Virus record (IMG/VR): IMGVR_UViG_3300021960_000017
Length of the DNA stretch: 64,000 nucleotides
Strand: one strand, 5' to 3'
From: a virus
Lineage: Duplodnaviria > Caudoviricetes
The notes under the pieces are model-generated. The model made no database searches, had not been told where the DNA came from, and saw nothing but the letters and a program-made list of their open reading frames with translations. This document shows, piece after piece, positions 1 to 64,000 of the stretch (position 1 is the first letter of the stretch; each line of letters begins with the position of its first letter). The translations under genes were made by a program, and so were the position numbers.

Positions 1-129
1 TGGGAACCAGATGTAAAAGATATTAATGCCGCAGTGGTACGATATGGCAAACTTTTTACTTTAAAATCCATTATTGATGCAAAACAAACCAATAGACTAA
101 AAATAAACTTAATGAGGAAAAAGTTATAA
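1..129 (+). CDS. 3' end of DNA primase (T4 gp61-like), partial
   Basis: Frame 1 reads WEPDVKDINAAVVRYGKLFTLKSII...KKL*; KDINxA resembles the Toprim C-terminal motif; one gene upstream of the helicase. Confidence 0.6.
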   Translation, partial: WEPDVKDINAAVVRYGKLFTLKSIIDAKQTNRLKINLMRKKL

Positions 130-962
130 TGGATATCTGGCTAGGGTTTCTGCCTGGAAGCGGTGCTACTAGTATAGAAATGCTTTTACGGTCTGACTGC
201 ACTAGTTTGGAAACATTACCTGTTGATGATTTTTGGGTTGAGGGGAAAGATTTTGTTACAGGGCATGGTAGTGGCAAACAATGGCATCCTTACACCTCCC
301 AAGAGTTATTTAATCCAAAATATAAAAAAGCTAAAGTTAATATTTTTACACCTATAATTCCTATGTCAGATCTCAAAGGTAAGGAAATTTTAGAACATAT
401 TTATATTCAACCAGGAATAAAATTTTATCTTGGACCATCATGTAAACGTAGTTGTGAATTTGCAGTAATAACAACACAAAAAGTACCTTCTTACCCTAAC
501 AACATTATAAATTTGGAGCATTCTGCTCAATGGAGTACTGGTAGTCTTGATAAATGGGAAATTAGGGAAGCAATAAGTCTAAACTTTATGCAATGGTTTG
601 TACCACAAATGATAGAACAATGGCAAATTGCTAGCAATCTTGGGTTTACTTGTATAGATACATTAGAACTGTTTAGTTGTTATCCAACAGTAGTAGATAG
701 CATAGTAAACCAAATTGGGTGTACTATTACTGATAATGAAATGTATAAGCAGCATGTTAATCACTGGTTTACGGGACAAGATAAAATATGGAATGATTGG
801 GACAGATATAATGAATATAAAAATGGTAAAGGAAAATTAACAGGAGATATTGTACATGAAGCAATGATCCAGTATAATTTAAGAGAACGTGGAATAGAAT
901 TAAAGTGTTATGGATTAAACGAGTTTCCAGACGCCCAGACATTAAAGGATTTTTATGAGTAG
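129..962 (+). CDS. hypothetical protein, possible divergent sulfotransferase-like P-loop fold
   Basis: 277 aa AT-rich ORF, TAATG-coupled to the primase; N-terminal FLPGSGATSIEMLL strand-loop-helix. Confidence 0.5.
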   Translation: MDIWLGFLPGSGATSIEMLLRSDCTSLETLPVDDFWVEGKDFVTGHGSGKQWHPYTSQELFNPKYKKAKVNIFTPIIPMSDLKGKEILEHIYIQPGIKFYLGPSCKRSCEFAVITTQKVPSYPNNIINLEHSAQWSTGSLDKWEIREAISLNFMQWFVPQMIEQWQIASNLGFTCIDTLELFSCYPTVVDSIVNQIGCTITDNEMYKQHVNHWFTGQDKIWNDWDRYNEYKNGKGKLTGDIVHEAMIQYNLRERGIELKCYGLNEFPDAQTLKDFYE

Positions 963-2352
963 AGAATACACACCAGATTTACAAAAACTGTTTTTAGAAA
1001 TGATGATGCAGGATGCACAGAATTATGTGCGAGTGCAGAACATTTTTAATCCAGAGAACTTTGACCGTAGTTTGCGTGATGCAGCAAAGTTTATTAAAGA
1101 GCATGCTACTAAGCATAGTACTATGCCTACATATGAACAGTTAAATGCAGTAACGCAGGTAGATGCAAAGCCTATTCCAGAGATGGCAGAAGGGCACAAC
1201 GATTGGTTCCTGGAAGAGTTTGAATCATTTACTAAACGGCAGGAACTGGAACGTGCTATTCTTAAAGCAGCAGACTTATTGGAAAAAGGAACATATGATC
1301 CCGTAGAAAAACTAATCAAAGATGCAGTGCAGATCAGTCTAACCAAGGACATGGGCACAGACTATTTTGAAGATCCTCGCAGCAGACTTATGAAGTTAAA
1401 AGACAACAATGGCCAAGTAAGCACAGGTTGGCCTGCGCTGGATCGCAAATTGTTTGGTGGCATGAACAAAGGTGAGTTGAACATTTTTGCAGGTGGTAGT
1501 GGTAGTGGTAAGAGTTTGTTTATGCAGAACTTGGCTGTTAACTGGGCAACGGCAGGACTCAATGGTGTATATTTGACACTGGAACTTAGTGAAGAACTGA
1601 GTGCAATGCGTATTGATAGTATGCTCACAAACATTGCCAGTAAAGAGATATTCAAGGATCTTGACACAGTAGAGATGAAAGTCAAGATGGTTAGCAAAAA
1701 AGCAGGCAACTTGCAGATTAAATATTTGCCAGCACAGAGCACAGTTAATGATGTTAGAGCATACTTAAAAGAACTTGAGATTACAAAGAACATGCGTATT
1801 GACTTCCTGCTTATTGATTATCTGGACTTGTTGATGCCAGTTAGTGCAAAGGTAAGTCCCAATGATTTGTTTGTTAAAGACAAGTATGTGAGTGAAGAAC
1901 TACGCAACTTGGCTAGAGAACTTAACACAATCTTTGTAACAGCATCGCAGTTGAACAGAAGTGCAGTTGAAGAGATTGAGTTTGATCACAGCCATATTAG
2001 TGGTGGTATCAGTAAGATTAATACAGCAGACAATGTGTTTGGTATCTTTACGAGTAGAGCAATGCGTGAGCGTGGACGCTATCAGATACAGTTAATGAAA
2101 ACTAGAAGTTCAAGCGGTGTTGGCCAAAAGGTAGACCTGGAGTTTGACATTGAAAGTTTGCGTATTAGAGACCTTGGCGAAGATGAAGACTATCAGAACT
2201 TTAAGAAGCAAAGCAGTTCAATCTACGAGCAACTAAAGAACGGAGACAAAACTCCTGAAGCTGAGGGCGATGCTGAAGTAAGTAAGATTACAGCAAATGT
2301 GCAGAGCAGTAAACTTAAAGACATGTTAGCAAGTTTAAAGCAAAGTGACTAA
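955..2352 (+). CDS. replicative DNA helicase, DnaB/T4 gp41-like
   Basis: Walker A GGSGSGKS, Walker B LLIDYLDL, TASQLNR, MKTRSS motifs. Confidence 0.93.
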   Translation: MSREYTPDLQKLFLEMMMQDAQNYVRVQNIFNPENFDRSLRDAAKFIKEHATKHSTMPTYEQLNAVTQVDAKPIPEMAEGHNDWFLEEFESFTKRQELERAILKAADLLEKGTYDPVEKLIKDAVQISLTKDMGTDYFEDPRSRLMKLKDNNGQVSTGWPALDRKLFGGMNKGELNIFAGGSGSGKSLFMQNLAVNWATAGLNGVYLTLELSEELSAMRIDSMLTNIASKEIFKDLDTVEMKVKMVSKKAGNLQIKYLPAQSTVNDVRAYLKELEITKNMRIDFLLIDYLDLLMPVSAKVSPNDLFVKDKYVSEELRNLARELNTIFVTASQLNRSAVEEIEFDHSHISGGISKINTADNVFGIFTSRAMRERGRYQIQLMKTRSSSGVGQKVDLEFDIESLRIRDLGEDEDYQNFKKQSSSIYEQLKNGDKTPEAEGDAEVSKITANVQSSKLKDMLASLKQSD

Positions 2353-2878
2353 AATACACACATTTAGTGATGGATTCGGTGCTGGTCATGCTTTTCCTAT
2401 GTGGCCCCAGATGATTGCTGCAAGTGGGTTTGATGTAGTTAATTATAGTGAAGTTAGCATTAGCGTTCCTGAACTACTGGATTTGTTTTATAAATCTTAT
2501 AACTTTTATGATAGATTTTTAGTACAACTTCCTGAGTTTGGTAGAATAATTGGTGTTAGGATGCCAGCACAGACAGATAGAAATCTTCATACCAGGGATC
2601 AAAATCTTCTAACGGATTTAAAAAATAAAAACTTTCGTAATGTAACCATACTACATGTGCCAGAAATGGATAAGTGGAGTAGGCAATTTTCTGACAGAGG
2701 AGAAGAACCTCAACCTCAGCCAGTGGTTCATGCTAGATGGTTGACGCAAAACTTTCCTGATTTAATTAGCCCAAACATATACTATACTATAGAAAAATTT
2801 GGCAAGTGGGAACCCTATTACTGGGATAGAGAACAACAATGGAAAGACTTAATAAATGAAGCTAGTTTGTTTCAGTAA
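2345..2878 (+). CDS. hypothetical protein (SGNH-like N-terminus)
   Basis: 177 aa, GTG start overlapping the helicase stop; TFSDGF..G...WP resembles the SGNH block I variant. Confidence 0.4.
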   Translation: MTKIHTFSDGFGAGHAFPMWPQMIAASGFDVVNYSEVSISVPELLDLFYKSYNFYDRFLVQLPEFGRIIGVRMPAQTDRNLHTRDQNLLTDLKNKNFRNVTILHVPEMDKWSRQFSDRGEEPQPQPVVHARWLTQNFPDLISPNIYYTIEKFGKWEPYYWDREQQWKDLINEASLFQ

Positions 2879-3491
2879 TAACACCGGTGGCGGATTAATT
2901 TGTGATTTACTAAATCATAAGCACACTTGGTCTGATAGTTATAAAATTTCAAATATAGAACATAATGTTTTTAAACAAACTGATACTCCGACTATATCTA
3001 CTAAGATATCAGACCTTGACATGTGGAATAAAGTTTCAAAAAAATATAAAAACTCTAACCAATGGTACGGAACACATGTTCATCCTAGTGCTATTCCCAA
3101 TCTAAATGACTTTGAAGAAGTATTAATTATAACAACTACTGGTCGTGACAGTAAATTATATAGATGGTTAAGGTATTACTACGGGTGGTTTTATAGTGTT
3201 GAACCCAATTGGATTGAAGATGATAACTTAGAACACATTGACAAAATTAGAGAAATGGCAAAAAATGTATTCATTGAATTCTCAGGATGGAAAGATTATC
3301 CATGTGTTGAGTTTTCAGATATAGTGTCTGGAAAATTTGTAACTGAGAGAAATCTCAATGTTGAAAGATTCAATGATTGGCAATCTAAAAATCAGTTTTT
3401 GTTTAATAGCTCTATTAACAAATGGGGTGTTTTAAGATTTGATGAAGCAGAATATGAAATAACTACTGGGCTAGCATACAAGTATCATTAA
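2856..3491 (+). CDS. hypothetical protein, possible sulfotransferase-like
   Basis: 211 aa; N-terminal CFSNNTGGGLICDLLN. Confidence 0.45.
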   Translation: MKLVCFSNNTGGGLICDLLNHKHTWSDSYKISNIEHNVFKQTDTPTISTKISDLDMWNKVSKKYKNSNQWYGTHVHPSAIPNLNDFEEVLIITTTGRDSKLYRWLRYYYGWFYSVEPNWIEDDNLEHIDKIREMAKNVFIEFSGWKDYPCVEFSDIVSGKFVTERNLNVERFNDWQSKNQFLFNSSINKWGVLRFDEAEYEITTGLAYKYH

Positions 3492-5181
3492 GATACTTGT
3501 CTAGTCTATAGCCCTTTGCTTCCCAACAGTCAATATAGCGTGTGCCGTTAGTCATTCGTATCTTGCCTGATCCTACAATAACATCGTGGTCTCTGTAGCC
3601 AAAGGGCTTCTTAATAGTTACGTCTACATATTCACTGTTGCCTACACCTAGCGTAACAAATGTAACATATCTTCCTTGCTCCCCCTTGAATACACGGCCG
3701 TTTGCTACTAGTCCTGCAAAGTTTACACGGTCCAGATAGGTTTCTTGTACAAACATATTGGGCATAAACTCTGGCTGTGACCAATAGCCATTGCGTTTGT
3801 ATTGTGTTACGGGAGATTCACATACACCGTTTTCGTATCCTAGTTCACGCAGGTCCCAGCCTGCTGTTTTTGCTTCCTGTTTGTGCACCCAGCGTTTATA
3901 TGATCCCTGGCAATGTTTGAGTGCTGCTTGCCAGAACTTCATAGGATTGTGTGCTTTTTGATATGCCAGTGCCCAGATAAGTCTGCCCAGGTTTACAGCA
4001 TGAGCACGACATAAACCAAAGTTGCCCAGCCCATATAACTCTTGTATAATTGCTTCCTTGTCATCATGCTCGCCCATGCGAGTCATAAACTCCATTACAC
4101 GCTCTTCATCTTTTTTAGCAAATGCCCGTCTGTACATGTCTGCTTCATACAAGTCACAACCTATGAGTTTGGCTATTTTGCGTATAGCATCGTCTTCATA
4201 TACAATAGTGTCCTCCAGTCTGTTCTCTGTCCAGTCCTGGAAAAAACTTGCCTTTTGTCTGCCAGTGGTTGCAACAGGGCGTATAAGTGCTGTAGCAAAT
4301 ACACAGTCTGCTTTTGATTGAGGTTGTATTGCACGGAATAGGCGGCGCATTGCAGGGGACTCCGCTTGTGTTACACCAATTACATCGCCTCTGCATAGCA
4401 GTTGACTTGTCTCAAAGTCTTGTTCTGGATATGCTTCCAGTGGTGTGTCAGGGTCTATTTCTATAAGTTGGCTTAGTCCACGGTTAGCCAGTATGTCTAT
4501 TTTAAGGTGCTCTAGATCTTCTACTTCACGTTTGTCTAATAATATTTGATTGTCTTTGTTGAATAAACTCTTGGGTAGTTTTCTTTCAAATACAAGAACA
4601 CCACCACAGTGTTTGCTGATACTACGTTTTTTGCCTATTAGTTTTCTTTCTATTCTCATGGCCTCTTCCTTGTCAATGTCTAAATCTTCATAACGAAAAT
4701 TGCGAGGAAGTCTACCAGACGCACCTAGACGGCGTGCCGCTTCTCTACGTGCACTGCGCTCCTTGTATAGCACATAGTTACTGATTCTTGCTGAACGTTC
4801 TGGCCAATTTGCAAAGATACGTTGCATGACAGTGTCCTGTTGCCAATGCGGAAAGTCTATGTCTACGTCTGGTAGATCATCCCTCAGTGGATTTAAGAAA
4901 CGTGCAACCGGTATTTGCCACCTTATGGGATCAACGTCTGTTATTCCTAGAAGATAACAGACAAGACTAGACCCTGCCGAACCCCGAGTCATATGTGTAA
5001 TGTCCTCGGTCAGAGCTAATACGTCACAAATTGTTAGGAAATAATCAGTAAAGCGAAGTTTGAGTATAATCTCAAGTTCTTCGACTAGTCTATCGTGGTA
5101 CTCTTGAGCCTCTGGTATGTGCCTTACAAACCTGCCAAGTAGCCTATCTAATTGAGCCTTCGCGTCTTTTGGTAATTTCAT
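3463..5181 (-). CDS. dnaE: minimal family C DNA polymerase (DnaE-like) lacking the PHP domain
   Basis: RGSAGSSLVCYLLGITDVDP, PDVDIDF, KHCGGVLV, KIDIL palm motifs, C-terminal OB-like region; only 572 aa. Confidence 0.88.
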   Translation of the reverse strand: MKLPKDAKAQLDRLLGRFVRHIPEAQEYHDRLVEELEIILKLRFTDYFLTICDVLALTEDITHMTRGSAGSSLVCYLLGITDVDPIRWQIPVARFLNPLRDDLPDVDIDFPHWQQDTVMQRIFANWPERSARISNYVLYKERSARREAARRLGASGRLPRNFRYEDLDIDKEEAMRIERKLIGKKRSISKHCGGVLVFERKLPKSLFNKDNQILLDKREVEDLEHLKIDILANRGLSQLIEIDPDTPLEAYPEQDFETSQLLCRGDVIGVTQAESPAMRRLFRAIQPQSKADCVFATALIRPVATTGRQKASFFQDWTENRLEDTIVYEDDAIRKIAKLIGCDLYEADMYRRAFAKKDEERVMEFMTRMGEHDDKEAIIQELYGLGNFGLCRAHAVNLGRLIWALAYQKAHNPMKFWQAALKHCQGSYKRWVHKQEAKTAGWDLRELGYENGVCESPVTQYKRNGYWSQPEFMPNMFVQETYLDRVNFAGLVANGRVFKGEQGRYVTFVTLGVGNSEYVDVTIKKPFGYRDHDVIVGSGKIRMTNGTRYIDCWEAKGYRLDKYLNDTCMLAQ

Positions 5182-5258
5182 TGCCTTTGTTTGCCTAAAT
5201 GCCTAAAGTTTTCGTTTTTTGCCTAAGTCATTACTGAGTAATGACGTTTTTATTTAGC
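5182..5258 (-). promoter_or_regulatory. late promoter plus hairpin plus AGGCA repeat leader of dnaE
   Basis: Minus strand: GCTAAATA, then GTCATTAC-TCA-GTAATGAC inverted repeat (5227-5245), then TTAGGCA x3 and AAGGCA directly before the ATG. Confidence 0.65.
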
Positions 5259-5289
5259 AATCAAGGCCAACAAATTTAATTTTTTTGAT

Positions 5290-5598
5290 TTATAATAGTT
5301 TCTTTTTTAGGATTTGGCGCACATCGTCATCTGAAAACTTAATATGCCAAGTGCCATTAAATGTTACATAATCAACATTTGTCAAATATGCATAGTCTTT
5401 ATTATCTGTTGTCATGGTACTGTATTGAAACAGTTCAGATAATATTAAATCTTTATACCTGATAGTGTTTATTTTGATATAACTATCAGAGTGTGTTCTA
5501 TAATTTTTTCCGTAAAAATGTAATTTTACTTCAGTAGGTGATATTTCTTCACGCTTTATATAAAATGGACCTATAGTTTCAAATTCAAATTCTATCAT
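5290..5598 (-). CDS. hypothetical protein
   Basis: 102 aa ORF coupled to the upstream gene. Confidence 0.55.
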   Translation of the reverse strand: MIEFEFETIGPFYIKREEISPTEVKLHFYGKNYRTHSDSYIKINTIRYKDLILSELFQYSTMTTDNKDYAYLTNVDYVTFNGTWHIKFSDDDVRQILKKKLL

Positions 5599-6236
5599 TT
5601 ATATCTCGTTAATATTAAAACACTTCTGCGAGGATACTTACCACTAAAGTTTGCACTTACGTGAAAACGGTTTCTAGGCCAAGTCATTGCTGTACCCAAA
5701 GTCCAATGATGTATAAAGTCTACAGTAAACCCTGATAATTTATTATAGTCTAAATGTGTAAGGTACGTGTAATCAGTTTTGTCAAATGGTGTGTTGTCTA
5801 GACCGTATTCTTCTCTAGTAGTTTGTTTATAAGTAGTAACACCTTTATTTCCTAAACCTGTTTCAGCATTAAACGAAACAGCTCGGTCACTGCTTTGATC
5901 AAAAATCAGTGTATAATAGGATTCCTCATCTACGTGCGTTAACGGAATAAGATAACTAGTAGCTATATTGTCATTTTTGTCATGTTCAATATAGCCATCA
6001 CTATGTACGCCACCTGCACCATAATCACTATTGATATTTACAGTAGTAATAACTTCATTATCAGGTAGTTTCGCTTGCAGTTGTTCAAGTTTATGAGCAA
6101 AAAAAGGCTGTGCATAGTGGCACATTGTTTGATAACGAAGGCCGTTGTTACGACTTAACTCTTTAGGAAGCACTGAGTCGTACCATAAAAACCATTCGCA
6201 TTCTTCTTGGGTAAAAAAGTTGGGTATCTGTTTCAT
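5595..6236 (-). CDS. 2OG-Fe(II) oxygenase-like protein
   Basis: HSD...H...R pattern (GVHSDG, RFHVS, RRSVL). Confidence 0.55.
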   Translation of the reverse strand: MKQIPNFFTQEECEWFLWYDSVLPKELSRNNGLRYQTMCHYAQPFFAHKLEQLQAKLPDNEVITTVNINSDYGAGGVHSDGYIEHDKNDNIATSYLIPLTHVDEESYYTLIFDQSSDRAVSFNAETGLGNKGVTTYKQTTREEYGLDNTPFDKTDYTYLTHLDYNKLSGFTVDFIHHWTLGTAMTWPRNRFHVSANFSGKYPRRSVLILTRYK

Positions 6237-6850
6237 ATTGATTTAAGTTTATTACTGACCATATCAAATACTAAAGCGTTGCCTTGTGTAGACAAATGAT
6301 TGATAAGTCCAGGATATTTTTTTTGTATTTTAACTAAGTTGATTGCATGATCTTCGGTTATAAATTGTGGATCTACGTTTAGATTATTTACTACAACGCA
6401 AGGTACTGCGCCAATCTTAAGATTAATTTCTTTGCGGAGCAGCCTGTAAATATTATTTTGATACTGTTCATCAAAATGATAAAAGAAAAAGTTTCTTGCA
6501 GTTCTTAATGCAGTATTAAATGGATTCAGAAGATTCCACCATCTTGTGTAATGATACTCAATATCAGCTAACATTAAGTCTGCATTATGGTGTAGTTTAT
6601 CACTATAGTGTACTGGATGTTTTTTTGTATTAACTCTCAATGGCGAAGTGTGGCTAACAATAACACAATCGTAGTCGCTGATATTTTTAACAGATTCAAT
6701 TTGTTGTAGGATTTTATATTCACCAACGCCAGCTTGTGCAAGATTTGTAACTGTGTGTTGTTTAGCTATCAGATTTGGCCAGCCTGAATCATCGTTATAC
6801 TTTACCGACCAATCAGCCGCATAACTATCACCTATGATAAGTATTTTCAT
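6233..6850 (-). CDS. SGNH/GDSL hydrolase-like protein
   Basis: ILIIGDSY block I, NLAQAGVG block II, C-terminal NHL. Confidence 0.65.
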   Translation of the reverse strand: MKILIIGDSYAADWSVKYNDDSGWPNLIAKQHTVTNLAQAGVGEYKILQQIESVKNISDYDCVIVSHTSPLRVNTKKHPVHYSDKLHHNADLMLADIEYHYTRWWNLLNPFNTALRTARNFFFYHFDEQYQNNIYRLLRKEINLKIGAVPCVVVNNLNVDPQFITEDHAINLVKIQKKYPGLINHLSTQGNALVFDMVSNKLKSI

Positions 6851-6859
6851 TATTATAAT

Positions 6860-6887
6860 AATATAACGGATGCCAATATTAAGTCAA
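6860..6887 (-). promoter_or_regulatory. sigma70-like promoter
   Basis: Minus strand TTGACT-N16-TATATT upstream of the 6850 start. Confidence 0.55.
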
Positions 6888-6888
6888 C

Positions 6889-7662
6889 TTATATCTGAAG
6901 AGTTTCCATTCCTCTAGCATATTTCTCAAGATGTTTAACATATTCAACCATACTATGGTCACCGAAGTTATCAATCTTACCTGCTAGTAGACCTCTCCAC
7001 ATGCCGCGGAATCTGTCCTTAACCATCTGGAAACCAGTTGGGTTACGAACATTACCCCAGGTGTTTAAGTAGTGCTGCTCGCCATGGTGTCTATAACCCA
7101 TAATTCTCAACGGTACACGAGTAACAATGTCGTTATTGTTTACCCAGCGATGGTGTGTAACTGCCAAACTATCTACATATTTTTTCCAACCTACTCTAGG
7201 TGACCCATATGTGTATAGTTCTTCTACTGCTGGAATACCTTCGTATAAGTGACAGCGGCTAGCCATAATAGTTGCCATTGCTGCACCTAAACTGTGGCCG
7301 CAAAACCATAGTTTTTGTTTTGTTTTCTGAATATCTTCAAGCACCATTGGCCAAAGTTCGTCTACCTCTGCTTTGAAGCCACGGTGTACACGGCTAACTG
7401 TCTCTGCTACAACTGGCATTGCCTGTAAGTCTGCTTTAATGTCGTTAAGTTCTGTTGGCTGTGTGCCTCTGCATGCAATAACACAATCGTCTTTGTTTTG
7501 AAAACGATATGCCTGTGCGCCATCTCTGTTATAAAATTTTGTTGTTGTAAATCCTAGAACTTTTGCAGCGGCTTTGGCGCCTTTCTCGTCTAGATATGCT
7601 ATTTGTGCAAGTTTTGCAAATAAAAGGCTTCTTTCTTGAAAATTCTGCTCAGTGATAGACAT
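6889..7662 (-). CDS. class 3 lipase family protein
   Basis: IACRGT, VHRGF, GHSLG nucleophile elbow, TYGSPRVG, NNNDIVTRVP. Confidence 0.88.
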   Translation of the reverse strand: MSITEQNFQERSLLFAKLAQIAYLDEKGAKAAAKVLGFTTTKFYNRDGAQAYRFQNKDDCVIACRGTQPTELNDIKADLQAMPVVAETVSRVHRGFKAEVDELWPMVLEDIQKTKQKLWFCGHSLGAAMATIMASRCHLYEGIPAVEELYTYGSPRVGWKKYVDSLAVTHHRWVNNNDIVTRVPLRIMGYRHHGEQHYLNTWGNVRNPTGFQMVKDRFRGMWRGLLAGKIDNFGDHSMVEYVKHLEKYARGMETLQI

Positions 7663-7687
7663 TGCTCTTCTCCCTTTGTTATAATAA

Positions 7688-7702
7688 TATTTAACATAAA
7701 TA
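7688..7702. promoter_or_regulatory. back-to-back T4-like late promoters
   Basis: TAAATA on the minus strand (7688-7693) and on the plus strand (7697-7702) between divergent genes. Confidence 0.6.
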
Positions 7703-7723
7703 CATGAAAATAGGCGTAGTAGA

Positions 7724-7978
7724 ATGAAAAAGCATACCCGCAGTATATTGCAGGAGCTCAGTTTAGCAGCTCATAAGAAAGATCGTCAGCATCTTATTGA
7801 AACTCGCGGCGAGAATATTATTGAAAGTGCAATTAATATTATTGAAGAAATCTATAGAAACTACGACGCTGAAACTGCCGGCGATCTTGAGCGCAGATTT
7901 ATTAACAGTATTCGCAATCGTGACACCAAGCGTTTTATAGTGGGCATGAAGCGAGCAGACACAGATGAAAATAAATGA
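7724..7978 (+). CDS. hypothetical phage protein
   Basis: 84 aa ORF after a late promoter. Confidence 0.6.
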   Translation: MKKHTRSILQELSLAAHKKDRQHLIETRGENIIESAINIIEEIYRNYDAETAGDLERRFINSIRNRDTKRFIVGMKRADTDENK

Positions 7979-9212
7979 AGTAGCATTCACTCAAGCATGG
8001 TATCTTGTTGAGGGTAAAGAGGGCAAGAATGTCCACTTAACTCATCTAGAAGACCTAGTGTTTGATGAAGGCTATGCTGGTGCACAAAAAGCTCTACAGT
8101 ATGTAAACGGTGTGCGTGACATGCTAGCACAGGGTGGCGGCAAGCAGAAAGTAACAGTAAAATGGGACGGTGCACCTGCTATATTTGCTGGCACAGATCC
8201 GGCAGATGGTAAGTTTTTTGTTGGCACCAAGAGCGTGTTTGCTCAGTCTCCTAAATTAGTTAAAGACAAAGCAAGTTTAGACGAGTATTATGCTGGTACA
8301 GCATTACACGATATACTGGGACAAAGTTTTACCTATTTAAAAAAGTTAGGCATACAGGGTGTGCTACAGGGCGACCTATTGTTTAGCCCACTAAGGCCTC
8401 CTGAAACATCTGAAATAGATGGTGAAAGTTATATTACTTTTAGACCTAACACAATTACATATGCTGTAAAAGATGGAACAGACTTAGCAAATCGTATTAA
8501 ACGTGCTAAACTAGGTGTAGTATTCCATACAACATACTCAGGCCCTAGTGTAGCAGACATGCAGGCAGAGTTTGGTGCTGATGTAAGCAGTTTAAAAGGC
8601 AGCTCAGATGTTTGGGTTGAGGATGCTTACTACAAAGATTATACTGGCACAGCCACACTAACTGATGCTGAAAATAAGGAAATGCTAGCCAAGGTACAGG
8701 GTATTAGCAACCAACTTAAAAAGACAGATCCTGCTACTTTTGACAAGTTCTTAAATGAACCTGACATAAGTGCTATGCTTAATATTTTTATGAACAGCCG
8801 AGTGCGTAGCGGTGAAATGGTAGGCGATCCTAAAGCATTTATAAATGGATTCCTTCAATTTTATAAAGACCGTATGCAAAAAGAAGTAGAGAAACTAAAA
8901 GGTGGCGCAGATTCACCAGCAGGCCAACGTCGCATGGAAAAGATAAATGCCATGAACGACTTTGTTAAAGATAACTTCAGTACACTTGTTAGTATGCTTG
9001 ACATTTATAGACAATTAATTGGTGCTAAACTATCCCTAATAAGCAAACTAAATACGGTAGAGGGTATTGGTACTTTCCTTAAAACTGATACTGGTTATAA
9101 GGTTACTAATCCTGAAGGCTATGTGGCAATAGGCCATGAAGGTGGTGCAGTTAAATTCAACGATAGATTGGAATTTAACCGTGCTAACTTTATGCTTGCC
9201 AAGGAATGGTAA
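7965..9212 (+). CDS. conserved T4-like phage protein (DUF6267-like)
   Basis: KNVHLTHLED, VTVKWDGAPA, GKFFVGTKSVF, PEGYV, KFNDRLEF motifs. Confidence 0.65.
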   Translation: MKINEVAFTQAWYLVEGKEGKNVHLTHLEDLVFDEGYAGAQKALQYVNGVRDMLAQGGGKQKVTVKWDGAPAIFAGTDPADGKFFVGTKSVFAQSPKLVKDKASLDEYYAGTALHDILGQSFTYLKKLGIQGVLQGDLLFSPLRPPETSEIDGESYITFRPNTITYAVKDGTDLANRIKRAKLGVVFHTTYSGPSVADMQAEFGADVSSLKGSSDVWVEDAYYKDYTGTATLTDAENKEMLAKVQGISNQLKKTDPATFDKFLNEPDISAMLNIFMNSRVRSGEMVGDPKAFINGFLQFYKDRMQKEVEKLKGGADSPAGQRRMEKINAMNDFVKDNFSTLVSMLDIYRQLIGAKLSLISKLNTVEGIGTFLKTDTGYKVTNPEGYVAIGHEGGAVKFNDRLEFNRANFMLAKEW

Positions 9213-9887
9213 ATGTTTGAATTTTTAAAAGAAGAATTAACAGAAGCAAAGTATATTAGATCTCCTCGCGACACAGTAGGCCGTAGTGATCAAGGTATTG
9301 CTGAAAGTTTCTTTGAACATTTATTAGTTCTACAACAAATGCGTTTTGAAAATCCAGCATATGCTCAGAAGTATGCTAGTGATACGTTACGCTACATGAG
9401 CTTTAACAATGTTAGAACTGGCGCAACTGATTTGCACAATCTAGCAAGCATACTTAATAATCCAACTAGATTTGCAGACAAAATGGGCACAAGTGGCTTA
9501 CAATTTGACGAACTAGGATTTAAACGCTACCTTCGCAATATTAAAGATGGCAAATATATGCCCGCTCAAGACCGTGCATTCTTTTATAAAATGCAAAAAA
9601 ATCTAGGCATAAAAAATGGTCTACTCAACCAGGCAAGACGCATGATGAGTGATTATACTGCGGCTAGTGGCAGTGAGCGTACTAATGTAAGTGCTAGAAT
9701 GGTAAATGCATTTAGACAAGATGGCCAATATCGCAGTGATATGTTTAGTCCATATGCTAAAACAATTAAAAACAATAAACTACTTCCTGACACAGAAAAG
9801 CCAGGAATGAGTTTGGCTGCAAAGACTGCTATTGCTACTGTAGGCGGTTTTGCTGCTGGATATGCAATTTCTAGAGCTCTAGACTAA
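9213..9887 (+). CDS. hypothetical (probably virion) protein
   Basis: 224 aa, late operon context. Confidence 0.6.
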   Translation: MFEFLKEELTEAKYIRSPRDTVGRSDQGIAESFFEHLLVLQQMRFENPAYAQKYASDTLRYMSFNNVRTGATDLHNLASILNNPTRFADKMGTSGLQFDELGFKRYLRNIKDGKYMPAQDRAFFYKMQKNLGIKNGLLNQARRMMSDYTAASGSERTNVSARMVNAFRQDGQYRSDMFSPYAKTIKNNKLLPDTEKPGMSLAAKTAIATVGGFAAGYAISRALD

Positions 9888-9949
9888 AACTTTTACTTTT
9901 CCGTGATAAATATCAGTAAGCTCGAAATGATCGGGCAATGGAGAAAGAA

Positions 9950-10366
9950 ATGGCAGAAATTACCAGAGTTCACGGTAATGCTTTTGGCGTTGTAGCCAAT
10001 GACCGCGGCGAAGCCGGTAGCGGTGCAATTAGTGCAGACGAAACAGTAATTCTTAATGGTCCACAGTTAGACTTCTTTAAGATCATTGTTAAGGATGTAT
10101 CAGGTAACGTAGAGGATCTACGCAACGAATTAGACGCAGGTGAAGGTGTAGAAGCAATTCTACGTCACATTGGTCTTAAGGGTAACATTGAAATTTACCA
10201 AGTTGAGGGCGACACAAGTGGTCAAATTAGTGTTGCTATTTACCCAGCAGGTGCTTATACAGCATCAACACTTCAAACAGCAGTTCGTACATTAAGTGCT
10301 GCTGGCGCTAACAACCTCGACTGCTCAAGCAGCGATGTAACAGATCCTGGCTTCGAGCTAGTATAA
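9950..10366 (+). CDS. putative virion structural protein
   Basis: ATG at 9950 with GGAGA RBS, TAAATA promoter near 9907; MAEITRVHG start. Confidence 0.6.
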   Translation: MAEITRVHGNAFGVVANDRGEAGSGAISADETVILNGPQLDFFKIIVKDVSGNVEDLRNELDAGEGVEAILRHIGLKGNIEIYQVEGDTSGQISVAIYPAGAYTASTLQTAVRTLSAAGANNLDCSSSDVTDPGFELV

Positions 10367-10386
10367 TATAAAAGGGAACAGTTCAA

Positions 10387-10692
10387 ATGGCTGATTTAAG
10401 TGAAGGCGTAAGAAACGCACAAACATATAGCGGTGACCGTCAGGTAGCCCTAACAAGTCTCTCAAAGAGCAACATGACACAGGACGAGCTCGACGCAGCA
10501 ATCCAGTTCATTCAGAAGACAGCAACAGTTATCGGTATCGGTGACGACACAGCAGGTGGCTTTAACGCTGGTGTTAGTGATGTTGTTTATGTACTTTCAG
10601 AAGGTCCTGCTCCAGCAGCAGGTTCAGACTTCGGTGAAGGCACAACAGGTGTAACAGCGGCAGTTGTTGCATACTTTGACAACCTTCTCTAA
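10387..10692 (+). CDS. putative virion structural protein
   Basis: 101 aa Ala/Gly-rich, followed by a terminator. Confidence 0.6.
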   Translation: MADLSEGVRNAQTYSGDRQVALTSLSKSNMTQDELDAAIQFIQKTATVIGIGDDTAGGFNAGVSDVVYVLSEGPAPAAGSDFGEGTTGVTAAVVAYFDNLL

Positions 10693-10711
10693 GGTTTAAA
10701 AATAAACTGTT

Positions 10712-10746
10712 AAAAGGGCGGTGTTTTTACATCGCCCTTTTTTATT
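10712..10746 (+). terminator. intrinsic terminator
   Basis: AAAAGGGCGGTG-TTTTTA-CATCGCCCTTTT followed by a T-run. Confidence 0.8.
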
Positions 10747-10762
10747 CTACATACATAATAAT

Positions 10763-11182
10763 ATGAGACATTGTTCAAGCGTATGGCAGGATCATCCTGG
10801 CATACATAAAGTAGATATCGATAAACTAAGTCCAATGAGTTGGCATGCAGATAACCGTTGGTACTGGCGAGATTTGCCACGCATAATGGATGACGGTTTG
10901 TGGTATCCATTACTATATTATAAATGTACACTAGACTGGTGGAACACAAGTTTCTACAAACGCAAAGGTTCACACGAAATGTGGACGCATATAAATCCTC
11001 CCCAAGTAAATGAAGATGGTATGATATGGGGCGTGTATATGGGCACAAACAGATTGAAATGTCTTAAGTTTATGTCGTATAATAGTGTTGATTGTATAGA
11101 ATGCAAAGGCCAGGCACAGTTAATCGAGCTAGGTGTATATTTAAGAGACAAGGATCCACTACACAATGCCGTTACAGTATGA
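10763..11182 (+). CDS. ParB/Srx-like nuclease-domain protein
   Basis: GLWYPLLY...VYMGTNRL resembles the ParB N-terminal GxxR motif; ATG at 10763 preferred because the track start lies inside the terminator. Confidence 0.45.
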   Translation: MRHCSSVWQDHPGIHKVDIDKLSPMSWHADNRWYWRDLPRIMDDGLWYPLLYYKCTLDWWNTSFYKRKGSHEMWTHINPPQVNEDGMIWGVYMGTNRLKCLKFMSYNSVDCIECKGQAQLIELGVYLRDKDPLHNAVTV

Positions 11183-11633
11183 AGAAATATGGCACCTGCT
11201 CACACTGGTTGACATTACAGAAACTGGACATACCAGAGGCACCGGACTATTAAGAAATCAACAACGTAATTTCGAAACTGTTCAGCAAGTAATAGGTATG
11301 CTAACACAGCCTTTTGGAATAGGGCCTCCTTCTAGTTACAAGTGGGGTAAAGTACATAGACGGTTTAAAGACACAGGCACGGTATGGGGCGAGGTCCATG
11401 ACTTTACTCAGGAAATGCTTGCAGATTTAAATGTGTGGTTGTGGCGTTTTGGTATAGAGCGTGAAGGTGTTTTTGATTTACATGAAAAATTTGACGGTAA
11501 AAATTTACTTAATGCGTTTGAAAATGTGCCTGTTATAACTGGATTAACAGAAAATGCAGTACTACAACCACCTGTGTTTAGTATATCCCCTAAACTACAA
11601 AATGTGCTATTAATATGTGAGACTAGGCGGTAA
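11166..11633 (+). CDS. hypothetical protein
   Basis: 155 aa ORF overlapping the upstream gene. Confidence 0.55.
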   Translation: MPLQYEEIWHLLTLVDITETGHTRGTGLLRNQQRNFETVQQVIGMLTQPFGIGPPSSYKWGKVHRRFKDTGTVWGEVHDFTQEMLADLNVWLWRFGIEREGVFDLHEKFDGKNLLNAFENVPVITGLTENAVLQPPVFSISPKLQNVLLICETRR

Positions 11634-11634
11634 C

Positions 11635-11723
11635 TAAATATGTATGATGCATTAGGCACAACTAGGCTCATTATAGGCAAAAAAATAGGCATACAATCAA
11701 GCATCACCCAAAGGAGTTGGTGA
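11635..11723 (+). promoter_or_regulatory. late promoter plus TAGGC x4 leader
   Basis: TAAATA 11635-11640; TAGGC at 11653, 11663, 11674, 11686, enclosed by TGATGC/GCATCA. Confidence 0.6.
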
Positions 11724-11734
11724 GACCGTAATCA

Positions 11735-11983
11735 ATGGCAGACATTGAAAAAGAAAGTTTAGAAGCACACGTAGAGTTGTGCTCTGAAAGGTATAAAGCA
11801 TTGCACGATAAACTCGATGCAGTAAATCTTCGTCTTGACAAACAAGACAAGACACTAACTCACATCGCTACTAGTATTAGCAAAATGGAAGAAGGACGCA
11901 ACAAGCAAGTAATGGCTTGGGGTGCAGGTATTATTGCTGCACTTGCTGCGGCAGTAGGCGTTTTACTTTTAAAAGTCCTTTAA
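11735..11983 (+). CDS. small membrane protein, XhlA/holin-like architecture
   Basis: Coiled coil followed by a single C-terminal TM helix (WGAGIIAALAAAVGVLLL). Confidence 0.5.
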   Translation: MADIEKESLEAHVELCSERYKALHDKLDAVNLRLDKQDKTLTHIATSISKMEEGRNKQVMAWGAGIIAALAAAVGVLLLKVL

Positions 11984-12003
11984 TAAAACTCATAAATACA
12001 TAT

Positions 12004-12273
12004 ATGTTAACGAGCGAAATTACAGAAGCTATGGCGTGGGCAAAGCGTGGCAATACAGTTGTCCGTAAGTTCCGTTGTTCTAGTGGCAGACGCAAAGGGC
12101 GTATTGTTGCTAAACCTGCTCAGTGTTTTGCTGCACCTGACATACAAAAGCGTATTAAGTTAAAGATGACTAAAATGCGTTTAGGTAGCAAGATGATCAG
12201 AAAGTCTAAAAGGACCAAAAAGGTTAATCCTGCTAGTAAGAGAGTAGCAGCCCTTAATAGGAGTAGCAGATGA
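12004..12273 (+). CDS. small basic phage protein
   Basis: K/R-rich; ATG at 12004 after TAAATA near 11995. Confidence 0.6.
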   Translation: MLTSEITEAMAWAKRGNTVVRKFRCSSGRRKGRIVAKPAQCFAAPDIQKRIKLKMTKMRLGSKMIRKSKRTKKVNPASKRVAALNRSSR

Positions 12274-12563
12274 AAATTTTAGAAGTTTTAACTCCCAAAC
12301 TAAAAAAGGGCAGTAATGTTGTTATCAACGAATCCCCTTACCAAGTGATTAATTATGAAGGCAATGTGTTAACCGCAGTGCCGCAGGGTGGAGACCAACC
12401 TATTAAAATTGATGTAACAGGCTGGGTATTAGAATTTAGTCCACAGGGTCTAGTATTTAGACAGCCTAAAAGCCCAGCAGAAAAAGATCGTAGTCTACCA
12501 CCTGGCAGTATTGTTGACATACAGGGCACGCCTAGAATCATAGGAACTCCAGAGAGGGGTTGA
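12270..12563 (+). CDS. hypothetical protein
   Basis: ATGA-coupled ORF. Confidence 0.55.
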   Translation: MKILEVLTPKLKKGSNVVINESPYQVINYEGNVLTAVPQGGDQPIKIDVTGWVLEFSPQGLVFRQPKSPAEKDRSLPPGSIVDIQGTPRIIGTPERG

Positions 12564-12564
12564 T

Positions 12565-12783
12565 ATGAGATTTTTAGAATTTTCCAAGGGACCAAGTACC
12601 TATATAACAAATGAAGAGCAAGATTTGTTGCACCATGTAGACGCAAATGGTGTTTTGTATAAAAAGAAGTTATCAGAACGTGAAGCAGAGATAGCAAACA
12701 GACTTGTAAACCGAGATTTGCTATTAAGGAAAAGAATCAATGATCAAATTACATACCAAAGAAGCTCTAAGTCAAAACCTTAA
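12565..12783 (+). CDS. hypothetical protein
   Basis: 72 aa in operon. Confidence 0.5.
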   Translation: MRFLEFSKGPSTYITNEEQDLLHHVDANGVLYKKKLSEREAEIANRLVNRDLLLRKRINDQITYQRSSKSKP

Positions 12784-13162
12784 TAAAATAATCGAAAACA
12801 ATACAACATTAAAAATATTACAAAAATCAGATAAGATCTTTGTTAATAATAAAACAATAAAACAAGAAGGTGACTTTTTTGTTTTAGATAATGCTGAGTA
12901 TTTCTTTAGAAAAAAGTCTGCTGTAGCATATGCAGTTTGTTTAGAAAATAAAAATTCCAGCCTGGCTAGTAAAATACAACGGCTTGACAGTAATTTAGGC
13001 AAACTTTATGAAGATTATTTCTGGTACAGCAATGGTGTAAAGAACACAAAAGACAAAATTAAAAAAATAAATCTATTTAATAGATTATCAGATCTCAAGC
13101 CTAAACTCATGTCCACAAAACGAGAGCTGGATCTAACTTTGAAATCCGTAAAAATAGCATAA
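12740..13162 (+). CDS. hypothetical protein
   Basis: 140 aa, AT-rich. Confidence 0.5.
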   Translation: MIKLHTKEALSQNLNKIIENNTTLKILQKSDKIFVNNKTIKQEGDFFVLDNAEYFFRKKSAVAYAVCLENKNSSLASKIQRLDSNLGKLYEDYFWYSNGVKNTKDKIKKINLFNRLSDLKPKLMSTKRELDLTLKSVKIA

Positions 13163-13188
13163 ATACAATAATAGTTGAGGAAATTACA

Positions 13189-13986
13189 ATGAATTTAGAC
13201 GACCTTATTCCGGCTCCCAATGCTAAGAAGGTAGCACAAATTGCAGGCAAGACATTTGGCTACACACTTGATTTAGACAAATTGAATCACGACAAGGCGG
13301 TAAAGTTACGTGAATCTTTTGCAGGCAAACTAGCACATATTGAAAAGAAACTAGGTGCTAAGATTGGCAATAACAGAAGTTATTTGCAAAACAAACTCTT
13401 CTTAGAAGCTATTGACAAGTTTATTGCAGAAGGCCATGGCGTGCATGGTAAGGTTTGTAAAGATTGTGGTTGTGAATTTGATAATCCAAAGCCAGGTTGT
13501 GACTGCAAACATGACGGTCATAATGCTAATGGCAGCAACTGGATCAGTGCACTAGAATTAGAAGAATCAGTTGTTACTGAAGGCACACTTGAAAATTCAG
13601 AACTAGTGCTTGCTGCTAAAGACATGGTAGACAAGATCCAGGCTATGGTAGAAGATCTAGGCGAGATGCAAAACGAACAATTAGGTCCTCTTACAGATGC
13701 TATTAGAGACGAGATGGGTACCGACGTTGCAGACCAATTTAAAGTTGCAATGGAACAGGTAGTAGTTAGCGCACTTGAAAATATGAGAGCAAGTCGCGAC
13801 GCTGCTGACCAAGCAAGTAGAATCCTACAAGGCGAAGCACCACCAGCAATGATGGGTCCAGAAGAGGAACCAGCAATGGAACCAACAACTGACATGGACA
13901 TGGAACAGCCAGCTGAAGAAGACTTTGGTGCTGCTGATGCCGCACAAGCAGGTGACGAAGAGCTAGGCAGAGAACGCCGTGGCTAA
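13189..13986 (+). CDS. putative head/scaffold-related protein
   Basis: Late promoter and GAGG RBS; acidic C-terminal tail; short Cys-rich insert CKDCGC..CDC. Confidence 0.5.
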   Translation: MNLDDLIPAPNAKKVAQIAGKTFGYTLDLDKLNHDKAVKLRESFAGKLAHIEKKLGAKIGNNRSYLQNKLFLEAIDKFIAEGHGVHGKVCKDCGCEFDNPKPGCDCKHDGHNANGSNWISALELEESVVTEGTLENSELVLAAKDMVDKIQAMVEDLGEMQNEQLGPLTDAIRDEMGTDVADQFKVAMEQVVVSALENMRASRDAADQASRILQGEAPPAMMGPEEEPAMEPTTDMDMEQPAEEDFGAADAAQAGDEELGRERRG

Positions 13987-15166
13987 ACTGTTTGCAGACT
14001 ATCTAAAAGAAGCAGACGAAAATCCCGCAGCCATTATAATGAGCGTTGCAGAACTTATGCGTAAGGATATGGATGCAGATAATGAGGTTGCTAAAACCAG
14101 TATTCCATTTTTCCTAATGCAGTTACGCAATGCTGGACTGCCTATTTCCTACGCTGGCTTAAAAGCATACTACAATGCTCATCCAGAACTTAAGAATGTT
14201 ATACAAACATTCAATGATGAGGAAATCATATTTGTAGGACAAGGCGACGAAGCTGACGGCGAAACACTAGGCGAACCACAGGGCGACATTCCTCCTGAAG
14301 AAGTGGTAGACAACATGGCAAAACGTGCTATGAATAAGAGAATGAACGAGGAAGAAGTTGAGCTTGATGAAGCAAGAGTCCCTAAAGATGACTTAAACTG
14401 GGTTGCAACAGGTGGAGAATTCGGTAAGAAAAGAAGATTTCCTGGTTACATTATTAAAAAAGAAGGCATTAAGTACAACGCATACGACGAAGATGATATG
14501 GACCGAAGAGCGGGAGCTATGTCTTTAGAGGGTTTGGCTAGAATGTTGAAGCCTTATATAGATAGAAGAATAGGTGGCGGTTGGGAACTAAGTAAAGCTC
14601 TTGGATTGGATGACACAATGATAGAAGGCAAAGATCAAGGCGCTTCCAAAGAAGAGGAAGATGAATTCCATGTTGCACTAGACGATTTAGTGCACAAAAC
14701 TTTTGGCCATAGTAGTATGGAAAAGAAGAAGAAACCAGCAAGGGAAGAAAGGATGTCTCAAGAAGAATTCGACTACTGGCAATCACCAGAGAGTCTAGCA
14801 AAACTTGCAGGCATTGCTGAAGCAAAAGCAGATCCCAAGATTGTAGCAAAATTTGCAAGAGTTCCAGGAAGCCAGCGTTCATACTACATTATGAAGTGGG
14901 CAGAAGAAAACGGCATTGATGGCAACGAAGCAATGGAGCTTGCTGGCTATGAAAAAGGTAGCTATATGGGCTATGGCACTTATAACTGGCGCTATGTTGG
15001 TGAATCAGACATTAGCGAACGCAAACTTACAGGTGGTGAAAAGCGTAGCCGCGAAGCCAATGTAAAAAAATTAAAAAAGCATAAGGGCGACTTTGAAAAA
15101 CGCTATGGCAAAGATGCTGAAAGCGTAATGTATGCCGTTGCTACAAAGCGTGCTAAAGGGGACTGA
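13979..15166 (+). CDS. putative internal head protein, modular
   Basis: Charged modular ORF with an ERKLTGGEKR...KRYGKDAESVMYAVATKRAK end module. Confidence 0.5.
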   Translation: MAKLFADYLKEADENPAAIIMSVAELMRKDMDADNEVAKTSIPFFLMQLRNAGLPISYAGLKAYYNAHPELKNVIQTFNDEEIIFVGQGDEADGETLGEPQGDIPPEEVVDNMAKRAMNKRMNEEEVELDEARVPKDDLNWVATGGEFGKKRRFPGYIIKKEGIKYNAYDEDDMDRRAGAMSLEGLARMLKPYIDRRIGGGWELSKALGLDDTMIEGKDQGASKEEEDEFHVALDDLVHKTFGHSSMEKKKKPAREERMSQEEFDYWQSPESLAKLAGIAEAKADPKIVAKFARVPGSQRSYYIMKWAEENGIDGNEAMELAGYEKGSYMGYGTYNWRYVGESDISERKLTGGEKRSREANVKKLKKHKGDFEKRYGKDAESVMYAVATKRAKGD

Positions 15167-15168
15167 TA

Positions 15169-15528
15169 GTGGCATATTTACCTACAGGTGCACAAGCTCG
15201 TGAGCGTTCACAAAACAACAATACAATAGCACAACAGATTGCTATTATGGAAATTGCAGTTTTGAATGCTATAGCAAGCAATGCGTTTAGTGCAACCATC
15301 AGTAATACTAGCACAGTAACAATACAGGGGTCTACTATTACTGGTAGCCCAATGACAGACAACGACGCAGCAGGTATAAACTACTACAAAGCCTGGCAGG
15401 GCACTATCACAGATGCAGTTGCTACAGAGCAAATGAACGAAGTTATTGCACACTTTGAAGGCAAAGGCTATACTATTGCTCGTAAAAGCACAAGCGGCAC
15501 ATATTTTTATTGGTATCTAACCTGGTAA
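15169..15528 (+). CDS. putative virion protein
   Basis: 119 aa, GTG start. Confidence 0.55.
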   Translation: MAYLPTGAQARERSQNNNTIAQQIAIMEIAVLNAIASNAFSATISNTSTVTIQGSTITGSPMTDNDAAGINYYKAWQGTITDAVATEQMNEVIAHFEGKGYTIARKSTSGTYFYWYLTW

Positions 15529-15543
15529 ATGCTATAATTTAGT

Positions 15544-16224
15544 ATGATAACAGAACAATTTGCTTATGGTAGTTTAAAGCGTAAAAGCGTAGACGGCCAA
15601 AGATTGTACACTACGCCTGACGGTTTAGCAGTGCCCAGTGTTACAACAATACTAGATAAAACAAAACCAGAACAAGCAAAGCAAGCTCTGCGTGAGTGGA
15701 AAAAGCGAGTAGGTGAAACAAAGGCTGCTGAAATTACTAAAGAAGCAGCAGGCAGAGGCACTCGTATGCATGCCTATTTGGAGCAGTATGTTAAAGAAGA
15801 TAACATAAGTGAACCCGGTAGTAATCCATATAGTCAGCAAAGTTACAAGATGGCCAACATTATTGTGGAACAAGGCTTATGCAATGCTGATGAATTTTGG
15901 GGCACAGAAGTCCCACTTTACTTTCCACAAGTATATGCTGGCACTACGGACTGTTTAGGCGTTTACAACGGCAAACCTGCAATCATTGACTTCAAGCAAA
16001 CAAACAAGCCCAAAAAGACTGAATGGATAAGTGATTACTTTATGCAGTTATGTGCATATGCTGATGCTCACAATGAAGTATATGGAACTGATATTGAGCA
16101 AGGCGTTATACTAATGTGTAGCAAAGATTTCCAATTCCAAACCTGGGTTATAGAAGGAGAAACCTTTCAAGACTACAAACGTCAATGGTGGACACGAGTA
16201 GGCGAATACTACGGCGCAAACTAA
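15544..16224 (+). CDS. PD-(D/E)XK exonuclease
   Basis: PSVTTIL, RGTRMH, YAGTTD, IIDFKQ, QLCAYA. Confidence 0.85.
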   Translation: MITEQFAYGSLKRKSVDGQRLYTTPDGLAVPSVTTILDKTKPEQAKQALREWKKRVGETKAAEITKEAAGRGTRMHAYLEQYVKEDNISEPGSNPYSQQSYKMANIIVEQGLCNADEFWGTEVPLYFPQVYAGTTDCLGVYNGKPAIIDFKQTNKPKKTEWISDYFMQLCAYADAHNEVYGTDIEQGVILMCSKDFQFQTWVIEGETFQDYKRQWWTRVGEYYGAN

Positions 16225-16251
16225 TAAATAACATATATTAGGAGTTTAGCC

Positions 16252-17823
16252 GTGGCTGTAGTACAAATTTCCAGAATACAACACCGCAGTGGTGTCTATG
16301 AAAACTTACCTCAACTCGCAAGAGGTGAGATAGGTTTGGCTGTGGACACACGTCAGGTTTATATTGGCAACGGTGGCAGTGATGCTCCAACTACAGAAAA
16401 TTTAGAAATCCTAACAAGTCGTAGTGATGTTCTAGCACTTGCTGATACCTATACATACAGTGATGTTCAAATTGGATTTAGTGCCCAAACAGGTGTTAGT
16501 GCACTTACTCCTATTACTAGAACACTACAAAATAAACTTGATGACTTTGCGAATGTAAGAGATTTTGGTGCAGTAGGTGACGGCGCAACAGATGATACTG
16601 CGGCTATTAACCGTGCACTTTATGAACTTTTCTCTAGAGAAACAGAAAAAAGAATACGCAGAGCACTGTATTTCCCAGGTGGTGATTATCTAGTAAGCAA
16701 CGAAATTAAAATCCCAACTTATGCCAAACTAGTTGGCGAAGGACCTGACAGTACAATTATTCGTAGCAATGACTCAACAGGGCCAGTAGCACAGTTTGCA
16801 GATAGTTTACAGCAAATTGATGCAAGTGTAGGATCAAGTAGTGCTACACGTCCAAGTTTTATTACTGTAGAAGGTATTACCTTTAAAGCAGACAATGATA
16901 TTGATGTTTTTAAAGTAGATCAAGCAAGTAATGTTCATTTTATAAATTGTGTATTTCAAGCTAACAAAACCACTGCACCTATTACAGTGGGCAATCAAAA
17001 GGCCTGTGTTAGACTTACAAGCAGTGCAAGTTATCAAACAGAGTTTGTAACATTTAGAAACTGTACACTACAAGGGCAAAGTTTTATTGTGATAGCAGAT
17101 GACGATATGAAGAATGTATTGTTTGATGGTTGTAAAATGGTTACAGCCTTCAAAGGTATGAAGATTGGCGAAACAATAACAGGCAGTGCTCCAAGTATTA
17201 TTGGTCCTAAAAGCATGAAGGTTATCAACACTCTTTTTGATGACATCTACAACAATGCTATTCACATTTACAGCACTATTAGAGGATTTGTTAGTAGCAA
17301 TAACATCTTTAAGGATTGTGGCAACAATGGACTTGGCAGCGGCAACCCTAATCATGATGTAATACTTTTTGCAGGCCAAGGCTGTTACAGTTTTGGTGAT
17401 AGTTTTGACAGACCAGACGTTGATGTAACTAGCACAACTAGAAAAATAGATCATGGTGCTAGAAACATCGCTACCGAAGACGATACCCTACAGGTAGGTT
17501 CACATATTAGACGCACTCAAGCCAACATAACACTTGCTAATAATACTACAGCAAGCACTGGTGTAACATTTGCTGACAATGGTGACTATTATGCAATTGA
17601 AATAGACTATTACATAAGCAGAAACAGCAAGTTTAGACAGGGCAAACTTACTATTACACATGATAGTTCAGCACAAGTACTTGATGATGATTTTAACGAA
17701 AATAATGGTGATGTAGGCGTAACATTTGCTTTATCCAATGCTGCTAATGTAACAACATTAAATTATACAACTGATAACCAAACAACAGGTACAGTGTACC
17801 TCACTACAAGAATAATAAGATAA
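16252..17823 (+). CDS. tail fibre/spike with pectate-lyase-like beta-helix
   Basis: N-terminal LPQLARGEIGLAVDTRQVYIGNG module; NVRDFGAVGDGATDDTAAINRAL. Confidence 0.8.
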   Translation: MAVVQISRIQHRSGVYENLPQLARGEIGLAVDTRQVYIGNGGSDAPTTENLEILTSRSDVLALADTYTYSDVQIGFSAQTGVSALTPITRTLQNKLDDFANVRDFGAVGDGATDDTAAINRALYELFSRETEKRIRRALYFPGGDYLVSNEIKIPTYAKLVGEGPDSTIIRSNDSTGPVAQFADSLQQIDASVGSSSATRPSFITVEGITFKADNDIDVFKVDQASNVHFINCVFQANKTTAPITVGNQKACVRLTSSASYQTEFVTFRNCTLQGQSFIVIADDDMKNVLFDGCKMVTAFKGMKIGETITGSAPSIIGPKSMKVINTLFDDIYNNAIHIYSTIRGFVSSNNIFKDCGNNGLGSGNPNHDVILFAGQGCYSFGDSFDRPDVDVTSTTRKIDHGARNIATEDDTLQVGSHIRRTQANITLANNTTASTGVTFADNGDYYAIEIDYYISRNSKFRQGKLTITHDSSAQVLDDDFNENNGDVGVTFALSNAANVTTLNYTTDNQTTGTVYLTTRIIR

Positions 17824-17829
17824 TAATAT

Positions 17830-18300
17830 ATGTGGTATGCAGATCCCCAGTCTAGGATTCTAGACTGGTTTAAATTTCGCCAATCCCTGGACATTATGTC
17901 TGAATATGAGGCAGTTTGTGCTACTAATAAATTGTATCACACTGCTCCTATTAGTAATAGATACTATCATTTTGATTTTCCTGAGGAATGGCCTGATCCC
18001 TGGGAATTAATTGTGGAAAATCATTACGATGATATTGCAAGAGCACTAGGAATGTTATATACTTTAAGATATAGTAGGCATGAGTTGTCCGGTGAGCTTA
18101 GATGCTACTCAGACAAAAACCACAGTAAGGAATATAATTTAGCATGGTTGTGCGAAGGAAAATATGTACTTAATTACGATCTCGGAGTTGTCGTAAATAC
18201 TAACATCGAACTTAAAGAATTAAATTTAAAAGCAAGAGTAACTCTAGAGGAACTAGTAGGAAATGAGTCAAATTCAAGTAACAAAAAGGAATGGTCGTAA
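17830..18300 (+). CDS. hypothetical protein
   Basis: 156 aa ORF. Confidence 0.55.
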   Translation: MWYADPQSRILDWFKFRQSLDIMSEYEAVCATNKLYHTAPISNRYYHFDFPEEWPDPWELIVENHYDDIARALGMLYTLRYSRHELSGELRCYSDKNHSKEYNLAWLCEGKYVLNYDLGVVVNTNIELKELNLKARVTLEELVGNESNSSNKKEWS

Positions 18301-20551
18301 AGAACCTTTAGACCTAGAAAAGTTACACAAAGTTGTATTTTATGCATGTAACGGTATTACAGGCGTTAGTGCAAGTGAAGTAGAAATCCGCAGTCATTTA
18401 CAATTTTTTGATGGTATTGAAACCAGCACTATACAAGAAACACTTATAAAGAGTACAGCAGATCTAATCAGTGAAGAAACTCCGGGATATCAGTATGTTG
18501 CTGGCAGACTTATTAACTATCACCTACGCAAAATGGTTTATGGGCAGTTTGAACCATGGCCACTATATAAACTCGTAAAGCGCAATGTAGAGACTGGTTT
18601 TTACGATCCAGCATTACTTGAAGATTATACTGAAGACGAGTGGAACGAATTAAACAATTATATTAAGCACGACAGAGATGAAAATTCAACTTATGCTGGC
18701 ATGGAACAGTGGCGCGGCAAATATCTAGTAAAGAATCGTGTAACTAACGAAATATTTGAAACACCGCAAATGGCTTATATGTGTATTGCTGCTACCCTTT
18801 TTAGCAAGTATACAGAAAATCGTTTGCGTTGGGTAAAAGATTATTATGACGCTATATCTACTTTTTATATTAGCCTACCTACTCCTGTTATGGCTGGTGT
18901 ACGAACACCGCAAAGACAGTTTAGTAGTTGCGTGCTTATTGAAACTGACGACAGCCTTGATAGTATTAACGCCACTGCTAGTAGCATTGTAAAATATGTT
19001 AGCCAGAAGGCTGGCATTGGCATTGGTGCCGGCAATATTCGTGCTATCGGCAGTCCAATCCGCCGCGGCGATGCTTATCACACAGGTGTTATTCCTTTTT
19101 ATAAACTATTCCAGAGTGCTACTCGTAGTTGTAGCCAGGGCGGTGTACGCAACGGTGCTGCTACCCTATACTATCCTATCTGGCATTTGGAAGTTGAAGA
19201 CCTACTAGTACTTAAAAACAACAAAGGCACAGAAGACAATCGTGTACGCCATATGGATTACGGTGTGCAGTTTAATAAACTAATGTACGAGCGTTTAATC
19301 ACTGGCGGCAACATTACACTGTTCAGCCCAAGTGATGTGCCCGGCTTATACGATGCATTCTTTGCAGACCAGGATAGGTTCAAGGAGCTCTATGAAACTG
19401 CAGAACGCAATACCCGTTTGCGTAAAAAGACTGTAAGGGCTGCTGACCTATTCTCAGCGTTCATGGAGGAACGCAAAAACACTGGACGCATTTATCTAAT
19501 GAATGTGGACCATGCTAATGACCACGGCAGTTTTAAAGCAGATGTTGCACCTATTAAACAGAGCAACCTTTGCTGTGAAATTGACCTACCTACCAAGCCG
19601 CTGTCAGACTTCAATGATCCAGAAGGGGAAATTGCACTATGTACACTTAGCGCAATTAACTGGGGACTTATTAGGGATCCTAAAGATTTTGAGAAGCCTT
19701 GCACTCTAGCAGTGCGCGGATTGGATGCACTATTAACATATCAAAACTATCCTGTCAAGGCAGCGGAACGTGCTACTATGCTACGTCGCCCATTGGGTAT
19801 TGGTATTATCAATCTAGCATACTGGCTAGCACGTAATGATACAAACTACACTAATCCTAACCTAGAGCTAGTAGACGAATATGCAGAAGCATGGAGTTAC
19901 TATCTTATTAAGGCTAGTGCTGATCTTGCTGTTGAGCAGGGTGCATGTCCTGGAACTAACGAAACAAAATATGGTGATGGTATTACGCCTAACCAAACAT
20001 ACAAATCAGACCTGGACGAACTTGTAGCACACACTGAGCGCATGGACTGGACTGGGTTGCGTAAGCAACTAGCAGAAACAGGCATTCGCAACAGCACACT
20101 AATGGCACTTATGCCAGCAGAAACAAGTGCACAAATCTCCAACAGCACTAACGGTATTGAGCCTCCTCGTGCCTATGTAAGCGTAAAGCAAAGCAAGGAC
20201 GGTGTGCTAAAGCAAGTAGTGCCAGGTTATCCGCGTTTAAAGAATAAATACGAACTACTATGGGATCAGGAGTCACCTGAAGGTTATCTAAAGATTATGG
20301 CTGTACTACAAAAGTACATTGACCAGGGTATTAGTGTTAATACCAGTTACAATCCTACCTTCTTTGATGACGAAAAGATTCCAATGAGTACTATGTTAAA
20401 GCACCTTATCATGTGTTATAAGTATGGTCTCAAGCAGTTGTATTACTTCAACACCTACGATGGTGCAGGTGACGATGTAGCGGAAAAGGAACAAATCAGC
20501 ATTGAACTATCTGAAATAGACGATGCAGATTGTGAAAGTTGTGTAATTTAG
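18263..20551 (+). CDS. nrdA: ribonucleotide reductase class Ia alpha subunit
   Basis: ATP cone VTKRNG, QFSSCVLIE, SNLCCEI, MPAETS, KQLYY, C-terminal CESCVI. Confidence 0.97.
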   Translation: MSQIQVTKRNGRKEPLDLEKLHKVVFYACNGITGVSASEVEIRSHLQFFDGIETSTIQETLIKSTADLISEETPGYQYVAGRLINYHLRKMVYGQFEPWPLYKLVKRNVETGFYDPALLEDYTEDEWNELNNYIKHDRDENSTYAGMEQWRGKYLVKNRVTNEIFETPQMAYMCIAATLFSKYTENRLRWVKDYYDAISTFYISLPTPVMAGVRTPQRQFSSCVLIETDDSLDSINATASSIVKYVSQKAGIGIGAGNIRAIGSPIRRGDAYHTGVIPFYKLFQSATRSCSQGGVRNGAATLYYPIWHLEVEDLLVLKNNKGTEDNRVRHMDYGVQFNKLMYERLITGGNITLFSPSDVPGLYDAFFADQDRFKELYETAERNTRLRKKTVRAADLFSAFMEERKNTGRIYLMNVDHANDHGSFKADVAPIKQSNLCCEIDLPTKPLSDFNDPEGEIALCTLSAINWGLIRDPKDFEKPCTLAVRGLDALLTYQNYPVKAAERATMLRRPLGIGIINLAYWLARNDTNYTNPNLELVDEYAEAWSYYLIKASADLAVEQGACPGTNETKYGDGITPNQTYKSDLDELVAHTERMDWTGLRKQLAETGIRNSTLMALMPAETSAQISNSTNGIEPPRAYVSVKQSKDGVLKQVVPGYPRLKNKYELLWDQESPEGYLKIMAVLQKYIDQGISVNTSYNPTFFDDEKIPMSTMLKHLIMCYKYGLKQLYYFNTYDGAGDDVAEKEQISIELSEIDDADCESCVI

Positions 20552-20560
20552 GGGAAGAAA

Positions 20561-21733
20561 ATGGCAGTATTGGACACAGACAACAGAGACCACAAAAACA
20601 GAAAAAGTTTTTTAGACGGCAATGTGGGCGTACAACGCTATGACGATGTAAAGTATCGTGCGTTTGACAAACTTACTGACAAGCAACTTGGTTTCTTCTG
20701 GCGTCCTGAAGAGGTAGATATTTTGCGTGATGCAAAAGACTTTAAAGAACTTACTGATCACGAAAAGCATATCTTTACTAGTAACCTAAAGCGTCAAATC
20801 CTACTAGACAGTGTGCAAGGACGCTCACCTAACCTTGCGTTTCTTCCACTAGTAAGTTTACCAGAACTAGAAACATGGATTGAAACCTGGGCATTTAGTG
20901 AAACTATTCACAGTCGCAGTTACACACATATTATTCGTAATGTGTATGCTGATCCGAGCAAGGTGTTTGACGAGATGTTAGACATCCAAGAGATTGTAGA
21001 TTGTGCAGACGATATTACACGGCACTATGATGATTTAGTTCGTATGGCTGGCTGGTACAATTTACTGGGCGTTGGTAAGCATCTTGTTGTCAGCGGCAAA
21101 GAACACGATACTTCCAAAGTAAACGGTAACTTCAGCAACGTTGCAACAGAGATCAATGTTGATTTGTATGAACTAAAAAAGAAGTTATGGCTTACACTAA
21201 TGAGTGTAAACATTCTAGAAGGTGTTCGCTTTTATGTAAGTTTTGCTTGCTCGTGGGCATTTGCAGAACTTAAGAAGATGGAAGGCAACGCCAAGATTAT
21301 TAAGTTTATCGCTCGCGACGAAAATGTGCATTTGGGTAGTACACAACAATTATTAAAACTATTGCCCAAAGAAGATCAAGACTTTGCAAAGATTGCTGAT
21401 GAAACATTGGAAGAATGTGTACAAATGTTTGTAAGTGCAGTTGAGCAGGAAAAGCGTTGGGCAGAATACTTGTTTAAAGACGGCAGCATGATTGGCTTGA
21501 ATGCACAACTACTAAGTCAGTATATTGAATGGATTGCTAACAAGCGTATGATTGCCATTGGTATCAAGAGTCCATTTAATGTTCCACAGGCTAGCCCACT
21601 TCCCTGGACACAGAAGTGGATCAGTGGCGGCGAAGTACAAGTAGCACCACAGGAAACAGAAATTAGCAGTTATATTATTGGTGGAACTAAACAGGATGTT
21701 GAAGAGAACACCTTTAGTGGTCTTAGTTTATAA
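20561..21733 (+). CDS. nrdB: ribonucleotide reductase class Ia beta subunit
   Basis: FFWRPEE, ETIHSRSY, LEGVRFYVSF, IARDENVH, APQETEISSY. Confidence 0.97.
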   Translation: MAVLDTDNRDHKNRKSFLDGNVGVQRYDDVKYRAFDKLTDKQLGFFWRPEEVDILRDAKDFKELTDHEKHIFTSNLKRQILLDSVQGRSPNLAFLPLVSLPELETWIETWAFSETIHSRSYTHIIRNVYADPSKVFDEMLDIQEIVDCADDITRHYDDLVRMAGWYNLLGVGKHLVVSGKEHDTSKVNGNFSNVATEINVDLYELKKKLWLTLMSVNILEGVRFYVSFACSWAFAELKKMEGNAKIIKFIARDENVHLGSTQQLLKLLPKEDQDFAKIADETLEECVQMFVSAVEQEKRWAEYLFKDGSMIGLNAQLLSQYIEWIANKRMIAIGIKSPFNVPQASPLPWTQKWISGGEVQVAPQETEISSYIIGGTKQDVEENTFSGLSL

Positions 21734-21802
21734 TGAAGACCCTAGTGTTAGGCGGACTAATAGTAGTCTGGATGATGGCTCTATTAGTAATAATTCATTT
21801 CC

Positions 21803-22255
21803 ATGCATGAAATAGAAGACTGGATATTAAACTTTTTGAGTAAACCCAATAGTGCTTTTGCAGGGATGCCTCCTTGTCCTTATGCAAAACGAGCATGGTT
21901 AGATGATAAGGTTATAGTGCATAAAATTTATCCATGGAATATAGAAGACGCTCTGCGTTGGACCTTAACTTACTTTCCACCTGACAAAGATGTAGTTCTG
22001 TTTTGTATGGATCCAAAACTCATTTCTGCAGAGCATCTTGAAAAACTTGCAATAAGTACTGATGACTATATTATTTTAGACGACCATCCTGCTAATCCTG
22101 AAGTTGTAGATGGAGTCTTGCTTAATCAAGGAACATATGCTATACTATTTGTACAGCGTAGGAAAGAATTAGAAAAGGCACGTCAAGAACTTTCCCAAAC
22201 AAATTATTATAAAAATTTTACAGAAGAGTATAAAAACGACGTAGTAAATAGATGA
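21803..22255 (+). CDS. DUF1415-like protein
   Basis: WILNF...PPCPYAKRA resembles the DUF1415 CPFA motif. Confidence 0.45.
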   Translation: MHEIEDWILNFLSKPNSAFAGMPPCPYAKRAWLDDKVIVHKIYPWNIEDALRWTLTYFPPDKDVVLFCMDPKLISAEHLEKLAISTDDYIILDDHPANPEVVDGVLLNQGTYAILFVQRRKELEKARQELSQTNYYKNFTEEYKNDVVNR

Positions 22256-22686
22256 CATTATATGCATATATTGATTTAACAGAAACAAACTATACTCCAC
22301 AACTTGAATATGAAATACTACCAAAGGACACAGATCCTGTTCCATTGTTAGAAATATACAAACAGTATTGTAAGCATAAAGAGTTTGAGAGTGCGTGGCC
22401 TATGTTTGCAGAAGAATTTGCAGCACCTCATAATGACATAATTGCATATAGAGTTAAAGATAAGATTGTAGCGTGGAGTTTGATATACAAGATTGCAAAA
22501 GACACTGTATGGAATATGCAATTTGCTTGGGACTACAAACAACCCAAATTAAAACTAGGCTATAAAAGTATAAGAACAGAGTGTGCCATTTATAGGGAAC
22601 TTGGATATAAAACTATGATGATAGATGATGACGTTCCTTATAAAGCAGAGTTACAAGGCTTTAAAATTTTTGGACCTATAAAATGA
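22252..22686 (+). CDS. aminoacyl-tRNA protein transferase C-terminal domain-like (ATE/Bpt-type GNAT fold)
   Basis: AYRVKDKIVAWS...FAWDYKQPKLKLGYKSIRTECAIYRELGYK resembles ATE_C. Confidence 0.55.
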   Translation: MTLYAYIDLTETNYTPQLEYEILPKDTDPVPLLEIYKQYCKHKEFESAWPMFAEEFAAPHNDIIAYRVKDKIVAWSLIYKIAKDTVWNMQFAWDYKQPKLKLGYKSIRTECAIYRELGYKTMMIDDDVPYKAELQGFKIFGPIK

Positions 22687-23003
22687 ACGTATATACAATA
22701 TACGCAGATCTTACAGAAGGTGCAAATGTAGACGACTTTTTGTCTAGCATCAAAGAGTTCTTTGGAACTCTGGACACACTTGTTGCCTATCGTATCACAC
22801 GAATGAAACTGGGATTTCGCAGCAAAGATATAGGCGAGTGGCGTATAGATATGGAATTCAAAACCATGCAAGACCTAGATGATGCTATGGAACGTGTTTT
22901 ACACAATAGGAAGACAGTGGACAGTCATATACATTTTACACAGTATATAGATGCTGACAGTCTAGATCATTTTTTATACAGGGACTTTCCAGATGAAGTA
23001 TAA
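22683..23003 (+). CDS. DUF6614-like dimeric alpha/beta barrel protein
   Basis: YTIYADL...YRITRMKLGFR...EWRIDMEF..MQDLDDA. Confidence 0.5.
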   Translation: MNVYTIYADLTEGANVDDFLSSIKEFFGTLDTLVAYRITRMKLGFRSKDIGEWRIDMEFKTMQDLDDAMERVLHNRKTVDSHIHFTQYIDADSLDHFLYRDFPDEV

Positions 23004-24198
23004 CATCTGGAACAAATGGGACCCGCTTAAGGTTGTAATGTTAGGCGACAACTGGGGTCCTGAATTTTTCCAAGGTATTAAAGATGATAGGATTCGTAGT
23101 CCATTACAGCAAATAGCAGAGGAAACTCTAGAAGAACTAGCATATTTTGAAAGTGTACTTAAAGACTTTGGCTGTACTGTTCTTAGACCTGTAATAGACA
23201 GAAACGATCGTATCGAGAATTATGTAAGTGAAAACGGAAAAATAAACGGTGGTGTTCCGCGTACCGCATTACAACCAAGAGATAGTCAAATAGTAAGTGG
23301 AAATGTTTTATATAGTGAATTTACTGACAATCCAGGAATAGTACAAGGATTAAAACAATACGGCGAAGTTAACCCTTTTTTAGACCAGCAGGATATTCAA
23401 CTTATTCTTCATAATAATCCTATGGATCAAGATCAATTTGATCGACGTGCTGGCGCCGATTACCCTACATATGAATATTATTTAGAAAATAGAAAAGACA
23501 AAAATAAATTTTTAGATTATGTTTGGGAAGAACTTAATAGTTTTGTTGATTTAGAAGGGATGCCTACTAGTGCAAACTCTTTTTTAATTGGTAAAGACAT
23601 ATATGTAGATTTTAAGTGCCCGCTACCCTATAGAATCTTAGAGAAGATTTTTCCAGATATCCGCATAAATGTTTTATCGCATGGCCATACCCACGCTGAT
23701 GCTTGTTTTCATCCTATTAAACCAGGAGCAATTTTAAGCATTACAGATTTCCAAAACTATGAAGAAACATTTTTTAATTGGGATGTTTGTTATTTAAAGG
23801 GTGAGAGTTGGGATAAAGTTAAGGGGTTTATAAAGTTAAAGAAAGAAAATCTTGGAGCATGGTGGGTTCCTGGTGCTGAAGATAATCCACAGTTTTCTAA
23901 CTTTGTTAATAGTTGGCTAGATGAATGGGTTGGATATGTTGAAGAATCAGTATTTGATGTTAATGTATTAGTGTTAGATGAACATCATGTTTGCGTTAAC
24001 AACATGGAAAATCCGCAACTATTAGAGTTTTTAAAAAAACATAAAATGGAGCCTATTCACATTCCCTGGAAGCATAGATATTTCTGGGACGGTGGATTAC
24101 ACTGTATTACTTTAGATTTATACAGAGAAGGTGTACAGCAAGACTATTTCCCTGATCGTAAACAACCAATAGTCCAAAAGGAATTAGTAAATTGTTAA
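22993..24198 (+). CDS. amidinotransferase family protein 1
   Basis: WNKWDPLKVV, QPRD, HADACF, DVNVLV, GGLHCITL. Confidence 0.85.
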   Translation: MKYNIWNKWDPLKVVMLGDNWGPEFFQGIKDDRIRSPLQQIAEETLEELAYFESVLKDFGCTVLRPVIDRNDRIENYVSENGKINGGVPRTALQPRDSQIVSGNVLYSEFTDNPGIVQGLKQYGEVNPFLDQQDIQLILHNNPMDQDQFDRRAGADYPTYEYYLENRKDKNKFLDYVWEELNSFVDLEGMPTSANSFLIGKDIYVDFKCPLPYRILEKIFPDIRINVLSHGHTHADACFHPIKPGAILSITDFQNYEETFFNWDVCYLKGESWDKVKGFIKLKKENLGAWWVPGAEDNPQFSNFVNSWLDEWVGYVEESVFDVNVLVLDEHHVCVNNMENPQLLEFLKKHKMEPIHIPWKHRYFWDGGLHCITLDLYREGVQQDYFPDRKQPIVQKELVNC

Positions 24199-25358
24199 GA
24201 GAAAAGTATAACATATGGAACAAATGGGATCCGCTTAAAGTTTGTATGTTAGGCAACAATTATGCTCCAGAATTTTTTAACGGCCTTCCAGACAAAGCAG
24301 GCGATCCACTAAAGCGCATATGTGAAGAGACTCTTGAAGATCTTGCAGGATTTAAAAAAATACTACAAGACTTTGGAGTAGAAGTAATACAGCCAGAAAT
24401 GGATCCTAACGAACGCTTTATTGACAATCCTAGCCGGTATCCAAGAGGACCACTACAACCAAGAGATCGTCAAATTGTACTTGCAAACAAATGTTATATA
24501 AGCGGCAATGATCATCCTTCAATTAAAACATGTCTGGAAAATTATGGTGAAGTAACAGATATAAGAGATGTAGATATTCACGTTCCTTATTATATGACTA
24601 GAGAAAGATATGACTTTATTCGTGGAGATGATTACCCAAGTTATGAAGACTTTTTAGAACATAGAAAAAATAAAGATTTTTTTAAAGATTTTGTATGGGA
24701 GGAACTTTTAGAAGTTAAAATAGACCTATCTCTTGACAGTGCTAGTAGTTTTCCTCTTGGTGATAATTTTACTATAGGCATAGGATTTGAGAAAAATATA
24801 TTTTTTTCTCACATTATACAAGAAATGAAATATTATTACACAGTTTTAGATCATTTTCATTGTAAATTAGTGCCTGTAATTGGTCATTCAGATTCAAATT
24901 TCCATCCTATTAAGCCAGGTGCAATATTAAGTTTGCATGATGTCCAAAATTATGAGAAAAATTTTCCTGGCTGGGATGTTTGCTATTTGCCAGAACAGGG
25001 TTGGAGTAAAGTTGAATCTTTTTTAAAACTTAAAAGATTAAACAAGGGCAAATGGTGGGTAGCAGGCGAAGAGGATAATGATGAGTTTACACATTTTGTA
25101 GAAACATGGTTGCAGGATTGGGTTGGATATGTAGAAGAAACAGTGTTTGACGTAAATGTTCTAATGCTAGACGAAAATCATTGTTGTGTTTCTAACCCCA
25201 ATAACGAGCAAGTAAACGCATTTTTTAAAAAACATAAAATCGAACCTGTGCATATTCCTTGGCGACATAGATGGTTTTGGGATGGCGGGTTACATTGTAT
25301 TACATTAGAGTTATACAGAGAAGGTAAACAACAAAATTATTTCAAAGGAGTTTGTTAG
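24192..25358 (+). CDS. amidinotransferase family protein 2 (paralog)
   Basis: WNKWDPLKVC, QPRD, HSDSNF, DVNVLM, GGLHCITL. Confidence 0.85.
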   Translation: MLREKYNIWNKWDPLKVCMLGNNYAPEFFNGLPDKAGDPLKRICEETLEDLAGFKKILQDFGVEVIQPEMDPNERFIDNPSRYPRGPLQPRDRQIVLANKCYISGNDHPSIKTCLENYGEVTDIRDVDIHVPYYMTRERYDFIRGDDYPSYEDFLEHRKNKDFFKDFVWEELLEVKIDLSLDSASSFPLGDNFTIGIGFEKNIFFSHIIQEMKYYYTVLDHFHCKLVPVIGHSDSNFHPIKPGAILSLHDVQNYEKNFPGWDVCYLPEQGWSKVESFLKLKRLNKGKWWVAGEEDNDEFTHFVETWLQDWVGYVEETVFDVNVLMLDENHCCVSNPNNEQVNAFFKKHKIEPVHIPWRHRWFWDGGLHCITLELYREGKQQNYFKGVC

Positions 25359-25631
25359 TTGTTAACACTATACACAAAAAATTTATGCCCTTATTGCGAT
25401 ATGGCTAAAACATATCTACTTGCTTATGAAATTCCCTTTACAGAAGTAAACATTGAAGAAGATACTGAAGCACGAGAGTTTGTATTAAGCAAAGGCCATC
25501 GCACAGTGCCACAGATATACCGAGACGGAGAATTATTTGTTGAGGGCGGCGCTGAAGGCTTGATTAAAGTAGGTCATGAAACTATCAAAGAGCGTTTAGG
25601 TGATTTAAATCTAGGCGGCCTAAGTCTCTGA
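25359..25631 (+). CDS. glutaredoxin
   Basis: CPYC active site, TVPQI, GG; TTG start. Confidence 0.92.
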   Translation: MLTLYTKNLCPYCDMAKTYLLAYEIPFTEVNIEEDTEAREFVLSKGHRTVPQIYRDGELFVEGGAEGLIKVGHETIKERLGDLNLGGLSL

Positions 25632-25668
25632 ATAATAGTAGCAGTTAATTGTACGGATAAATATTAGC

Positions 25669-25953
25669 ATGGCAAGACCTGTAGTAAGAATCGGTGACAG
25701 AAATAGTGCTGGCGGCGTAGCAGTTAGTCCAGTGCGTAATGTGCATGCTAATTTTAGACCTTTTGCAAGGTTTATGAGTAGTGTAACACCTCACCCCCCA
25801 TGTCCTAGAGTTCCAATCCACTGTGGCGCAAAAGCAGCATTGCCAGGCAGTAGAACAGTTCGTGCTGGTGGCAGACCTGTTGTTAGACGTGGAGATGTAG
25901 ACACTTGTGGACACCCTAGAGCATCAGGTTCTAGAAACGTCTTGTGTGGATAA
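25669..25953 (+). CDS. PAAR-like spike tip protein
   Basis: VVRIGD...VTPHPPC..H...GRPVVRRGDVDTCGH..ASGSRNV. Confidence 0.85.
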   Translation: MARPVVRIGDRNSAGGVAVSPVRNVHANFRPFARFMSSVTPHPPCPRVPIHCGAKAALPGSRTVRAGGRPVVRRGDVDTCGHPRASGSRNVLCG

Positions 25954-25956
25954 TTA

Positions 25957-27858
25957 ATGGCAACTATTAAAGCAACTATCACTAGTCTTGGTCTTAATGC
26001 ACTGGGTGGTGCAGTAAATGGTCAGGGTTTAAATAACCTAGGTAAAATTTTAAGTCAGCCTATGTCTAACCTTGGTGGATTTGGCGGTCAGATGGATGCC
26101 CAGGCTAAAATTGCAAATATAATTAAAACAGATTACGATACTCCAGCATTATTAAATGCTGGTGGTTTTAATCCATTAGTTTACCTTAGCAATGCATTAA
26201 CTGGTGTAGCAGATGAAGTAGGCAGCGCAACTAGTGATGGTCGTGGTGCTATTTCCGGATCACTAGGATCAGGTTTTCAAGCTCTAGATGGATCAGGTAT
26301 AGTAGATGCAATTAGTATACACACAGAGTACCTTAAAGGAAGTTATGGTGCTAATAGTATTATGCAGTGTTTTGTTGGTGTAGAAGCATTTTGCTTTATC
26401 AGTAAAGAAATGTACCAAACACTCGAAGGCGGTCTAGCAGCTCGTTTTGGTAGCGCATTTGCTGCGTTAAACAGTAGTTTACCAGCAAGTGAAACATTAT
26501 CAGCAGTAGATAGTACATTTTTAGCAAATAATAGTAACAGTGAAGTAGAGGAAATATTAGGTGGCGAATATGCCTTTACCAATTTTCTTGGTGTTAATAT
26601 AAACAACATCACAGACGCAATAACAAATGGTTTTAGTAATTTTATTACTGGTAATGTAAAAACAACTTTAGCACAACTTGCAGTTGATTTTACCAACCTT
26701 GGTAATGCGTATGATCTTACAGACATAGACAACTTTGGAAATCCCGGACAGATAGTAGACAGATTAATTAGTGTGGGTGCTGGTGATATTACGGGTGTAA
26801 TAGATGCTATGCAGGATATTGGTGGAAATCAATTACTTGCAAATGTTGGTAATTTATCCAGTAGCCAGTTTAACAGTCAATTAACAGATGCATTAAGTTT
26901 AATTACCAACTCTGAGATGATTGCAATAGCGCAACAAGCATTAGGTAGTAATGTTCCTAATTTGACTAGTTTGGCTGACTTAACTGATATAAGGAAAGTA
27001 TTACCAACGAGTTTTGATAATATTAGTCCTAATACTTTTACTCAACTAGTTGTTGAACTTAAAAATTTAAATATTGGAAATTTACAAACACCGCAACAAC
27101 TTGGTACATTACTCGGACGATTCGATTTTCCTGTAAGTTTGCCTACAATAGAAAATTCAACAGTATTAATTGACAATGACGCCGCTGCAAATATTAGAAC
27201 TAAGTTTTTAAATAAAAACTTTAAAGACATGAAAGTAAGTGATGCAATAGGGTCACTTGCGGGTGTTGGTATAAGAAACCCAATTACTAGGTTTACTAAT
27301 GCTATGACAGAAATGGCTAACGCTGGTGCATTTACTGCATTAAATGCTTTATATACTCGTCTTAATGCAGGGTTAAATGGAGATTATAATACAGGCGCTG
27401 TATATGGTGTAGATACTATTGATGATCCGGTAACCAGTATAAGTTATAATGACATGGATGCGTTTGTTAATGCTACACTTTCCCTTATTGGCGCAGAGAT
27501 AACCAGCATTGCGAGCACGGCTGCTTACAGTGATGCTTTTAATAGAGCCCGTGATGCAATTACAGAAATACAGCAAAAAATTTACGATGAAAGCATTACA
27601 TATATTCCTATGATGGATTTGCATTTAAATGATAGAAATAATGATCCTGTAAATGTATATGGTTTTGCGACAAGCATGGAGTCAAGAGTAGAAGACCCTG
27701 ATGCTTTAGATGTACTAAAAGGATTAGCAGAGGCGGCTAAATTACAGAATGATAAGTTTGGTAGCTATTGGGACGCATTTATAAGCGAAACCGTTAATAG
27801 AAACGCTGTTCAAACGCATTCAATAGACTGGATTGCAGAAGATAAAATAGAAATTTAA
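25957..27858 (+). CDS. putative tail/baseplate protein
   Basis: 633 aa A/G/N/S-rich, follows PAAR. Confidence 0.5.
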   Translation: MATIKATITSLGLNALGGAVNGQGLNNLGKILSQPMSNLGGFGGQMDAQAKIANIIKTDYDTPALLNAGGFNPLVYLSNALTGVADEVGSATSDGRGAISGSLGSGFQALDGSGIVDAISIHTEYLKGSYGANSIMQCFVGVEAFCFISKEMYQTLEGGLAARFGSAFAALNSSLPASETLSAVDSTFLANNSNSEVEEILGGEYAFTNFLGVNINNITDAITNGFSNFITGNVKTTLAQLAVDFTNLGNAYDLTDIDNFGNPGQIVDRLISVGAGDITGVIDAMQDIGGNQLLANVGNLSSSQFNSQLTDALSLITNSEMIAIAQQALGSNVPNLTSLADLTDIRKVLPTSFDNISPNTFTQLVVELKNLNIGNLQTPQQLGTLLGRFDFPVSLPTIENSTVLIDNDAAANIRTKFLNKNFKDMKVSDAIGSLAGVGIRNPITRFTNAMTEMANAGAFTALNALYTRLNAGLNGDYNTGAVYGVDTIDDPVTSISYNDMDAFVNATLSLIGAEITSIASTAAYSDAFNRARDAITEIQQKIYDESITYIPMMDLHLNDRNNDPVNVYGFATSMESRVEDPDALDVLKGLAEAAKLQNDKFGSYWDAFISETVNRNAVQTHSIDWIAEDKIEI

Positions 27859-27890
27859 CAAATTTTTCCAGTATTACTTACATAAATAAA

Positions 27891-28170
27891 CACTGTAACG
27901 TCGAAGGGCGTTGAAAAACGTAATGGACATGGGGGCAGTACCCATCGTCTCCACCATAAGCACATGGCATTTGTAGTGTGTTTATGTGGGGACGAACCAG
28001 GATCGACATGCGTGGAGTATACAACTGGAGTTATCGGTAGGCGTGACCGTAAATCAGCAAAACAAAGTAAATGCAAACGATAATTTTGCATCTGAGGATT
28101 TTGCCCTAGCGGCATAATACCTATGGGCGTACAGGGCGCCTGGAAACAGAAGGGACTTAGGTCCCACCTG
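27891..28170 (+). ncRNA. ssrA: circularly permuted (two-piece) tmRNA, alphaproteobacterial type
   Basis: 3' acceptor piece GGACATGGGGGCAGTACCCATCGTCTCCACCA ends at 27956; hairpin spacer; 5' piece GGGGACGAACCAGGATCGAC starts at 27988; tag frame 28073-28117 ANDNFASEDFALAA*; TAAATA at 27883; 5' boundary and 3' end approximate. Confidence 0.93.
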
Positions 28171-28195
28171 CATTCTTCAGAATAAGGAGTTTAAT

Positions 28196-29137
28196 ATGAA
28201 GAAGCTAATAGTTGCTGCCGCTGCGGTAGCATGTTTAACAACACCTGCGATAGCAGAAGAAAAGGCTGCAAGTCCTATTGATAACATGAACATCAAGACA
28301 TTCGGCCAAGTTCGTGCATATGCACAGGTAGATTCACGTGACAATGTTGATGCAGAAGTAACTTCTGATACAACTAGATTTGGCTTTACAGCTAATGGTC
28401 AGGCAGGTGCAGTTGGTCTATTCGGTGAATTAAGTGCAAATGTTAATGCCAATGACGGCAACGCACTTACAACCCGCTTTGGTTATGTTGGTGCTTCACT
28501 ACCAAAACTTGGTAGCATTAGCCTAGGTAGACAGCATAGCGTACAAGACGGTTTCACTGATCAGGCAGACATCTTCATGAGTGCAGGCAACAACAGTATT
28601 CAGCAAATGGGCTTTTACCAAAACAATAGTGTAAAGTACACAAATGAATTTGGTGGTGTCAAAGTTGCAGCACTTGTTGCAATGGCTGATGGCGACGCTG
28701 CAAACAACGACATTGACCGTTACGAAGTAGGCGTTAGTGCTTATGGTTTTGGCGTTTCAATGGGCAAAGAAGAAGATACTGATACATCATACTATGGCAT
28801 TGGTTACGGCGCAACATACGGTAAGCTCACTGTTGGTGCAACTTACAGCATCAAAGACGTAAACGATGGTGGTGGTTTTGGCGATATTATCCTGTACAAC
28901 AGTGACAAGACTACTGCGGTTACCCGTGGTGCAGAAGTTGCTGTAGGTTTCGCTATGACAGACAAGATCACAATCAACGGTGGTTACAATGTTACAGACG
29001 CTGACGGTGACGAAGGTAATGCTATTGGTGAAGTAGTATACGGCCTTGGTTCAAACGCTGTAGCATTTGCTAGTGTTGAATACGATATTGATGCAAGCGA
29101 GTCAATCACTCGTGCAGGTCTCAATATTAAATTCTAA
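28196..29137 (+). CDS. Gram-negative porin
   Basis: Signal peptide, FGQVR...TTRFGF, TRFGYVG...LGSISLGRQ, terminal LNIKF; AAGGAG RBS. Confidence 0.85.
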   Translation: MKKLIVAAAAVACLTTPAIAEEKAASPIDNMNIKTFGQVRAYAQVDSRDNVDAEVTSDTTRFGFTANGQAGAVGLFGELSANVNANDGNALTTRFGYVGASLPKLGSISLGRQHSVQDGFTDQADIFMSAGNNSIQQMGFYQNNSVKYTNEFGGVKVAALVAMADGDAANNDIDRYEVGVSAYGFGVSMGKEEDTDTSYYGIGYGATYGKLTVGATYSIKDVNDGGGFGDIILYNSDKTTAVTRGAEVAVGFAMTDKITINGGYNVTDADGDEGNAIGEVVYGLGSNAVAFASVEYDIDASESITRAGLNIKF

Positions 29138-29161
29138 TAATAACATAAGATGTTATATAAT

Positions 29162-29196
29162 AGAGGGGAGAGTAAAATCTCCCCTCTTCTTTTTTT
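29162..29196 (+). terminator. intrinsic terminator
   Basis: AGAGGGGAGA-GTAAAA-TCTCCCCTCT plus T-run. Confidence 0.85.
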
Positions 29197-29238
29197 GCCT
29201 GCTATAAATATGATATCTACAGGTAGGTACACACATAC

Positions 29239-29472
29239 ATGAAAAAAATCTTTATCTTGATGATAGGGTTTTCTCTATCAGGCTGTGCCGTGCCAGGTGC
29301 AATTGAACTTGCTAGCACTGTAGGCAGCTGGGCTGCTGATGGGCTAGTGCAGGCTGAAACAGGAAAAAACATACCTGATAAATTAGTAAGTGATCTAGTA
29401 GGTAAAGATTGTACACTAAAAAATATTTTTAAGAAAAAGTTAGATATTTGTAAAGAAATCGAAGAGGAATAG
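29239..29472 (+). CDS. small lipoprotein
   Basis: Lipobox LSGC after a hydrophobic stretch. Confidence 0.65.
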   Translation: MKKIFILMIGFSLSGCAVPGAIELASTVGSWAADGLVQAETGKNIPDKLVSDLVGKDCTLKNIFKKKLDICKEIEEE

Positions 29473-29475
29473 CTA

Positions 29476-29676
29476 ATGGCTAAGAAGAATAAAAACGACA
29501 AAGTACTAATGATTCCAGAAGGCGAGACTCGCGCCAATGCAAGTTTTCATTTTGTATATCCTAAAACAATAGGTGAAATTAGAAAAGACAAGAAGTTGCG
29601 TATGCGTAAATACCATCCTGGTAAGCGTGAGCATGTTTGGTTTGTAGAAACCAGAATGCCAAACCATAGTAGATAA
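29476..29676 (+). CDS. rpmG: 50S ribosomal protein bL33-like
   Basis: KVLMIPEG...KLRMRKYHPGKREHVWFVE matches the L33 KLELKKYDP..RKHV.F.E pattern. Confidence 0.75.
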   Translation: MAKKNKNDKVLMIPEGETRANASFHFVYPKTIGEIRKDKKLRMRKYHPGKREHVWFVETRMPNHSR

Positions 29677-29709
29677 GCCTATAAATAAAACATACCAGGA
29701 GATATCAAA

Positions 29710-29874
29710 ATGGCAAAAGGTGCAAAATCTATTGGTTCTAGCAAAGGCGTAAAACTAACCCTAAACAGAACTGGTACAAAAAAGCGTACAAGTATTGGTC
29801 AGAGCAACAATACAAAACCCAAAAATAAACATGCACGGCAGGACTTCAAAGCATATCGAGGACAAGGCAAATAA
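29710..29874 (+). CDS. small basic protein ending YRGQGK (not in ORF track)
   Basis: 54 aa, AGGAG RBS, TAAATA promoter upstream. Confidence 0.65.
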   Translation: MAKGAKSIGSSKGVKLTLNRTGTKKRTSIGQSNNTKPKNKHARQDFKAYRGQGK

Positions 29875-29899
29875 ATACTCCTGAAGAGGAGTATCGATT

Positions 29900-30343
29900 A
29901 TGTATGAATATCGAGTAACAGTTTTGAAAGTAGTCGACGGTGACACCGTAGACGTGGATATTGATTTAGGTTTTGGTGTTTGGCTACGCAATGAGCGTGT
30001 TCGTATAATGGGCATAGACACTCCAGAATCTCGCACTAGTGATCCAGTAGAAAAGAAGTTTGGCCTTGCTGCAAAAAACAGATTAAAGCAACTTCTTGGT
30101 AAAGAAGCCATACTTAAAACACAGGTAGACAAAGATGGCGAGGATATGAAGGGCAAGTTTGGCCGTATACTTGGTGACTTTGAATGCTATGACGCAAAGA
30201 ATGACAGACATACCGTAGTAACTGAAATATTAATACAAGAAGGTCACTGTGTTCCTTACTTTGGCGGTAGCAAAGAAGACGTTCAAGAGCAGCATATGCG
30301 TAACAGAGAACGTCTAATTGCTGAAGGTATTGTTACACTATAA
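29900..30343 (+). CDS. thermonuclease (SNase-like)
   Basis: VVDGDTVDV, VRIMGIDTPE, GKFGRILG. Confidence 0.9.
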   Translation: MYEYRVTVLKVVDGDTVDVDIDLGFGVWLRNERVRIMGIDTPESRTSDPVEKKFGLAAKNRLKQLLGKEAILKTQVDKDGEDMKGKFGRILGDFECYDAKNDRHTVVTEILIQEGHCVPYFGGSKEDVQEQHMRNRERLIAEGIVTL

Positions 30344-30347
30344 ACGG

Positions 30348-30375
30348 TTGACAAGCGTAAAATAACTGCTATAAT
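30348..30375 (+). promoter_or_regulatory. sigma70-like promoter
   Basis: TTGACA-N16-TATAAT. Confidence 0.75.
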
Positions 30376-30390
30376 GATCATATATTAACT

Positions 30391-31140
30391 ATGACGGAGG
30401 TTCCTGTGGGACCAAGAGCAGGACTGTTAATTATAGGATTTATGGCAGGCGTTGTCTCCTACTACTATGGTGGTGATCCTAGAACTGAAATAAAGTTTGT
30501 TGATGTTGAGCGGGTAGTTGAAAAACTAGTGCCTGTTGAGCGTGTAGTTGTCAAAGAAGTAGTAGTTCCTACTGTGGTAGAAAAAGTAGTAGTTAAAGAA
30601 GTTCCTACTACTAAAACTGTTATACAAACAAAAACAGTCTATGTCCCCGACACCAAAGAAAAAAATAGCGTACATGAAGATGACCTTTATTGTATGGCAC
30701 TAAACATATATCGTGAAGCAGCAAACCAAAGCCTTGCTGGCATGGTTGCTGTTGGCAGGGTAGTAATGAATAGAGTCAATGATAGAAGGTTTCCTGGTAC
30801 TGTGTGTGAAGTTATATACGAAGGACCTGTAAAAGAAAGTTGGAAAACTAAACAGAATCCTAATCTTGCAGAAGAAGATCGTGTATATTATCCACGTAAA
30901 AATCTTTGTCAATTTAGTTGGTATTGCGACGGCAAAAGAGACGAAGTGATAAACACTGAAAACAATATAAAGTGGCAAACCGCTACAGATATTGCCTATG
31001 ACATTTTGGCATATGATAGATGGAAAGGATTGGTAGAAGGATCTACACATTATCATGCAAACTATGTAAAGCCTACTTGGCGTAAGAGCATGACACTTGT
31101 AGCACATATTGATGATCATATCTTCTACAGAGCTGACTAA
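30391..31140 (+). CDS. cell wall hydrolase, SleB/Hydrolase_2 family
   Basis: CMALNIYREA, AVGRVVMNRV...FPGTVCEV, CQFSWYCDG, GSTHYHANYV.P.W, HIFY. Confidence 0.9.
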   Translation: MTEVPVGPRAGLLIIGFMAGVVSYYYGGDPRTEIKFVDVERVVEKLVPVERVVVKEVVVPTVVEKVVVKEVPTTKTVIQTKTVYVPDTKEKNSVHEDDLYCMALNIYREAANQSLAGMVAVGRVVMNRVNDRRFPGTVCEVIYEGPVKESWKTKQNPNLAEEDRVYYPRKNLCQFSWYCDGKRDEVINTENNIKWQTATDIAYDILAYDRWKGLVEGSTHYHANYVKPTWRKSMTLVAHIDDHIFYRAD

Positions 31141-31898
31141 TGTTTAACACAGATGGTTTAGAAAAAGCACGACAAGATTTTAAACAGAATAGGTTCTGTG
31201 TTATTGACAACATTATACAAGAGCCCTGGATAGGCGAGTTATATAAATGCTTGCCTAATATGAACATGGGTTATTGGATGTGTGCTGGACACAAGCATCA
31301 AAAGATAAGCCAAGAGCAGGCAAAAACACTGGACATGGCTGGTTATAAAAGTTATCATAAAACAGCAGCACAACAAGATTTCGGGTACTGGCATCGTGCG
31401 AAATGGATATTAAAAGAAGAAGACCTAATAGAGAATGATTTTCCAAGAGTAATAGAATTTACTAGAGTTGTTTTAGGAGATTACTCACTGGGGAAACCAG
31501 AGACTACATTTTTGGATATTGCTGAGTATATCAGCGAATTTACCAATATGTTTACTGAACAACCCAGTTACAGTGCATATGATAATGAGAGTTGGCTAAA
31601 TGCACATCATGATCCAAGACGCTGGTTAGCATATATTTTCTATTTTAATCCTGGGTGGCAAGCCCATTGGGGCGGGCAACTATGCATAATGAATGATGAT
31701 GAAACTACAATTAAGCATAGCATTGAACCATTTGGTAACCGTTTGTTAATAATGGATGTAAGTGAAACAACTGGTCCAAGAATTAACAAGCACTTTATTA
31801 GCCCTGTAAGTTATATTGCTCCTTATCCAAGATATAGTTTGGCAGGTTGGTTTTACCCAAAGGACGCAAGTGGCGCAATGCCTGTAATGAGACACTAA
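31140..31898 (+). CDS. 2OG-Fe(II) oxygenase
   Basis: LNAHHD, YIFYFNPGWQAHWGGQL, PFGNRL, KHFISPV, RYSLAGW. Confidence 0.85.
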   Translation: MFNTDGLEKARQDFKQNRFCVIDNIIQEPWIGELYKCLPNMNMGYWMCAGHKHQKISQEQAKTLDMAGYKSYHKTAAQQDFGYWHRAKWILKEEDLIENDFPRVIEFTRVVLGDYSLGKPETTFLDIAEYISEFTNMFTEQPSYSAYDNESWLNAHHDPRRWLAYIFYFNPGWQAHWGGQLCIMNDDETTIKHSIEPFGNRLLIMDVSETTGPRINKHFISPVSYIAPYPRYSLAGWFYPKDASGAMPVMRH

Positions 31899-31905
31899 AT
31901 AACAT

Positions 31906-32088
31906 ATGGAAAACAAACACACACAAGAACAGGAAGGCCCAGTCCAAAGTCATGACCCAGATCAGAGAGTATGGGAATATGATGGAACTGGACAAAAGAT
32001 TTATAAAAAAAGTCAAGGCTATCCTCACAAAACTCTTTACACAGAAGAACACTATACCCAGGAACACCTCAACCGCAAAGGTGACTAA
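31906..32088 (+). CDS. hypothetical protein
   Basis: 60 aa after TAAATA. Confidence 0.5.
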   Translation: MENKHTQEQEGPVQSHDPDQRVWEYDGTGQKIYKKSQGYPHKTLYTEEHYTQEHLNRKGD

Positions 32089-32780
32089 TGCTGAAGCTAA
32101 CACTAGCAACCAGTCCACTACAGCCTGATAAACATTTACTGGCACAAGTTGCCTACATGTTAGACGAGGTTAATGCAGAGTATGAAGATTTTCTAGCATC
32201 CAATAATGACAAAGACGATTTAGATGAGTTGCTGGAAATACTTCAGGCTAATACCGATGTAGACAATCTGGACATTGAGTGGCATATAGGACCTACAGGG
32301 CATATGGCAGTTGATTGGTACATACAATCTGCACAAGTACATGGTGATGGTAGCATGGACATAGTTATTGATCCTGACAGCACAATTGGCTATTGGGGTC
32401 CAAAAACTTTTAAGAAAAGTGTGCTAAAAACCGTAGCACATGAAACAATACACTTAGCACAACGAGATAGAATGGGAGCGGACAAGTACAATAGTTTACC
32501 TAGTGGATATCAAAACGGTTTAAAACTGATGAAAAAAACAGGTAATAACCGTGATCTTATTAGAACTTATTTGAGAGATCCACATGAACTAATGGCACAT
32601 GGTCACGATTTAGCAGAGGAAATTAAAGCAAGTAGCAATCCAGAGCAAGCATTGCGTAATCCAGAACGTTTCCGTGATGAGTTACCAGCATATGATAAGC
32701 ATAGGGCTATATTTCCGCCCAATGCAAAACAACTAAAAAGATTATTAAATTATACTGCAAAATACATTCTAAATGGTTGA
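32088..32780 (+). CDS. putative zinc metallopeptidase-like protein
   Basis: AHETIHLAQ (HExxH) plus downstream PHELMAH. Confidence 0.5.
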   Translation: MLKLTLATSPLQPDKHLLAQVAYMLDEVNAEYEDFLASNNDKDDLDELLEILQANTDVDNLDIEWHIGPTGHMAVDWYIQSAQVHGDGSMDIVIDPDSTIGYWGPKTFKKSVLKTVAHETIHLAQRDRMGADKYNSLPSGYQNGLKLMKKTGNNRDLIRTYLRDPHELMAHGHDLAEEIKASSNPEQALRNPERFRDELPAYDKHRAIFPPNAKQLKRLLNYTAKYILNG

Positions 32781-32805
32781 CTAAAAGTATACTTGCCTAT
32801 ATAAT
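32777..32805 (+). promoter_or_regulatory. sigma70-like promoter
   Basis: TTGACT-N17-TATAAT. Confidence 0.65.
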
Positions 32806-32833
32806 GATTAAAGTTAGAAATTGGGAGACAGTT

Positions 32834-33301
32834 ATGTCTGTTAAGAAGTTATTGATAGTTTGTGTTGCAGCAGTATCACTATCAGCATGTTTAAACAACA
32901 GTGGCCCTAAGGGACAAATGGGCGGATTGTTGGGCGCAGGCGGCGGTGCTTTACTTGGATCACAAGTTAAGGGTAAGGCCCAGATTCCAGCCATTGTTGC
33001 AGGTACTATCCTAGGCGGCGTTCTTGGCAATAGTATCGGTAACAGCCTGGACAAGGTTGACCAAATGACCATGGCAAAGACTACCCAGCGTACTCTTGAA
33101 GTGGTTAGGGATGGCGAAACAAATACTTGGCGCAATCCTAACACTGGCAATAGCGGAACTGTAGTGCCTACACGCACATATCAATCCAACAACACTTATT
33201 GTCGTGAATTCCAGCAGACTGTCGTAGTTGGTGGTCAACAGCAGAGTGCATATGGTACAGCCTGCAGACAGCCTGACGGTACCTGGAAAATCCAAGGCTA
33301 A
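32834..33301 (+). CDS. 17 kDa surface antigen-type glycine-zipper lipoprotein
   Basis: Lipobox LSAC, GGLLGAGGGALLG zipper, WRNPNTGNSG, CREFQQTVVVGG....YGTACRQPDGTW; ATG at 32834. Confidence 0.85.
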   Translation: MSVKKLLIVCVAAVSLSACLNNSGPKGQMGGLLGAGGGALLGSQVKGKAQIPAIVAGTILGGVLGNSIGNSLDKVDQMTMAKTTQRTLEVVRDGETNTWRNPNTGNSGTVVPTRTYQSNNTYCREFQQTVVVGGQQQSAYGTACRQPDGTWKIQG

Positions 33302-33307
33302 TAATAA

Positions 33308-33382
33308 TCCAGGATAGCTCAACGGCAGAGCCATCGGCTGTTAACCGATAGGTTGTAGGTTCGAATCCTACTCCTGGAGCCA
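33308..33382 (+). tRNA. tRNA-Asn(GTT)
   Basis: Full cloverleaf, anticodon loop CTGTTAA, GGTTCGAATCC, encoded CCA. Confidence 0.97.
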
Positions 33383-33387
33383 ATATA

Positions 33388-33470
33388 AAGGTAAGGTTCT
33401 GTGACTTTTGACTTTAGTGTCGATGTGCGGAATCATAGTGTAAGCGAGACGGCGGGGGCTGTACACTAGC
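33388..33470 (+). ncRNA. candidate structured element (two hairpins; loop GAGACGGCGGGG)
   Basis: TAGTGTA/TACACTA outer stem plus AGC/GCT inner stem; similar element at 58.2 kb. Confidence 0.4.
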
Positions 33471-33483
33471 ATGAGGAGATAAA

Positions 33484-34455
33484 ATGCGTATACTAGTTAC
33501 AGGTGGCATGGGTTTAATTGGCCACAATGTTGTTAAAAAATTATTAGACAGAGGTCACAAAGTATTAATTGTTGACACGATGACAAACTATGGATTCATT
33601 CCCAAAGACGAAATGAATCATCTGTTTGCAGAGCGTAGCAAAAAGATTGTAGAACAAGTCCCGCTTATCATGCTGGATATTGTGGACGATGGATTAGGCG
33701 TTCATTTCAACAGTTTTAAACCAGAACTAGTAATGCATTTGGCCAGTTTCCCAAGGCAAAAAGTTGTTAATGCTAACCCACAACTGGGTGCAAAAACAAT
33801 GTGCGAAGGACTACTTAATTTACTTGAACTCAGCGTTGCACACGGCGTAGAAAAGTTCATGTATGTAAGTTCAAGTATGGTGTATGGTGACTTTAACCAT
33901 AGTATTTCAGAAGATGAACCCTGCAATCCACAGGGACAGTATGGCATTATGAAGTACATGGGCGAAAAACTTGTAAAGGATTATGAGCGTAAAGGACACT
34001 TTAAGACACTGGTTATTCGCCCAAGTGCTGTATATGGTCCACTGGATGTTGAGGACCGTGTGATCAGCAAGTTTATACTTACAGCAATGCGTGGTGGTAC
34101 TCTTAATGTAAATGGAGAACATGAGCGTTTAGACTTTACCTATGTTGACGACACTGCTGAAGGTATGGTACAAGCAGTTACATCAGACATAACCTGGGGC
34201 AATACCTATAACATTACCAAGGGAGCAGACCATACTCTACTTGACGCTGCTAAACTTGCTATTAAAATTGTTGGCAAGGGCGATATTAGGGTGCGTCAAA
34301 AGGATGCAGACTTCCCAAGCCGTGCAGGACTTGACATTAGCAGGGCAGTAGCCGACTTTGGTTATGATCCTAAAGTCAACATAGAGACCGGATTCCAACA
34401 CTATTATGAATGGTTCTCAGAAGATGAATACTGGCAGGAAAGGTTGAAGCAATGA
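33484..34455 (+). CDS. NAD-dependent epimerase/dehydratase
   Basis: LVTGGMGLIG, SSSMVYG, YGIMK (YxxxK), RPSAVYGP. Confidence 0.92.
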   Translation: MRILVTGGMGLIGHNVVKKLLDRGHKVLIVDTMTNYGFIPKDEMNHLFAERSKKIVEQVPLIMLDIVDDGLGVHFNSFKPELVMHLASFPRQKVVNANPQLGAKTMCEGLLNLLELSVAHGVEKFMYVSSSMVYGDFNHSISEDEPCNPQGQYGIMKYMGEKLVKDYERKGHFKTLVIRPSAVYGPLDVEDRVISKFILTAMRGGTLNVNGEHERLDFTYVDDTAEGMVQAVTSDITWGNTYNITKGADHTLLDAAKLAIKIVGKGDIRVRQKDADFPSRAGLDISRAVADFGYDPKVNIETGFQHYYEWFSEDEYWQERLKQ

Positions 34456-34724
34456 TTACACCCGTTGACATTCAAGCAGGTAACAGTTACAGTTGCACAT
34501 TTACAGTAAATATTCCGCTGGATCGTTTTGGGCGTCCAGGCGGAATGTACAGCGCGGCAGACCTTCCTATACAACGATATGGTGACTATACAAGCACAGG
34601 CGATATTGTTGCTCGTGATTTAAATACCAAATTATTTGAAGTTCGTGATCATAAGTCAAAAAGTACATTTGTTGTAAAGTTTAATGATACGCAAGACATA
34701 AAAGAGAATGTTGGGCAGGCGTGA
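34452..34724 (+). CDS. hypothetical protein
   Basis: ATGA-coupled ORF. Confidence 0.55.
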   Translation: MITPVDIQAGNSYSCTFTVNIPLDRFGRPGGMYSAADLPIQRYGDYTSTGDIVARDLNTKLFEVRDHKSKSTFVVKFNDTQDIKENVGQA

Positions 34725-35133
34725 CCATAGGATAATGGAGTTTGTTCGTAGGCAGGCCATTGATAACAATGGTATGTCACGGGCTAAACTGGCAGCAGCA
34801 GTTGTTGTCAAAGGTAAAATTATCAGCATAGGCATAAACCAGAAAAAGAGTCATCCCTTTCAGCGTCAGTTTGCAAAGAACAAGGAAGCAATTTTTCTAC
34901 ATGCTGAAATAATGGCTATCAAGAATAGTCTTAATCATTTAACTCCAGCAGAGTTACGACAGGCTACCCTGTACATCTACCGTGTAAAGCGTCCCACAGA
35001 TAAAAGCAAGCACTGGGTAAATGGTATTGCCAAACCCTGCAAAGGATGCATGGGTGCTATTGCAGAGTTTGATTTTAAGCGAGTAGTATACACTACAGAT
35101 AATTTGCACGAGTTTGCAGTTATCGATAACTAA
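34708..35133 (+). CDS. cytidine/dCMP deaminase-like zinc protein
   Basis: LHAEIMAI and KPCKGC motifs. Confidence 0.8.
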   Translation: MLGRRDHRIMEFVRRQAIDNNGMSRAKLAAAVVVKGKIISIGINQKKSHPFQRQFAKNKEAIFLHAEIMAIKNSLNHLTPAELRQATLYIYRVKRPTDKSKHWVNGIAKPCKGCMGAIAEFDFKRVVYTTDNLHEFAVIDN

Positions 35134-35141
35134 ATACTAGT

Positions 35142-35435
35142 ATGGACACTAGTGAACTAATTAAAAAACTTTTAGGTATTATCGACGAGTTTCAGCAGGT
35201 AAATCAGCCTGCAGACCCCAATCATTTCCGTCAGATAGAGGAATTAACTGACGATGATCGCAGTCCCTATCAGCCTGCAAATGCTCCTAATGAGCAATAC
35301 GCTGGTATTGAAAGCGTAACAACTCATGCAGGTGGAGGCGTAAATGGACCCAAACACGCCGCAGATTTGCGTACAGACAGTCCAAGTCTATACCATTATC
35401 TAACACAAGTGGAGCATGATCGTGGCCAACATTAA
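35142..35435 (+). CDS. hypothetical late protein
   Basis: After TAAATA; GGGVNGPKHAADLR. Confidence 0.55.
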   Translation: MDTSELIKKLLGIIDEFQQVNQPADPNHFRQIEELTDDDRSPYQPANAPNEQYAGIESVTTHAGGGVNGPKHAADLRTDSPSLYHYLTQVEHDRGQH

Positions 35436-36627
35436 CATAACATACAAAGGCCTAACAGGTATTAGAAGTGCCCTGACTATTGACGATGGACAAACAATGG
35501 CACAACTTCGTACTGCTATTATTGCTGACGAAGTATTGAGTAGTGCCTATTATGGTCGTGTAAGTTTGCACAAAAATGGATTTGTAATTGATAGCACAGA
35601 TAACGCTGCCACCACACTTGCTAGTGCCGGAATGGTAAGCGGCGATATGGCAATAGTATCTACTGCTAAACAAACAACCAAAGAGGCACAACAGGTTATG
35701 AGTTTGGCTATCGCTCAACTAAAGCGTAGAGGCGGCAACGCTGCAGATGATACAGCACCCTATTTTAGAACTTACAATACCTACGACATTAATGCTCTAA
35801 GTCTAAAGTATGCTGGTAATGTTCCTGGTAACAACGCAGAAACTTATGATCCACTACAGCCTAGACGTCCCTGGCTAACTGGTGGTGCTGGTGCAGCACC
35901 TGAAACAGTTGAAGAAGCAGTTCCACAGGCTACACTAGATAGACTACAAACTAACTACGATGCTAGTACAAACACTTATATAAAACCACCCAGTCTTTCA
36001 AGTGGCGGTACTATTACACAGTGGACGGACCAATCTGTGTTTGCACACAACCTTAACAGCGGTGGCAGTGCTAGACCAACATGGCATAGTAATGTAAAGA
36101 ATAGCAAAGGTGTACTTCGTTTCGATGGTACAAATGACTGCCTAAATATTAATCCAGTAGCATGGTTGAACAGCGTACCACAAGCAACATTCTTTATTGT
36201 ATGTAAGCCCACTGCAACAACAGGTGACAGTGTAATGGGCAGTGATCAGGGTGACCTCCGTGTGTATAGTGACACCGGTGCGTGGAAAGTTGGCATGGCT
36301 GGTGCTACAGCAGGCCAAGCAAGTGGCACAGATGCTAATATAAGTGCTGGCAGTTGGTATTATCTTACTGTTGTTTATGATGGTACAGCAGGCACAAACG
36401 CTGACAGATTAAAATTTAAAGTAAATGGTACAGCAATTACATTAAGTTACACTGGTACAGTTGGTGCAACAACTAGTGCCACTAACACAGAATTTGCTGT
36501 TGGTTGTTATAATAGCACAGAGTTCTTTGCAGGTGACATCAGTGAGGTGCTAGTTTTTGATACCCTTCTAATTACTCCTGAAATTAATGCTATTGAGAGT
36601 TACTTGGCTGCTAGATGGGCTATATAA
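35422..36627 (+). CDS. virion protein with LamG/concanavalin-like domain
   Basis: GTG start with GGAG RBS; WTDQS...LRFDGTND...WYYLTVVYDG...FAGDISEVLVF. Confidence 0.7.
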   Translation: MANINITYKGLTGIRSALTIDDGQTMAQLRTAIIADEVLSSAYYGRVSLHKNGFVIDSTDNAATTLASAGMVSGDMAIVSTAKQTTKEAQQVMSLAIAQLKRRGGNAADDTAPYFRTYNTYDINALSLKYAGNVPGNNAETYDPLQPRRPWLTGGAGAAPETVEEAVPQATLDRLQTNYDASTNTYIKPPSLSSGGTITQWTDQSVFAHNLNSGGSARPTWHSNVKNSKGVLRFDGTNDCLNINPVAWLNSVPQATFFIVCKPTATTGDSVMGSDQGDLRVYSDTGAWKVGMAGATAGQASGTDANISAGSWYYLTVVYDGTAGTNADRLKFKVNGTAITLSYTGTVGATTSATNTEFAVGCYNSTEFFAGDISEVLVFDTLLITPEINAIESYLAARWAI

Positions 36628-36630
36628 TCC

Positions 36631-38199
36631 ATGGCAGTAAACTCTAGAAATAACACTACCCCTTATGCACATCCACAGGAAACAAACCTTCTCAATGTGC
36701 ATAAAGCCATGCAGTATAATGGTCAGGGCCAGCCTGTACTGAGAACAGGAAGTTTTGGACCAGAAGAAAGAAGTGCATTTGGTGAACCATATGCAATCCC
36801 CCTCACTCCTATATTACAGTTAGATGCACTATACGGATTGCCCAGCACAGAGTTTCAAACCTTTAGTGCAAGCAGTGGTACAGCAACCACAGAACGAGAC
36901 ATGTTCAAAGTCAGCACTGGCACCAGTGTTGGTGGCTATGGAGTTATTCGCAGTAGACGACTAGCACGATACAGACCTGGACAAGGCATGATGGCTAGAT
37001 TTACTGCTAGTTTTACAACGCCGGTTGCTGGAACTACACAACGAGCAGGATTCTTTGCACAGGAACAAGCACTTCAGATTGGTTTTGACGGAACACGATT
37101 TGGCATACTTAGACAAAATGATGGCAAAGCAGAACTGCGTGTGCTTACACTGTCAGCAGGTGCAAGTGGTGCTGGCGAAACAGCAACCATAACTGTAAAC
37201 GGTACAAGTTACACAGTGGCTCTAACAAACAGTAGTATAGAACAAAATGCCGCAGAAATCGCTGCCGCAGGTGCTACAGGTTATGTACTGGATCAAGAAG
37301 CCGGCAGTGTATACTTTTTTGCCGCAAGCAACGGTCCACAGACGGGCACATTTAGTTTTAGTAGCACAGGCAACGCCGCCGGCACATTCAGTCAACAACA
37401 AGCAGGCGTGGCAGATACCAACAACTGGATATATCAAGAAGATTTTAACATTGATAAACTGGATGGCACTGGATCTAGTGGCGTCAATATAGACTTTACT
37501 AAACTTAACATTTACCAAATCAGTTTCCGCTGGTTAGGAGCAGGCGAGATGCGATTTAGCATTGAAAATCCCGACACCGGCGATATGATGTTTTTCCATC
37601 ACATACACTACAGCAATCGCAACACTGATGTTAGTTTAGACAACCCTAGCTTTAGATTGGGATATATTGCGGCTAACCTATCAGCCAGTACTATTCCAGA
37701 TCTTGTGGTGCGTGGTGGCAGTATGGCAGCATTTAACGAAGGTGTAGTAAAAGATGTAGCATACTCTAGTTCAATCTCATCCAGTAAAAGTTCACTGGGC
37801 AGTAATACCTGGCATCACATATTGACCATTAGAAATCCATTGGTATTCAAAAACAAAGTTAATCTAAGAAATGTGATCCTTGAAAGAATAAGCATGGCGT
37901 TTCAGGGCAATGATCCACTCGAAGTAGCACTAATATTGGATGGCACACCCAGTACAACTTTATTCTATAATGGCGTAGACCTAACTGATACTATAAGCAG
38001 TTACTACAGTACCACTGACGCAACATTTACAAACCCTATTACAAGATTTAGAAGTATTGTTAACATCAACGGTAGCATTAATCTAGATATTAAAATATTG
38101 AGCATGGTTATACCTCCGCAGTGCGGAATAAGTCTAGCAGTTAGAAGTACCCAGACTATTAGTAAAGTAACGGCTGCACTAGTCTGGAACGAAATCTAA
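36631..38199 (+). CDS. putative virion structural protein
   Basis: 522 aa beta-rich; RYRPGQG, WLGAG motifs. Confidence 0.55.
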   Translation: MAVNSRNNTTPYAHPQETNLLNVHKAMQYNGQGQPVLRTGSFGPEERSAFGEPYAIPLTPILQLDALYGLPSTEFQTFSASSGTATTERDMFKVSTGTSVGGYGVIRSRRLARYRPGQGMMARFTASFTTPVAGTTQRAGFFAQEQALQIGFDGTRFGILRQNDGKAELRVLTLSAGASGAGETATITVNGTSYTVALTNSSIEQNAAEIAAAGATGYVLDQEAGSVYFFAASNGPQTGTFSFSSTGNAAGTFSQQQAGVADTNNWIYQEDFNIDKLDGTGSSGVNIDFTKLNIYQISFRWLGAGEMRFSIENPDTGDMMFFHHIHYSNRNTDVSLDNPSFRLGYIAANLSASTIPDLVVRGGSMAAFNEGVVKDVAYSSSISSSKSSLGSNTWHHILTIRNPLVFKNKVNLRNVILERISMAFQGNDPLEVALILDGTPSTTLFYNGVDLTDTISSYYSTTDATFTNPITRFRSIVNINGSINLDIKILSMVIPPQCGISLAVRSTQTISKVTAALVWNEI

Positions 38200-38201
38200 A
38201 C

Positions 38202-38231
38202 TTGACAAGCAAGTAAAAAAGGTAGTATAAT
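38202..38231 (+). promoter_or_regulatory. sigma70-like promoter
   Basis: TTGACA-N18-TATAAT. Confidence 0.65.
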
Positions 38232-38237
38232 AAAGGT

Positions 38238-39992
38238 ATGTTTTTAGGGATTCTTACATTACTGGTTGCTCTGTTCATTTCAGGTATTGCAGCCTATTAT
38301 AGTATTATTGGTTTGACTGCTATTTTTGCAGCAGCATTTATACCCATTGTTCTTATGGGTAGTGTGTTAGAGGTTGGTAAGATTTTAACAACTGTTTGGC
38401 TGCATCAAAACTGGCAACGAGCTCCCAGAATTATCCGCGGTTATTTGACTATAGCAGTTATAGTACTCATGTTCATTACAAGCATGGGTGTGTTTGGCTT
38501 TTTAAGTAAGAGTCATATTGAACAGGCAAGTGTTGGTGTAGAACAGCGAGCCCTTAGTGATAGTATTGATGAAAAGATTATTCGTAGCCAAGCAAAAATA
38601 GAACGCTGGGCTGAGGAAATAAAACGTCTTAACACAGGTGGTGATAGCACTCGTATTGATGGTTTGATTGCCAGAGAGCAACAACGCATCAAGGATGCAA
38701 ATGAAAGACTTGTACCACAGATTGATGCTGAAAATGCAAAGATACCTGGCCTAAGACAGCAAGCACAAAGAGAAATTGGTCAACAAGAAAAGCGTTTAGT
38801 TGATGCTCAAAAACGAGCAGAGGCAAGCATTAAAGTTGCACAGGATGAACTTACACGATTAGACGCAGATGTTGAAGCATATACTAAACAGGGCACAACT
38901 GGGTCCGGCGGATTTTTTGGTGGTAAAACTGATAATGTTGCCAAGGGTGCTGAACTACGCAAAAACCAAAAGCCAGAGCGTGATAAACTACAAGCAGACA
39001 TAGATGCAGCAAAAGCAAACGAACTTGCTATTGCAAGTAAGGTGCAGGCCGAAATAAGAGACATTAACAGTCGTTTGGCTACTAGCATTAAAGCAGTTGA
39101 AGCAAGAATTGTAGATATACGCAAGAGTATTGATCCTACCGTTAAACAGGCTAATGATAACATTGCTCGCTATACACTCGAAGCAGGCAATGCTAACAAA
39201 GGTGTAGATACTCGTATCTCTGAAATTGAAAAACTAATAGAAGCAGAGCAGCCTATTATTGATAAACTACGTGAAGAAAAGTTAGTATTTGAGAAAAAGT
39301 ACAGACAGTTTGAAGCAGAGGTTGGCCCAGTTAAATATATTGCTGAACTTATATATGGCACTACCACAGACAAAACGCTGTTAGAAGAAGCAGTGCGTTG
39401 GGTGATAATTATTATAGTAGCAGTTTTTGATCCACTTGCTGTCTGTCTTGTTCTTGCTGGTACAATGACCATAGGCTGGGCCAGACAAGAACGCAAGAAA
39501 AACATTAAAAAAAAGATAGTAAGAGTTGACGACCCTAGATTAGAGGAATTAGAAATGAAACTAGACCAACATAACGACATTCTCAGTGAACTTGAGAGAC
39601 TACTAGATGATAATCTAGGCAAAATGGATCCTGCAGAGTATGCAAAACTCAAAGCAGAATATGACAGCATGGTTGCAGAGCGTGACACACTTGCAGCAGC
39701 ACTTGAAGAAGCAAAAGCAGAGTCAGATGGTCTAGTTGACAAAGTAGTTGCTACTGAAGCAGAGCGTGATGCACTAGCAAAAAGATTAGATGATGTTGCA
39801 GCAGGTAGCAGTGCATTTGAAAAGCGTATTGAAGAATTACTAAAGCGTATAGCAGATCTAGAAGCAGAAGTTGAACGCCGTGATGCAGTGGTGCTTAAAA
39901 TGGCAGAGAAGTATCAGTTAGTTGAAAAAGACAGTTTTGGTGATGATTTAGTTGCAGCCGCTAACGGGCAGCAGACAGAAGCAAAAAACTAA
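38238..39992 (+). CDS. membrane-anchored coiled-coil protein
   Basis: Three N-terminal TM helices, long coiled coil, internal TM (IIIIVAVFDPLAVCLVL), second coiled coil. Confidence 0.75.
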   Translation: MFLGILTLLVALFISGIAAYYSIIGLTAIFAAAFIPIVLMGSVLEVGKILTTVWLHQNWQRAPRIIRGYLTIAVIVLMFITSMGVFGFLSKSHIEQASVGVEQRALSDSIDEKIIRSQAKIERWAEEIKRLNTGGDSTRIDGLIAREQQRIKDANERLVPQIDAENAKIPGLRQQAQREIGQQEKRLVDAQKRAEASIKVAQDELTRLDADVEAYTKQGTTGSGGFFGGKTDNVAKGAELRKNQKPERDKLQADIDAAKANELAIASKVQAEIRDINSRLATSIKAVEARIVDIRKSIDPTVKQANDNIARYTLEAGNANKGVDTRISEIEKLIEAEQPIIDKLREEKLVFEKKYRQFEAEVGPVKYIAELIYGTTTDKTLLEEAVRWVIIIIVAVFDPLAVCLVLAGTMTIGWARQERKKNIKKKIVRVDDPRLEELEMKLDQHNDILSELERLLDDNLGKMDPAEYAKLKAEYDSMVAERDTLAAALEEAKAESDGLVDKVVATEAERDALAKRLDDVAAGSSAFEKRIEELLKRIADLEAEVERRDAVVLKMAEKYQLVEKDSFGDDLVAAANGQQTEAKN

Positions 39993-40026
39993 TTCAGGTC
40001 TCTGTTGCAGAAACCATCAGGGACCT
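39983..40026 (+). promoter_or_regulatory. candidate -1 programmed ribosomal frameshift signal
   Basis: A AAA AAC heptamer in frame just before TAA; 6-nt spacer; 9-bp stem AGGTCTCTG/CAGGGACCT; -1 frame open to 40306. Confidence 0.7.
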
Positions 40027-40042
40027 TGACTTACCAGCAGGT

Positions 40043-40306
40043 GTGAATATAGACTTTGGTACTGTTTTTACTCAGTATCCAGACAAAGGCGATTTGTTTA
40101 TTAGAGTAGATGTATTACCAAACAGGTTGTTTAGATACACTGGCGATAAGTGGATAGAAATACCCAAAACACGCACTACTAGTTATTTGGGCAATGAAGA
40201 ATATATCAAGCATATTTTAAATGATATAAGTGCAGGAAAAATAAAACTTGAAGATCTTACTGAAGATGAACAGGAAGAAATACAAAAGTTTTTAGGCAAT
40301 GAGTAA
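40043..40306 (+). CDS. hypothetical domain, likely the C-terminal extension of 38238 via frameshift
   Basis: Weak GTG start; frame open from 39965; FGTVF..YPDKGDLFIRVD.LPNRLF. Confidence 0.6.
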   Translation: MNIDFGTVFTQYPDKGDLFIRVDVLPNRLFRYTGDKWIEIPKTRTTSYLGNEEYIKHILNDISAGKIKLEDLTEDEQEEIQKFLGNE

Positions 40307-40661
40307 ATTTACGATTGTAACATCGCCGGATTATTATTTTATGGACCAACCAAGTATTCTTAGTTACGGGTTGGATATCAATAATGAAAGAGTTTGCAAC
40401 TACATAAATGATGTAGATGTAGATGTAACAGTATACTTGGGAACACCAAGTTCAGATTTAAACTGGTTAATCAATGTTTCTAGGAGCGTTGATTATATAC
40501 TGTTAAATACTAATGTAGATATGTTAGTTACTGGTTTGTTAATTGACAAACCCAACACATACTACTATAATAATATCATTAACTTTGATATTTTAAATAA
40601 ACAACAAATCGAAGATCCAGTTGCATTTTTGATTAGTTGGCTGAACAAACTAGAGGTATAA
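40299..40661 (+). CDS. hypothetical protein
   Basis: 120 aa in operon. Confidence 0.55.
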   Translation: MSKFTIVTSPDYYFMDQPSILSYGLDINNERVCNYINDVDVDVTVYLGTPSSDLNWLINVSRSVDYILLNTNVDMLVTGLLIDKPNTYYYNNIINFDILNKQQIEDPVAFLISWLNKLEV

Positions 40662-40883
40662 ATGCCAGATAGACAACCACGTGGTCTTACAGTACAAGTC
40701 CACAATAATAATGTTAACAAGGCGTGGCGTCGCCTTAAGAAAATGATCCAAGAAGATGGATTATTTCAAGAATTAAAAGAGCGTGAACATTTCACAAAGC
40801 CTAGCGCAAAACGCAGGAAAGAACGTGATATGGCTCGTAAACGCTGGCTTAAGAAAAAGCGTGAAATAGAAATGAACTGGTAA
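40662..40883 (+). CDS. rpsU: 30S ribosomal protein bS21
   Basis: VQVHNNNVNKAWRRLKK...ELKEREHFTKPSAKRR. Confidence 0.9.
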   Translation: MPDRQPRGLTVQVHNNNVNKAWRRLKKMIQEDGLFQELKEREHFTKPSAKRRKERDMARKRWLKKKREIEMNW

Positions 40884-40889
40884 AAAAAG

Positions 40890-40917
40890 TTGACATTTCT
40901 TGTATAGAGTGTATAAT
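40890..40917 (+). promoter_or_regulatory. sigma70-like promoter (TAAATA also at 40925)
   Basis: TTGACA-N16-TATAAT. Confidence 0.7.
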
Positions 40918-40935
40918 ACACAGATAAATAAATTT

Positions 40936-41000
40936 AGAAGATGCCGTGAATTCGGGTCTTCTTTAAAATGTAAATTCTTGCTTAATAAAGGAGAAATGCA
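40936..41000 (+). promoter_or_regulatory. ROSE-like RNA thermometer candidate
   Basis: Two hairpins; the second pairs TTCTTGCTT with AAGGAGAA (SD), leaving a bulged G. Confidence 0.55.
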
Positions 41001-41426
41001 ATGAATACTCTTACAACTTTTGACATCCCCACACTGAACAGAAACTTTATCGGCATTGATCGTTTGCTTGATCGTATGCTGGTTAATGGACAAACCCAAG
41101 AAGGGTATCCTCCATACAACGTGGTAAAACTTGACGACGATAACTTTGAAATTGAGCTTGCAGTAGCAGGTTTTGGCGAAAAGGATATTGAAGTCACTGT
41201 ACATAACGGAGTACTTGCTATTGAAGGCAAGACTGCTGAAGCCCAAACAGAACGTACATTCCTCCACAAGGGAATCAGCAGCCGTAAATTCCGTCGTACA
41301 TTTAACCTTGCAGATCATGTAGAGGTTAAAGATGCAAAGGTACGTGATGGCATTCTTAGTATTGCACTAGAACGCCAAGTACCTGAAGAATTAAAACCAC
41401 GCAAAATTTCAGTAAATTTCGTGTAA
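41001..41426 (+). CDS. small heat shock protein Hsp20 (IbpA-like)
   Basis: YPPYNVVK, IELAVAGF, FLHKGISSRKFRRTF, DGILSI. Confidence 0.95.
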   Translation: MNTLTTFDIPTLNRNFIGIDRLLDRMLVNGQTQEGYPPYNVVKLDDDNFEIELAVAGFGEKDIEVTVHNGVLAIEGKTAEAQTERTFLHKGISSRKFRRTFNLADHVEVKDAKVRDGILSIALERQVPEELKPRKISVNFV

Positions 41427-41432
41427 ATATAT

Positions 41433-41464
41433 GTGCGGGGAGAGCAATCTCCCCGCATACTTTC
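41433..41464 (+). terminator. hairpin/terminator
   Basis: GTGCGGGGAGA-GCAA-TCTCCCCGCAT. Confidence 0.7.
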
Positions 41465-41474
41465 GGAGTTTTAT

Positions 41475-41780
41475 ATGTCTGAAAAAACAAACACAAAAAT
41501 TAAGGTTCGTCCTATAATTGAAAAGGAACCGCCTAAAGATTACAAGGTTATTTTTGTAAATGATCAAGTAACTACATTTGAGTTTGTTTGCGATAGTCTA
41601 GTGACTGTTTTTGATTATGATGAGTCAAAAGCACAAAAGAAAACACAAGAAATCCATGCCCAGGGTGCAGGCGTAGTTGCTGTACTTCCTTTTGAAATTG
41701 CAGAACAAAAAGGTGTGGAAGTTTTAGTACAAGCCCGTAATCAGGGCTATCCCTTAGAAGTTAAATTAGAACAAGAATAA
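41475..41780 (+). CDS. clpS: ATP-dependent Clp protease adaptor ClpS
   Basis: PPKDYKVIFVNDQVTTFEFV, EIHAQGAGVV, EIAEQK, YPLEVKLE; ATG at 41475 with GGAG RBS. Confidence 0.9.
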   Translation: MSEKTNTKIKVRPIIEKEPPKDYKVIFVNDQVTTFEFVCDSLVTVFDYDESKAQKKTQEIHAQGAGVVAVLPFEIAEQKGVEVLVQARNQGYPLEVKLEQE

Positions 41781-41816
41781 TTTGCTTTTTTATTAACATT
41801 AGCATATAATAAGAAT

Positions 41817-42887
41817 ATGAGAATAGAACATGATTTAAAACTGGATTATTCTGGCGTGCTGCTGCGACCCAAGCGTAGTACATTGGATAGTCGCAAGAAT
41901 GTAGGGCTCAGCAGAGAGTATACATTTATTAACAGTCATCAAAGTTACAAAGGCATTCCCGTAATTGCTGCTAACATGGATGGCGTTGGTACCTGGGACA
42001 TGCATGACGTCCTGGGTAAACAAGGTATGCTCACTGCTATTGTTAAGCACTACAATATTGCAAGTCAGGTAGAAAAATTTAATAAACCAGGTAGCGAATT
42101 TGCTGTATATAGTATGGGCATTACAGATGATGACCTTGCTAAGTTTAGGGCAGTGAATGTAGGTGCACCAGTAAAATGGGTGTGTATAGATGTTGCTAAC
42201 GGTTACAGCGAGCGTTTTATAGACTTTGTAGCAAGGTTTAGAGATGAGTTCCCTGATAAAATTATCATGGCTGGTAATGTAGTTACTGGCGATATAACAG
42301 AGGAGTTAATACTAAAAGGTGCGGACATTGTTAAAGTTGGTATTGGTCCCGGTAGTGTATGTACTACTCGTATCCAAACTGGTGTTGGTTATCCTCAATT
42401 GTCTGCTGTTATTGAATGCTCAGACGCCGCTCATGGGCTGGGTGGTCATATTATTGCTGACGGTGGGTGCACTTGTCCTGGCGACGTTGCTAAGGCGTTT
42501 GCTGGTGGCGCTGACTTTGTAATGCTTGGCGGCATGCTTGCTGGGCACGACGAAGGTGGCGGTGATGTAATTAGTAAAATGTATATTACTGATGAAGTTG
42601 ACAGTGATGGCAATCGTGTCCTAGAAGAGCGTCAGTTTGTTGAGTTTTATGGTATGAGTTCTCAAGCAGCAAACGACAAGCACAATGGTGGACTTAAAGA
42701 ATATCGCAGTAGTGAAGGCAGAGAAGTTCTTATACCCTACAAGGGTGCAGTAGAAGATACGCTGCGAGACTTGCTAGGCGGTGTAAGAAGTGCCTGCACA
42801 TATGTTGGCGCAAGACGATTGAAAGATTTAACTAAGTGTGCTACATTTGTAAAATGTACTGACACACATAATAGGATTTATGAATGA
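41817..42887 (+). CDS. guaC: GMP reductase
   Basis: [60 protein letters not shown]. Confidence 0.95.
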
Positions 42888-43210
42888 AATTACATGTAGA
42901 TGACATTGGTGGAGATATTGTAAAAGATACTGATGTTTATCTATTGAAAGATAATACTACGCTCAAAAATCTAGTGCTCAGTTCTACTAGGCTAAAACCT
43001 AATAAAAGCACTCGTGGGCATAAACACGATGGTTGTGAAGAAGTGTACTACTTTATTAACGGGTCAGGCACAATGGAACTGGATGAAAAAATTATTATGG
43101 TAGATCCAGGAGATGTTGTACTAGTTGAGGACGGTGTATTTCATCGTGTCCATGCTAGTCAAGCAGGGTGCTATTTTATTTGTATATTCAATGAAAAAAG
43201 AAGTCATTAA
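42884..43210 (+). CDS. cupin domain protein
   Basis: [18 protein letters not shown]...GVFHRV. Confidence 0.85.
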
Positions 43211-43221
43211 GGAGAAATATT

Positions 43222-43581
43222 ATGGCTTATTGGGGTTACCATGCAATGTACGATTGTGCATCTTGCGACGTTAGTACATTTAGTAGAGCAAACATTTATA
43301 ACTTTATTAAAGAATTGGTTGATGCAATTGATATGGTTGCATATGGTGAACCAATGATTGAACATTTTGCTACACATGCCCCTGATAAGGCAGGATTTAG
43401 TTTTTGTCAGATGATTGAAACTAGTAACATTTCCGGACACATGGTTGATATTAACGGTGATGCTTACTTTGACATTTTTAGTTGTAAACCCTACAGTATT
43501 GATACTGCACAAGAAGTTATTGAAAAATATTTCCAACCAGGCAAAGTGCGTGTAAATTATATTACACGCCAAGCTGGCTAG
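43222..43581 (+). CDS. pyruvoyl-dependent decarboxylase, AdoMetDC-like (variant ETSN site)
   Basis: GYHAMYD, QMIETSNISGH, YFDIFSCK. Confidence 0.75.
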   Translation: MAYWGYHAMYDCASCDVSTFSRANIYNFIKELVDAIDMVAYGEPMIEHFATHAPDKAGFSFCQMIETSNISGHMVDINGDAYFDIFSCKPYSIDTAQEVIEKYFQPGKVRVNYITRQAG

Positions 43582-43594
43582 GGGAGTAGAGCAA

Positions 43595-43960
43595 ATGTTG
43601 AGATCTGTAGAATATTGCGGTAGACATTTGCTTTTAGAAATTTGGACAGTAAAAGACTCGGAAAAACTAAAAAACATAGAAGAAATTTCTACAGTTATGA
43701 AGAGTGCAGCCAATATGGCAGGAGCCACAGTATTAGGTGACAACTGGCATAATTTTGGTGTAGGTTGTGGTATAACAGGTGTAGTGATGCTTAGTGAAAG
43801 TCATATGAGCATACACACCTGGCCCGAGCATGGTTATGCTGCTATTGACATATTCATGTGCGGCAATTGCAATCCACGAGATACTGTAGAATCTTTAGTT
43901 CAATATTTCGAGCCAATTGATTACACTGACAATCATTTGGTTAGAGGAATAATAGAATAA
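43595..43960 (+). CDS. speD: S-adenosylmethionine decarboxylase proenzyme-like
   Basis: GRHLL, GITGVVMLSESHMSIHTWPEHGYAAIDIFMCG. Confidence 0.9.
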   Translation: MLRSVEYCGRHLLLEIWTVKDSEKLKNIEEISTVMKSAANMAGATVLGDNWHNFGVGCGITGVVMLSESHMSIHTWPEHGYAAIDIFMCGNCNPRDTVESLVQYFEPIDYTDNHLVRGIIE

Positions 43961-43975
43961 CCTGAGGAATGTAAA

Positions 43976-44389
43976 ATGGCTATTTGGAATGTAGAAACAG
44001 CAAACAAAAAGGCCGTAGAAGAACATGAACTATGGCAAAAAGACGACATGGTTATCCGTCGCATTACTGGCTGGCGTTGGGGTGCATGGACTGTAACCAC
44101 TGAGGACGATGAACCTCCTGAGTTTGTTATGGACAGCGGCCCAAGTGGTGACGCTTGTAACATTAATGAAGACTGGCCAGACAATGTAGAAAGTGTTGAA
44201 CTAGATACACTAGACGATGGTGTATACGATGATATAATCTTCCCAGACGACATGAGCGAAGATGAACAAGTACGTCTAGAGCAACTATGGGAAGACGATC
44301 CTTACAATGGTTGGGAAGAAGACGGTTGGTATCATTATGATACTGAGTGCTGGGTTTGGGGTGAACTAGACATTGACCGTGTGGAATGA
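43976..44389 (+). CDS. hypothetical acidic protein
   Basis: 137 aa D/E/W-rich. Confidence 0.6.
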   Translation: MAIWNVETANKKAVEEHELWQKDDMVIRRITGWRWGAWTVTTEDDEPPEFVMDSGPSGDACNINEDWPDNVESVELDTLDDGVYDDIIFPDDMSEDEQVRLEQLWEDDPYNGWEEDGWYHYDTECWVWGELDIDRVE

Positions 44390-45038
44390 AGAAATTAATC
44401 TTGAAGCGGATTTTCTAGCCTGCTCTTGGTATTTGTACCGAACACAGAGTAATAATACGCTAAGGTCGGTTAAAAAATCTAGACTAAAACCGGAAGATTA
44501 TGATTACGCTAAAAAAATTAGGGCACACTTTTTAGGGAAACTAATGCTACTACAATTGGGTGGCAAACACATTACTCCCTATAGATCAGAACTCCTCAAG
44601 GTGTTGTCTCAAGAAAATACTACTACATACATGCAAGAACATGCAGGGATGTTGATGACACTTCCAAGATTGTATGTAGAAGATATGTTTTTAGACGATC
44701 TTAAAGAGAAGTATGATAACACTTCCTGGAGAATGACAGAAGTTCATAATGAAAATGTAGAACGCACACTGACTTATATAGGAAACCATCCTAAAAAAAG
44801 TTTTAGATATGGGTACCGCAAAACTAGTAACGACATGTTTACATGTAACTGGTTTCATGATGACAATGATAGATTATATTTAATAGAAACAGATGATGAT
44901 TGTCCTTATCGCTTTTTCTTTAAAAAACTAATAAACAAACCTTTTCGTATAGTGGGTAAGCCTATAAAACATCATAGTAGAGATGATTTAAGATACTATC
45001 AACTACACGATTACTATTTTGTACCTAACGCAGATTAA
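44373..45038 (+). CDS. hypothetical protein
   Basis: 221 aa. Confidence 0.55.
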   Translation: MTVWNEEINLEADFLACSWYLYRTQSNNTLRSVKKSRLKPEDYDYAKKIRAHFLGKLMLLQLGGKHITPYRSELLKVLSQENTTTYMQEHAGMLMTLPRLYVEDMFLDDLKEKYDNTSWRMTEVHNENVERTLTYIGNHPKKSFRYGYRKTSNDMFTCNWFHDDNDRLYLIETDDDCPYRFFFKKLINKPFRIVGKPIKHHSRDDLRYYQLHDYYFVPNAD

Positions 45039-45050
45039 ATAAATAGTTTT

Positions 45051-46454
45051 ATGTATACTAGTGATTTATTTGAAAGTGTAGGGTTTCCAAATCGTAAACA
45101 AGGCGATGAGTTTTATAATCCAAAAGATGATAACGACACCGCTACTTTTATTGAACTAATTGCATACCCTGACGGTACAACAAAGTTTGAAACTCCTGAA
45201 TTAAGAGATCAAACTCTTAAGAGTTTTTCAGATCAAGTTAAGGGTAATGTTTTTATTTTAAATAAACCCACCGCTAGTTTATTAGGTCTTTACATTGTCC
45301 ATATGGTAGACAGTAAAGGACAAGATGATTATTATGTTAAGTATGTTCGTAGCACTGCTAACCTAGCAGGTATACTAACACAGATCCCAGTAAACATAAA
45401 AGCCCCTGGTCATGGTGGATACAGATTTGGCAGCAAGAGTGCTAGAAAAGAGGCATATGCTATAAAACCAAGTAATATTTTTACTAGTGAAGGTCCATAT
45501 GAACCTGCTCAAATTCCTGGTTATATTCAAGCAGCACAGGGCATGCCAGATGATCTTAAAGCACAAATGGTAGGTTATTTAAGTGCACTTGTTAAGGGTA
45601 ACAAAGACTTCTTGATGCAGGATGGCGACAAATATAGATCTGTACATGAAAATTATACAGGTGAATTTGCTGCTCCTATTGCTATTATTACAGCACAAGT
45701 AAATGAACAAGCAATCAGACAAAAGGCAGAACAAACACTATTGGGTGGCGAACGTTTTGCAAATTGTAAAATAGTCTTTCCACTAAGTGCTACAGAAAAG
45801 CTAGTAGATAGCAAACTGGTTGCTCCAAATGGCCGTACAGTTAGAGTGAGCAGTAAAGCTGAAAGTGGTGGTGGTGCTGCCGCTAGTATGGAAGGCTTAA
45901 TGGATACTATTAACCTAAAACGTAATGATCCCGATTTTAAGCCTGTTATAGATCAGTTTGGTCCTGAATTGCGTATGATGGAAACTGTTGTAAAAAACAA
46001 TGCAGTAGATGGCTTCCTAATACTTGCAAGAGAACAAAAACTTATAGACCAGCAGGACGAGCAAGCAATTAGGGCTGGTATTGCTAGAGCAAAAGAAGGC
46101 CAAAAGAGCACACTAGAGCAACTTACTAGTAGACTACAAAACTATGTAGGCAATTATGGTGCAGATACAGACAATCCAAGATACAATGTTGTGTATCATG
46201 CAACAGCAGCACTAAGCAGAGTACTAGGTGCTAAACTTGGTGAAATGAATGTAACTGGTGCCGTTAAAGCGATACTTAATTATAGTTCATTTGTACAAAT
46301 TTATGCAGGCACACAAAAACTAGGCAATGATATAAAAATGAATAGTTTTAAAATGGTGTGGCCTCCAGAGTATGATGGTACTGTATATATTGACACTGCT
46401 AAGAACTTTACTGGTACAGAGATACGCGGCAAAATAAGTTTCAAATTTAAATGA
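45051..46454 (+). CDS. hypothetical late protein, possible PD-(D/E)XK-like domain
   Basis: After TAAATA; LVDSKL...VRVSSK. Confidence 0.45.
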   Translation: MYTSDLFESVGFPNRKQGDEFYNPKDDNDTATFIELIAYPDGTTKFETPELRDQTLKSFSDQVKGNVFILNKPTASLLGLYIVHMVDSKGQDDYYVKYVRSTANLAGILTQIPVNIKAPGHGGYRFGSKSARKEAYAIKPSNIFTSEGPYEPAQIPGYIQAAQGMPDDLKAQMVGYLSALVKGNKDFLMQDGDKYRSVHENYTGEFAAPIAIITAQVNEQAIRQKAEQTLLGGERFANCKIVFPLSATEKLVDSKLVAPNGRTVRVSSKAESGGGAAASMEGLMDTINLKRNDPDFKPVIDQFGPELRMMETVVKNNAVDGFLILAREQKLIDQQDEQAIRAGIARAKEGQKSTLEQLTSRLQNYVGNYGADTDNPRYNVVYHATAALSRVLGAKLGEMNVTGAVKAILNYSSFVQIYAGTQKLGNDIKMNSFKMVWPPEYDGTVYIDTAKNFTGTEIRGKISFKFK

Positions 46455-46774
46455 TAGAATATGCACTAGCATTAAGTTTCCACCTTGGGCTTAAAAATGA
46501 TTACAATAGTGTACACCCACATATAAGATATACTGACAAAGGTTTTATTGCTGGCGTTTACTACAATTCAGAAGACAATATAAGTTTTTATGCTGGAAAA
46601 CGCTGGGAGCATGGAGGCGTTGGATTTGAGGCAGGTGCTGTAACAGGATATTCCGGAGCGCCAGTAGTTCCTTATGGTCGTGTAACATACAATAATTTTT
46701 TTGCAGCACCAGCAATAGAAAAAACTGACACAGTTAGAGTAGGCGTAGTTTTAGGTTACGAAATTAAATTTTAA
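46451..46774 (+). CDS. small beta-strand-rich, possibly outer-membrane protein
   Basis: Alternating beta pattern, terminal GYEIKF. Confidence 0.45.
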   Translation: MIEYALALSFHLGLKNDYNSVHPHIRYTDKGFIAGVYYNSEDNISFYAGKRWEHGGVGFEAGAVTGYSGAPVVPYGRVTYNNFFAAPAIEKTDTVRVGVVLGYEIKF

Positions 46775-46981
46775 GATGCGCTAATTTTGCATATCAGACA
46801 TTATTGCGGCGCAACATTTTTCCTATTGATCTCCATATAAATAATATTGTACAATTAGAGTATAGCATATCCCATGCTTTACAAGAGATGCACTAGTACA
46901 GGCATCGTGGTAGCGCCGGGAGAGACCGGGGTCGTAATTCCTACATTACACATACATATACACTTATAAGGAGATGAAGCA

Positions 46982-47188
46982 ATGACTTCACTAGCAATGA
47001 CGGCTGACCATAGCCTACACTTTGTTGCAGAGTGGTTTAAAAGACTTAATGCAACTCTCACTCACAGAGCACAGATAAAAAGAACAATGACAGAGCTCAA
47101 CAAACTTAGCGACCGCGAGCTTCAGGACATTGGCATACATCGCACACAGATTACTAGCATCGCAATGGGAGTACACAGAAATGACTAA
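46982..47188 (+). CDS. DUF1127 (YjiS-like) small protein
   Basis: RTMTELNKLSDRELQDIGIHRTQI; AAGGAG RBS. Confidence 0.88.
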   Translation: MTSLAMTADHSLHFVAEWFKRLNATLTHRAQIKRTMTELNKLSDRELQDIGIHRTQITSIAMGVHRND

Positions 47189-47623
47189 AATTTTTGCTCC
47201 AATTCTAACAGCACTAGTTATTATTAGCGTAATGGGTGTAACATTTGTTGCACCAAATTTAAAATATTTCATTTAAGGAGTGGGACTATGACATTCTGGA
47301 ACAGAGTTATAAAGTTCTTTGAACAGATTGCAAAGCACAGAGTTGAGCGTGAATTGGCCATGCACAACATGACTTTTAAATTAGACAAGTAAACAAAAAT
47401 TTAATAAAATAAATATTACTATGCAAACTTTTCTTAAAAGCCTAAATAAAATTTTAACATGTTTTTTAAATAGTATAGCCGGTCATAATAAAGGTCTACA
47501 TGAATATTATATAAAAGAATATGGAAAAATAGAAGGCGAAAAACTCTACAGAGAATATCTAGTAGATTACAATAATGTGCAGAGTTTAAAAAGGTTTTAA
47601 GCCTAGTAAAAAACTAAAAACTC

Positions 47624-47653
47624 AAACCGCCACTGCAAAGTGGCGGTTTTTTT
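47624..47653 (+). terminator. intrinsic terminator
   Basis: AAACCGCCACT-GCAA-AGTGGCGGTTT plus T-run. Confidence 0.85.
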
Positions 47654-47681
47654 ATATAAATAGCCTTGGAGGAGTACGGAT

Positions 47682-48128
47682 ATGAAAACTGTCATAGTTA
47701 CAGTTGTTTTCAGTTATGTACTGTTGACTCAGGCATTTGCAAGTGAGTTAAGGCAGACTTGGAAAAGCCCTGCATTTAGTGGACAAGGCTATAGCAGTCA
47801 TGTATTGACCATTGAAAATCTAACACATCAACGCAAAGCAGAAATTAAATCAAAAGAAGAAGCCGCAGCAAGAGAAGCGGAACGAGACGCTGAAAATACA
47901 AACATTAATAAGTTCCTAAGAAACTTTGAAAGCCGAGTATATGCTGAATTGAGTAAACAGTTAAGTGAAAAACTGTTTGGAGAAGCAGCACAAGACAGTG
48001 GCACAATTGATATTATGGGAAATACTATTGAGTATAGTAGTGATGGAACAGCCGTGACAATGATTGTTACTGATGCTGATGGAACCACTACTACTCTTGT
48101 AGTACCACTATCAGGATTTGGATTCTGA
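47682..48128 (+). CDS. csgF: curli assembly protein CsgF-like
   Basis: Signal peptide; ASEL....KSPAFSG.G; FLRNFESRVYAELSKQL. Confidence 0.8.
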   Translation: MKTVIVTVVFSYVLLTQAFASELRQTWKSPAFSGQGYSSHVLTIENLTHQRKAEIKSKEEAAAREAERDAENTNINKFLRNFESRVYAELSKQLSEKLFGEAAQDSGTIDIMGNTIEYSSDGTAVTMIVTDADGTTTTLVVPLSGFGF

Positions 48129-48970
48129 TGTTAAGACTTGCTGCAATATGTTTACTAGCCTTGGGCTTGAGTGGGTGTATGATGGGCCACGAAGTTGCAA
48201 AAACTATGGAGCCCAGTGTGGCAGTAACTCCAATGCAACCTGGATTAAGAGACTTTCCCAAAATATCCAATGGCAAGCCAGTAACAGTTGCAGTTTATAA
48301 TTTTCTTGATAAAACAGGACAACGCAAGCCTGCAGATAACATAGCAAACATTAGCACTGCTGTTACCCAGGGTGCAGAGATATATTTAATTAAAGCATTA
48401 GACGATATTGCTGACGGAAACTTCTTTGATGTAGTCGAACGCAACGGAATGGAATCACTTATAAAAGAACGACAAATTATTCGCCAGGCACGAGAAAAGT
48501 ATGATCCCAATAAAGACCTGGCACCATTAAAATTTGCAGGTGTTATTATTGAAGGTGGTATTGTTGGATACGATTCCAACAAACATACAGGCGGCGCCGG
48601 CGCAAGAATAATGGGCATCGGACCACAAACAGAGTGGCGTGTTGATATTGTTACGGTAGGTATTAGAGCAGTAAGCGTTTTAACAGGCGAAGTTATATTA
48701 GCAGTTAGTGCGGAGAAGACAATACTAAGTACCAACACCGCTATTAATGTATTCAGATTTTATGATTTAGGCACAAAAGTTTTAGAAATTGAAGCTGGCA
48801 CTAGTACAAATGAGCCAGTCAATTATGCGGTACGGCAAGCAATAGAGTTCGCCGTGGTGCAGATGGTAGAAGAGGGAAAGAGAAAAGGATACTGGAATTA
48901 TGATAGCACAAAAATTCCAGAAAAATTTATAAAGAAGGAGTCTACACTCGATTTAAGAGACGTCAAGTAA
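48128..48970 (+). CDS. csgG: curli secretion channel CsgG
   Basis: Lipobox LSGC; VAVYNFLDKTGQRKP, STAVTQGA, FDVVER, LIKERQIIR, IIEGGIVGYD, EPVNYAVR. Confidence 0.92.
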   Translation: MLRLAAICLLALGLSGCMMGHEVAKTMEPSVAVTPMQPGLRDFPKISNGKPVTVAVYNFLDKTGQRKPADNIANISTAVTQGAEIYLIKALDDIADGNFFDVVERNGMESLIKERQIIRQAREKYDPNKDLAPLKFAGVIIEGGIVGYDSNKHTGGAGARIMGIGPQTEWRVDIVTVGIRAVSVLTGEVILAVSAEKTILSTNTAINVFRFYDLGTKVLEIEAGTSTNEPVNYAVRQAIEFAVVQMVEEGKRKGYWNYDSTKIPEKFIKKESTLDLRDVK

Positions 48971-48995
48971 CCGAGAGTACTTTAGGAGGATTACT

Positions 48996-49697
48996 ATGAG
49001 AGGCATAGTAGTAGGAGGAGCAATATTGCTATTAGCAATGTCCAGTAGGGCATTTGCTGATAACTTGATCTATATAGATCAAACAGGCAGTAGTGCAACC
49101 ATAAACATTAACCAGGACGGTACAGGTAACCGTGTTGGTGCAAGTGGCGATGACAGCGTAAGTGATGGTGCAACCACCACTATGGACATCGATCAAGTTG
49201 GTACAAGCAACGTCTTGGATTATGATATCTATGGCGACACAGCCAACATTACTTCCAATATAACTGGTAACTCATCAGACATTGATATTCAGGTTGGTAC
49301 CACAGGCGGTAGCAACGGTGGATCAGATGATGTTGACATTACAATTAATGCAAGCGGCGGTAACTCAAATACAGTTAGTGCAAATGTGGGCACATCCGCA
49401 AGTGGTGTTGATGATGTTGACATTGATGTTGATATTACTGGCGGAAGTAATAGTGTAACAATAACAGAAAACTCAACAGCAGCAAGTATTTCAGATAAAA
49501 TCACAGATGTAGATATTACTGGTAGTACAAACACTGTCACAGCAACAAAGAGCGGTGCTTCACAGCACGACACAACATTGAATATAACAGGCTCAAGTAA
49601 TACATTTAGTGTTACACAGTCTGGAGCAGAAGCGAGCACTGTAGATGTTACAACGAACGGGTCTAGTAGTAGCGTTACTATTACTGTTACAGATTAA
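48996..49697 (+). CDS. curlin-repeat-like secreted protein
   Basis: Signal peptide; repeated I-x-Q/I-x-G-x-x-N units (IDQTGSS, NQDGTGN, DQVGTSN, ITGSTN). Confidence 0.75.
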   Translation: MRGIVVGGAILLLAMSSRAFADNLIYIDQTGSSATININQDGTGNRVGASGDDSVSDGATTTMDIDQVGTSNVLDYDIYGDTANITSNITGNSSDIDIQVGTTGGSNGGSDDVDITINASGGNSNTVSANVGTSASGVDDVDIDVDITGGSNSVTITENSTAASISDKITDVDITGSTNTVTATKSGASQHDTTLNITGSSNTFSVTQSGAEASTVDVTTNGSSSSVTITVTD

Positions 49698-50727
49698 TTT
49701 TGTAACAGAGTCACATGCAGCCGTAGGGCAAGTTGAACAGCAGTTGGGTACTGCTGAAGTGCTGCGATCTGGTGACAAAAAGACCAGCAGTGTTGGATTT
49801 GGCATAGAGATGATGGATGAAGTCAGATCCGGCAACGGTATTGTAGGTATAGGATTTGAAGATCAAACAAAAGTTCGTGTTGACAAACATTCAAAGTTAG
49901 TCATAGATGATTTTATCTATGACCCCAAGAAACCCAATGCAAGCAAACTAGGACTAAAGGTTGCGTTGGGCACTGTCCGATATGCCAGTGGACTTATTGC
50001 TAAACAGAATAGACAGTCTGTTAGCATCCGCACTCCCACCGCTTCCATTGGTGTAAGAGGAACGGCATTCAGTATGACTGTGGATGAGATAGGTCGTTCA
50101 TTAGTCATACTGTTGCCTAACCCGGACGGCACAGTAGGTGAAATTGCTGTTACAAGTGATGTAGGAACTGTCATAATGAATCAAGCATTCCAGGCTACAC
50201 TTGTTACTGCTACTGAAAAGCCACCTGCTAAACCAGTAATACTGGATCTATCAGAGGCAATGATTAATAACCTCCTAATTATCAATCGCCCTAAAAGAAT
50301 TGAAAAAGAATACTCAACAGATGAAGAAAGTAGCAATGTCCTAGATTTTAATGAACTGGACGTTGACTACCTAGCAGCAAATGAACTTGAAGAAGAGCAA
50401 TTAGAATTTACAAGACTGGACTTTAACTTGTTAGATGCTGATTTACTACAAAATATTCTGGACATTGTAAACAGACGATTAGCAAGTGCAGATCGTTTTC
50501 CAACCAATCCTATATTTTCAGGACAATACGAAGGTGGTAACACACAGATATTTGGCGGCGAGAATGAAGATTGGGAAATATACAGACAAGTTGATGGACG
50601 CATAGTTAGTATTAAAACGCCAAGCACACAGGATACTCAGATAATTTTAAATCAAGCAGGTAGTGCAGTTACATTACACACAACGGAGGATGCTAGTGAT
50701 TCGGTTATTACTATTACTCAAAATTAG
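49645..50727 (+). CDS. FecR-domain periplasmic protein
   Basis: Signal/TM; DEVRSGNG, FEDQTKVRV..HSKLVID, IRTPTASIGVRGT. Confidence 0.85.
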   Translation: MLQRTGLVVALLLLLQINFVTESHAAVGQVEQQLGTAEVLRSGDKKTSSVGFGIEMMDEVRSGNGIVGIGFEDQTKVRVDKHSKLVIDDFIYDPKKPNASKLGLKVALGTVRYASGLIAKQNRQSVSIRTPTASIGVRGTAFSMTVDEIGRSLVILLPNPDGTVGEIAVTSDVGTVIMNQAFQATLVTATEKPPAKPVILDLSEAMINNLLIINRPKRIEKEYSTDEESSNVLDFNELDVDYLAANELEEEQLEFTRLDFNLLDADLLQNILDIVNRRLASADRFPTNPIFSGQYEGGNTQIFGGENEDWEIYRQVDGRIVSIKTPSTQDTQIILNQAGSAVTLHTTEDASDSVITITQN

Positions 50728-51490
50728 CATCCTAGTTTTTACTAGCGTTGCTCATGCTGACAATATTATTAATATTGAACAAGTTACGAGCGGCAACTCT
50801 AATAATATTACTGTTAGCATGGAAGGTAGTGGCAACAAAGTAGATTACAGCTTTGGCGGCGCTGGCAATACAGTAACCATAGACCAAAAAGGCGATGATG
50901 GTTATGTTGGGTATACAACAGCCTGGGGCAGTGGAGCACAGTGGGGCGGCGACTTGGACGGCGACAATAATAACTTGAATATAAAACAATTATGTAATCA
51001 ATCTCCATGTGGTGGAGATAGATTTGAATTTCATATCGCAGGCAATAGTAATGATGTTGATTTTTACCAGGGATATAGAGCATATAGTGATGGTACACTA
51101 GATACGGTGGATGATTATGAATATGGTGGCCACTTTGTGCAGTTAGACATCCACGGTTCCAACAATAAATTTTTAGGAAGTCAACGAGCAAATAATTCAG
51201 GTCACGAACATTCAAATACAACTGGCATATATGGTAATTACAATAACGTTTTTGCTGTACAGTGGGGCAATCAAGATAAGACAATAAACTTAACAATTAA
51301 CAATAGCAATAATGATGTAGATATTGTGCAAAAAGGCAGCGCACCTCATACTGCTACCATCAATTTAAGTGGTGACTATGGAACAACTCTAGACTTACTG
51401 CAACAAAGTGATACAACACAATCTTATTCTCTGAGCCAAAACTGTCTAACAGCAGGCGGTTGTAGCGTAAGCGTTACACAGGGTAACTAA
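50663..51490 (+). CDS. second curlin-repeat-like secreted protein
   Basis: Signal ending AHA-D; IEQVTSGNSN, IDQKGDDG, VQWGNQ, IVQKGS, LLQQS repeats; alternative ATG at 50690. Confidence 0.7.
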   Translation: MQLHYTQRRMLVIRLLLLLKISILVFTSVAHADNIINIEQVTSGNSNNITVSMEGSGNKVDYSFGGAGNTVTIDQKGDDGYVGYTTAWGSGAQWGGDLDGDNNNLNIKQLCNQSPCGGDRFEFHIAGNSNDVDFYQGYRAYSDGTLDTVDDYEYGGHFVQLDIHGSNNKFLGSQRANNSGHEHSNTTGIYGNYNNVFAVQWGNQDKTINLTINNSNNDVDIVQKGSAPHTATINLSGDYGTTLDLLQQSDTTQSYSLSQNCLTAGGCSVSVTQGN

Positions 51491-51607
51491 TAAATACTAC
51501 AGTTATACAGATAGATTCAATAGCAAATCAAGAATAATAGTTTGAATCAACACAAGTAAAATACATCGATAATATTATAACGCCCTTATTTTGTAGAGGA
51601 GAGAAAA

Positions 51608-53668
51608 ATGAGGCGTCTATTATTGACTAGCGTCAGTGTGGCTGCACTGATGTCAACAACAGCCATGGCTGGAACTGCTAGCCTACAAGCATCAGGCATG
51701 GGATTGCTTGAAAACGAATGGGTTAAAGCAGGTATAAACACAACAACAGGTACACTAGGTTCAGGAAACGGCACAAGTCCAGGATTATTGTTTGATCCAA
51801 CAGGAACTGGAACATTCAACCCTAGTTACGACTATCTAACCCCAGGATCACCATTTGATGGTTTTGCTGTGAAAGTAGATGGAACAAATTACTATAATAA
51901 CAACGCTGGAAACCAAGTTAACATAACAAAGTCCGGAGATGGAACAGGAGATAATGTTATCGCCTGGGACGGCAGTGTGTCCGGTGTTTTTGATTTGACA
52001 AATAACTATGTATTGTTAGCAGGAAACCCATACATTGATATTACCACAAGTATTACAATGAGCATTGCTGCTGACAGTGTAAGTTTTGCAAAATACATTG
52101 ATCCAGACAGTCAGGGTATGCCTGGCGACAGCTCAGCAACTGACAATGTGTTAGGTTATGGAGTTATTCCAAGTACTAATGTTGCGTTCTCAGAAGCAAC
52201 TGTAAGTCGTTACGCATTAGGTATCTATACAACAGATACAAACGTAACCGCAGGTGTAGAAAACTGGACACAAGAAGCTGATGGCTATAGTGGCACAAAC
52301 TATACAGACGCAGATGGTAATGCTTTAACCTACGGCACTAGTGACGACACCATTGGTATTAGTTGGACATGGACAGGCGTTAGTGCAGGTGACGTTTTAA
52401 CAGCAAGTTATGCTTACATCTTTGGTCCAAGTGCATTTGATGCAGCAGATGATGCTGTATCAGGCGGAGCAGGTGGTGGCGACACTACTGTTACAGATGG
52501 TTGGGGTACAGTTACAGACGTTGGTTCAGCAACTGATGCGGCAGAAAGTGGCGCAACAGGCGGTGATTCATCACCAACAGTTGTTAGCACAAGTACAGAA
52601 ACAATTACAAGCACAAGTGAAGCAACAAGTACTACACTTCCTGTTCTTACAGCAAGTTTAACACATCATGAAGCAAGTATTGCGGGTGGTGTACAAACAG
52701 TTGACAGAGAAAAAACTACAACTGTAACTACACCTGTAAATGTTACAACTACAAGTTTTGTACGAACAACAACAACATATAGTGATGGTAGTACAACTAC
52801 TTCAGATGGCGAAGCCACAAGTACAGTAGTAGTACGCAACGATGTTGTTTCAAGTTTAGAAATACTTCCTGACTTATCAGGACGTATTGATCAACAGCAA
52901 AAAATGGATGCAATTGGTGAAAGTATTAACCGTGGCATGCATGTAGATCCGTTTAAAGCAGGTGGTGCTAAAACTGAATGGGGTCAAATGTGGGCAATAG
53001 GCGGTTATGGCAAAACCAAATTGGATAACAGTTACGAAGCAGATACACAAAGTTTTGGCTTACAAATTGAATTCCAACCAATGGCAGAGTGGCGTATTAG
53101 TTTAGGTGTGGCAAAATCACACACTGATCTTTCTGGTACAGGTAGCTCAAGTGACTTGGATAAAATAAATGTTAACATTGGTAGCATTTATGATTTAGGT
53201 AGCATAATACTTGTTACAGATGCTGGTATTGCTAAAAATGAATATACAAATTCAAGAGACATTGATGTTTATTCAAATGCTAGCCAATCAGAAGGTACTG
53301 ACATGATACTTAAACAGCGTGTATACTACAAGTTGAGTGACAGCATTACTCCATTTGTTGGTGGTGCCGTTACAAGAACATCTAGAGATGCTTATGCAGA
53401 ATCTGGTTGGGTAGTAACTGCAAGAGAAGTTGGCAAGGTAGAAGAAACTACAGAATACGGTGAAGCAGGCGTTCGTTTACAACATAGCGTTGCAGGCTTT
53501 GATGTATTTGGACAGGGTAGTATTACTACAGACGAATATATGACTGCAAGTGCAGGCATTAGTTACGAAATTACAGAAAATGCTAGTGTAAGCATTACTG
53601 CTAATGGTAGCAAACAGGATGATATGAAATCCGTATCGGGTAACTTATCAGCAAACATTAAGTTTTAA
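51608..53668 (+). CDS. autotransporter-like protein (passenger, S/T-rich linker, C-terminal beta-barrel)
   Basis: Signal peptide; S/T-rich linker; WAIGGYG...GEAGVRL...SANIKF barrel. Confidence 0.75.
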   Translation: MRRLLLTSVSVAALMSTTAMAGTASLQASGMGLLENEWVKAGINTTTGTLGSGNGTSPGLLFDPTGTGTFNPSYDYLTPGSPFDGFAVKVDGTNYYNNNAGNQVNITKSGDGTGDNVIAWDGSVSGVFDLTNNYVLLAGNPYIDITTSITMSIAADSVSFAKYIDPDSQGMPGDSSATDNVLGYGVIPSTNVAFSEATVSRYALGIYTTDTNVTAGVENWTQEADGYSGTNYTDADGNALTYGTSDDTIGISWTWTGVSAGDVLTASYAYIFGPSAFDAADDAVSGGAGGGDTTVTDGWGTVTDVGSATDAAESGATGGDSSPTVVSTSTETITSTSEATSTTLPVLTASLTHHEASIAGGVQTVDREKTTTVTTPVNVTTTSFVRTTTTYSDGSTTTSDGEATSTVVVRNDVVSSLEILPDLSGRIDQQQKMDAIGESINRGMHVDPFKAGGAKTEWGQMWAIGGYGKTKLDNSYEADTQSFGLQIEFQPMAEWRISLGVAKSHTDLSGTGSSSDLDKINVNIGSIYDLGSIILVTDAGIAKNEYTNSRDIDVYSNASQSEGTDMILKQRVYYKLSDSITPFVGGAVTRTSRDAYAESGWVVTAREVGKVEETTEYGEAGVRLQHSVAGFDVFGQGSITTDEYMTASAGISYEITENASVSITANGSKQDDMKSVSGNLSANIKF

Positions 53669-53674
53669 TGTACT

Positions 53675-53697
53675 GGGGGGCGTTAAGCCCCCCTTTT
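53675..53697 (+). terminator. intrinsic terminator
   Basis: GGGGGGC-GTTAA-GCCCCCC-TTTT, followed by TAAATA. Confidence 0.8.
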
Positions 53698-53713
53698 ACT
53701 AAATAGAGTTGCA

Positions 53714-55771
53714 ATGGGAAAACTTTTAACCAGCACTTGGATGGCTGTTGTAACTCTATTAATATTAGTCACCCTGCGTGTTTGGGACCCAGCTCCTGTA
53801 GAAACACTGCGACTAAAAGGCTTTGATTACTTACAAAGCCAAGAGCAAAAACAGCAAAGCAAAGACATTGTACTCTTAGACATAGGTGAACCTAGTCTGG
53901 ATGCGTTTGGTCAGTGGCCCTGGCCACGTGATTACTTTGCAAGCATAATGATGAAGTTGCGTGAAAATGGCGCACAACTTATAACATTTGTAGTGTTTTT
54001 CCCAGAAGCAGATCGTATGCAACAGGATCCTGCATTTGCAGATATACTGTCACAGGATCCCTATACAATACTAGCACAAACAGCAACTAACCGTGCGCTT
54101 AAAACACACGGCAAACACATTGCAGCAAACTGGATAGGTGATGATCCCACACCCTGGTTATACAACTGGCCCGGACTTGTTAAGAACATTGACCTATTAG
54201 AAAATGCTGCTAAAGGTGTTGGCATGGTTGCAGTAGCACCTGAAGTGGATAATCTTGTTAGACGACTACCCTTGGTGGTAAGGATTGCGGATCAAATATA
54301 TCCTAACCTTGCTATAGAGTTTATTCGTGTAGCAACCGGTGATCCTGGTTATCAGATTAAAACAGGTGAAAGTGGTATTCAGGCCGTAAGAGTGCCTGGA
54401 TATAATGTTGTTAAAACTGATCCTCATAGTAGAATGTGGATTGACTTTAACAAAACCTATGACAGAATTGAAGTGTCGGAGGAAGACTGGAGCAGGGTAA
54501 ATGGCAAGCATGTGTTCATTGGAACTACAGCAGCCGGACTTGCCAACTTCATTAGTACGCCAACGGGCCTTGTATATCCACATGAAATACAAGCGAGCCT
54601 GGTTCAAACAATCCTAGATGGAACCTTTATACAACGACAAGACTTTATGAACACACTGGAAGCAATAGCGTTTGCAGTGTTTGGCATAATACTCTTGTTG
54701 GTTGTTCCCCGTACAAGCGTCTTGCTCACAGTACCAGTATTGCTGTTATACCTGGGCGGCGTAGGGGGTTACAGTTATTATGAGTGGACAGATAGTAAAA
54801 ATCTTGTGGACGCAACCTTCCCAATGGCAGCGGGCTTTTTACTATTTGCTCATCTCATATACAATAACTTTGCAAGAGAATTCCGTCAGAAGATGGAAAT
54901 TAAAAAACAGTTTGCAGGTTATTGCTCACCCGAAGTTGTTAAAATACTTCAAACAAATCCGGACTTGATCAAGAAGGGTGTTAAAAAAGATGTTAGCGTT
55001 ATGTTTAGTGATTTGCGTGGATTTACTCCCATTGGCGAACATTATGGTGACGATGTACAAGGCTTAGGAGAATATATGAATGGGTATATGGACTCAATTA
55101 CCCGACCAATTCTGGAAAAAAATGGTATGGTTATTAAGTATGTTGGGGATGCTAGCATGCATATCCATGGCGCTCCTATCGACGATCCTAATCATGCTCA
55201 TACTTGTGTGGATGTTGGATTAAAGATGATAGATGCTGTACAAAAATACAGCGCAGAAAAGGTAGCACAAGGATTACCCAAAGCAGAGATGGGCTTTGGT
55301 ATTAACACTGGTGATGGCTTTATTGGCGAGATGGGATCAACTGCCAGACACAGTTATGACATTTTAGGCGATATGGTTAGCACCGCAGCACGTCTAGAAG
55401 CACGTTGTAAGGCATATGGTGTACTGTGTATTATTGGTGCAGAAACATACAAACGCACCAGTGACGACTTCTTTTACTTGTTCTTAGATAACCTACAGCC
55501 CAAAGGCAAAAGCACTCCAGACTTTATCTATACAGCTCTAGGTGGCGACAGTAGTGGTTGGACCAAACACAAGTCAGATCATATTGAAATGCACAAACTT
55601 TACAAAGCACAAAAGTTTGATGAAGCCATTGCGATGTGTAAAACGATGTATGGTAACTTTGATGGTAAGATGGACAAGTATTATGACATCTGGATAGAGC
55701 GTTGCGAACTAATGAAGACACAGGACTTGCCCAAGGATTGGAACGGCGCATTTGTTGCTACGGAGAAATAA
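53714..55771 (+). CDS. CHASE2-domain class III adenylate/guanylate cyclase
   Basis: IVLLDIGE..L...GQWPWPR CHASE2; three TM helices; FSDLRGFT, KYVGDA, GINTG, GEMGS, ILGDMVSTAARLE. Confidence 0.92.
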   Translation: MGKLLTSTWMAVVTLLILVTLRVWDPAPVETLRLKGFDYLQSQEQKQQSKDIVLLDIGEPSLDAFGQWPWPRDYFASIMMKLRENGAQLITFVVFFPEADRMQQDPAFADILSQDPYTILAQTATNRALKTHGKHIAANWIGDDPTPWLYNWPGLVKNIDLLENAAKGVGMVAVAPEVDNLVRRLPLVVRIADQIYPNLAIEFIRVATGDPGYQIKTGESGIQAVRVPGYNVVKTDPHSRMWIDFNKTYDRIEVSEEDWSRVNGKHVFIGTTAAGLANFISTPTGLVYPHEIQASLVQTILDGTFIQRQDFMNTLEAIAFAVFGIILLLVVPRTSVLLTVPVLLLYLGGVGGYSYYEWTDSKNLVDATFPMAAGFLLFAHLIYNNFAREFRQKMEIKKQFAGYCSPEVVKILQTNPDLIKKGVKKDVSVMFSDLRGFTPIGEHYGDDVQGLGEYMNGYMDSITRPILEKNGMVIKYVGDASMHIHGAPIDDPNHAHTCVDVGLKMIDAVQKYSAEKVAQGLPKAEMGFGINTGDGFIGEMGSTARHSYDILGDMVSTAARLEARCKAYGVLCIIGAETYKRTSDDFFYLFLDNLQPKGKSTPDFIYTALGGDSSGWTKHKSDHIEMHKLYKAQKFDEAIAMCKTMYGNFDGKMDKYYDIWIERCELMKTQDLPKDWNGAFVATEK

Positions 55772-56249
55772 TCCTAATAACTTTCTTATGCCAAACATAT
55801 TCAGGCCAGGGCACTATATTTGTATATTCAATCTGTGTTATATACCATGGTTTTACTAAGTTAAATCTATTATCCAATAGCAAATCGTTTACTCTGACTA
55901 TGGCATGATACATATTGTCTTTTGGACTAAAAACAGTATATAGTCTAGGTTTGTAGCCTTGCTCGTCAAGTAATGTATAGATTGTTACAGCAAAATCATC
56001 ACAATCACCATAAAACCTTCTGTTCTTTTTCACTCTATAACTATAGTCTATCCATAAATCTTCGCCAGGACGGTCACTTACATAACTAAAGTTTTTGTAA
56101 ACACGATCGAATATGTTATAAATTTCAACAGACCTGTCTTGCTGGCGTATAGCCTGATCTAGTATGCTGTTTATATTTTGAGCATAAACACCACTAGAAA
56201 TTAGCAGAGCAACAACTAGAGTGCTACACCAAACATATAGCCTAGCCAT
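55758..56249 (-). CDS. transglutaminase-like cysteine protease (LapG/BTLCP-like)
   Basis: Signal peptide; GDCDDFAV, YHAIVRV, LLLDNR (Cys-His-Asp). Confidence 0.75.
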   Translation of the reverse strand: MARLYVWCSTLVVALLISSGVYAQNINSILDQAIRQQDRSVEIYNIFDRVYKNFSYVSDRPGEDLWIDYSYRVKKNRRFYGDCDDFAVTIYTLLDEQGYKPRLYTVFSPKDNMYHAIVRVNDLLLDNRFNLVKPWYITQIEYTNIVPWPEYVWHKKVIRIISP

Positions 56250-56351
56250 AAACCTAATGTGAATCCAGCCGCTAATGCAACAACCAGATCACTGCCTTTG
56301 TACTGATAGGGAAACTGTTCTTTCATTAGTTCCCGCATTCTTATTTCAGAG

Positions 56352-56663
56352 TCAGGTAACTTTTTTGTTTGACTTAGAAACTTCATCGACCTCTTCCTCC
56401 TTTACAGATATAAGTTTGTCCTCGCTTAATCTGTGCTTTTCTTGATACTCTAAAATCATGTTTAGTTTTTGATTTAAGCGTATAAGGTCATTGTCTAACA
56501 TTCTTATACGATCAATAAGTGCAATTAGCGTAGTGTTTGCTTCGCCAATTACAGGCTTTACTGTTTTGGTGCTCCATTGCCAAACGTAAAATACAAAGTA
56601 ACCTAATCCTACTGCCGCTACAATAGGAAATCCAAAATCTTTAATTAGTTGTGCTATGTCCAT
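56352..56663 (-). CDS. small membrane protein, YvrJ-like
   Basis: LIKDFGFPIVAAVGLGYFV. Confidence 0.55.
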   Translation of the reverse strand: MDIAQLIKDFGFPIVAAVGLGYFVFYVWQWSTKTVKPVIGEANTTLIALIDRIRMLDNDLIRLNQKLNMILEYQEKHRLSEDKLISVKEEEVDEVSKSNKKVT

Positions 56664-56865
56664 CCCACTGTCCTTTAATAAACCATTTTGTTAATTTGTC
56701 CATCTTAACAAGTTTGCCGGTTTCGTTGACTACAAAAATGTCGCCAACTTCAAATAACTTTTTATCCAGTAATTCAGTAGGCCAGTTTGTATCAGGCACT
56801 ACAGTTAAATCACCATTTGGATCCTGTTGTATAGTGTAATCTATCCATGATTTAAGACCACTCAT
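56641..56865 (-). CDS. hypothetical protein
   Basis: 74 aa, coupled to both neighbours. Confidence 0.5.
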   Translation of the reverse strand: MSGLKSWIDYTIQQDPNGDLTVVPDTNWPTELLDKKLFEVGDIFVVNETGKLVKMDKLTKWFIKGQWDGHSTTN

Positions 56866-57143
56866 TAATCTCTCCTTGCATCTTTTTTGCCATCTGCTCT
56901 GGCAATACGGTCCATATCAGGACGCACTCCGAAAGCATTGCTCATCAAAGTGTCGATGCGTATGACATCATGGTTCATAGTTTGCACACGGTTGTCCAGT
57001 GCAGTAATGATACCTTTCATACCATTAATGCTACCTTCAACTGAGTTCAAAATAAATTTTACTGATAAAAAAACAAAATAGCCCGCTGCACATGCCGCGG
57101 CGATGGGGAAGCCCACCTCGGCTATCAGACCAAAGATCTCCAT
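56865..57143 (-). CDS. small membrane protein, paralog of 56352
   Basis: LIAEVGFPIAAACAAGYFV; ALDNRVQTMNHDVIRID vs ALIDRIRMLDNDLIRLN. Confidence 0.6.
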   Translation of the reverse strand: MEIFGLIAEVGFPIAAACAAGYFVFLSVKFILNSVEGSINGMKGIITALDNRVQTMNHDVIRIDTLMSNAFGVRPDMDRIARADGKKDARRD

Positions 57144-57200
57144 CTTTGCACTCCTCGATTCACATCCTAGGATGTATACTTACTCTCCAGAAGTATTTAG

Positions 57201-57554
57201 TTAAAGGAGTACTATTATAGAATAATATGTGATGTAGTGACAAAGTTGATCAATGCTAGTAAGCCATAGCCAAACTTTTCCATACTTTACATACGGGCTT
57301 CGTTTTACTAGTGTGCTTTTAACGAAGTCAATGTGCCAGTGCGCCAACCAGTCTATTATACCAGCGAGTAAGGCAGTAACAGGGCCAACAAACATAAGTG
57401 CTACGAAAAAGGTAGCAATGCCATGCAACCCGTAATGATACTGGGCAAGTTTACTATAATAGTTTGCTTTGTTTAGGGGGCCTTGCATACCTTGTATGCC
57501 AATGTCCACTATAGCATGCTTGACTAGCAATGCTAAGAAAAAGGTTAATTCCAT
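57201..57554 (-). CDS. DUF3307-like membrane protein
   Basis: KHAIVD, LHG, HWHIDFVK, DQLCH. Confidence 0.7.
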   Translation of the reverse strand: MELTFFLALLVKHAIVDIGIQGMQGPLNKANYYSKLAQYHYGLHGIATFFVALMFVGPVTALLAGIIDWLAHWHIDFVKSTLVKRSPYVKYGKVWLWLTSIDQLCHYITYYSIIVLL

Positions 57555-57559
57555 AGAAT

Positions 57560-57576
57560 TATTTATAGACTAAATA
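57560..57576. promoter_or_regulatory. back-to-back late promoters
   Basis: TATAAATA on the minus strand (57560-57567) and TAAATA on the plus strand (57571-57576). Confidence 0.65.
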
Positions 57577-57594
57577 TTATAAACAAGTTAATAT

Positions 57595-57954
57595 ATGAAT
57601 ATGCAAATAATACTCGGAAAAGAAATCGCAGATCAAGTTGGCGACAAATATATTGTCCTTGAACTTGACACATTCAAACACGACAGTGAACTTAAAACTG
57701 CCTATGCAGTACTTGATGCTGGTGCTATTCCTCTTGGGGAAATGCAAGAGATACCTAAATGGGTAGAGCATCATAATAAGATTATAGAAAACTACCGTAA
57801 ACAAAACTGGAGTTTTTGTGAGCAAATGATTGAACACTGCCAGAACCGCTGGGGTGGCGAATTGAATAGTTTTTACACAGATCTCTATGTTAGAATACAA
57901 GACTTAAAAAATAAAGAGTTATCAGATTCCTGGGATGGAACACTACAAAGATAG
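57595..57954 (+). CDS. stand-alone homolog of the C-terminal region of the CHASE2 cyclase
   Basis: Colinear similarity to the last ~115 aa of 53714..55771. Confidence 0.65.
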   Translation: MNMQIILGKEIADQVGDKYIVLELDTFKHDSELKTAYAVLDAGAIPLGEMQEIPKWVEHHNKIIENYRKQNWSFCEQMIEHCQNRWGGELNSFYTDLYVRIQDLKNKELSDSWDGTLQR

Positions 57955-57982
57955 TTGACATTATAACAGTATCGTGTATAAT
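57955..57982 (+). promoter_or_regulatory. sigma70-like promoter
   Basis: TTGACA-N16-TATAAT. Confidence 0.75.
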
Positions 57983-58007
57983 GATAATAGTTGCTGAGGG
58001 ATAAACA

Positions 58008-58199
58008 ATGGCAGACAAAAAGTTTAATAAAATTTCAGATCTTATGGATCGTCATTATTTTGATCCTAAGGAAACTGGACCACGAAAGCGTACAGAGTAT
58101 CGTGGACAATTAAGAGAACAGGCTCGCATTGCGTATAGGATTGCTAAAAAGTCCCTTAGAGACATTCAACGAGCAGAAACTGGAAAAGATCCTGAATAG
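58008..58199 (+). CDS. hypothetical basic protein
   Basis: 63 aa, GAGG RBS. Confidence 0.55.
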   Translation: MADKKFNKISDLMDRHYFDPKETGPRKRTEYRGQLREQARIAYRIAKKSLRDIQRAETGKDPE

Positions 58200-58210
58200 G
58201 ATTATTTCTT

Positions 58211-58283
58211 AAGGTAAACCTGCGGAGCAAGACAACACCTAGCGGTTGTCAGATACAGGGCGAAGGCGGGGGCCACTGTAATC
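58211..58283 (+). ncRNA. candidate structured element (two hairpins; loop GAAGGCGGGG)
   Basis: GACAAC/GTTGTC hairpin; TACAG/CTGTA plus GGC/GCC stems. Confidence 0.4.
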
Positions 58284-58299
58284 AACTATAAATAGGCAC

Positions 58300-58572
58300 A
58301 TGATAGTAATTGCACCCTATCCCAAGGGATTTAAACTAGAGCAGACTGCACTAAGTTATTATTACTACAACACAGGTAGTAATATACCAGCCATCGTTCA
58401 AAGAAAACACAAACTTGCCTATACACATTATAGTAATGTTAAGCGTTGGTGTAAGGACAATCTTAGTGGGCCATTTGAGATAACCCTAGATGATATACTA
58501 CATGACGGCGTGCGTGTTAGATTAAGTACTAGTGATGATTTAGCATTTTTTCAACTAAGATGGTTAGTTTAA
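58300..58572 (+). CDS. hypothetical protein
   Basis: After a perfect TATAAATA. Confidence 0.5.
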   Translation: MIVIAPYPKGFKLEQTALSYYYYNTGSNIPAIVQRKHKLAYTHYSNVKRWCKDNLSGPFEITLDDILHDGVRVRLSTSDDLAFFQLRWLV

Positions 58573-58576
58573 TTTT

Positions 58577-59464
58577 ATGAAAAAGAATTTTTATCTATTA
58601 TATCCGCCAGGGTATATGGGAACTTATTTAAATTGGATTATTCAAGTAAGTGATAAACAAGGCAATGCTGTACTAAATCCAGTAACAGAAAATGCTAATG
58701 CCCATAATCATATAAAGCGACCAACACATCAAGTTATTCTTAAACATGGCATTTGGCGCTTATTAAATAAACCTCAAGAAAAGTTGGTTCATTGTGTTCA
58801 TACAACTAGTACAGCAGAAGACTATACTGCAAGGTCAGCTTGGGCAGCATACTTTATTTTGCTAAGTGACCCAGATCCTGTTATTATTAATATTCATGAT
58901 AATAATGATGATGATATTTATAAATTTGGTGCACTTAACACATATACTAAATGGAAACCTTTTCTGAAAACCAGAGAAGTATGGTTGCCTGAACTTTTTT
59001 CAAAAGCTCTTGCAGGTGACACGCCGCCCGAATTTTTAGCAGAGAATTGGAAAAAAATTTTCCAAAACAATAGTCCCTTAAATATGGAAGAGGTATATTT
59101 TAATTTGGATAAGCAACGTGCCTGGTTGGATATTCGTATACAAGAAAGTCCAGATGAGGTATTTGAGAACGAATATAACATCAGTAGAGATATCAAACCA
59201 AATACAATCTTTGACATAAACATGACTGACATAATGAAAGCAAATTTTATTGATAAGTTTGCTGAAATTTTGGCACTAACTGATAGCGCAGAATATGATT
59301 TTACTTATGCTAAAGAGTATCATCAAACTTATGTTAAAGCACAAAATAATTTTTTATTATTTGATGCAATTAAGAAATTTAGAGAAGATGGTGTTCGCGT
59401 CGATTGGTGGGACACTAATCCTTTAACAAAATCTTTTTTTATTTTAGAAACAATGAATGGTTGA
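58577..59464 (+). CDS. hypothetical protein, possible sulfotransferase-like
   Basis: LLYPPGYMGTYLNWII N-terminus; AT-rich. Confidence 0.45.
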   Translation: MKKNFYLLYPPGYMGTYLNWIIQVSDKQGNAVLNPVTENANAHNHIKRPTHQVILKHGIWRLLNKPQEKLVHCVHTTSTAEDYTARSAWAAYFILLSDPDPVIINIHDNNDDDIYKFGALNTYTKWKPFLKTREVWLPELFSKALAGDTPPEFLAENWKKIFQNNSPLNMEEVYFNLDKQRAWLDIRIQESPDEVFENEYNISRDIKPNTIFDINMTDIMKANFIDKFAEILALTDSAEYDFTYAKEYHQTYVKAQNNFLLFDAIKKFREDGVRVDWWDTNPLTKSFFILETMNG

Positions 59465-59488
59465 CATAAACTCAGACTCGTTTATAAT
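59461..59488 (+). promoter_or_regulatory. sigma70-like promoter
   Basis: TTGACA-N16-TATAAT upstream of tRNA-Arg. Confidence 0.75.
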
Positions 59489-59506
59489 AATAATTATAGA
59501 ACATAA

Positions 59507-59582
59507 GATTCCGTAGCTCAGAGGATAGAGCATCCGCCTTCTAAGCGGATGGTCGCAGGTTCGAATCCTGCCGGGATCGCCA
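59507..59582 (+). tRNA. tRNA-Arg(TCT)
   Basis: GATTCCG/CGGGATC acceptor stem, TCCGC/GCGGA anticodon stem, loop CTTCTAA, encoded CCA. Confidence 0.97.
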
Positions 59583-59596
59583 TTTGGAGTAACTCG

Positions 59597-59974
59597 ATGA
59601 CGATGCATCTTGTAGGTCCTTATTTGACCACAACCAACTTCAGGCCTCGCAAGGCCAAGAACAAAAGCAAGGCACAACTTGCTACAGATGCAGCTCATGC
59701 AAAGTTTCTCAAGAAGATGGGTTATAAGGGGAATGGTGTCAGTGGTAGCACAGTAGTCTCCAAAACTAACAGCGAGGGTTCGATTCCTTCTTCCTCTGCC
59801 ATCCCTAGCATAGGTGATGGTGTCGGTTATAATCCAGGTATGTCTCGGCGTAAAGAAAATGTCTATAGTGGCGAGCGCAAACTGTTAGGCGTTGCCACTA
59901 TGCATAAATCCAATATGGTGCCAGTATTTTCCAGTGAAGATGCTGAAGCAATATCCAAGATGAGACGTGGATGA
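59597..59974 (+). CDS. conserved phage protein containing a nested tRNA
   Basis: GGAG RBS, MTMHLVGP start; C-terminus LLGVATMHKSNMVPVF..EDAEAISKMRRG. Confidence 0.75.
   Translation: MTMHLVGPYLTTTNFRPRKAKNKSKAQLATDAAHAKFLKKMGYKGNGVSGSTVVSKTNSEGSIPSSSAIPSIGDGVGYNPGMSRRKENVYSGERKLLGVATMHKSNMVPVFSSEDAEAISKMRRG
59727..59801 (+). tRNA. tRNA-Trp(CCA), nested in frame in the CDS
   Basis: AGGGGAA/TTCCTCT acceptor, GTGT/GCAC D-stem, loop CTCCAAA, GAGGG-TTCGATT-CCTTC T-arm, G73 and CCA. Confidence 0.85.
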
Positions 59975-60225
59975 AAACCATTATTCACATTAATAAGAAT
60001 CTAAAACAGTCTAACGATAAACATGGTAGAACACTACCAGTATGTCGTGTTGAAGTAGATGGCAAAACCTGGTATGGGAGTAGTGTAGACATTCTTGGTC
60101 CAAGTAGGATGGTATACAGTCCTGACAAGCCTAGACAGTGTGGTGCTAAACTGTGGATCGAAACAGATAGTGATGTAGTTATACACGACAAAACCACATA
60201 CAAGGAAATGGATCGCAGTTTATGA
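59971..60225 (+). CDS. hypothetical phage protein
   Basis: IIHIN...GPSRMVYSPDKP..CGAKLWIET. Confidence 0.65.
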   Translation: MKTIIHINKNLKQSNDKHGRTLPVCRVEVDGKTWYGSSVDILGPSRMVYSPDKPRQCGAKLWIETDSDVVIHDKTTYKEMDRSL

Positions 60226-60428
60226 ATAAAGAACTTGTAGATAGTTTAGCAAAAAAAGCTACAACTGAAATATTGGGTGTGCCCTGTTTAAACGAGACAA
60301 AGTTTGCTCGATTAATTATAGAGCAATGTTGTGAAGTAATAGAAAATAATACAGTTACAAACGGAGCCGGAGGGTTCCTTAAAGTTGGTACAGCAGAACA
60401 AATTAAACAACATTTTGGAGTAGAATAA
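60222..60428 (+). CDS. hypothetical protein
   Basis: ATGA-coupled. Confidence 0.55.
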   Translation: MNKELVDSLAKKATTEILGVPCLNETKFARLIIEQCCEVIENNTVTNGAGGFLKVGTAEQIKQHFGVE

Positions 60429-60429
60429 A

Positions 60430-60621
60430 ATGGCAAAATTAGGAAAATTAGTAAAAGTAAATGATCAATTAACAATTAATCGTTATGACAACGGCTGGAT
60501 GGTCGAAGTTGGCGGTCGTAACAAGAAAGAAGATTGGGTAACTGCTAAGGTCATGTGCAGTTCAGAAGACGATCTCGTTGCACTCATTAAAGAATACAAT
60601 ACTATGGAAATAAACGACTAA
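60430..60621 (+). CDS. hypothetical protein
   Basis: 63 aa in operon. Confidence 0.55.
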   Translation: MAKLGKLVKVNDQLTINRYDNGWMVEVGGRNKKEDWVTAKVMCSSEDDLVALIKEYNTMEIND

Positions 60622-60920
60622 TGGGTCCTCCAATCCCAAGTGAACTTCAGGCAGCAGTTGAGCGGCAACGTCGTATTAGAATACGTCTTGCCCTTGCTGC
60701 ATATGCATATGAGTTTGATAACGACAGTATTATAACTGATGCAGAGTTTGATGAACTTGCGGATCAAGTTATACCCAGTATTGAAACTGGGAACGAGGTA
60801 ATGGATAAATTCTTTAAAGATATCTTTATTCCTGATACTGGTATGTGGGTGCACAATCATCCAGAACTGGACAAACTTAAAGATTTGTACGAGAGATTAA
60901 AAAAGGTGGGCGTTTATTAA
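60621..60920 (+). CDS. stand-alone NAD-dependent ligase domain Ia-like protein
   Basis: AAYAYEFDNDSIITDAEFDEL matches the LigA Ia YY...P.ISDAEYD.L pattern. Confidence 0.55.
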   Translation: MGPPIPSELQAAVERQRRIRIRLALAAYAYEFDNDSIITDAEFDELADQVIPSIETGNEVMDKFFKDIFIPDTGMWVHNHPELDKLKDLYERLKKVGVY

Positions 60921-61070
60921 TGGCAGACTGGAAAAAATATTTGTCACCACATGGACAATCTAAACAAGTATGTGAGTATGTTGTTAGCAAGTTTGGAGAC
61001 TATGCCGGTGACAATCTAGGATTAAAACGCTGGGTAGAGTGCAGCAAACAATGTTTAGAGGATGCTCACA

Positions 61071-61436
61071 ATGACGATTAGATACACAGAAGAACATGAA
61101 TGGCTGCGCCGCGAAGGCGATGTTCTAGTTGTAGGCATCAGCAAGTATGCTGTAGAACAACTGGGAGATGTTGTGTTTATTGATTTACCTCCAGTGGATA
61201 GTTCATTTAGTGCAAATGCAGATTGTGCTGTAGTTGAAAGTGTCAAAGCAGCAAGTGACGTTTATTGTCCTATTGCAGGAACTATTGTAGAAGTAAATCC
61301 TATTCTAAATGACGATCCTGAAATGGTTAATCGTGAGCCACTATCAGATGGATGGTTTTTTAAAATGGTTCCCGACAACTGGGACGATGTTGACGCACTA
61401 ATGACAGAAGAGCAATATCAAGAGTTTATTGCATAA
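61071..61436 (+). CDS. gcvH: glycine cleavage system H protein
   Basis: RYTEEHEW, VGISKYAVEQLGDVVFIDLP, VESVKAASD (lipoyl-Lys), GWFFKM. Confidence 0.93.
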   Translation: MTIRYTEEHEWLRREGDVLVVGISKYAVEQLGDVVFIDLPPVDSSFSANADCAVVESVKAASDVYCPIAGTIVEVNPILNDDPEMVNREPLSDGWFFKMVPDNWDDVDALMTEEQYQEFIA

Positions 61437-61669
61437 TGGAAAAGCCTCCCGTTAAACATGGTTTTTTTACACGGGACGATGAGTGGTTGGATCAATTTTG
61501 TGATTTTTTACGAGCAAACTGGGATACGCCCAGTATACCTGTAGAAGAAATTTTAGAACGAACAGGGTTAGAAAGAATAGACTTGCCAGTTGGTAGAATT
61601 CCATTTTACTATGAATTTATGGCAGACCAAACATACAGACTAGTGTGGACTAGTCCCAAGGAATACTAA
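61436..61669 (+). CDS. hypothetical protein
   Basis: 77 aa, coupled. Confidence 0.5.
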   Translation: MEKPPVKHGFFTRDDEWLDQFCDFLRANWDTPSIPVEEILERTGLERIDLPVGRIPFYYEFMADQTYRLVWTSPKEY

Positions 61670-62145
61670 TGAAAATAGGCATAGCAAGTGATCACGGTGG
61701 GTACGAACTAAAAGAATATCTAATAAAATGGTTAACAAAACGAGATTGTGAAGTATTTGATCTAGGTTGTTATTCCAAAGACAGTGTGGACTATCCTGTT
61801 TATGGTAACATAGTAGGACAAAGTATAACACAAGGTGAATTCGACTACGGAATAATTATTTGCGGCACTGGTATCGGAATCAGTATTGCCGCCAATAGGT
61901 ATCCTAGTGTAAGAGCGGCATTGTGCTATGATCTCACCACTGCTAGATTGTCCAGAGAACACAATGATGCAAACGTACTAGCACTTGGCGCACGTCAAAC
62001 TGCTCCAGAACTTGCTAGAGAAATCGTTAGTGTGTTTTTGTCAACGGAGTTTGATGGTAATAGACATCAATCCAGAGTTAGCATGTTGTCTGTAGAATTA
62101 GACAGATTAGAGCAACACCGTGCAAATATACTAAAGACTGACTAA
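61669..62145 (+). CDS. rpiB: ribose-5-phosphate isomerase B
   Basis: IASDHGG, DYP, ICGTGIGISIAANR, REHNDANVLALG, GNRH. Confidence 0.95.
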   Translation: MKIGIASDHGGYELKEYLIKWLTKRDCEVFDLGCYSKDSVDYPVYGNIVGQSITQGEFDYGIIICGTGIGISIAANRYPSVRAALCYDLTTARLSREHNDANVLALGARQTAPELAREIVSVFLSTEFDGNRHQSRVSMLSVELDRLEQHRANILKTD

Positions 62146-63291
62146 ATTATCTCTTAGTTCCTGCCAACACTGGTCAGCAAACCCATTATAAAACCAATTA
62201 TAATTGTGCTCTAGTATGGGCTTCATTTGTTCACGCATTTGCTCGCACTCTGCTAGAGTCATTTTGCCTATGCGATTTACAATGTCTGCTACTGCTTGTA
62301 ATCGTTTATCCTCGTCCTGAATCTGGTCATATTCTTCACTCCAAAAACCATCAAAGGTTTTAAAGCCATAACCTTTAAGATAGTTTAGTGCACCTGCTCC
62401 GCAAAGTAGCACAAAGGGTTGCTTTAGCACAACGGGTTTAAAAACCTTTTCTGTTAGATGGACACGGTCAATCATTGTTTCAGAAACAATGTGTAAGAAA
62501 CTAGTAGCCCATGGAGTAAAATTATAAATTTCTTTTTCTTCATTCCATGCACTAACAACTATTTCCGAACTACTGTTATTGTGATTATCGAAACTGTTGG
62601 GTTTAATTCTATTAGCAGGTAAAATTTCATTTAAACTAACGCCCGTATACGGATCCCGTTCTAGCAAACTATATAGACCAGCATTTACGTCTATTAGATT
62701 AAGAAATTTTATCCTATATTTTCTTTTTTCATCTATTAATCTATTTGCACAAATAAACTTATGTTCAATAGCTTTATAGTCCTCATAAAGTTTTATGCCA
62801 GTATAATTTCTATACCAATGTTCTGCTGCCAAGACGCCGTTGCCAAAAAAATGAACAGGTATACAATTATATTCATTTAGAGCACTTACTTCAGAAGAAA
62901 TTTCGCTATGCAAAATTATGTAATCATTTTTAAAGTAATCGTTTGGTATGTCTAAAAATTTTTCTATGTAATTTTTTAAAATATTCCAAAATTTATGGTC
63001 AATTTCATAAAGTATAGGCTCAAAACTGTGATTAGTTAATGTAATTTGGCGATTGTAATTTAATTCAAAAAATACTTGTTTAAATGTTAGATCATGCGGG
63101 ATCCGTGATACTGTTTTCAAAGGAATATATTCTTTCCATCTTTTTTTGGGATCAGAAAACACTGTGTCTAATTTACTATCATACCTATAGGTATTATTAA
63201 AATTTTTAATTTCTATGCAGGTTTTGTCCTGGTGTAAACATTCAACTAAAATATCAAAAATTTTAAAATTTATGTAGTCTAAATCTTGCAT
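62131..63291 (-). CDS. putative glycosyltransferase-like protein (GT10-like C-terminal motif)
   Basis: FLHIVSET...HLTEKVFKP..LKQPF resembles the fucosyltransferase E..Y.TEK motif. Confidence 0.45.
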   Translation of the reverse strand: MQDLDYINFKIFDILVECLHQDKTCIEIKNFNNTYRYDSKLDTVFSDPKKRWKEYIPLKTVSRIPHDLTFKQVFFELNYNRQITLTNHSFEPILYEIDHKFWNILKNYIEKFLDIPNDYFKNDYIILHSEISSEVSALNEYNCIPVHFFGNGVLAAEHWYRNYTGIKLYEDYKAIEHKFICANRLIDEKRKYRIKFLNLIDVNAGLYSLLERDPYTGVSLNEILPANRIKPNSFDNHNNSSSEIVVSAWNEEKEIYNFTPWATSFLHIVSETMIDRVHLTEKVFKPVVLKQPFVLLCGAGALNYLKGYGFKTFDGFWSEEYDQIQDEDKRLQAVADIVNRIGKMTLAECEQMREQMKPILEHNYNWFYNGFADQCWQELRDNLVSL

Positions 63292-63304
63292 AATAAGTAA
63301 CTAT

Positions 63305-64000
63305 GTGAAAATATCTTCCAGTAATGAATGGGACCAGTTACGGTCTATAATTGTAGGCACTGCCAATTATGCAAATTGGCCAGTACATTGTCCTGACTTC
63401 AGGAAACAAGAACAAACAACTCTATGGACTGAAACTCCATTGCCAGCTGGGCCTGTACCAGATTATATTATACAGGAAGCTAACCAGGATCTCGATTATT
63501 TAGTTAGCTTTTTAGAGGGCTGCGGAATAACGGTATACAGGCCTACTGATATCAACTTCCAGGAAACAGACGGATTTTATAACTATTGTCCTAGAGATAG
63601 ACTGCTGATACTTGATAATGATATCATAGATTGTCCAATGGCCTATGGTTGCAGGGATCAGGAATATGCTGCATATGACTTTTTACCACAGGATTGGGTA
63701 CCAGCATTAGGGCACTGGGATGCTGCAAATGTTTGTAGACTTAATGATGATTTACTCTATCTTAAAAGTGAAAGCGGAGACCTGGCAGGCTATAGGTGGT
63801 TGTCAGATTACTATGCAGACAAGCGAGTACATCTAGTAGAGTGTTATAGTGGTGTTCATATTGACAGCACTATTGTTCCAGTAAGAGAAGGCCTAGTAGT
63901 TTTAAATGCGGCCCGAATAACAGAAGATACTGTACCAGCACCACTAAAAAACTGGGACAAGATATGGATTCATGAATGTGCACACCAACCTTTTATTAAC
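63305..64000 (+). CDS. amidinotransferase family protein 3, partial (not in ORF track; runs off the window)
   Basis: GTG start; SSNEWDQLRSIIVG, YNYCPRDRLLI, WDAANVCRL, YSGVHIDSTIVPVREGLV. Confidence 0.88.
   Translation, partial: MKISSSNEWDQLRSIIVGTANYANWPVHCPDFRKQEQTTLWTETPLPAGPVPDYIIQEANQDLDYLVSFLEGCGITVYRPTDINFQETDGFYNYCPRDRLLILDNDIIDCPMAYGCRDQEYAAYDFLPQDWVPALGHWDAANVCRLNDDLLYLKSESGDLAGYRWLSDYYADKRVHLVECYSGVHIDSTIVPVREGLVVLNAARITEDTVPAPLKNWDKIWIHECAHQPFIN

Follow-up and report, generated by a model that had tools for sequence, protein, structure and literature searches.

The window analyzed in this study is a stretch of 64,000 nucleotides from a virus of the Caudoviricetes (IMG/VR record IMGVR_UViG_3300021960_000017). 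Its positions 11635-11734 lie between a 155-aa open reading frame (11166-11633) and a gene for an 82-aa protein, and they are predicted from the sequence to be the 5' untranslated leader of the mRNA of this small membrane-anchored protein, transcribed from a T4-type TAAATA promoter. The TAAATA motif begins one base past the stop codon of the 155-aa ORF. An earlier note on this DNA had described the motif, four copies of TAGGC and the pairings TGATGC/GCATCA and TCACC/GGTGA upstream of a membrane-protein gene, and all of them are found, the TAGGC copies at the positions that it gave. They are listed in Table 1 together with a sister leader that precedes a DnaE-like polymerase gene.

Table 1. Features of the membrane-protein leader, of its sister leader and of the genes that follow them (window positions)
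Feature	Position	Strand	Description
DnaE-like polymerase piece, 572 aa	3463..5181	-	PF07733 7e-43, PF17657 1.5e-14
dnaE sister leader	5182..5257	-	CTAAATA 5257-5251; hairpin 5245-5227; four (T/A)AGGCA boxes, with AGGCA at 5224-5220, 5204-5200, 5196-5192 and 5186-5182; ATG at 5181, abutting the last box
TAAATA, core of T4-type late promoter	11635..11640	+	sequence read; predicted +1 at ~11646
Stem 1, 5' arm TGATGC	11645..11650	+	closes the box loop; begins at the predicted 5' end of the transcript
Four boxes	11653..11691	+	TAGGCA 11653, TAGGCT 11663, TAGGCA 11674, TAGGCA 11686
Stem 1, 3' arm GCATCA	11701..11706	+	complementary to TGATGC 11645-50
Hairpin 2, TCACC ... GGTGA	11704..11723	+	arms 11704-11708 / 11719-11723
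Small hairpin UCAAUG/CAUUGA	11732..11748	+	pairs the start codon; folding prediction
Membrane-protein gene, 82 aa	11735..11983	+	N-terminal coiled-coil-like part, C-terminal hydrophobic anchor

The four boxes of the window leader are spaced by 10, 11 and 12 nt with A-rich, G-poor spacers, and three of the four TAGGC copies have the form TAGGCA. They lie 45-80 nt upstream of the ATG, within a closed loop; 44 nt separate the end of the last box from the ATG, and hairpin 2 lies in this interval. The 5' arm of hairpin 2 shares 3 nt with the 3' arm of stem 1, AAGGAG lies in its loop, and its 3' arm is the Shine-Dalgarno-like GGTGA. The start codon is itself predicted to be paired, with an AUG unpaired probability of ~0 compared to a median of 0.46 for 93 genes of the window. 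Start-codon pairing is kept in close relatives by means of another register (AUGUC/GACAU) and is absent in more distant lineages. The position of the predicted +1 is our assumption from the spacing of T4 late promoters, where transcripts begin ~6 nt after TATAAATA. A 27-codon ORF starting at 11640 was considered as a possible leader peptide and rejected, since it starts upstream of the predicted +1 and is not conserved in relatives. A fifth TAGGC, at 11624, is part of the upstream ORF, in its final codons, and is likewise not conserved.

The 82-aa product has a single C-terminal hydrophobic segment. Its relatives are environmental phage proteins that form an orphan family, and no Pfam family scored above cut-off. 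A tblastn search of cultured phages gave no match either. Its match to PHROG 1193 (XhlA 'hemolysin') is weak (E = 2.5e-4), and its nearest named Atlas cluster is XhlA-like. Virion structural proteins and an exonuclease are encoded nearby, whereas the genes scanned did not include one for an endolysin. The product had been called a holin-like membrane protein: the hydrophobic C-terminal tail is there, and the holin identity comes down to a weak lead, the XhlA-like match. A terminator-like stem with a T-run is located at 11931-11968 on the plus strand, inside the last codons of this gene and ~15 nt before its stop.

RNA genes were also found on the plus strand of the window. A permuted two-piece tmRNA of alphaproteobacterial type (27852-28160; RF01849 112 bits, RF04321 121 bits) hints at an alphaproteobacterial host. 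Three tRNA genes were found at 33308-33379, 59507-59579 and 59727-59798, the last of which lies inside an ORF (59549-59974) whose start is overlapped by the second.

TAAATA leaders are mostly short in the window. Sense-strand TAAATA is enriched 7-fold in the last 60 nt before its gene starts, and (C/T)TAAATA or TATAAATA is found 1-25 nt before many starts (29680, 35130, 47655, 53699), often just past a terminator, which is consistent with T4-type late promoters giving very short leaders. The distance from TAAATA to ATG is 94 nt in the membrane-protein leader and 69 nt in the dnaE leader, and at most 25 nt in all but one of the others.

The earlier note had proposed a genome-wide comparison with shuffled sequence as a check, and this comparison shows that the arrays are enriched over background. 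The word TAGGC is not enriched overall (112 observed in the whole window vs 102 expected). Runs of at least three TAGGC within 70 nt occur only in the window leader and in the dnaE leader, and the three matches to AGGC-N3-12-AGGC-N3-12-AGGC (0.29 expected) all fall in these two leaders. Likewise, WGGCA pairs located outside genes of the window are confined to the membrane-protein and dnaE leaders. Four TAGGC within 40 nt were obtained in none of 1000 block shuffles.

The DNA of the window had no match among cultured phages in a DNA similarity search. The 155-aa upstream protein retrieved 80 IMG/VR loci, and 28 distinct leaders of the same downstream gene were collected from IMG/VR, where the upstream protein is ~31-78% identical to that of the window. 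The element is kept in these 28 leaders, so that the other proposed check, conservation in related phages, also came out in its favor. Their common plan consists of TAAATA, an enclosing stem that starts from the predicted +1, one to five WGGCA(C)A boxes and a matching 3' arm. The box loop is ~50 nt in most of them, and an extra small hairpin follows TAAATA in some. Because MAFFT alignments misplaced the arms, stems were tabulated by script. The 5' arm is usually (T)GATGC(T/A), and 19 distinct leaders retain the GATGC/GCATC core, with extensions that vary; in other lineages the array is enclosed by other arms, namely ATCACA/TGTGAT and AGATTTTTA/TAGGAATCT. In leaders with the GATGC stem, the 5' arm of the second hairpin re-uses the final 2-3 nt of the 3' arm of the stem. 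The sequence of hairpin 2 can be fully replaced with pairing and overlap kept (TCACC/GGTGA, TCGCC/GGTGA, TCGTTTAA/TTAAACGA and TCGCT/AGGCGA).

Distant relatives that have the same gene (N-terminus ...IEKKSLEAHVELCAERYK) carry TAAATA 4-22 nt from the ATG and zero boxes. From this short, box-free leader it follows that the array was inserted downstream of a late-type promoter that is conserved, and ahead of the ribosome site. TAAATA is kept at the membrane-protein gene in all relatives, including those with short box-free leaders, and this retention, the presence of the core and its enrichment upstream of starts are what the element has in common with T4-type late promoters.

The earlier note had also placed an AGGC(A) array before dnaE, on the opposite strand and ~6 kb away, and four boxes are indeed present there, at 5224-5182. 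The 5' hairpin of this leader is a perfect 8 bp. The DnaE piece retrieved 44 loci, and 38 out of 38 readable leaders keep TAAATA, the hairpin and two to four WGGCA boxes (26 distinct leaders, that of the window included), with compensatory changes in two of the four hairpin pairs. Distances between dnaE boxes fall mainly at 8-11 nt and 18-22 nt. The last box takes the place of the ribosome site, and in many dnaE leaders it gives a GAGG located 4-6 nt before the ATG, where another Shine-Dalgarno sequence is missing. On the plus strand, this hairpin (5227-5245) has GTTTTTATTT behind it and is scored as an intrinsic terminator. This terminator is a by-product of the TAAATAAAAA that precedes the hairpin on the minus strand, and it might also stop antisense transcription.

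A pattern scan of the records of five large relatives exposed a third leader type, located before the SSB gene. It is composed of TAAATA, a hairpin, AGGCACA ... AGGCTAAACA ... AGGCACA and an AAGGAG ribosome site. The SSB protein matches PHROG 1192 (SSB) at 1.3e-65, has a weak Pfam gp32 match, and is 45-57% identical to the annotated SSBs of the cultured jumbo phages PA5oct, Phosso, Atu_ph07 and RaK2. A further 80 SSB loci (59-92% identical) were fetched, and 65 distinct SSB leaders were counted. All readable SSB leaders have the hairpin and one to four boxes, the first of them 2-5 nt past the helix, and compensatory changes affect five of the eight hairpin pairs. In many SSB leaders there is also a sigma70-like TTGACA-17-TATACT promoter, with the TAAATA motif inside its spacer (e.g., L137:1400-1503; loci L137-L216). 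As the -10 hexamer is part of the SSB 5' hairpin, the 5' structure would not be the same in early transcripts as in late ones. Describing these leaders as late is therefore correct insofar as a T4-type TAAATA precedes each of them, and incomplete for the SSB leader, which has the sigma70-like promoter in addition.

The SSB, dnaE and membrane-protein leaders constitute a three-member set. The earlier note had proposed a set shared by the membrane-protein and dnaE leaders, which do have the array in common; it had missed the third member, the SSB leader, which is the most widely conserved. A scan of the records of 13 relatives found arrays confined to the three leader types, except for coincidences at ATG-GCA start codons and in coding sequence, and the reversed-pattern control gave 0-1 matches.

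Comparison among relatives provides a plausible history for this set. In the relative G005 the membrane-protein leader is short and box-free, and the SSB leader keeps the hairpin and two AGGCAA. The SSB leader of Atu_ph07 (L220:400-525) has TAAATA, a hairpin and two to three copies of TAGCACA, a repeat that is unique in the 490-kb genome. That of Phosso has two WGGCTC, and that of Vibrio phage 2.275.O (L221) has GGTACAAC twice. Word arrays at other genes were not found in Atu_ph07 and were not in excess in Phosso. Since G005 has boxes at SSB without boxes at the membrane-protein gene, and since Atu_ph07 has the same layout with a different word, the SSB leader was probably the original site, from which one marine clade later acquired copies of the words in its dnaE and membrane-protein leaders.

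Tabulation of the boxes over the three leader sets corrects the word that had been read as TAGGC or AGGC(A). The array stands as described, and the word itself is WGGCA(C)A, with GGCA as the core of every box tabulated and with TGGCA variants included. Sense and antisense WGGCA were counted at 72:0 in the membrane-protein leaders, and at 72:0, 85:0 and 133:0 across the three leader sets (290:0). G makes up 3-7% of the spacers and A 51-60%, compared to 18% G and 34% A in the other leaders of the window; for the membrane-protein set the G content is 3% vs 18%. Box spacing ranges over 8-16 nt in the three leader classes, with modes of 12, 11 and 14, and therefore the boxes are not phased to the DNA helix. 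It is narrow in the membrane-protein leaders (10-14 nt, mode 12), a range that would suit direct repeats on DNA as well. The arrays are always found between the predicted late-transcript start and the start codon, and in all three leader classes a 5' helix begins at the predicted +1, with compensatory changes in the helices of SSB and dnaE.

From the sense-only words, the G-poor spacers, the lack of helical phase, the helix at the predicted +1 and the dnaE box at the ribosome site, we infer that the element acts at the RNA level. The reading that we favor, and that we hold to be somewhat better than an even bet, is that the leader is a cis-regulatory RNA operator of a three-message translational regulon, bound by a trans-acting protein with affinity for single strands, most likely an SSB of the gp32 type. 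The shared post-transcriptional regulon suggested earlier is thus upheld as far as the array is concerned, which is non-random, conserved and common to the dnaE leader, and a trans-acting reader is the best-supported way to interpret it.

An operator in duplex DNA appears unlikely by comparison. According to this explanation, the boxes would be direct repeats bound by a phage or host transcription factor (e.g., a winged-helix protein) downstream of the promoter, which would modulate transcription of the three genes. The boxes are indeed direct repeats in one orientation, the intervals in the leader class of the window are regular (10-13 nt in 49 out of 60) and those of dnaE fall into two clusters, and searches of five partial relatives for RegA, CsrA, cold-shock and Hfq proteins did not find an RNA-binding reader. 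However, spacing over the three classes has no helical phase, and neither the strong single-strand bias, with its G depletion on the sense strand, nor the constant location of the arrays between the predicted +1 and the start codon is expected of such an operator. The flanking helices with compensatory changes and the enclosing stem of the membrane-protein leader also argue against it.

A little less probable still is that the AGG words are ribosome standby sites, that is, weak Shine-Dalgarno-like landing pads that raise translation without a dedicated protein. The AGG core does resemble a Shine-Dalgarno sequence, the spacers are A-rich, and the GAGG formed by the last box of many dnaE leaders is placed where a ribosome site would be. 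However, the invariant C after AGG, usually with A next to it, mismatches the canonical anti-Shine-Dalgarno sequence, and TGGCA variants are common. In addition, genes of this phage use ordinary AGGAG-type sites, SSB leaders carry one besides their boxes, and the boxes of the membrane-protein leader are far upstream of the ATG inside a closed loop.

We give even less credit to a role in processing or decay, in which a sequence-specific endoribonuclease would cut the words, remove the 5' helix and destabilize the three messages at a set time. Short G-containing words in a single-stranded A-rich context, between a 5'-terminal helix and the ribosome site, would be suitable targets, and T4 RegB, which cuts GGAG, is a precedent for a 4-nt leader target (PMC3014915). 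No nuclease candidate was identified, though, and multiple, evenly spaced copies with a helix-adjacent first box suit cooperative binding better than cleavage. A single-stranded DNA element, in which an R-loop at the G-poor leader would expose the words on the displaced non-template strand as loading sites for SSB or a helicase loader, is a speculative and very improbable alternative. R-loops do form at T4 origins, and the non-template strand is where the words are found, beside replication genes and with strong strand asymmetry. However, three such sites would be odd, one of them before a late membrane-protein gene, and neither an AT-rich unwinding element nor a replication skew is in evidence.

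Returning to the RNA operator, folding predictions bear on how its parts might work. The single-sequence fold of the window leader is no more stable than that of shuffles (z = -0.11), stem 1 is missing from the minimum-free-energy structure, each stem alone is not significant vs shuffles, and the predicted accessibility of the boxes is not above that in shuffled contexts. Covariation is limited because the GATGC/GCATC core of stem 1 is invariant in most relatives; strict covariation is observed for one flanking pair, in addition to the lineages where the whole stem is replaced. Predicted energies with stem 1 forced or forbidden were close in most of the 12 relatives tested. The stem 1 and hairpin 2 conformers are predicted by this modeling to be nearly iso-energetic, which is compatible with a switch.

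Rfam had no match on 11560-11800 up to E = 10, none on the membrane-protein or dnaE leader when the whole window was searched at gathering score, and none up to E = 0.1 on the leaders of six relatives' loci bearing SSB or membrane-protein leaders. A covariance model built from SSB leaders ranked the dnaE leader first in the window (E = 0.19) and the membrane-protein leader 11th. The signal that the leaders share, a short word and a helix, is too small for a strong covariance model.

Candidate readers were sought in the records of five relatives, which are 31-57% complete. RegA (PF01818) had no match in them, and the control genomes were unmatched too. CsrA (PF02599) was absent from these 31-57% complete records, and the control genomes were matched. 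Genes for cold-shock-domain proteins and Hfq were not found in them either. The record of the relative G005 contains a Polynucleobacter-1 RNA (RF01718, 91 bits; L217:1501-1636), and a single AGGCATC lies ~70 nt upstream of it. This RNA was considered as an antisense reader and discarded, as its UGCCUA sits in a conserved stem and not in a loop. No TGCCW cluster, as would suit an antisense reader, was seen in the window.

By analogy with T4, the leading candidate and most likely reader would be the SSB of the phage itself. Three observations fit this analogy: the SSB leader is universal, its first box is located 2-5 nt past the helix, and the word varies by lineage. The site size of gp32 is ~7 nt, which is compatible with the minimum box spacing of 8 nt.

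In the mechanism that we propose, a stem formed by the first transcribed bases of the membrane-protein message would close a G-poor, A-rich loop of ~50 nt displaying four UAGGC(A) words. The words would serve as docking sites for a trans-acting binder of single-stranded RNA, and the same protein would read the SSB and dnaE leaders. Like T4 gp32 on its own message, free SSB would nucleate beside the 5' helix and then cover the words by spreading. Bound SSB would directly block the ribosome site of the SSB and dnaE messages. In the membrane-protein leader, where boxes are at least 30 nt from the ribosome site, binding would act indirectly and may shift the balance between stem 1 and hairpin 2.

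We infer from this arrangement a direction of control that can be stated in more specific terms, albeit tentatively. It is possible, but rather less than likely, that SSB or another single-strand binder reads WGGCA(C)A and couples the three messages to the state of replication, with the membrane-protein leader as a protein-responsive switch between the array-closing stem and a competing hairpin beside the ribosome site. If so, SSB would cover the ribosome sites of its own message and of the dnaE message and thereby stop the synthesis of both proteins, and the level of free SSB would time a late membrane function, possibly related to lysis.

The element is real and conserved, and it is mechanistically suggestive with a candidate reader. 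A literature search found no published description of the word WGGCA(C)A. The closed-loop architecture, the overlapping second hairpin and the start-codon hairpin are added here, as are the insertion of an array into an ancestrally short late leader and the link to cultured relatives with other words. In a very large group of uncultured aquatic giant phages, a distinct word that is easy to mutate and occurs one to five times per leader appears to have spread from the SSB leader to two other messages, which suggests that replication status is linked to a late membrane protein. The set is a cleaner case than T4 and RB69 in which to test directly how an SSB-type protein might recognize a specific RNA sequence, or else it may lead to a new RNA-binding regulator. 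It also defines a candidate RNA family that could help to annotate phage genomes from metagenomes. Since the cultured relatives Atu_ph07 and Vibrio phage 2.275.O share the layout of the SSB leader with other words, they could be used as models at the bench.

Several known systems resemble this element in part. It had been described as CsrB-like in logic, and the likeness to CsrA/RsmA and CsrB extends to several short G-rich words in an RNA with one protein as reader, a putative one here. The comparison does not hold beyond this point, because CsrB is a non-coding decoy whereas the words are found here in messenger leaders and not in a sponge RNA, the GGA of Csr/Rsm is usually in hairpin loops whereas GGCA lies in a large loop or linear stretch, and no CsrA gene was found in the five partial relatives. 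TRAP and HutP of Bacillus are oligomeric proteins that bind evenly spaced U/GAG leader repeats and remodel neighboring helices. Evenly spaced short leader repeats are common to both cases, but they recur every 5-7 nt in Bacillus compared to 8-16 nt in these phages, and we know of no TRAP or HutP homologue in the latter. T4 RegA controls several replication-related mRNAs as a single factor through unstructured leader sites (PMC3014915). The set described here would be similar in this respect, but RegA binds a single AU-rich site that overlaps the AUG.

The closest known system is the T4 gene 32 operator. Translational self-control of a phage SSB has, to our knowledge, been worked out for T4 and RB69 only, and we know of T4 gp32 as a regulator of its own mRNA only, so that a three-gene SSB regulon would be without precedent. 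In T4, the operator is made of a folded 5' nucleation element and repeated UUAAA/UAAA words that reach to the ribosome site, both of which are needed for repression; it is still unclear by what means gp32 recognizes its own message among other RNAs (PMC535899). T4 and RB69 have operators that differ (PMC535899; PMC3014915).

The window leader resembles the gene 32 operator in having a 5' stem, from the predicted +1, and directly behind it a weakly structured stretch that is G-poor and A-rich. Some differences from the gene 32 operator are evident. The word is WGGCA(C)A instead of UUAAA, the 5' element is read as a plain hairpin and not as a pseudoknot, and the words are also carried by the dnaE and membrane-protein mRNAs. 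The window leader precedes a membrane-protein gene and not SSB, although the sister element of relatives does precede SSB. Words extend to the ribosome site in the SSB and dnaE leaders, whereas in the window leader they stop short of it. With its copy on another gene, its words short of the ribosome site and its putative SSB binding, the window leader is thus not a strict member of the gene 32 operator class. The SSB leaders, on the other hand, share the exact layout of the T4 and RB69 operators, a folded 5' element followed by weakly structured repeats of a word, and the word varies among lineages here as the operators of T4 and RB69 do.

Follow-up and report, generated by a model that had tools for sequence, protein, structure and literature searches.

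The window analysed here, a stretch of 64,000 nt of viral DNA, carries the class Ia ribonucleotide reductase genes (18263–21733; nrdA 18263–20551 and nrdB 20561–21733, from Pfam matches), which are followed on the same + strand by six coupled genes. Directly downstream of nrdB are G1 (21803–22255), for a 150 aa DUF1415/DUF6875(P422)/YqcI-like protein that is a putative cysteine-ligated heme oxygenase, G2 (22252–22686), for a 144 aa minimal ATE_C-type GNAT and putative aminoacyl-tRNA-dependent transferase, and G3 (22683–23003), for a 106 aa DUF6614 protein that is a candidate accessory subunit or enzyme. There are 4 nt ATGA overlaps at both the G1/G2 and G2/G3 junctions. The start of G4a at 22993 overlaps the end of G3 by 11 nt; this gene (22993–24198; 401 aa) is predicted to encode an amidinotransferase of the AGAT/StrB1/HsvA/SxtG family, and its tandem paralog G4b (24192–25358; 388 aa) has 51% identity to it. 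The last of the six, a glutaredoxin gene (25359–25631; Pfam Glutaredoxin, 4.9e-17), starts one base past the G4b stop. An earlier, sequence-only reading had described three translationally coupled small genes after nrdAB, and the open reading frames, their overlaps and their position behind nrdB are as it described them, while the extent given to the module, 21803–23003, is too short, as the two amidinotransferase genes are also translationally coupled. None of the five proteins from G1 to G4b receives a name from NCBIfam, and scans of the window for promoters and terminators returned no more sites than did shuffled sequence.

Since only 7 of 80 loci have nrdB adjoining the trio, nrdAB is upstream context and not part of the module, and a role for the trio related to ribonucleotide reductase was rejected on the same grounds. 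The glutaredoxin gene is present 3' of the cassette in 9 of 80 loci, all of the marine nrdAB type, and is probably part of the nrd context, not of the module. Elsewhere in the window, on the + strand, are a phage ClpS, the N-degron reader (41433–41780; Pfam ClpS, 1.3e-22), and a third, more canonical amidinotransferase (63305–64000), the 3' end of which is outside the window. There is also a tRNA-Arg(TCT) at 59507, which was dismissed as evidence, such tRNAs being too frequent in AT-rich phages.

The trio genes are real, since conserved homologs of each number in the hundreds to thousands, and the conservation of the trio is far above chance expectation. Linkage was assessed in 160 viral loci, 80 around G2 and 80 around a longer form of it that is described below, which dereplication at 70% identity reduced to 50 lineages. 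G1 adjoins G2 in 75 of the 80 G2 loci and G3 does so in 70, and G3 adjoins either G2 or the long form in 118/160. Across the 50 lineages the neighbourhood is strongly conserved, with G1 present in 80% and G3 in 62%, and 28% have an amidinotransferase within the cassette or next to it; the genes are nevertheless arranged in at least 14 orders and in both orientations. Certain lineages keep just the long form and G1, with a 4 nt overlap, and for this reason G1 and G2 are taken as the core pair. No G1-G2 or G2-G3 fusions were found among 188 matches in a search without length limits, where a 963 aa match is a tandem-repeat artefact and odd forms of 183–255 aa are chimeric in appearance.

The module is present in at least about 1,100 IMG/VR contigs and in none of 50,697 isolated-phage records, and is therefore a common yet experimentally untouched function. 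In cultured phages, tblastn with G2, G3, a long form, and a second G3 gave no match, and the sole match of a DNA search is to nrdB. Some cultured marine phages, among them cyanophages, HMO-2011, and Roseobacter phages, do have G1-like genes, without G2 or G3. The cassette is located in accessory regions: in some loci it follows nrdAB, and in others it has a T4 baseplate gene on one side and a SegE-type endonuclease on the other. The trio is restricted to viruses: those bacterial DUF6614 loci that have G1 and G2 resemble phage contigs, and the true bacterial ones are without both. The bacterial DUF6614 loci L086–L099 contain no G1, G2, or G4, and as a clue to function they are uninformative, having only lineage-specific neighbours (DinB-like, esterase, and gyrA genes).

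In an alignment of 35 sequences (A3), the residues W7, C25-P26, A28, D94, N108, G110, and Q118 of G1 are invariant, and H95-P96, which completes D94-H95-P96, and E100 are nearly so. G1 matches phrog_10325 (4e-13) and is 60–100 residues shorter than characterised family members. That the first gene is DUF1415-like had been suggested from the sequence; G1 itself matches no Pfam family at E<=1, including PF21780, PF07209, and PF08892, so that the likeness holds only through its relatives, which match DUF6875 (24/35, best 3e-5), DUF1415 (5/35, 1e-4), and YqcI_YcgG (1/35, 0.046), all weakly. Aligned by hhalign with DUF1415 (probability 50%, E 1.6e-4), PCPYA of G1 is opposite LCPFA, matching the Cys-Pro. 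Sequence profiles of G1 and of DUF1415 gave nothing significant against the PDB, and neither AglA nor P422 was recovered by those of G1. The AF2 model (pLDDT 94.9) was compared with 48,161 chains, among which AglA (9ub3) is the sole match with Z>=5; its Z of 6.2, with the next match at 4.3, is middling on the tool's own calibration. In the structural alignment 142 of the 150 residues are aligned with an rmsd of 4.1, model residue 1 being opposite chain residue 24, and Foldseek gives a probability of 0.97 (E 0.016). Both DUF6875 and AglA are cysteine-ligated heme oxygenases of amino acids; DUF6875 (P422) is likewise a four-strand sandwich, with the motif RxGxVCP, and the heme ligand of AglA is the Cys44 thiolate. 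G1 is most likely a miniature member of the DUF1415/DUF6875/YqcI-YcgG sandwich fold and a putative heme binder through Cys25. Among the invariant positions of A3 there is no evident Arg or Lys to contact the heme propionates, and D94-H95 together with the Cys could instead bind a metal or make up a catalytic triad.

G2 is a genuine but minimal ATE_C/Bpt-type GNAT. Its own match to Pfam ATE_C (PF04377; E 0.001, 20.1 bits) is below the 25 bit cut-off, and 28/33 of its relatives match the family, the best at 2e-9. Its best PDB sequence match is ATE1 (7wfx), and the residues of its FxWD..LG..E..G..YK..G pattern are identical in K. lactis ATE1. The first GNAT strand is also the start of the protein, which has neither the N-terminal part that binds the acceptor in Bpt/ATE1 nor their C-terminal tail; no ATE_N domain was matched in G2 or in 10 long forms, nor do the NCBIfam PRK01305 (arginyltransferase) models match G2. 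The earlier proposal that the middle gene resembles the GNAT core alone of the ATE1/Bpt transferases is thus borne out. In ATE1 the GNAT core binds tRNA and the remaining domains bind the acceptor (PMC10115844). The AF2 model of G2 (pLDDT 93.2) is nearest to MprF/aa-PG synthases (Z 14.1–15.2), FemX (13.9), and Sba18 (12.7). The top six structural matches are all aminoacyl-tRNA-dependent MprF/aa-PG synthases, with VipF, FemX, and NMT at 13.9 or less, so that the nearest structures are not ordinary acetyl-CoA GNATs, by a lead of just 1–2 Z units. Two members of the family match LPG_synthase_C at 0.03, two of 33 relatives match Acetyltransf_6, and one matches Acetyltransf_1 (0.007). The CoA pyrophosphate motif Q/R-x-x-G-x-G/A after beta4 is degenerate (P98-K-L-K-L-G103-Y-K-S), the central Gly alone being conserved. 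With a median pI of 5.9, G2 is slightly acidic, which sets it apart from many proteins that bind tRNA.

The G2 profile also reaches long forms of 225–268 aa with N- and C-terminal extensions of their own, and it is through these that the link from G2 to Bpt runs. Of 10 long-form relatives that this profile retrieved, 9 pass the ATE_C cut-off, the long form matches an NCBIfam arginyltransferase model at 1e-16, and the alignment with Bpt extends over about 160 residues. For long form P0134 the PRK01305 score is 61 bits, and for P0084 it is 24 bits, where the equivalog cut-off is 252 bits; this shows homology and not equivalence. It had been supposed that the neighbours of G2 might supply its missing half. 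G1 adjoins the long form in 70/80 loci and G3 in 48/80, the long form being encoded on the other strand. Because long forms with an N-terminal part of their own still have both genes adjoining, neither G1 nor G3 is a substitute for that half, and their identification as a detached ATE_N was rejected, the predicted fold of G1 being different and not ATE_N-like.

For the third gene the assignment to DUF6614 made from the sequence alone stands, as G3 matches Pfam DUF6614 (PF20319) at 7e-15 with 55.5 bits against a 25 bit cut-off, and 15/15 of its relatives agree (best 2.6e-24). The invariant residues in its alignment (A5) are R37, R40, K42, G44-F45-R46-S47, E52, H82, H96, R100-D101, and P103-D104. 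The G3 sequence profile has nothing significant in the PDB. An equation of DUF6614 with the anti-Druantia protein 'Druad1' was dropped; because the protein concerned is 44 aa, the anti-defence annotation, itself a weak prediction, is probably spurious.

The products of G4a and G4b are, as judged from sequence, clearly amidinotransferase homologs with the Asp/His/Cys catalytic residues. Both are below the default Pfam threshold, and G4a matches phrog_25854. The profile built from their family (A4) matches L-arginine:glycine amidinotransferase (1.2e-32), HsvA (8e-31), StrB1 (5e-29), and SxtG (1e-26) in the PDB, and the motifs PRD (R96-D97), GHxD (H234/D236), and HCxT..R (H370-C371-x-T373, R378) are invariant in 22 amidinotransferase sequences that include G4a and G4b. 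The third copy in the window aligns with A4 by hhalign (probability 98.9, E 3e-17), and in four large records with the trio or the long form there are 2–4 copies. In 72% of lineages there is no amidinotransferase near the cassette, and one complete 180 kb genome has none.

The trio most likely represents one so far undescribed chemical pathway that is often beside arginine-acting enzymes. G1-G2-G3 would be a phage-borne enzymatic module, extended in the window by the two amidinotransferases. The most likely reaction of G2 would be aminoacyl transfer from a charged tRNA, of the host or of the phage, to an amine acceptor. Since G2 is without the N-terminal domain that forms the protein-substrate site of ATE1, a small metabolite, either an amine or a compound derived from an amino acid, is a more likely acceptor than the Asp/Glu N-terminus of a protein. 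G1 would most likely bind heme through Cys25 and act as an oxygenase on the same molecule derived from an amino acid, either ahead of the transfer or once it has taken place; N-hydroxylation of a guanidine or an amine would be one such reaction. G3, an obligate-looking accessory, could be a subunit that binds the substrate or a partner, or else an additional enzyme. The amidinotransferases, which would move the amidino group of arginine to an amine, may provide the starting material for the same guanidino chemistry or complete it. A precedent is found in the biosynthesis of argolaphos, in which ArgRS, tRNA, and the Arg-tRNA-dependent transferase AglC together give AMPn-Arg, the substrate that the heme hydroxylase AglA then hydroxylates; the cluster codes for GNAT-type aminoacyl-tRNA ligases. 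By analogy with AglC and AglA, a phage pathway in which tRNA-dependent aminoacyl transfer is coupled with heme oxygenation is proposed tentatively, with a little under an even chance of being correct. Its basis is the homology, folds, catalytic motifs, and gene linkage described above, and from these we infer the heme binding, the use of tRNA, the arginine/guanidino theme, the order of the steps, and the product.

The homology of G2 and the long form to Bpt/ATE1, and the presence of ClpS in the window, would also fit a phage N-degron writer, in which G2 puts a destabilising residue from aminoacyl-tRNA on protein N-termini, G1 by oxidation and the amidinotransferase-fold enzymes prepare 'tertiary' residues, as in eukaryotic Cys oxidation and Asn/Gln deamidation, and the phage ClpS passes the marked proteins to the host ClpAP. 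ClpS is found in 7/15 large records with G2 or the long form, including 3/4 of those that are at least 86% complete, a co-occurrence that may reflect lineage alone. ClpS never adjoins the trio or long form in the 15 large records, is approximately 19 kb away in the window, and is absent from one 100% complete genome that has a long form and G1. With the ATE_N region lacking from G2 and all of the NCBIfam arginyltransferase equivalog cut-offs missed widely (61 versus 252 bits), this reading is considered unlikely. Its fullest version, a self-contained hierarchical viral cascade in which G1 oxidises or G4 converts the N-terminal residue, G2, given its specificity by the subunit G3, adds the destabilising amino acid of a charged tRNA, and ClpS delivers the marked host proteins to ClpAP, is improbable.

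In hydroxamate siderophore pathways, N-hydroxylation is followed by N-acylation, and G2 could in the same manner be an ordinary acyl-CoA GNAT that N-acylates an amine or hydroxylamine from G1 without any tRNA. The fold is common to both classes of GNAT, VipF (acetyl-CoA) and NMT (myristoyl-CoA) at Z 13.9 are within 1–2 Z of the top matches, with a Foldseek E for the acetyl- and myristoyl-CoA enzymes of 9e-6 versus 3.9e-6 for the top matches, and both the acidic pI and the single Acetyltransf_1 match are consistent with it. However, sequence favours ATE_C for G2 and arginyltransferase for the long forms, the CoA pyrophosphate-binding motif is not kept, and the strong structural matches all fall on the second lobe of tandem GNATs, which in NMT is not the CoA-binding one; a tRNA-free acylation of this kind is distinctly unlikely. 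The virus restriction of the trio, and the location of the cassette in accessory regions of differing genome contexts, could instead reflect the modification of another macromolecule, such as a DNA base, a tRNA, or a cell-envelope component, for anti-defence or takeover. This is very doubtful, as there is no conserved DNA-binding, glycosylase, or transglycosylase partner adjoining, and the sole link in the literature between DUF6614 and anti-defence is the 44 aa protein.

Few enzymes outside translation use the amino acids of charged tRNAs, these being Aat, Bpt/ATE1, FemXAB, MprF, and certain natural-product enzymes. No characterised case of a virus-encoded enzyme of this kind was found in the literature. 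The module is a function of uncultured aquatic and soil phages, that of the window being large, marine, and uncultured; it joins three dark families, the DUF1415-like proteins, the minimal ATE_C, and DUF6614, in one unit, and provides a first functional context for DUF6614 and for the phage DUF1415-like proteins. If the product of the proposed pathway is an oxygenated or guanidino amino-acid conjugate, this would be a viral tRNA-dependent pathway resembling those of natural products. If it is proteins that are marked, it would be a viral N-degron system, and the cascade, if true, the first virus-encoded hierarchical N-degron pathway.

Among known systems, Bpt (aspartate/glutamate leucyltransferase, PRK01305) and ATE1 have the GNAT core (ATE_C) and the FxWD..LG..E..G..YK..G residues in common with G2, which differs in having neither ATE_N nor the Cys/Zn or Fe-S cluster, in being shortened at both ends (144 aa versus about 240), and in being virus-specific and accompanied by G1 and usually G3, as Bpt and ATE1 are not. 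The C-terminal domain of MprF/aa-PG synthase, FemX, and Sba18/Sbb17 are the nearest solved structures to G2 (Z 12.2–15.2). All of these have aminoacyl-tRNA as acyl donor, and several have non-protein acceptors, but they are tandem GNATs whereas G2 is a single lobe, and their similarity in sequence is limited to the two LPG_synthase_C matches. P422 (DUF6875), YqcI/YcgG, and DUF1415 are the families nearest to G1, for which their four-stranded beta-sheet sandwich is the probable fold and which has an invariant Cys-Pro towards the N-terminus, and the conserved residues of G1 at the ends of beta3 and beta4 are in the place where enzymes of the P422/YqcI type bind substrate; G1 is shorter than these proteins and is without the Arg of RxGxVCP and the substrate-binding motifs known from P422. 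AGAT, StrB1, HsvA, and SxtG have the same Asp/His/Cys catalytic motifs as G4a and G4b, which form a phage clade with an insert (phrog_25854).

The argolaphos cluster of Streptomyces monomycini differs from the phage module in several respects. Its GNAT-type candidate ligases are larger than G2 (AlpF is 342 aa and Acetyltransf_6/FemAB-like) and are not ATE_C, AglA has about 244–274 aa against the 150 aa of G1, phosphonate genes are absent here, and DUF6614 and an amidinotransferase are absent there, as the cluster has been described. In AglC and AglA, a GNAT-type aminoacyl-tRNA transferase and a small Cys-ligated sandwich heme oxygenase nevertheless act on the same conjugate, and this pair would provide the best functional analogy for G2 and G1.

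On the plus strand, nrdA (18263–20551) and nrdB (20561–21733) lie 5' of three small genes: G1, which is DUF1415/DUF6875-like (21803–22255, 150 aa), G2, in the middle (22252–22686, 144 aa), and G3, of DUF6614 (22683–23003, 106 aa), with an ATGA overlap at both the G1/G2 and the G2/G3 junctions. The sequence-only reading had placed three coupled genes here correctly, but the coupled run is not confined to them. Two paralogous amidinotransferase genes follow on the same strand, one of 401 aa (22993–24198) overlapping G3 by 11 nt and one of 388 aa (24192–25358), and a glutaredoxin gene, also on the plus strand (25359–25631), begins one base after the latter. Directly 3' of this is a PAAR-motif protein with a spike-tip type domain (25669–25953), and the PAAR gene is kept after the cassette in marine relatives (8 of 80 loci).

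The T4-type nrd genes, tail-fibre-like protein, exonuclease, tmRNA and tRNAs of the window are the content of a large uncultured marine phage. The tRNA genes are tRNA-Asn(GTT) (33308–33382), tRNA-Arg(TCT) (59507–59582) and tRNA-Trp(CCA) (59727–59801). A 523-aa protein (16252–17823) combines the N-terminal domain of major tropism determinant (Mtd_N) with a beta-helix resembling that of pectate lyases, and is likely a receptor-binding tail fibre or depolymerase.

The trio of G1, G2 and G3 is a conserved unit. In a pattern scan of IMG/VR, G2 relatives were found on at least 561 contigs and the long forms, 225–268 aa relatives reached by the G2 profile, on at least 530; 80 loci were retained for each in counting linkage. 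All of the linkage figures are lower bounds, owing to contig ends: G1 adjoins G2 in 75 of the 80 loci and G3 does so in 70, mostly in the order G1-G2-G3, with G1 adjoining the long form in 70/80 and G3 in 48/80. Across the 50 lineages left by dereplication at 70% identity, G1 is within 3.5 kb in 40, G3 is present in 31 and an amidinotransferase in 14, and the cassette has at least 14 distinct architectures. In marine relatives the neighbours are nrdAB; outside the marine group, the cassette lies in most loci between an upstream T4 baseplate gene and a downstream SegE-type endonuclease gene, and further contexts exist. Since the flanking genes vary between groups, the linkage of the trio does not come from shared synteny.

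B12-binding radical SAM proteins of about 500–530 aa are encoded a few kb from the trio in 14/80 loci, in the freshwater-type group (L012:3872-5410, L014, L033, L053 and others), and may be part of the same accessory island. MAG contigs (L081–L085, labelled Legionellales, Weeksellaceae, Haliscomenobacter and Legionella) carry the full G1-G2-G3, with or without amidinotransferases, and are probably phage contigs mis-binned into bacterial MAGs, or prophage-like pieces.

G2, the long form and G3 are absent from all 50,697 cultured phage records. The enzyme families themselves are already known; what is new is that they occur in a fixed combination, that ATE_C takes a minimal form, and that this form is confined to uncultured phages. 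Nothing was found in the literature on phage arginyltransferase-like genes or on the function of DUF1415, nor on DUF6614 beyond one annotation, which is probably spurious.

G2 is a minimal ATE_C-type GNAT, starting and stopping exactly at the GNAT core. The window copy matches Pfam ATE_C below the 25-bit cut-off (E 0.001, 20.1 bits); 28 of 33 aligned relatives match this family, the best at 2e-9, and other GNAT families are matched only sporadically among them. The best PDB sequence match of the family profile is ATE1, in which the G2 invariants F91, W93, L102-G103, E110, G118, Y130-K131 and G136 are identical, as is the well-conserved D94. The AF2 model (pLDDT 93.2) has a GNAT fold, and its six best structural entries by VIA-align are aa-tRNA-dependent MprF/aa-PG synthases (Z 14.1–15.2, about 135–140 residues, rmsd 2.5–3.1), followed by VipF, FemX and N-myristoyltransferase (Z 13.9) and Sba18 (Z 12.7). 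Foldseek gives the same mixture of structures. Most of the tRNA binding by ATE1 falls to its GNAT core, while the remaining domains sense the acceptor (PMC10115844); as G2 is the core only, the donor side would have been kept and the ATE1-type acceptor side lost.

The G2 profile, against 1.84 billion representatives, matched 188 proteins, among them the long forms, the best of which reaches E 4e-36. Of 10 long forms, nine score above the ATE_C cut-off and none has a Pfam ATE_N domain. One gives hits to seven NCBIfam models for bacterial arginyltransferase (Bpt), at 1e-16 to 1e-11, with scores far below the equivalog cut-offs. Compared with G2, the long forms have an additional N-terminal ALEQGW..W.Q.R.TR segment and C-terminal GFEWWTG.EWS.D tail. 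Their gene order is G3<, long form>, G1<, the long form being on the opposite strand; there are also lineages in which G1 and the long form share one strand, with a 4-nt overlap and without G3. The suggestion that the neighbours supply a missing half of G2 is thus unsupported, since the long forms own an N-terminal part yet keep the same partners.

Two other roles for G2 can be considered. The main rival reading makes it a Bpt-like N-degron writer that would serve the phage ClpS, a gene for which is present in the window (41433–41780, with an IMPDH/GMP-reductase family gene after it at 41817–42887). ClpS is found in 7/15 large records with the module, but is adjacent to it in none of them, and one complete genome has the module without ClpS; this role is unlikely. 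Judged by structure alone, G2 could also be an acyl-CoA GNAT, a reading that is improbable overall. The structural margin over such enzymes is small, which, like the mildly acidic character of G2 (median pI 5.9), speaks against tRNA use. Conservation of the CoA pyrophosphate loop is lacking in G2.

By its features, G1 would be a small heme enzyme with a cysteine ligand. Its alignment has invariant C25-P26, within PCP[YF]A, D94, N108, G110 and Q118, with H95-P96 and E100 nearly invariant. The window copy has no Pfam match; relatives weakly match DUF6875 (24/35), DUF1415 (5/35) and YqcI_YcgG (1/35), and DUF1415/DUF6875 clusters are among its ESM Atlas neighbours. By hhalign, G1 aligns with two bacterial DUF1415 proteins over 134 columns (E 1.6e-4), Cys-Pro motifs included. 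Four main strands with flanking helices make up the AF2 model (pLDDT 94.9). Compared exhaustively against 48,161 chains, the model has one match at Z≥5, AglA (Z 6.2, 142/150 residues; next 4.3), which also ranks top in Foldseek (prob 0.97). AglA belongs to the YqcI/YcgG enzymes; it has a four-strand 'sandwich' fold, its heme is ligated by Cys44, and it carries out N-hydroxylation of the guanidine in an arginine conjugate (PMC12866846). DUF6875, renamed cytochrome P422, is a Cys-ligated heme family with the motif RxGxVCP, a sandwich arrangement as in AglA, and tryptophan hydroxylation as its reaction (bioRxiv 10.64898/2025.12.11.692455). The AglA and DUF6875 matches are therefore two independent leads to one enzyme class. 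At the level of sequence the tie is weak, no propionate-binding residues were seen for G1, and it is much shorter than the characterised Cys-ligated heme enzymes.

G1 belongs to a large family, with 2,386 clusters at E≤0.001. G1-like genes without G2 or G3 occur in cultured cyanomyophages, HMO-2011 and Roseobacter phages (records H26–H52), for example in S-RIM32 (65639–66052) and S-PM2 (26220–26639). In some Synechococcus phages the G1-like gene adjoins a 2OG-Fe(II) prolyl-hydroxylase-like gene.

G3 clearly belongs to DUF6614, and its invariant charged residues suggest an active or binding site; the neighbours of bacterial DUF6614 homologs are uninformative. Both ORFs that follow G3 encode amidinotransferases: their family profile matches AGAT at 1.2e-32, as well as HsvA, StrB1 and SxtG, and the catalytic PRD, GHxD and HCxT..R motifs are invariant. 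This tandem pair (22993–25358) carries an insert; a third, more canonical copy (63305–64000) runs off the window. Elsewhere among phages the amidinotransferase gene separates G1 from G2 or G2 from G3, or else follows G3. Four other large viral records carry 2–4 copies each at dispersed sites; three of them encode the complete trio, the fourth G1 plus the long form. The gene is missing from a complete 180-kb genome that has just the long form and G1.

The reading preferred here, tentatively and by analogy, is that G2 and G1 are a transfer-plus-oxygenation pair. G2 would transfer and G1 oxygenate, both on one amino-acid-derived molecule, with G3 as an accessory and the amidinotransferases adding or supplying a guanidino group. 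This pairing is drawn from argolaphos, in which AMPn-Arg is made with ArgRS, tRNA and AglC and is afterwards hydroxylated by AglA; the argolaphos cluster holds GNAT-type aminoacyl-tRNA ligases and a YqcI/YcgG gene (PMC8976061). Argolaphos biosynthesis, with tRNA-dependent transfer and then hydroxylation by a heme enzyme, is the best analogy for G2 and G1.

Follow-up and report, generated by a model that had tools for sequence, protein, structure and literature searches.

A 19.5-kb stretch in the genome of an uncultured aquatic jumbo phage, holding an ATE-like gene, a tmRNA, hsp20 and clpS, probably comprises three independent auxiliary modules without a single N-degron circuit. It lies within a 64,000-nucleotide segment (the window), and about 25 unrelated genes sit between its four landmarks. 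The earlier note had read these genes as a possible rewiring of proteolysis in which the phage owns an N-degron writer and reader plus a tmRNA, an interpretation that is partly supported by the analyses below. The three gene modules are inherited separately and would therefore not constitute a matched tag writer and tag reader. When 20 kb was compared with GenBank phages by megablast, the sole match was one tRNA. The features discussed are as follows.

21803-22255, plus strand: 150-aa protein, first gene of a trio, whose PCP[YF]A motif holds an invariant Cys and whose modelled fold resembles AglA
22252-22686, plus strand: single-lobe ATE_C-type GNAT of 144 aa (PF04377, AF2 fold)
22683-23003, plus strand: DUF6614 protein, last gene of the trio (PF20319, E 7.2e-15)
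22993-24198 and 24192-25358, plus strand: two tandem amidinotransferase-like paralogs (PDB phmmer)
27852-28160, plus strand: circularly permuted two-piece tmRNA of the alphaproteobacterial type (Rfam)
40543-40571, plus strand: sigma-70 consensus promoter before bS21, 12/12 match
40662-40883, plus strand: ribosomal protein bS21 gene (PF01165, E 8.7e-16)
40890-40917, plus strand: perfect sigma-70 consensus promoter before hsp20
41001-41426, plus strand: Hsp20/IbpA-like small heat-shock protein (PF00011, E 3.5e-20; IbpA-like in NCBIfam)
41434-41457, no strand assigned: GC-rich hairpin in the hsp20-clpS intergenic gap (10-bp stem, 7 GC pairs)
41475-41780, plus strand: ClpS adaptor, 101 aa from the ATG at 41475 (PF02617)

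The ClpS and Hsp20 genes named in the earlier note were both confirmed, and they belong to one conserved array. Of 80 related viral loci, 79 have an Hsp20 gene ahead of clpS in the same orientation, and in 74 of those 79 the two genes are directly adjacent (less than about 125 bases apart). A bS21 homologue is present upstream of ClpS at 58/80 loci, and ClpX is found 1-4 kb upstream at 52/80. The gene order is ClpX-bS21-x-x-Hsp20-ClpS in the cultured Pseudomonas phage PA5oct and ClpX-IF3-bS21-x-x-Hsp20-ClpS in a complete genome (G006), while ClpX has been lost from the block in the window's sub-clade. The bS21-Hsp20-ClpS block of the window is a trimmed copy of a conserved ClpX-(IF3)-bS21-Hsp20-ClpS array. 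Ahead of hsp20, 37/79 relatives have a promoter matching at 11/12 positions or better, compared to 7/400 control windows, and bS21, Hsp20 and ClpS are probably expressed early. Among the papers searched, none was found to mention PA5oct and ClpS together, and for this reason the conserved array appears to be undescribed in that phage.

ClpS itself was intact in every feature tested. Its PF02617 match scores 79.8 bits (cut-off 23; E 1.3e-22), and it matched E. coli ClpS structures with E 2e-12. The likely start is the ATG at 41475, which is preceded by a GGAG ribosome-binding site; an alternative upstream GTG at 41433 sits at the foot of the GC hairpin. Using E. coli numbering, we scored the pocket positions N34, D35, T38 and H66, together with D36 and the gatekeeper M40. 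The window's protein retains the first four, with D36 replaced by Q and M40 by F. Across 82 phage ClpS sequences, the N-degron pocket is conserved at N (81/82), D35 (82/82), T (82/82) and H (73/82); the D36 position is polar in all 82, and at the M40 position 58 sequences have M and 11 have F. The equivalents of E79, E82 and K84, which we take from ClpS-ClpA N-domain structures to be the ClpA contacts, show no variation in 82/82. The window's protein also carries an N-terminal extension of 20 residues (MSEKTNTKIKVRPIIEKEPP) between the ATG at 41475 and the core, with a Pro-Pro junction there; the published rule for ClpS extensions is at least 14 N-terminal residues and a Pro-Pro junction (PMC8666677). 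A ClpS match in an Acinetobacter 'phage' was dropped, as its clpS-clpA-argC surroundings look bacterial.

We surveyed five near-complete relatives of 300-360 kb. All five carry ClpX, ClpP, a tmRNA of the alpha type and a ClpA-type unfoldase with Clp_N (the G006 copy scores 902 bits against TIGR02639), and the lineage's genomes encode a DnaJ-ClpA pair together with ClpP. The 64-kb window contains none of ClpA, ClpX and ClpP; in the closest large relative (G003), of which 57% of the genome is covered, ClpA was seen and ClpX and ClpP were not. Since the relatives carry ClpA, ClpX and ClpP, phage-run proteolysis is plausible. Neither Aat (PF03588, Leu_Phe_trans) nor ATE_N (PF04376) was found in any of the five.

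From its conserved residues and from ClpS biochemistry, we infer that ClpS most likely docks on the N-domain of a ClpA encoded by either phage or host. In doing so it would turn ClpAP away from directly recognised substrates, including ssrA-tagged proteins, and toward aggregates and proteins with N-terminal Leu, Phe, Tyr or Trp, while the IbpA-like Hsp20 would hold unfolded proteins. Alternatively, ClpS could act mainly as an inhibitor or decoy that occupies host ClpA, shielding phage proteins and direct substrates and delivering nothing. Known effects of ClpS include a lowered ATPase activity of ClpA and suppressed degradation of ssrA substrates (PMC8666677); the perfect sigma-70 promoter ahead of the gene, consistent with early expression, and the loss of ClpX from the block in the window's sub-clade would also suit this explanation. 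However, the pocket residues conserved across the 82 phage proteins would be superfluous for a pure inhibitor and the lineage has its own ClpA and ClpP, so we consider a role in inhibition unlikely and favour substrate delivery by ClpS.

The tmRNA with a Clp-type LAA tag, placed at 28073 from the letters, was also borne out. Rfam detected alpha_tmRNA at 27852-28160 on the plus strand with 112 bits (gathering score 50) and tmRNA_permuted at 27895-28117 with 120.8 bits, although ARAGORN missed the gene. The tag open reading frame at 28073-28117 reads ANDNFASEDFALAA* and ends in a stop, and the Rfam alignment gives an acceptor stem of GGGGACG/CGUCUCC-ACCA with a G3:U pair. No glutamine riboswitch was reported here by Rfam. 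The two-piece tmRNA, together with host SmpB, would rescue stalled ribosomes and append a tag ending in ALAA that would be routed mainly to ClpXP; SmpB was not found in any of the five near-complete relatives, and the phage tmRNA presumably relies on the host's. Joining the tmRNA and ClpS in one circuit did not hold up: because ClpS inhibits the action of ClpAP on ssrA-tagged proteins, the two are not parts of a single ClpA pathway.

The proposed writer was the ATE/Bpt-like domain at 22252. The window's protein scores 20.1 bits against PF04377 (ATE_C), below the cut-off of 25, but a relative in G006 reaches 28.6 bits, 18/29 relatives match ATE_C, and one family member (P0043) matched K. lactis Ate1 with E 6.5e-4 in a search of the whole PDB. 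A PDB profile search with the family alignment returned nothing at E<=10, and the only matches from phmmer of the window's protein, to bromodomains, were attributed to chance. No match to the ATE-like gene or to DUF6614 was found in NCBIfam or PHROGs, and tblastn against 50,697 GenBank phage records found no ATE-like gene. Judged by the matches of its relatives, homology to ATE_C appears real at the level of the family.

The AF2 model (pLDDT 93.6) resembles the second GNAT lobe of aminoacyl-tRNA transferases (L-PGS, Z 14.5; MprF, 14.3; FemX, 14.1; ATE1, 10.8), compared to Z 11-12 for ordinary acetyl-CoA GNATs. Residues W93, E110, Y130 and K131 correspond to W260, E277, Y303 and K304 of K. lactis Ate1 (klAte1); each is present in 28-29 of 29 relatives, with the catalytic Y130 and K131 kept in 28/29 and the donor-pocket E110 in 29/29. 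This invariant Glu suggests a donor pocket of the arginyl-transferase rather than the leucyl-transferase type. The alignment to klAte1 is confined to its 237-313 region, and the ATE_N domain (PF04376, with the Cys motif) is missing from the 144-aa protein. In klAte1, the acceptor pocket (Arg80, Tyr25 and Tyr87) and the basic alpha3 tRNA helix (Lys112-Lys123) lie before residue 130 (PMC9351520), in the lobe for acidic N-termini and tRNA that the phage protein lacks. The ATE-like protein corresponds to the half of an aminoacyl-tRNA transferase that holds the donor pocket and the catalytic residues; of the domain originally proposed, the family-level ATE_C homology stands, for the C-terminal lobe only.

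The conserved partners of this gene are not proteolysis genes. The 150-aa gene adjoins it at 75/80 ATE-like loci, and C25 and H95 are invariant in the alignment of the 150-aa family. The AF2 model of the 150-aa protein (pLDDT 90.2) gave a modest match to AglA (9ub3, Z 6.4, 143 residues aligned), the sole one above Z 5, in which Cys25 matches the position of the AglA Cys. YqcI/YcgG thiolate-heme enzymes of the AglA type combine a sandwich fold with a Cys heme ligand near the N-terminus. Its relatives have weak Pfam matches to DUF6875 (17/22) and DUF1415 (2/22), and the protein itself did not match Pfam YqcI/YcgG. DUF6614 is present at 70/80 ATE-like loci and in most of these immediately follows the ATE-like gene; its Atlas clusters are 94-100% viral, and the Atlas gave no structure for it. 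The two amidinotransferase-like paralogs matched HsvA (1.6e-4), SxtG (2.6e-4) and AGAT (1.6e-3) by PDB phmmer and keep the C-terminal GGLHC Cys, and such genes occur at 22/80 ATE-like loci, mostly adjoining the trio. The T4 late-promoter word TATAAATA was not enriched, and none was found ahead of the trio.

Because the trio often lies beside amidinotransferase-like genes, its setting suggests small-molecule chemistry of arginine or guanidino compounds. There is a precedent in argolaphos biosynthesis, where AglC makes the AglA substrate from Arg-tRNA (PMC12866846). The ATE-like GNAT might similarly move a basic amino acid, as its Arg-type pocket would allow, onto a non-protein amine in a guanidino-modifying pathway. 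Our analysis supports this assignment tentatively, as the least certain step of the model. The single-lobe GNAT could instead aminoacylate a lipid, cell-wall precursor, nucleotide or DNA base, making the trio a surface- or nucleic-acid-modification system. The top fold matches (Z 14.1-14.5) would fit this role, as would the position of the cassette in the window's sub-clade, directly after nrdA-nrdB and before glutaredoxin. However, the protein is soluble, with one lobe only and no membrane domain, acetyl-CoA GNATs score nearly as high, and nrdAB adjacency is limited to the closest relatives. We therefore regard modification of such targets as doubtful.

The ATE-like gene and ClpS are not physically linked. 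Only 1/80 ATE-like loci (L029) has ClpS within 10 kb, and none of the 80 ClpS loci has the ATE trio within that distance. The two genes are 12-126 kb apart across genomes, with spacings of 12-19 kb in four genomes of the window's sub-clade and 35-126 kb in other sub-clades. The co-occurrence proposed as a check was partly observed: both genes reside in 4/5 near-complete genomes, without physical linkage, and G024 and PA5oct-type phages have ClpS but no ATE-like gene. Given this co-residence, the distribution alone may be compatible with a functional tie. Among 60 records bearing the ATE-like gene, 7 also had ClpS, whereas a universal gene placed at random would be expected in about 10.7 (the sum of CheckV completeness values), a comparison in which co-occurrence on fragments is uninformative.

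A writer-reader pathway would have the ATE-like enzyme place destabilising N-termini on host proteins for delivery by phage ClpS to ClpAP, the acceptor lobe being supplied by a dimer or a neighbour. The conserved catalytic Tyr-Lys and donor pocket, the intact ClpS, the shared presence in near-complete relatives and the short sub-clade spacing all favour it. On the other hand, the donor pocket is of the Arg type. Bacterial ClpS binds N-terminal Leu, Phe, Tyr and Trp and does not bind N-terminal Arg, and conversion of N-terminal Arg or Lys requires Aat, which the five relatives lack, as they do ATE_N. The residues for acidic N-termini and the basic tRNA helix belong to the missing lobe (PMC9351520); the wide spacing in other sub-clades, the phages with ClpS alone and the trio's partners also argue against such a pathway, which we judge improbable. 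The reader half of the original proposal stands, with ClpS intact in its sequence features, and the writer half is not supported, its ATE_N lobe being absent and its gene in a separate cassette. Least probable is that the ATE_C lobe and its heme-like and DUF6614 partners put Arg or N-hydroxylated Arg on N-termini to be read by phage ClpS (with Q and F in its pocket) and ClpA, which if true would be a self-contained viral degron system.

In bacteria, the Leu/N-degron pathway uses ClpS-ClpAP, and its writers are Aat (L/F-transferase) and Bpt (Leu-transferase). The phage genes resemble it in the ClpS pocket, ClpA contacts, Pro-Pro junction and extension, and in the relatives' ClpA with Clp_N and ClpP. 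They differ in that no Aat or two-lobe Bpt was found in the five near-complete relatives, the sole ATE-like gene being an isolated C-terminal lobe whose cassette is unrelated. Eukaryotic Ate1 and bacterial Bpt (PF04376 plus PF04377; klAte1 7WFX, PMC9351520) have 240-500 aa compared to 144 aa in the phage protein, which has equivalents of W260, S273, E277, Y303 and K304 but lacks ATE_N, the acceptor pocket and the basic alpha3 helix. Members of the very large viral family that carries the annotation arginine-tRNA-protein transferase represent the donor half only, in a cassette that hints at arginine-derived small-molecule chemistry, and should therefore not be taken for N-degron writers. AglC and AglA (a YqcI/YcgG thiolate-heme guanidine N-hydroxylase; PMC12866846) likewise combine an aminoacyl-tRNA-dependent transferase with a Cys-bearing protein in an arginine-chemistry setting, the heme-fold likeness of the phage 150-aa protein being a modelled one at Z 6.4 only.

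Pelagimyophages and the OM43 phage Melnitz (PMC9004378) likewise have a two-piece, permuted ssrA of the alphaproteobacterial type in a marine, T4-like genome, at a genomic position that differs from that of the window's tmRNA. Phage ClpS, Hsp20 and tmRNA genes were each already known; what is added here is their organisation. Bacteria pair clpS with clpA, whereas the phage pairs it with hsp20 and bS21. Cultured jumbo phages with Clp genes include PA5oct (MK797984) and Agrobacterium phage Atu_ph07 (PMC6102473; survey in PMC7824862), and their sets, like those of this lineage, comprise phage-encoded ClpS, ClpX, ClpA and ClpP. PA5oct has the ClpX-bS21-Hsp20-ClpS order in common, from which the window's sub-clade differs by the loss of ClpX from the block. 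ClpS is thereby tied to Hsp20, bS21 and usually ClpX both in uncultured 350-kb aquatic phages and in cultured PA5oct, and the conserved array is a tractable case in which to study why jumbo phages encode a Clp adaptor themselves.

The earlier note had read an ATE-like gene, ClpS and a tmRNA as a possible phage-encoded rewiring of host proteolysis, with its own N-degron writer and reader. Rfam and Pfam searches confirmed the ATE-like, tmRNA, Hsp20 and ClpS features and placed all four at the coordinates first assigned to them. The circuit itself held only by half, since the ClpS looks like a competent reader but no writer could be demonstrated. Our searches grouped the phage with uncultured aquatic T4-like jumbo phages, and CheckV estimates on related IMG/VR contigs imply genomes of ~350 kb. 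Almost all genes in the window lie on the + strand, and G+C is ~39%. The ClpS region and the perfect promoters of the window are as follows.

30348-30375, +, perfect promoter, upstream of a SleB-like gene
38202-38231, +, perfect promoter, upstream of a coiled-coil membrane protein gene
40543-40571, +, perfect promoter, upstream of bS21
40662-40883, +, bS21 (PF01165)
40890-40917, +, perfect promoter, upstream of hsp20
41001-41426, +, Hsp20, clear Pfam member
41433/41475-41780, +, ClpS, clear Pfam member

Alignment to E. coli ClpS showed that the window protein retains the N-degron pocket residues N34, D35, T38 and H66, with D36 changed to Gln and the gatekeeper M40 to Phe. Across 82 phage ClpS sequences from related loci, the pocket Asn, Asp and Thr were essentially invariant and His was kept in 73, while the D36 position was always polar and the ClpA-contact positions E79, E82 and K84 did not vary. 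The likely start, ATG 41475, is preceded by a GGAG ribosome-binding site, and an upstream GTG (41433) sits at the foot of a hairpin. Counted from the ATG, the N-terminal extension has 20 residues, ending in Pro-Pro, and thus exceeds the 14 required for substrate delivery (PMC8666677). Judged by these residues, ClpS looks fully functional.

We then counted neighbours at 80 IMG/VR loci with a related ClpS gene. In 79 of them hsp20 precedes clpS in the same orientation, the remaining locus being cut by a contig end; genes for the coiled-coil membrane protein (65/80) and bS21 (58/80) are also found upstream, and 52 loci have ClpX at a distance of 1-4 kb upstream. The complete relative G006 (342.6 kb) has the order ClpX-IF3-bS21-x-x-Hsp20-ClpS, with a full IF3 gene (IF3_N + IF3_C) between ClpX and bS21 (locus L163, G006:C1:289500-296500), so one array houses translation-initiation and proteolysis genes. 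Each of the four window promoters matches TTGACA-N16-18-TATAAT at 12/12 positions and lies shortly ahead of a gene start; they probably serve the phage as early promoters. Since bS21 and hsp20 are each preceded by such a perfect sigma-70 consensus, and a match of at least 11/12 occurs upstream of hsp20 in 37 of 79 relatives versus 7 of 400 control windows, early expression of both genes is suggested. In the hsp20 leader, between promoter and ribosome-binding site, a hairpin (AGAAGA...TCTTCT followed by T's, ~40936-40962) had no Rfam match and could be an attenuator or RNA-thermometer-like element. Directly after ClpS is a GMP reductase/IMPDH-family gene (41817-42887), whose conservation at this position (14/80 loci) is confined to the sub-clade of the window. 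Two adjoining AdoMet-decarboxylase-like genes close by (PF02675, 43222-43960) suggest polyamine metabolism.

At 27852-28160 two Rfam models detected a circularly permuted tmRNA of alphaproteobacterial type (112 and 120.8 bits), which ARAGORN did not report; permuted tmRNA genes can escape tRNA/tmRNA scans used alone. The Rfam alignment shows a G3:U pair in the acceptor stem and a CCA end, and the tag ORF (28073-28117) reads ANDNFASEDFALAA-stop. Two-piece tmRNAs are known from pelagimyophages and Melnitz (PMC9004378). Among relatives the tmRNA varies in position and is apart from both the ClpS and ATE-like sites. Because ClpS hinders ClpA in dealing with ssrA-tagged proteins (PMC8666677), the tmRNA and ClpS do not form two branches of a single ClpA route.

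ClpA, ClpX and ClpP were not found within the 64-kb window. In each of five relatives with a completeness of 81-100%, we found genes for a ClpA-type unfoldase with Clp_N (~740-770 aa, although one open frame has 855), ClpX, ClpP and an alpha-type tmRNA. Three of them also carry another ClpP-like gene. SmpB, Aat and ATE_N were each detected in none of the five. The G006 ClpA matches TIGR02639 across its full length (902 bits), and ClpA is present in G003, the window's nearest large relative. On contig G013, from one relative, ~0.9 kb separates a ClpP gene from a partial match to tmRNA (57998-59611). The lineage at least, if not this very phage, brings an apparently competent N-degron reader along with an unfoldase, a peptidase, a holdase and a rescue RNA.

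The ATE-like ORF (22252-22686) scores under the Pfam cut-off. Its family consists of stand-alone proteins of ~145 aa, with at least 561 copies in IMG/VR, Atlas clusters of thousands of members (~99% viral) and none detectable in any GenBank phage record. The AlphaFold model (pLDDT 93.6) is one GNAT lobe and can be overlaid on the second such lobe of aminoacyl-tRNA transferases, matching L-PGS (Z 14.5), MprF (14.3), FemX (14.1) and human ATE1 (10.8), although plain acetyltransferases also reach Z 11-12. One family member aligns to residues 237-313 of the K. lactis arginyl-transferase Ate1 (klAte1; E 6.5e-4), through which we transferred published mutational data (PMC9351520). Equivalents of W260, Glu277, Tyr303 and Lys304 are kept in 28-29 of 29 sequences and S273 in 24; Glu277 is essential and belongs to the arginine pocket, and Tyr303-Lys304 is catalytic (PMC9351520). 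Unlike klAte1, the phage protein lacks the entire N-terminal lobe, where Arg80, Tyr25 and Tyr87 read acidic N-termini and a basic alpha3 helix grips tRNA (PMC9351520). At the position of the phage family's Glu, the leucyl-transferase of bacteria, Bpt, carries Gln, so the donor, if aa-tRNA is used, looks basic rather than Leu. In bacteria ClpS is not known to bind N-terminal Arg, whose conversion needs Aat. With the N-terminal lobe missing, an Arg-type Glu and no Aat in five relatives, the proposed writer role is not upheld, and the gene is better explained as a member of another pathway.

Co-occurrence with clpS had been put forward as a check on the circuit. Both genes are present in four of five records at least 81% complete, yet G024 (100% complete) has ClpS and no ATE-like gene, and PA5oct-type phages carry Hsp20-ClpS although, as noted, no GenBank phage record has a detectable ATE-like gene. 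Where both genes occur, their spacing is 12-19 kb in the window's sub-clade (window, G003, two short contigs) and 35-126 kb outside it. ClpS was found in 7 of 60 ATE-bearing records, mostly fragments, versus ~10.7 expected from their summed completeness for a universal gene at random positions. Because of these spacings, exceptions and counts, we consider the two genes common in one lineage, physically uncoupled and separable; shared descent accounts for their co-residence equally well as function. On G013, which carries locus L029, ClpS-Hsp20 lies within 9 kb of the trio formed by a 150-aa gene, the ATE-like gene and a DUF6614 gene. This trio was within 10 kb of ClpS in 0 of the 80 ClpS loci.

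At the best 80 ATE-like loci, by comparison, 75 have the 150-aa gene upstream and 70 have DUF6614, which in most cases abuts the ATE-like gene; amidinotransferase-like genes occur in 22 and ClpS within 10 kb in one. A PCP[YF]A motif in the 150-aa protein contains an invariant Cys, and the sole fold match above noise for the protein's model (pLDDT 90) is AglA (Z 6.4, 143 residues). AglA is a thiolate-heme enzyme of the YqcI/YcgG type, and its ligand Cys44 corresponds in position to that Cys; it N-hydroxylates the guanidine of a compound made by AglC from Arg-tRNA (PMC12866846). Downstream of the trio, two tandem, divergent paralogs (22993-25358) are distantly related to amidinotransferases and retain the catalytic Cys; among solved structures, HsvA, SxtG and AGAT are closest to them. 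Together these genes may act on a small acceptor through chemistry of arginine or guanidino groups, the weakest part of our account.

The ClpS array has a cultured counterpart. Pseudomonas phage PA5oct carries ClpX-bS21-x-x-Hsp20-ClpS in the order seen in the relatives, with FtsH nearby; its ClpX is 44% identical to the G006 protein, and its bS21, Hsp20 and ClpS are 31-46% identical to those of the window. Phage-encoded Clp sets including ClpS have already been described for jumbo phages (PMC7824862, PMC6102473).

Follow-up and report, generated by a model that had tools for sequence, protein, structure and literature searches.

Phage-encoded two-piece tmRNAs are already documented, with 53 two-piece forms reported among 133 unique phage tmRNAs, mostly marine (PMC9004378), and 79 phage tmRNAs counted in all in another study (PMC11915505). 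The two-piece tmRNA of Caulobacter is functional (Keiler, Shapiro & Williams 2000, as cited in PMC9004378). Among cultured phages, a tmRNA is carried by the Sphingobium phage Lacusarx (PMC5648845) and the Caulobacter phage Shash (PMC13459779), which by description only are like the phage studied here in being large and having the tmRNA beside many tRNAs. The whole stretch of DNA that was analysed, 64,000 nucleotides of viral sequence which we call the window, holds a new, rather divergent and trimmed example of such a gene. Specific to this copy are a late-type box without a -35, a probable co-transcript with a porin gene, a hairpin inserted in the terminal pseudoknot and the failure of default ARAGORN to call it.

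Melnitz and the pelagimyophages (Buchholz et al. 2022, PMC9004378) resemble the window's phage in being large marine phages with an alpha-type permuted ssrA, and Melnitz was the sole match when the tmRNA was searched against 50,697 phage records by blastn. A megablast search of 24 kb of the window against the same records returned a tRNA match only. The resemblance extends to the proteins, as the adenylate cyclase of the window is 47% identical to that of Melnitz and 38% to that of HTVC008M, a CsgG curli-pore gene is common to all three, and a cell-wall hydrolase is common to the window and Melnitz. In the window the CsgG gene (48128-48970) is found with a FecR-like gene (49645-50727) and the adenylate cyclase gene (53714-55771), an unusual module as described for pelagimyophages. 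The Melnitz tmRNA locus also has similar scores on the same Rfam models. However, BLAST aligns only 44 nt of the two tmRNAs, and our tree puts them in separate viral clades. The phages themselves are set apart by the DnaE-like polymerase of the window, which is 39% identical to that of a 484-kb uncultured phage, and by a virion protein whose nearest match is in cyanophage S-T4. A glutamine riboswitch (RF01739) is found by Rfam at 5355-5403 of the Melnitz locus (L001) and none in the window, and this 3' riboswitch of ssrA has been called non-defining (PMC9004378). Finally, the Melnitz ssrA is described as driven by an early promoter, whereas the window has a late-type box only and no sigma-70-type -35.

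Compared with the cellular tmRNAs of Alphaproteobacteria (RF01849), the window copy has the same gene order, the same tRNA-like domain, a tag of the ANDNF...AA form and a terminal pseudoknot with the AACAGAA motif. It differs in being encoded by a virus, in lacking about 60 model positions 3' of the stop codon in the RF01849 alignment, and in scoring 112 bits on that model where most cellular alpha tmRNAs of 151 species score 160-313 bits.

The tmRNA gene and its fold

The gene is an intact, circularly permuted tmRNA gene of the alpha type at 27895-28172 on the + strand. In an Rfam scan of the whole window, RF04321 (tmRNA_permuted) matched 27895-28117 (+) with 120.8 bits (E 4.8e-23) and RF01849 (alpha_tmRNA) matched 27852-28160 (+) with 112 bits (E 9.7e-30), both far above the gathering scores of 47 and 50, respectively. 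Within the tRNA/tmRNA clan, alpha_tmRNA was the top family kept. The first-pass annotation, made from the letters alone, had described a permuted two-piece alpha-type tmRNA here and had proposed the alpha_tmRNA model or ARAGORN as a check. The covariance models bear out that description, and every element it described was found in its place. ARAGORN gave a split answer: at default settings it reported three tRNAs only in the window and left the tmRNA uncalled, while with relaxed scoring (-ps) it returned the label tmRNAp*, a permuted tmRNA, with the same tag as is read directly from the sequence. The remark in the annotation that standard callers miss the gene is thus correct for default ARAGORN, and Rfam detects the gene easily. 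This blindness is not confined to the window, as default ARAGORN missed 50 of 115 unique viral alpha-type permuted tmRNAs taken from IMG/VR loci (L002-L235). Surveys relying on ARAGORN therefore probably undercount phage two-piece tmRNAs, so that the published counts are probably too low, and annotation of the window's phage family requires covariance models.

The permuted order is given by the encoded CCA (27954-27956), a spacer (27957-27987) and GGGG from 27988, all on the + strand like the rest of the gene. The acceptor piece of 62 nt (27895-27956), which was delimited by the Rfam alignment, a base check and covariation, contains the 3' strands of helix P2 (27895-27899, 27918-27921 and 27923-27925), the T-arm (27929-27945), the acceptor 3' strand CGTCTCC (27946-27952, read from the bases) and the discriminator A27953 before the CCA. 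The spacer is 31 nt long, is presumed to be excised and has a 9-bp hairpin (27957-27965 with 27976-27984, -9.7 kcal/mol) with no nested gene inside. The coding piece of about 185 nt (27988-28172, from the Rfam and MAFFT alignments and covariation) starts with the acceptor 5' strand GGGGACG (27988-27994) and continues with the conserved AGGATCGAC (27999-28007), the 5' strands of P2 (28007-28013 and 28030-28034) and a hairpin at the position of pseudoknot 1 (PK1, 28035-28049) before the tag. The tag frame, read directly and by ARAGORN -ps, opens with the resume codon GCA at 28073, encodes ANDNFASEDFALAA (28073-28114) and ends with the stop TAA (28115-28117); the 3' pseudoknot region follows at 28125-28170 with an extra hairpin at 28152-28165.

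All the functional elements are intact. The tRNA-Ala-like domain is complete, with an acceptor stem of 7 canonical pairs that includes the alanine identity pair G3·U70 (G27990·T27950), a T-arm, and the discriminator A with CCA. The ACCA end, the conserved GGATCGAC and the A-rich TAAAT 5' of the resume codon are also present, and the tag has an Ala resume codon, an ANDN start and an ALAA end followed by the stop. The hairpin spacer, the P2 pairings and the tag agree with the earlier description. The pairing of the two halves had been put at 8 bp, of which seven pairs are canonical and stand; the eighth, A27995-T27945, takes a base that belongs to the T stem in the model. The window therefore carries a genuine phage-borne permuted two-piece tmRNA gene.

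Support for the fold comes from viral relatives. At least 234 distinct loci came from IMG/VR, which we scanned with patterns for the T-arm plus acceptor sequence and for the tag start, and once for an exact sequence. The closest among the matches listed (L192) is 77.5% identical over 227 nt, so none of those listed is close to the window. We aligned the window with 26 of the viral relatives by MAFFT and folded the 27 sequences with RNAalifold. Of the 35 pairs in the resulting fold, 17 show compensatory changes, and these fall in the T-arm, the acceptor stem, the inner P2, the base of the spacer hairpin and stem 1 of the 3' pseudoknot (28125-28128 with 28138-28141). The inner P2 (27918-27921 with 28010-28013 and 27923-27925 with 28007-28009) has 9-13 compensatory sequences per pair, and the G3·U70 pair is invariant in all 27. 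The outermost P2 pairs are kept in 24-25 of the 27 sequences, and the middle of P2 is poorly aligned and partly supported. Stem 2 of the 3' pseudoknot covaries clearly in the relatives by our own pair counts; in the window it is broken by the extra hairpin. At the PK1 position the feature is a hairpin only, paired in about half of the sequences, and the middle pseudoknots of cellular tmRNAs are absent from this RNA. The tag ANDNFASEDFALAA itself recurs unchanged on three IMG/VR loci (L026, L029 and L215). On L026 a freshwater-2 RNA motif (RF02980, 67 bits) was also found at 1167-1245, about 500 nt upstream of the tmRNA.

The spacer behaves as would be expected of a segment removed in maturation, since its length varies between 4 and 235 nt among 125 viral loci. 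Covariation at the foot of its stem (alignment columns 70-74 with 127-131) suggests a conserved processing helix.

Promoter, porin gene and phage surroundings

The tmRNA had been placed behind a late promoter and upstream of a porin. A promoter-like box CATAAATA, of T4-type late or -10-like character, lies at 27881-27888 (+) and would place the start at about 27894-27896. No -35 hexamer is found in the window at a spacing of 16-18 nt from this box, the position of which is occupied by TATAAAT in the relatives. Of 151 distinct upstream regions of relatives, 72 hold TTGACN followed by TANAWW after 16-18 nt, 62 of which also hold ATAAATA, and 17 have the ATAAATA box alone, as in the window. Across the whole window the + strand carries 18 copies of ATAAATA and the - strand 3. 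Of the + strand copies, 16 lie between genes, often 12-35 nt before a start codon (for example at 9906, 13159, 16224, 25657, 29204, 29871, 45039 and 47656). The total number in the window is not in excess over shuffled sequence. Judged from sequence, a late-type promoter for the tmRNA is plausible and ATAAATA looks like a late-promoter motif of this phage.

Downstream, a porin gene of 313 aa (28196-29137, +) has a signal peptide, a C-terminal Phe and a ribosome-binding site AAGGAG at 28186-28191. By itself it has no Pfam or PHROG match, and tblastn finds no match for it in the phage records. AlphaFold models the protein (pLDDT 67.7) with about 16 strands and a signal helix, and the model compares with OmpU, OmpK36, OmpF and Omp32 at a TM of about 0.7, so the porin that had been named at this place is borne out by a 16-strand porin fold. 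As a general porin it may serve in nutrient uptake, exclusion or receptor masking. Its homologues come from metagenomes only, at 50-89% identity, two of them with porin Pfam matches; they are located on phage-like contigs, and in a protein atlas the window porin lies among viral and proteobacterial porin clusters. On one Logan contig (L244), 96% identical over 232 nt, the 3' part of the tmRNA stands directly before the porin and the tag ends in ...FALVA. The pairing is not general, since on L236 and L240, two contigs with a porin gene (50-56% identity), the porin is not preceded by a tmRNA.

We found no terminator between the tmRNA and the porin gene. An intrinsic terminator at 29162-29197 (+), with a 10-bp stem including 6 GC pairs and a T-run, would close the presumed unit, and the two genes are probably co-transcribed. 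Additionally, three metatranscriptome libraries, each of a different study, have contigs that are 95-99% identical to the window, cover 27913-28283, spacer included, and run into the start of the porin gene; such contigs carry no information on RNA ends, start, strand or processing, and may come from DNA carry-over. Their ends at 27913 and 27927 should not be taken as RNA ends, nor the stretches without contig cover (27600-27884 and 28284-29300) as absence of transcript. The contigs are consistent with a precursor transcript running into the porin gene.

The genes around the tmRNA are almost all on the same strand, with phage genes on both sides for tens of kilobases. The window encodes a DnaB-type helicase, the DnaE-like polymerase, a ribonucleotide reductase, a PD-(D/E)XK exonuclease, a tail-spike-like protein, glutaredoxin, PAAR, an SNase-type nuclease, the cell-wall hydrolase, virion structural proteins and three tRNAs. 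A scan of about 50 window ORFs turned up no integrase. At least one phage protein is common to the window and 153 of the 234 tmRNA-bearing IMG/VR loci listed, and in many relatives the order is exonuclease, spike-like gene, nrdA, nrdB, tmRNA, nuclease and hydrolase. Given these common proteins and the kept order, the tmRNA sits in a conserved phage neighbourhood. The stretch also turns up in DNA data, where 16 runs from estuary, marine and aquatic metagenomes of several studies hold 25-98% of its sampled words, 10 of them at least half.

Other genes of the window deserve mention. The glutaredoxin gene (25359-25631) and the PAAR-motif gene (25669-25953) lie just upstream of a 633-aa ORF of no known family that precedes the tmRNA. 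About 13 kb downstream of the tmRNA, an Hsp20 gene (41001-41426, 72.4 bits) is immediately followed by a gene for a ClpS adaptor (41433-41780, 79.8 bits), and the two show that the phage has further protein quality-control genes. Window matches to ATE/Bpt-like (20.1 bits) and bL33 (19.4 bits) were under the Pfam cut-offs and were set aside.

The tmRNA as a proposed host marker

Permuted tmRNAs with ANDN-type tags had been called characteristic of Alphaproteobacteria, and our sampling agrees with this. RF01849 matches 146 of the 151 alphaproteobacterial species sampled, a tally that takes in one unpublished genome (G045) on which no specific claim depends, and all 45 bacterial alpha tags extracted start with ANDN. 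The assignment to the alpha type is thus sound.

It was a further step to call the gene the best host marker in the window, and this could not be sustained. The best cellular match by BLAST, among 401 alphaproteobacterial species, reaches 58 bits at about 73% over about 90 nt; the best of 17 bacterial loci with the same tag start reaches 54 bits, and the best of 20 small-genome alphaproteobacteria 50 bits. Viral contigs, on the other hand, reach 153 bits against the window tmRNA, compared with at most 58 bits in the approximately 420 alphaproteobacterial species sampled. Naming the host by tmRNA similarity was abandoned, as the cellular samples peak at 58 bits. We also built a tree of 241 unique sequences, in which the window falls within an all-viral clade of 9 (support 0.90), itself inside 26 viral tips and apart from a large viral clade of 68 tips; with 195 columns the resolution of this tree is low, and only the 9-tip clade is fairly supported. 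Melnitz provides a counter-example of its own, since it has an alpha-type tmRNA and yet its host OM43 is gamma/betaproteobacterial and not an alphaproteobacterium (PMC9004378). With viral nearest relatives and the case of Melnitz, the tmRNA can at most indicate that the gene came from Alphaproteobacteria, and not which host the phage has. The gene behaves as cargo of a phage lineage and is therefore unfit as a sole host marker, so that an alpha-type tmRNA alone should not be used to name the host of a phage.

The scans for the tag start gave two further observations on contigs assigned to bacteria. On a contig of Alphaproteobacteria bacterium UBA3002 (L262) the pattern occurs twice, at 1441-1461 and 1759-1779, 318 nt apart; a tandem duplication, or a copy restored by an island, may account for this. 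The pattern AATGCAAACGATAATTTTGCA is also found on MAG contigs of Actinomarina, Lactobacillaceae and Spirochaetota and on a scaffold of Moheibacter lacus (L251, L259, L264 and, for the scaffold, L267), which in the MAGs may reflect mis-binned phage or foreign DNA.

How the RNA may work, and other readings

Our preferred reading, which we hold to be likely, is that the locus encodes an intact two-piece tmRNA (ssrA) of the alphaproteobacterial type that works through host factors. The precursor would start at about 27895, just past CATAAATA, and would probably extend past the porin gene as far as the terminator at 29162-29197. Host RNase P would then cut 5' of G27988, the 3' trimming enzymes would stop at the encoded CCA (27956) and the spacer hairpin would be discarded, leaving the 62-nt acceptor piece and the coding piece of about 185 nt held together by the 7-bp acceptor stem and helix P2. 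Charging is expected from host AlaRS via G3·U70. With host SmpB and EF-Tu the RNA would enter stalled ribosomes, translation would resume at GCA 28073 and add (A)ANDNFASEDFALAA, and the tag end ...LAA would direct the product to Clp-type proteases of the host. The first-pass annotation had suggested looking for smpB, and tblastn and a small HMM find none in the 64-kb window; the reading thus assumes that the RNA is compatible with SmpB of the host. The phage would probably benefit from extra ribosome rescue and recycling of amino acids during the destruction of host mRNA and the bulk synthesis of structural proteins.

The phage tmRNA could instead compete with host trans-translation and re-programme it, taking the place of the host tmRNA on SmpB and ribosomes. 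Stalled products would then carry the 14-residue phage tag, and this, together with the phage ClpS, would redirect late proteolysis. Among the alternatives this reading is the one with the most in its favor, although we regard it as rather unlikely. The viral tags do form a family of their own, mostly of 14 aa with the pattern ANDNFA-x-x-x-[F/Y]-ALAA, while the bacterial tags sampled are mostly 10-13 aa. ClpS and Hsp20 are encoded by the phage, and the upstream box is of the late type. There is also precedent in the literature, as a mycobacteriophage tmRNA without a CDS inhibits host tmRNA (PMC11915505) and it has been suggested that phage tmRNA counteracts host tagging (PMC5648845). However, the window's tag has the ordinary ANDNF... 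start and ...ALAA end of alphaproteobacterial tags, so that there is no sign of an altered fate of the product. Nor does the tRNA-like domain depart in any way from the standard form, and the findings fit a simple supplementation of host tmRNA equally.

Much less probable again is that the gene is a passenger, a host ssrA acquired by imprecise excision or as a duplicate of an attachment site and without a lytic role. It is true that tmRNA genes are common integration sites and that ssrA fragments are frequent in phages (PMC9004378, PMC11915505), and this RNA is shorter than the cellular tmRNAs. Against this, what is found here is a complete gene and not a 3' fragment, with selection on its fold shown by the compensatory changes and by the G·U pair that is invariant across a viral clade. 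Its neighbourhood is that of a phage in many contigs, no integrase is present among the ORFs scanned and its nearest relatives are viral rather than cellular. Completeness, covariation, synteny and the absent integrase contradict this reading, and they contradict the next as well. The least probable reading of all, that host chromosome mis-joined to phage DNA or a prophage edge has brought in the host's own tmRNA, can draw on the prophage borders that IMG/VR pattern matches may include and on the likeness of the adjoining porin to a cellular gene, but it is at odds with the one-strand phage genes that flank the tmRNA on both sides, the same synteny in relatives, the porin homologues on phage-like contigs and viral porin clusters in the atlas, and the recovery of the stretch in DNA runs of several studies.

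Coming back to the intact tmRNA working via host factors, these findings may be part of a broader picture, which we put forward as a speculative and rather unlikely one. The alpha-type tmRNA would be a vertically inherited gene of a large aquatic phage family, evolving apart from the ssrA of its hosts. In the phage of the window it would have come to be expressed late, without the host-type -35 and as one unit with the porin, and together with ClpS and Hsp20 it would form a programme of ribosome rescue and proteolysis run by the virus in virion production. With its tmRNA-porin unit, and with ClpS and Hsp20 genes close by, the locus offers a concrete setting in which the function of phage tmRNAs can be tested.
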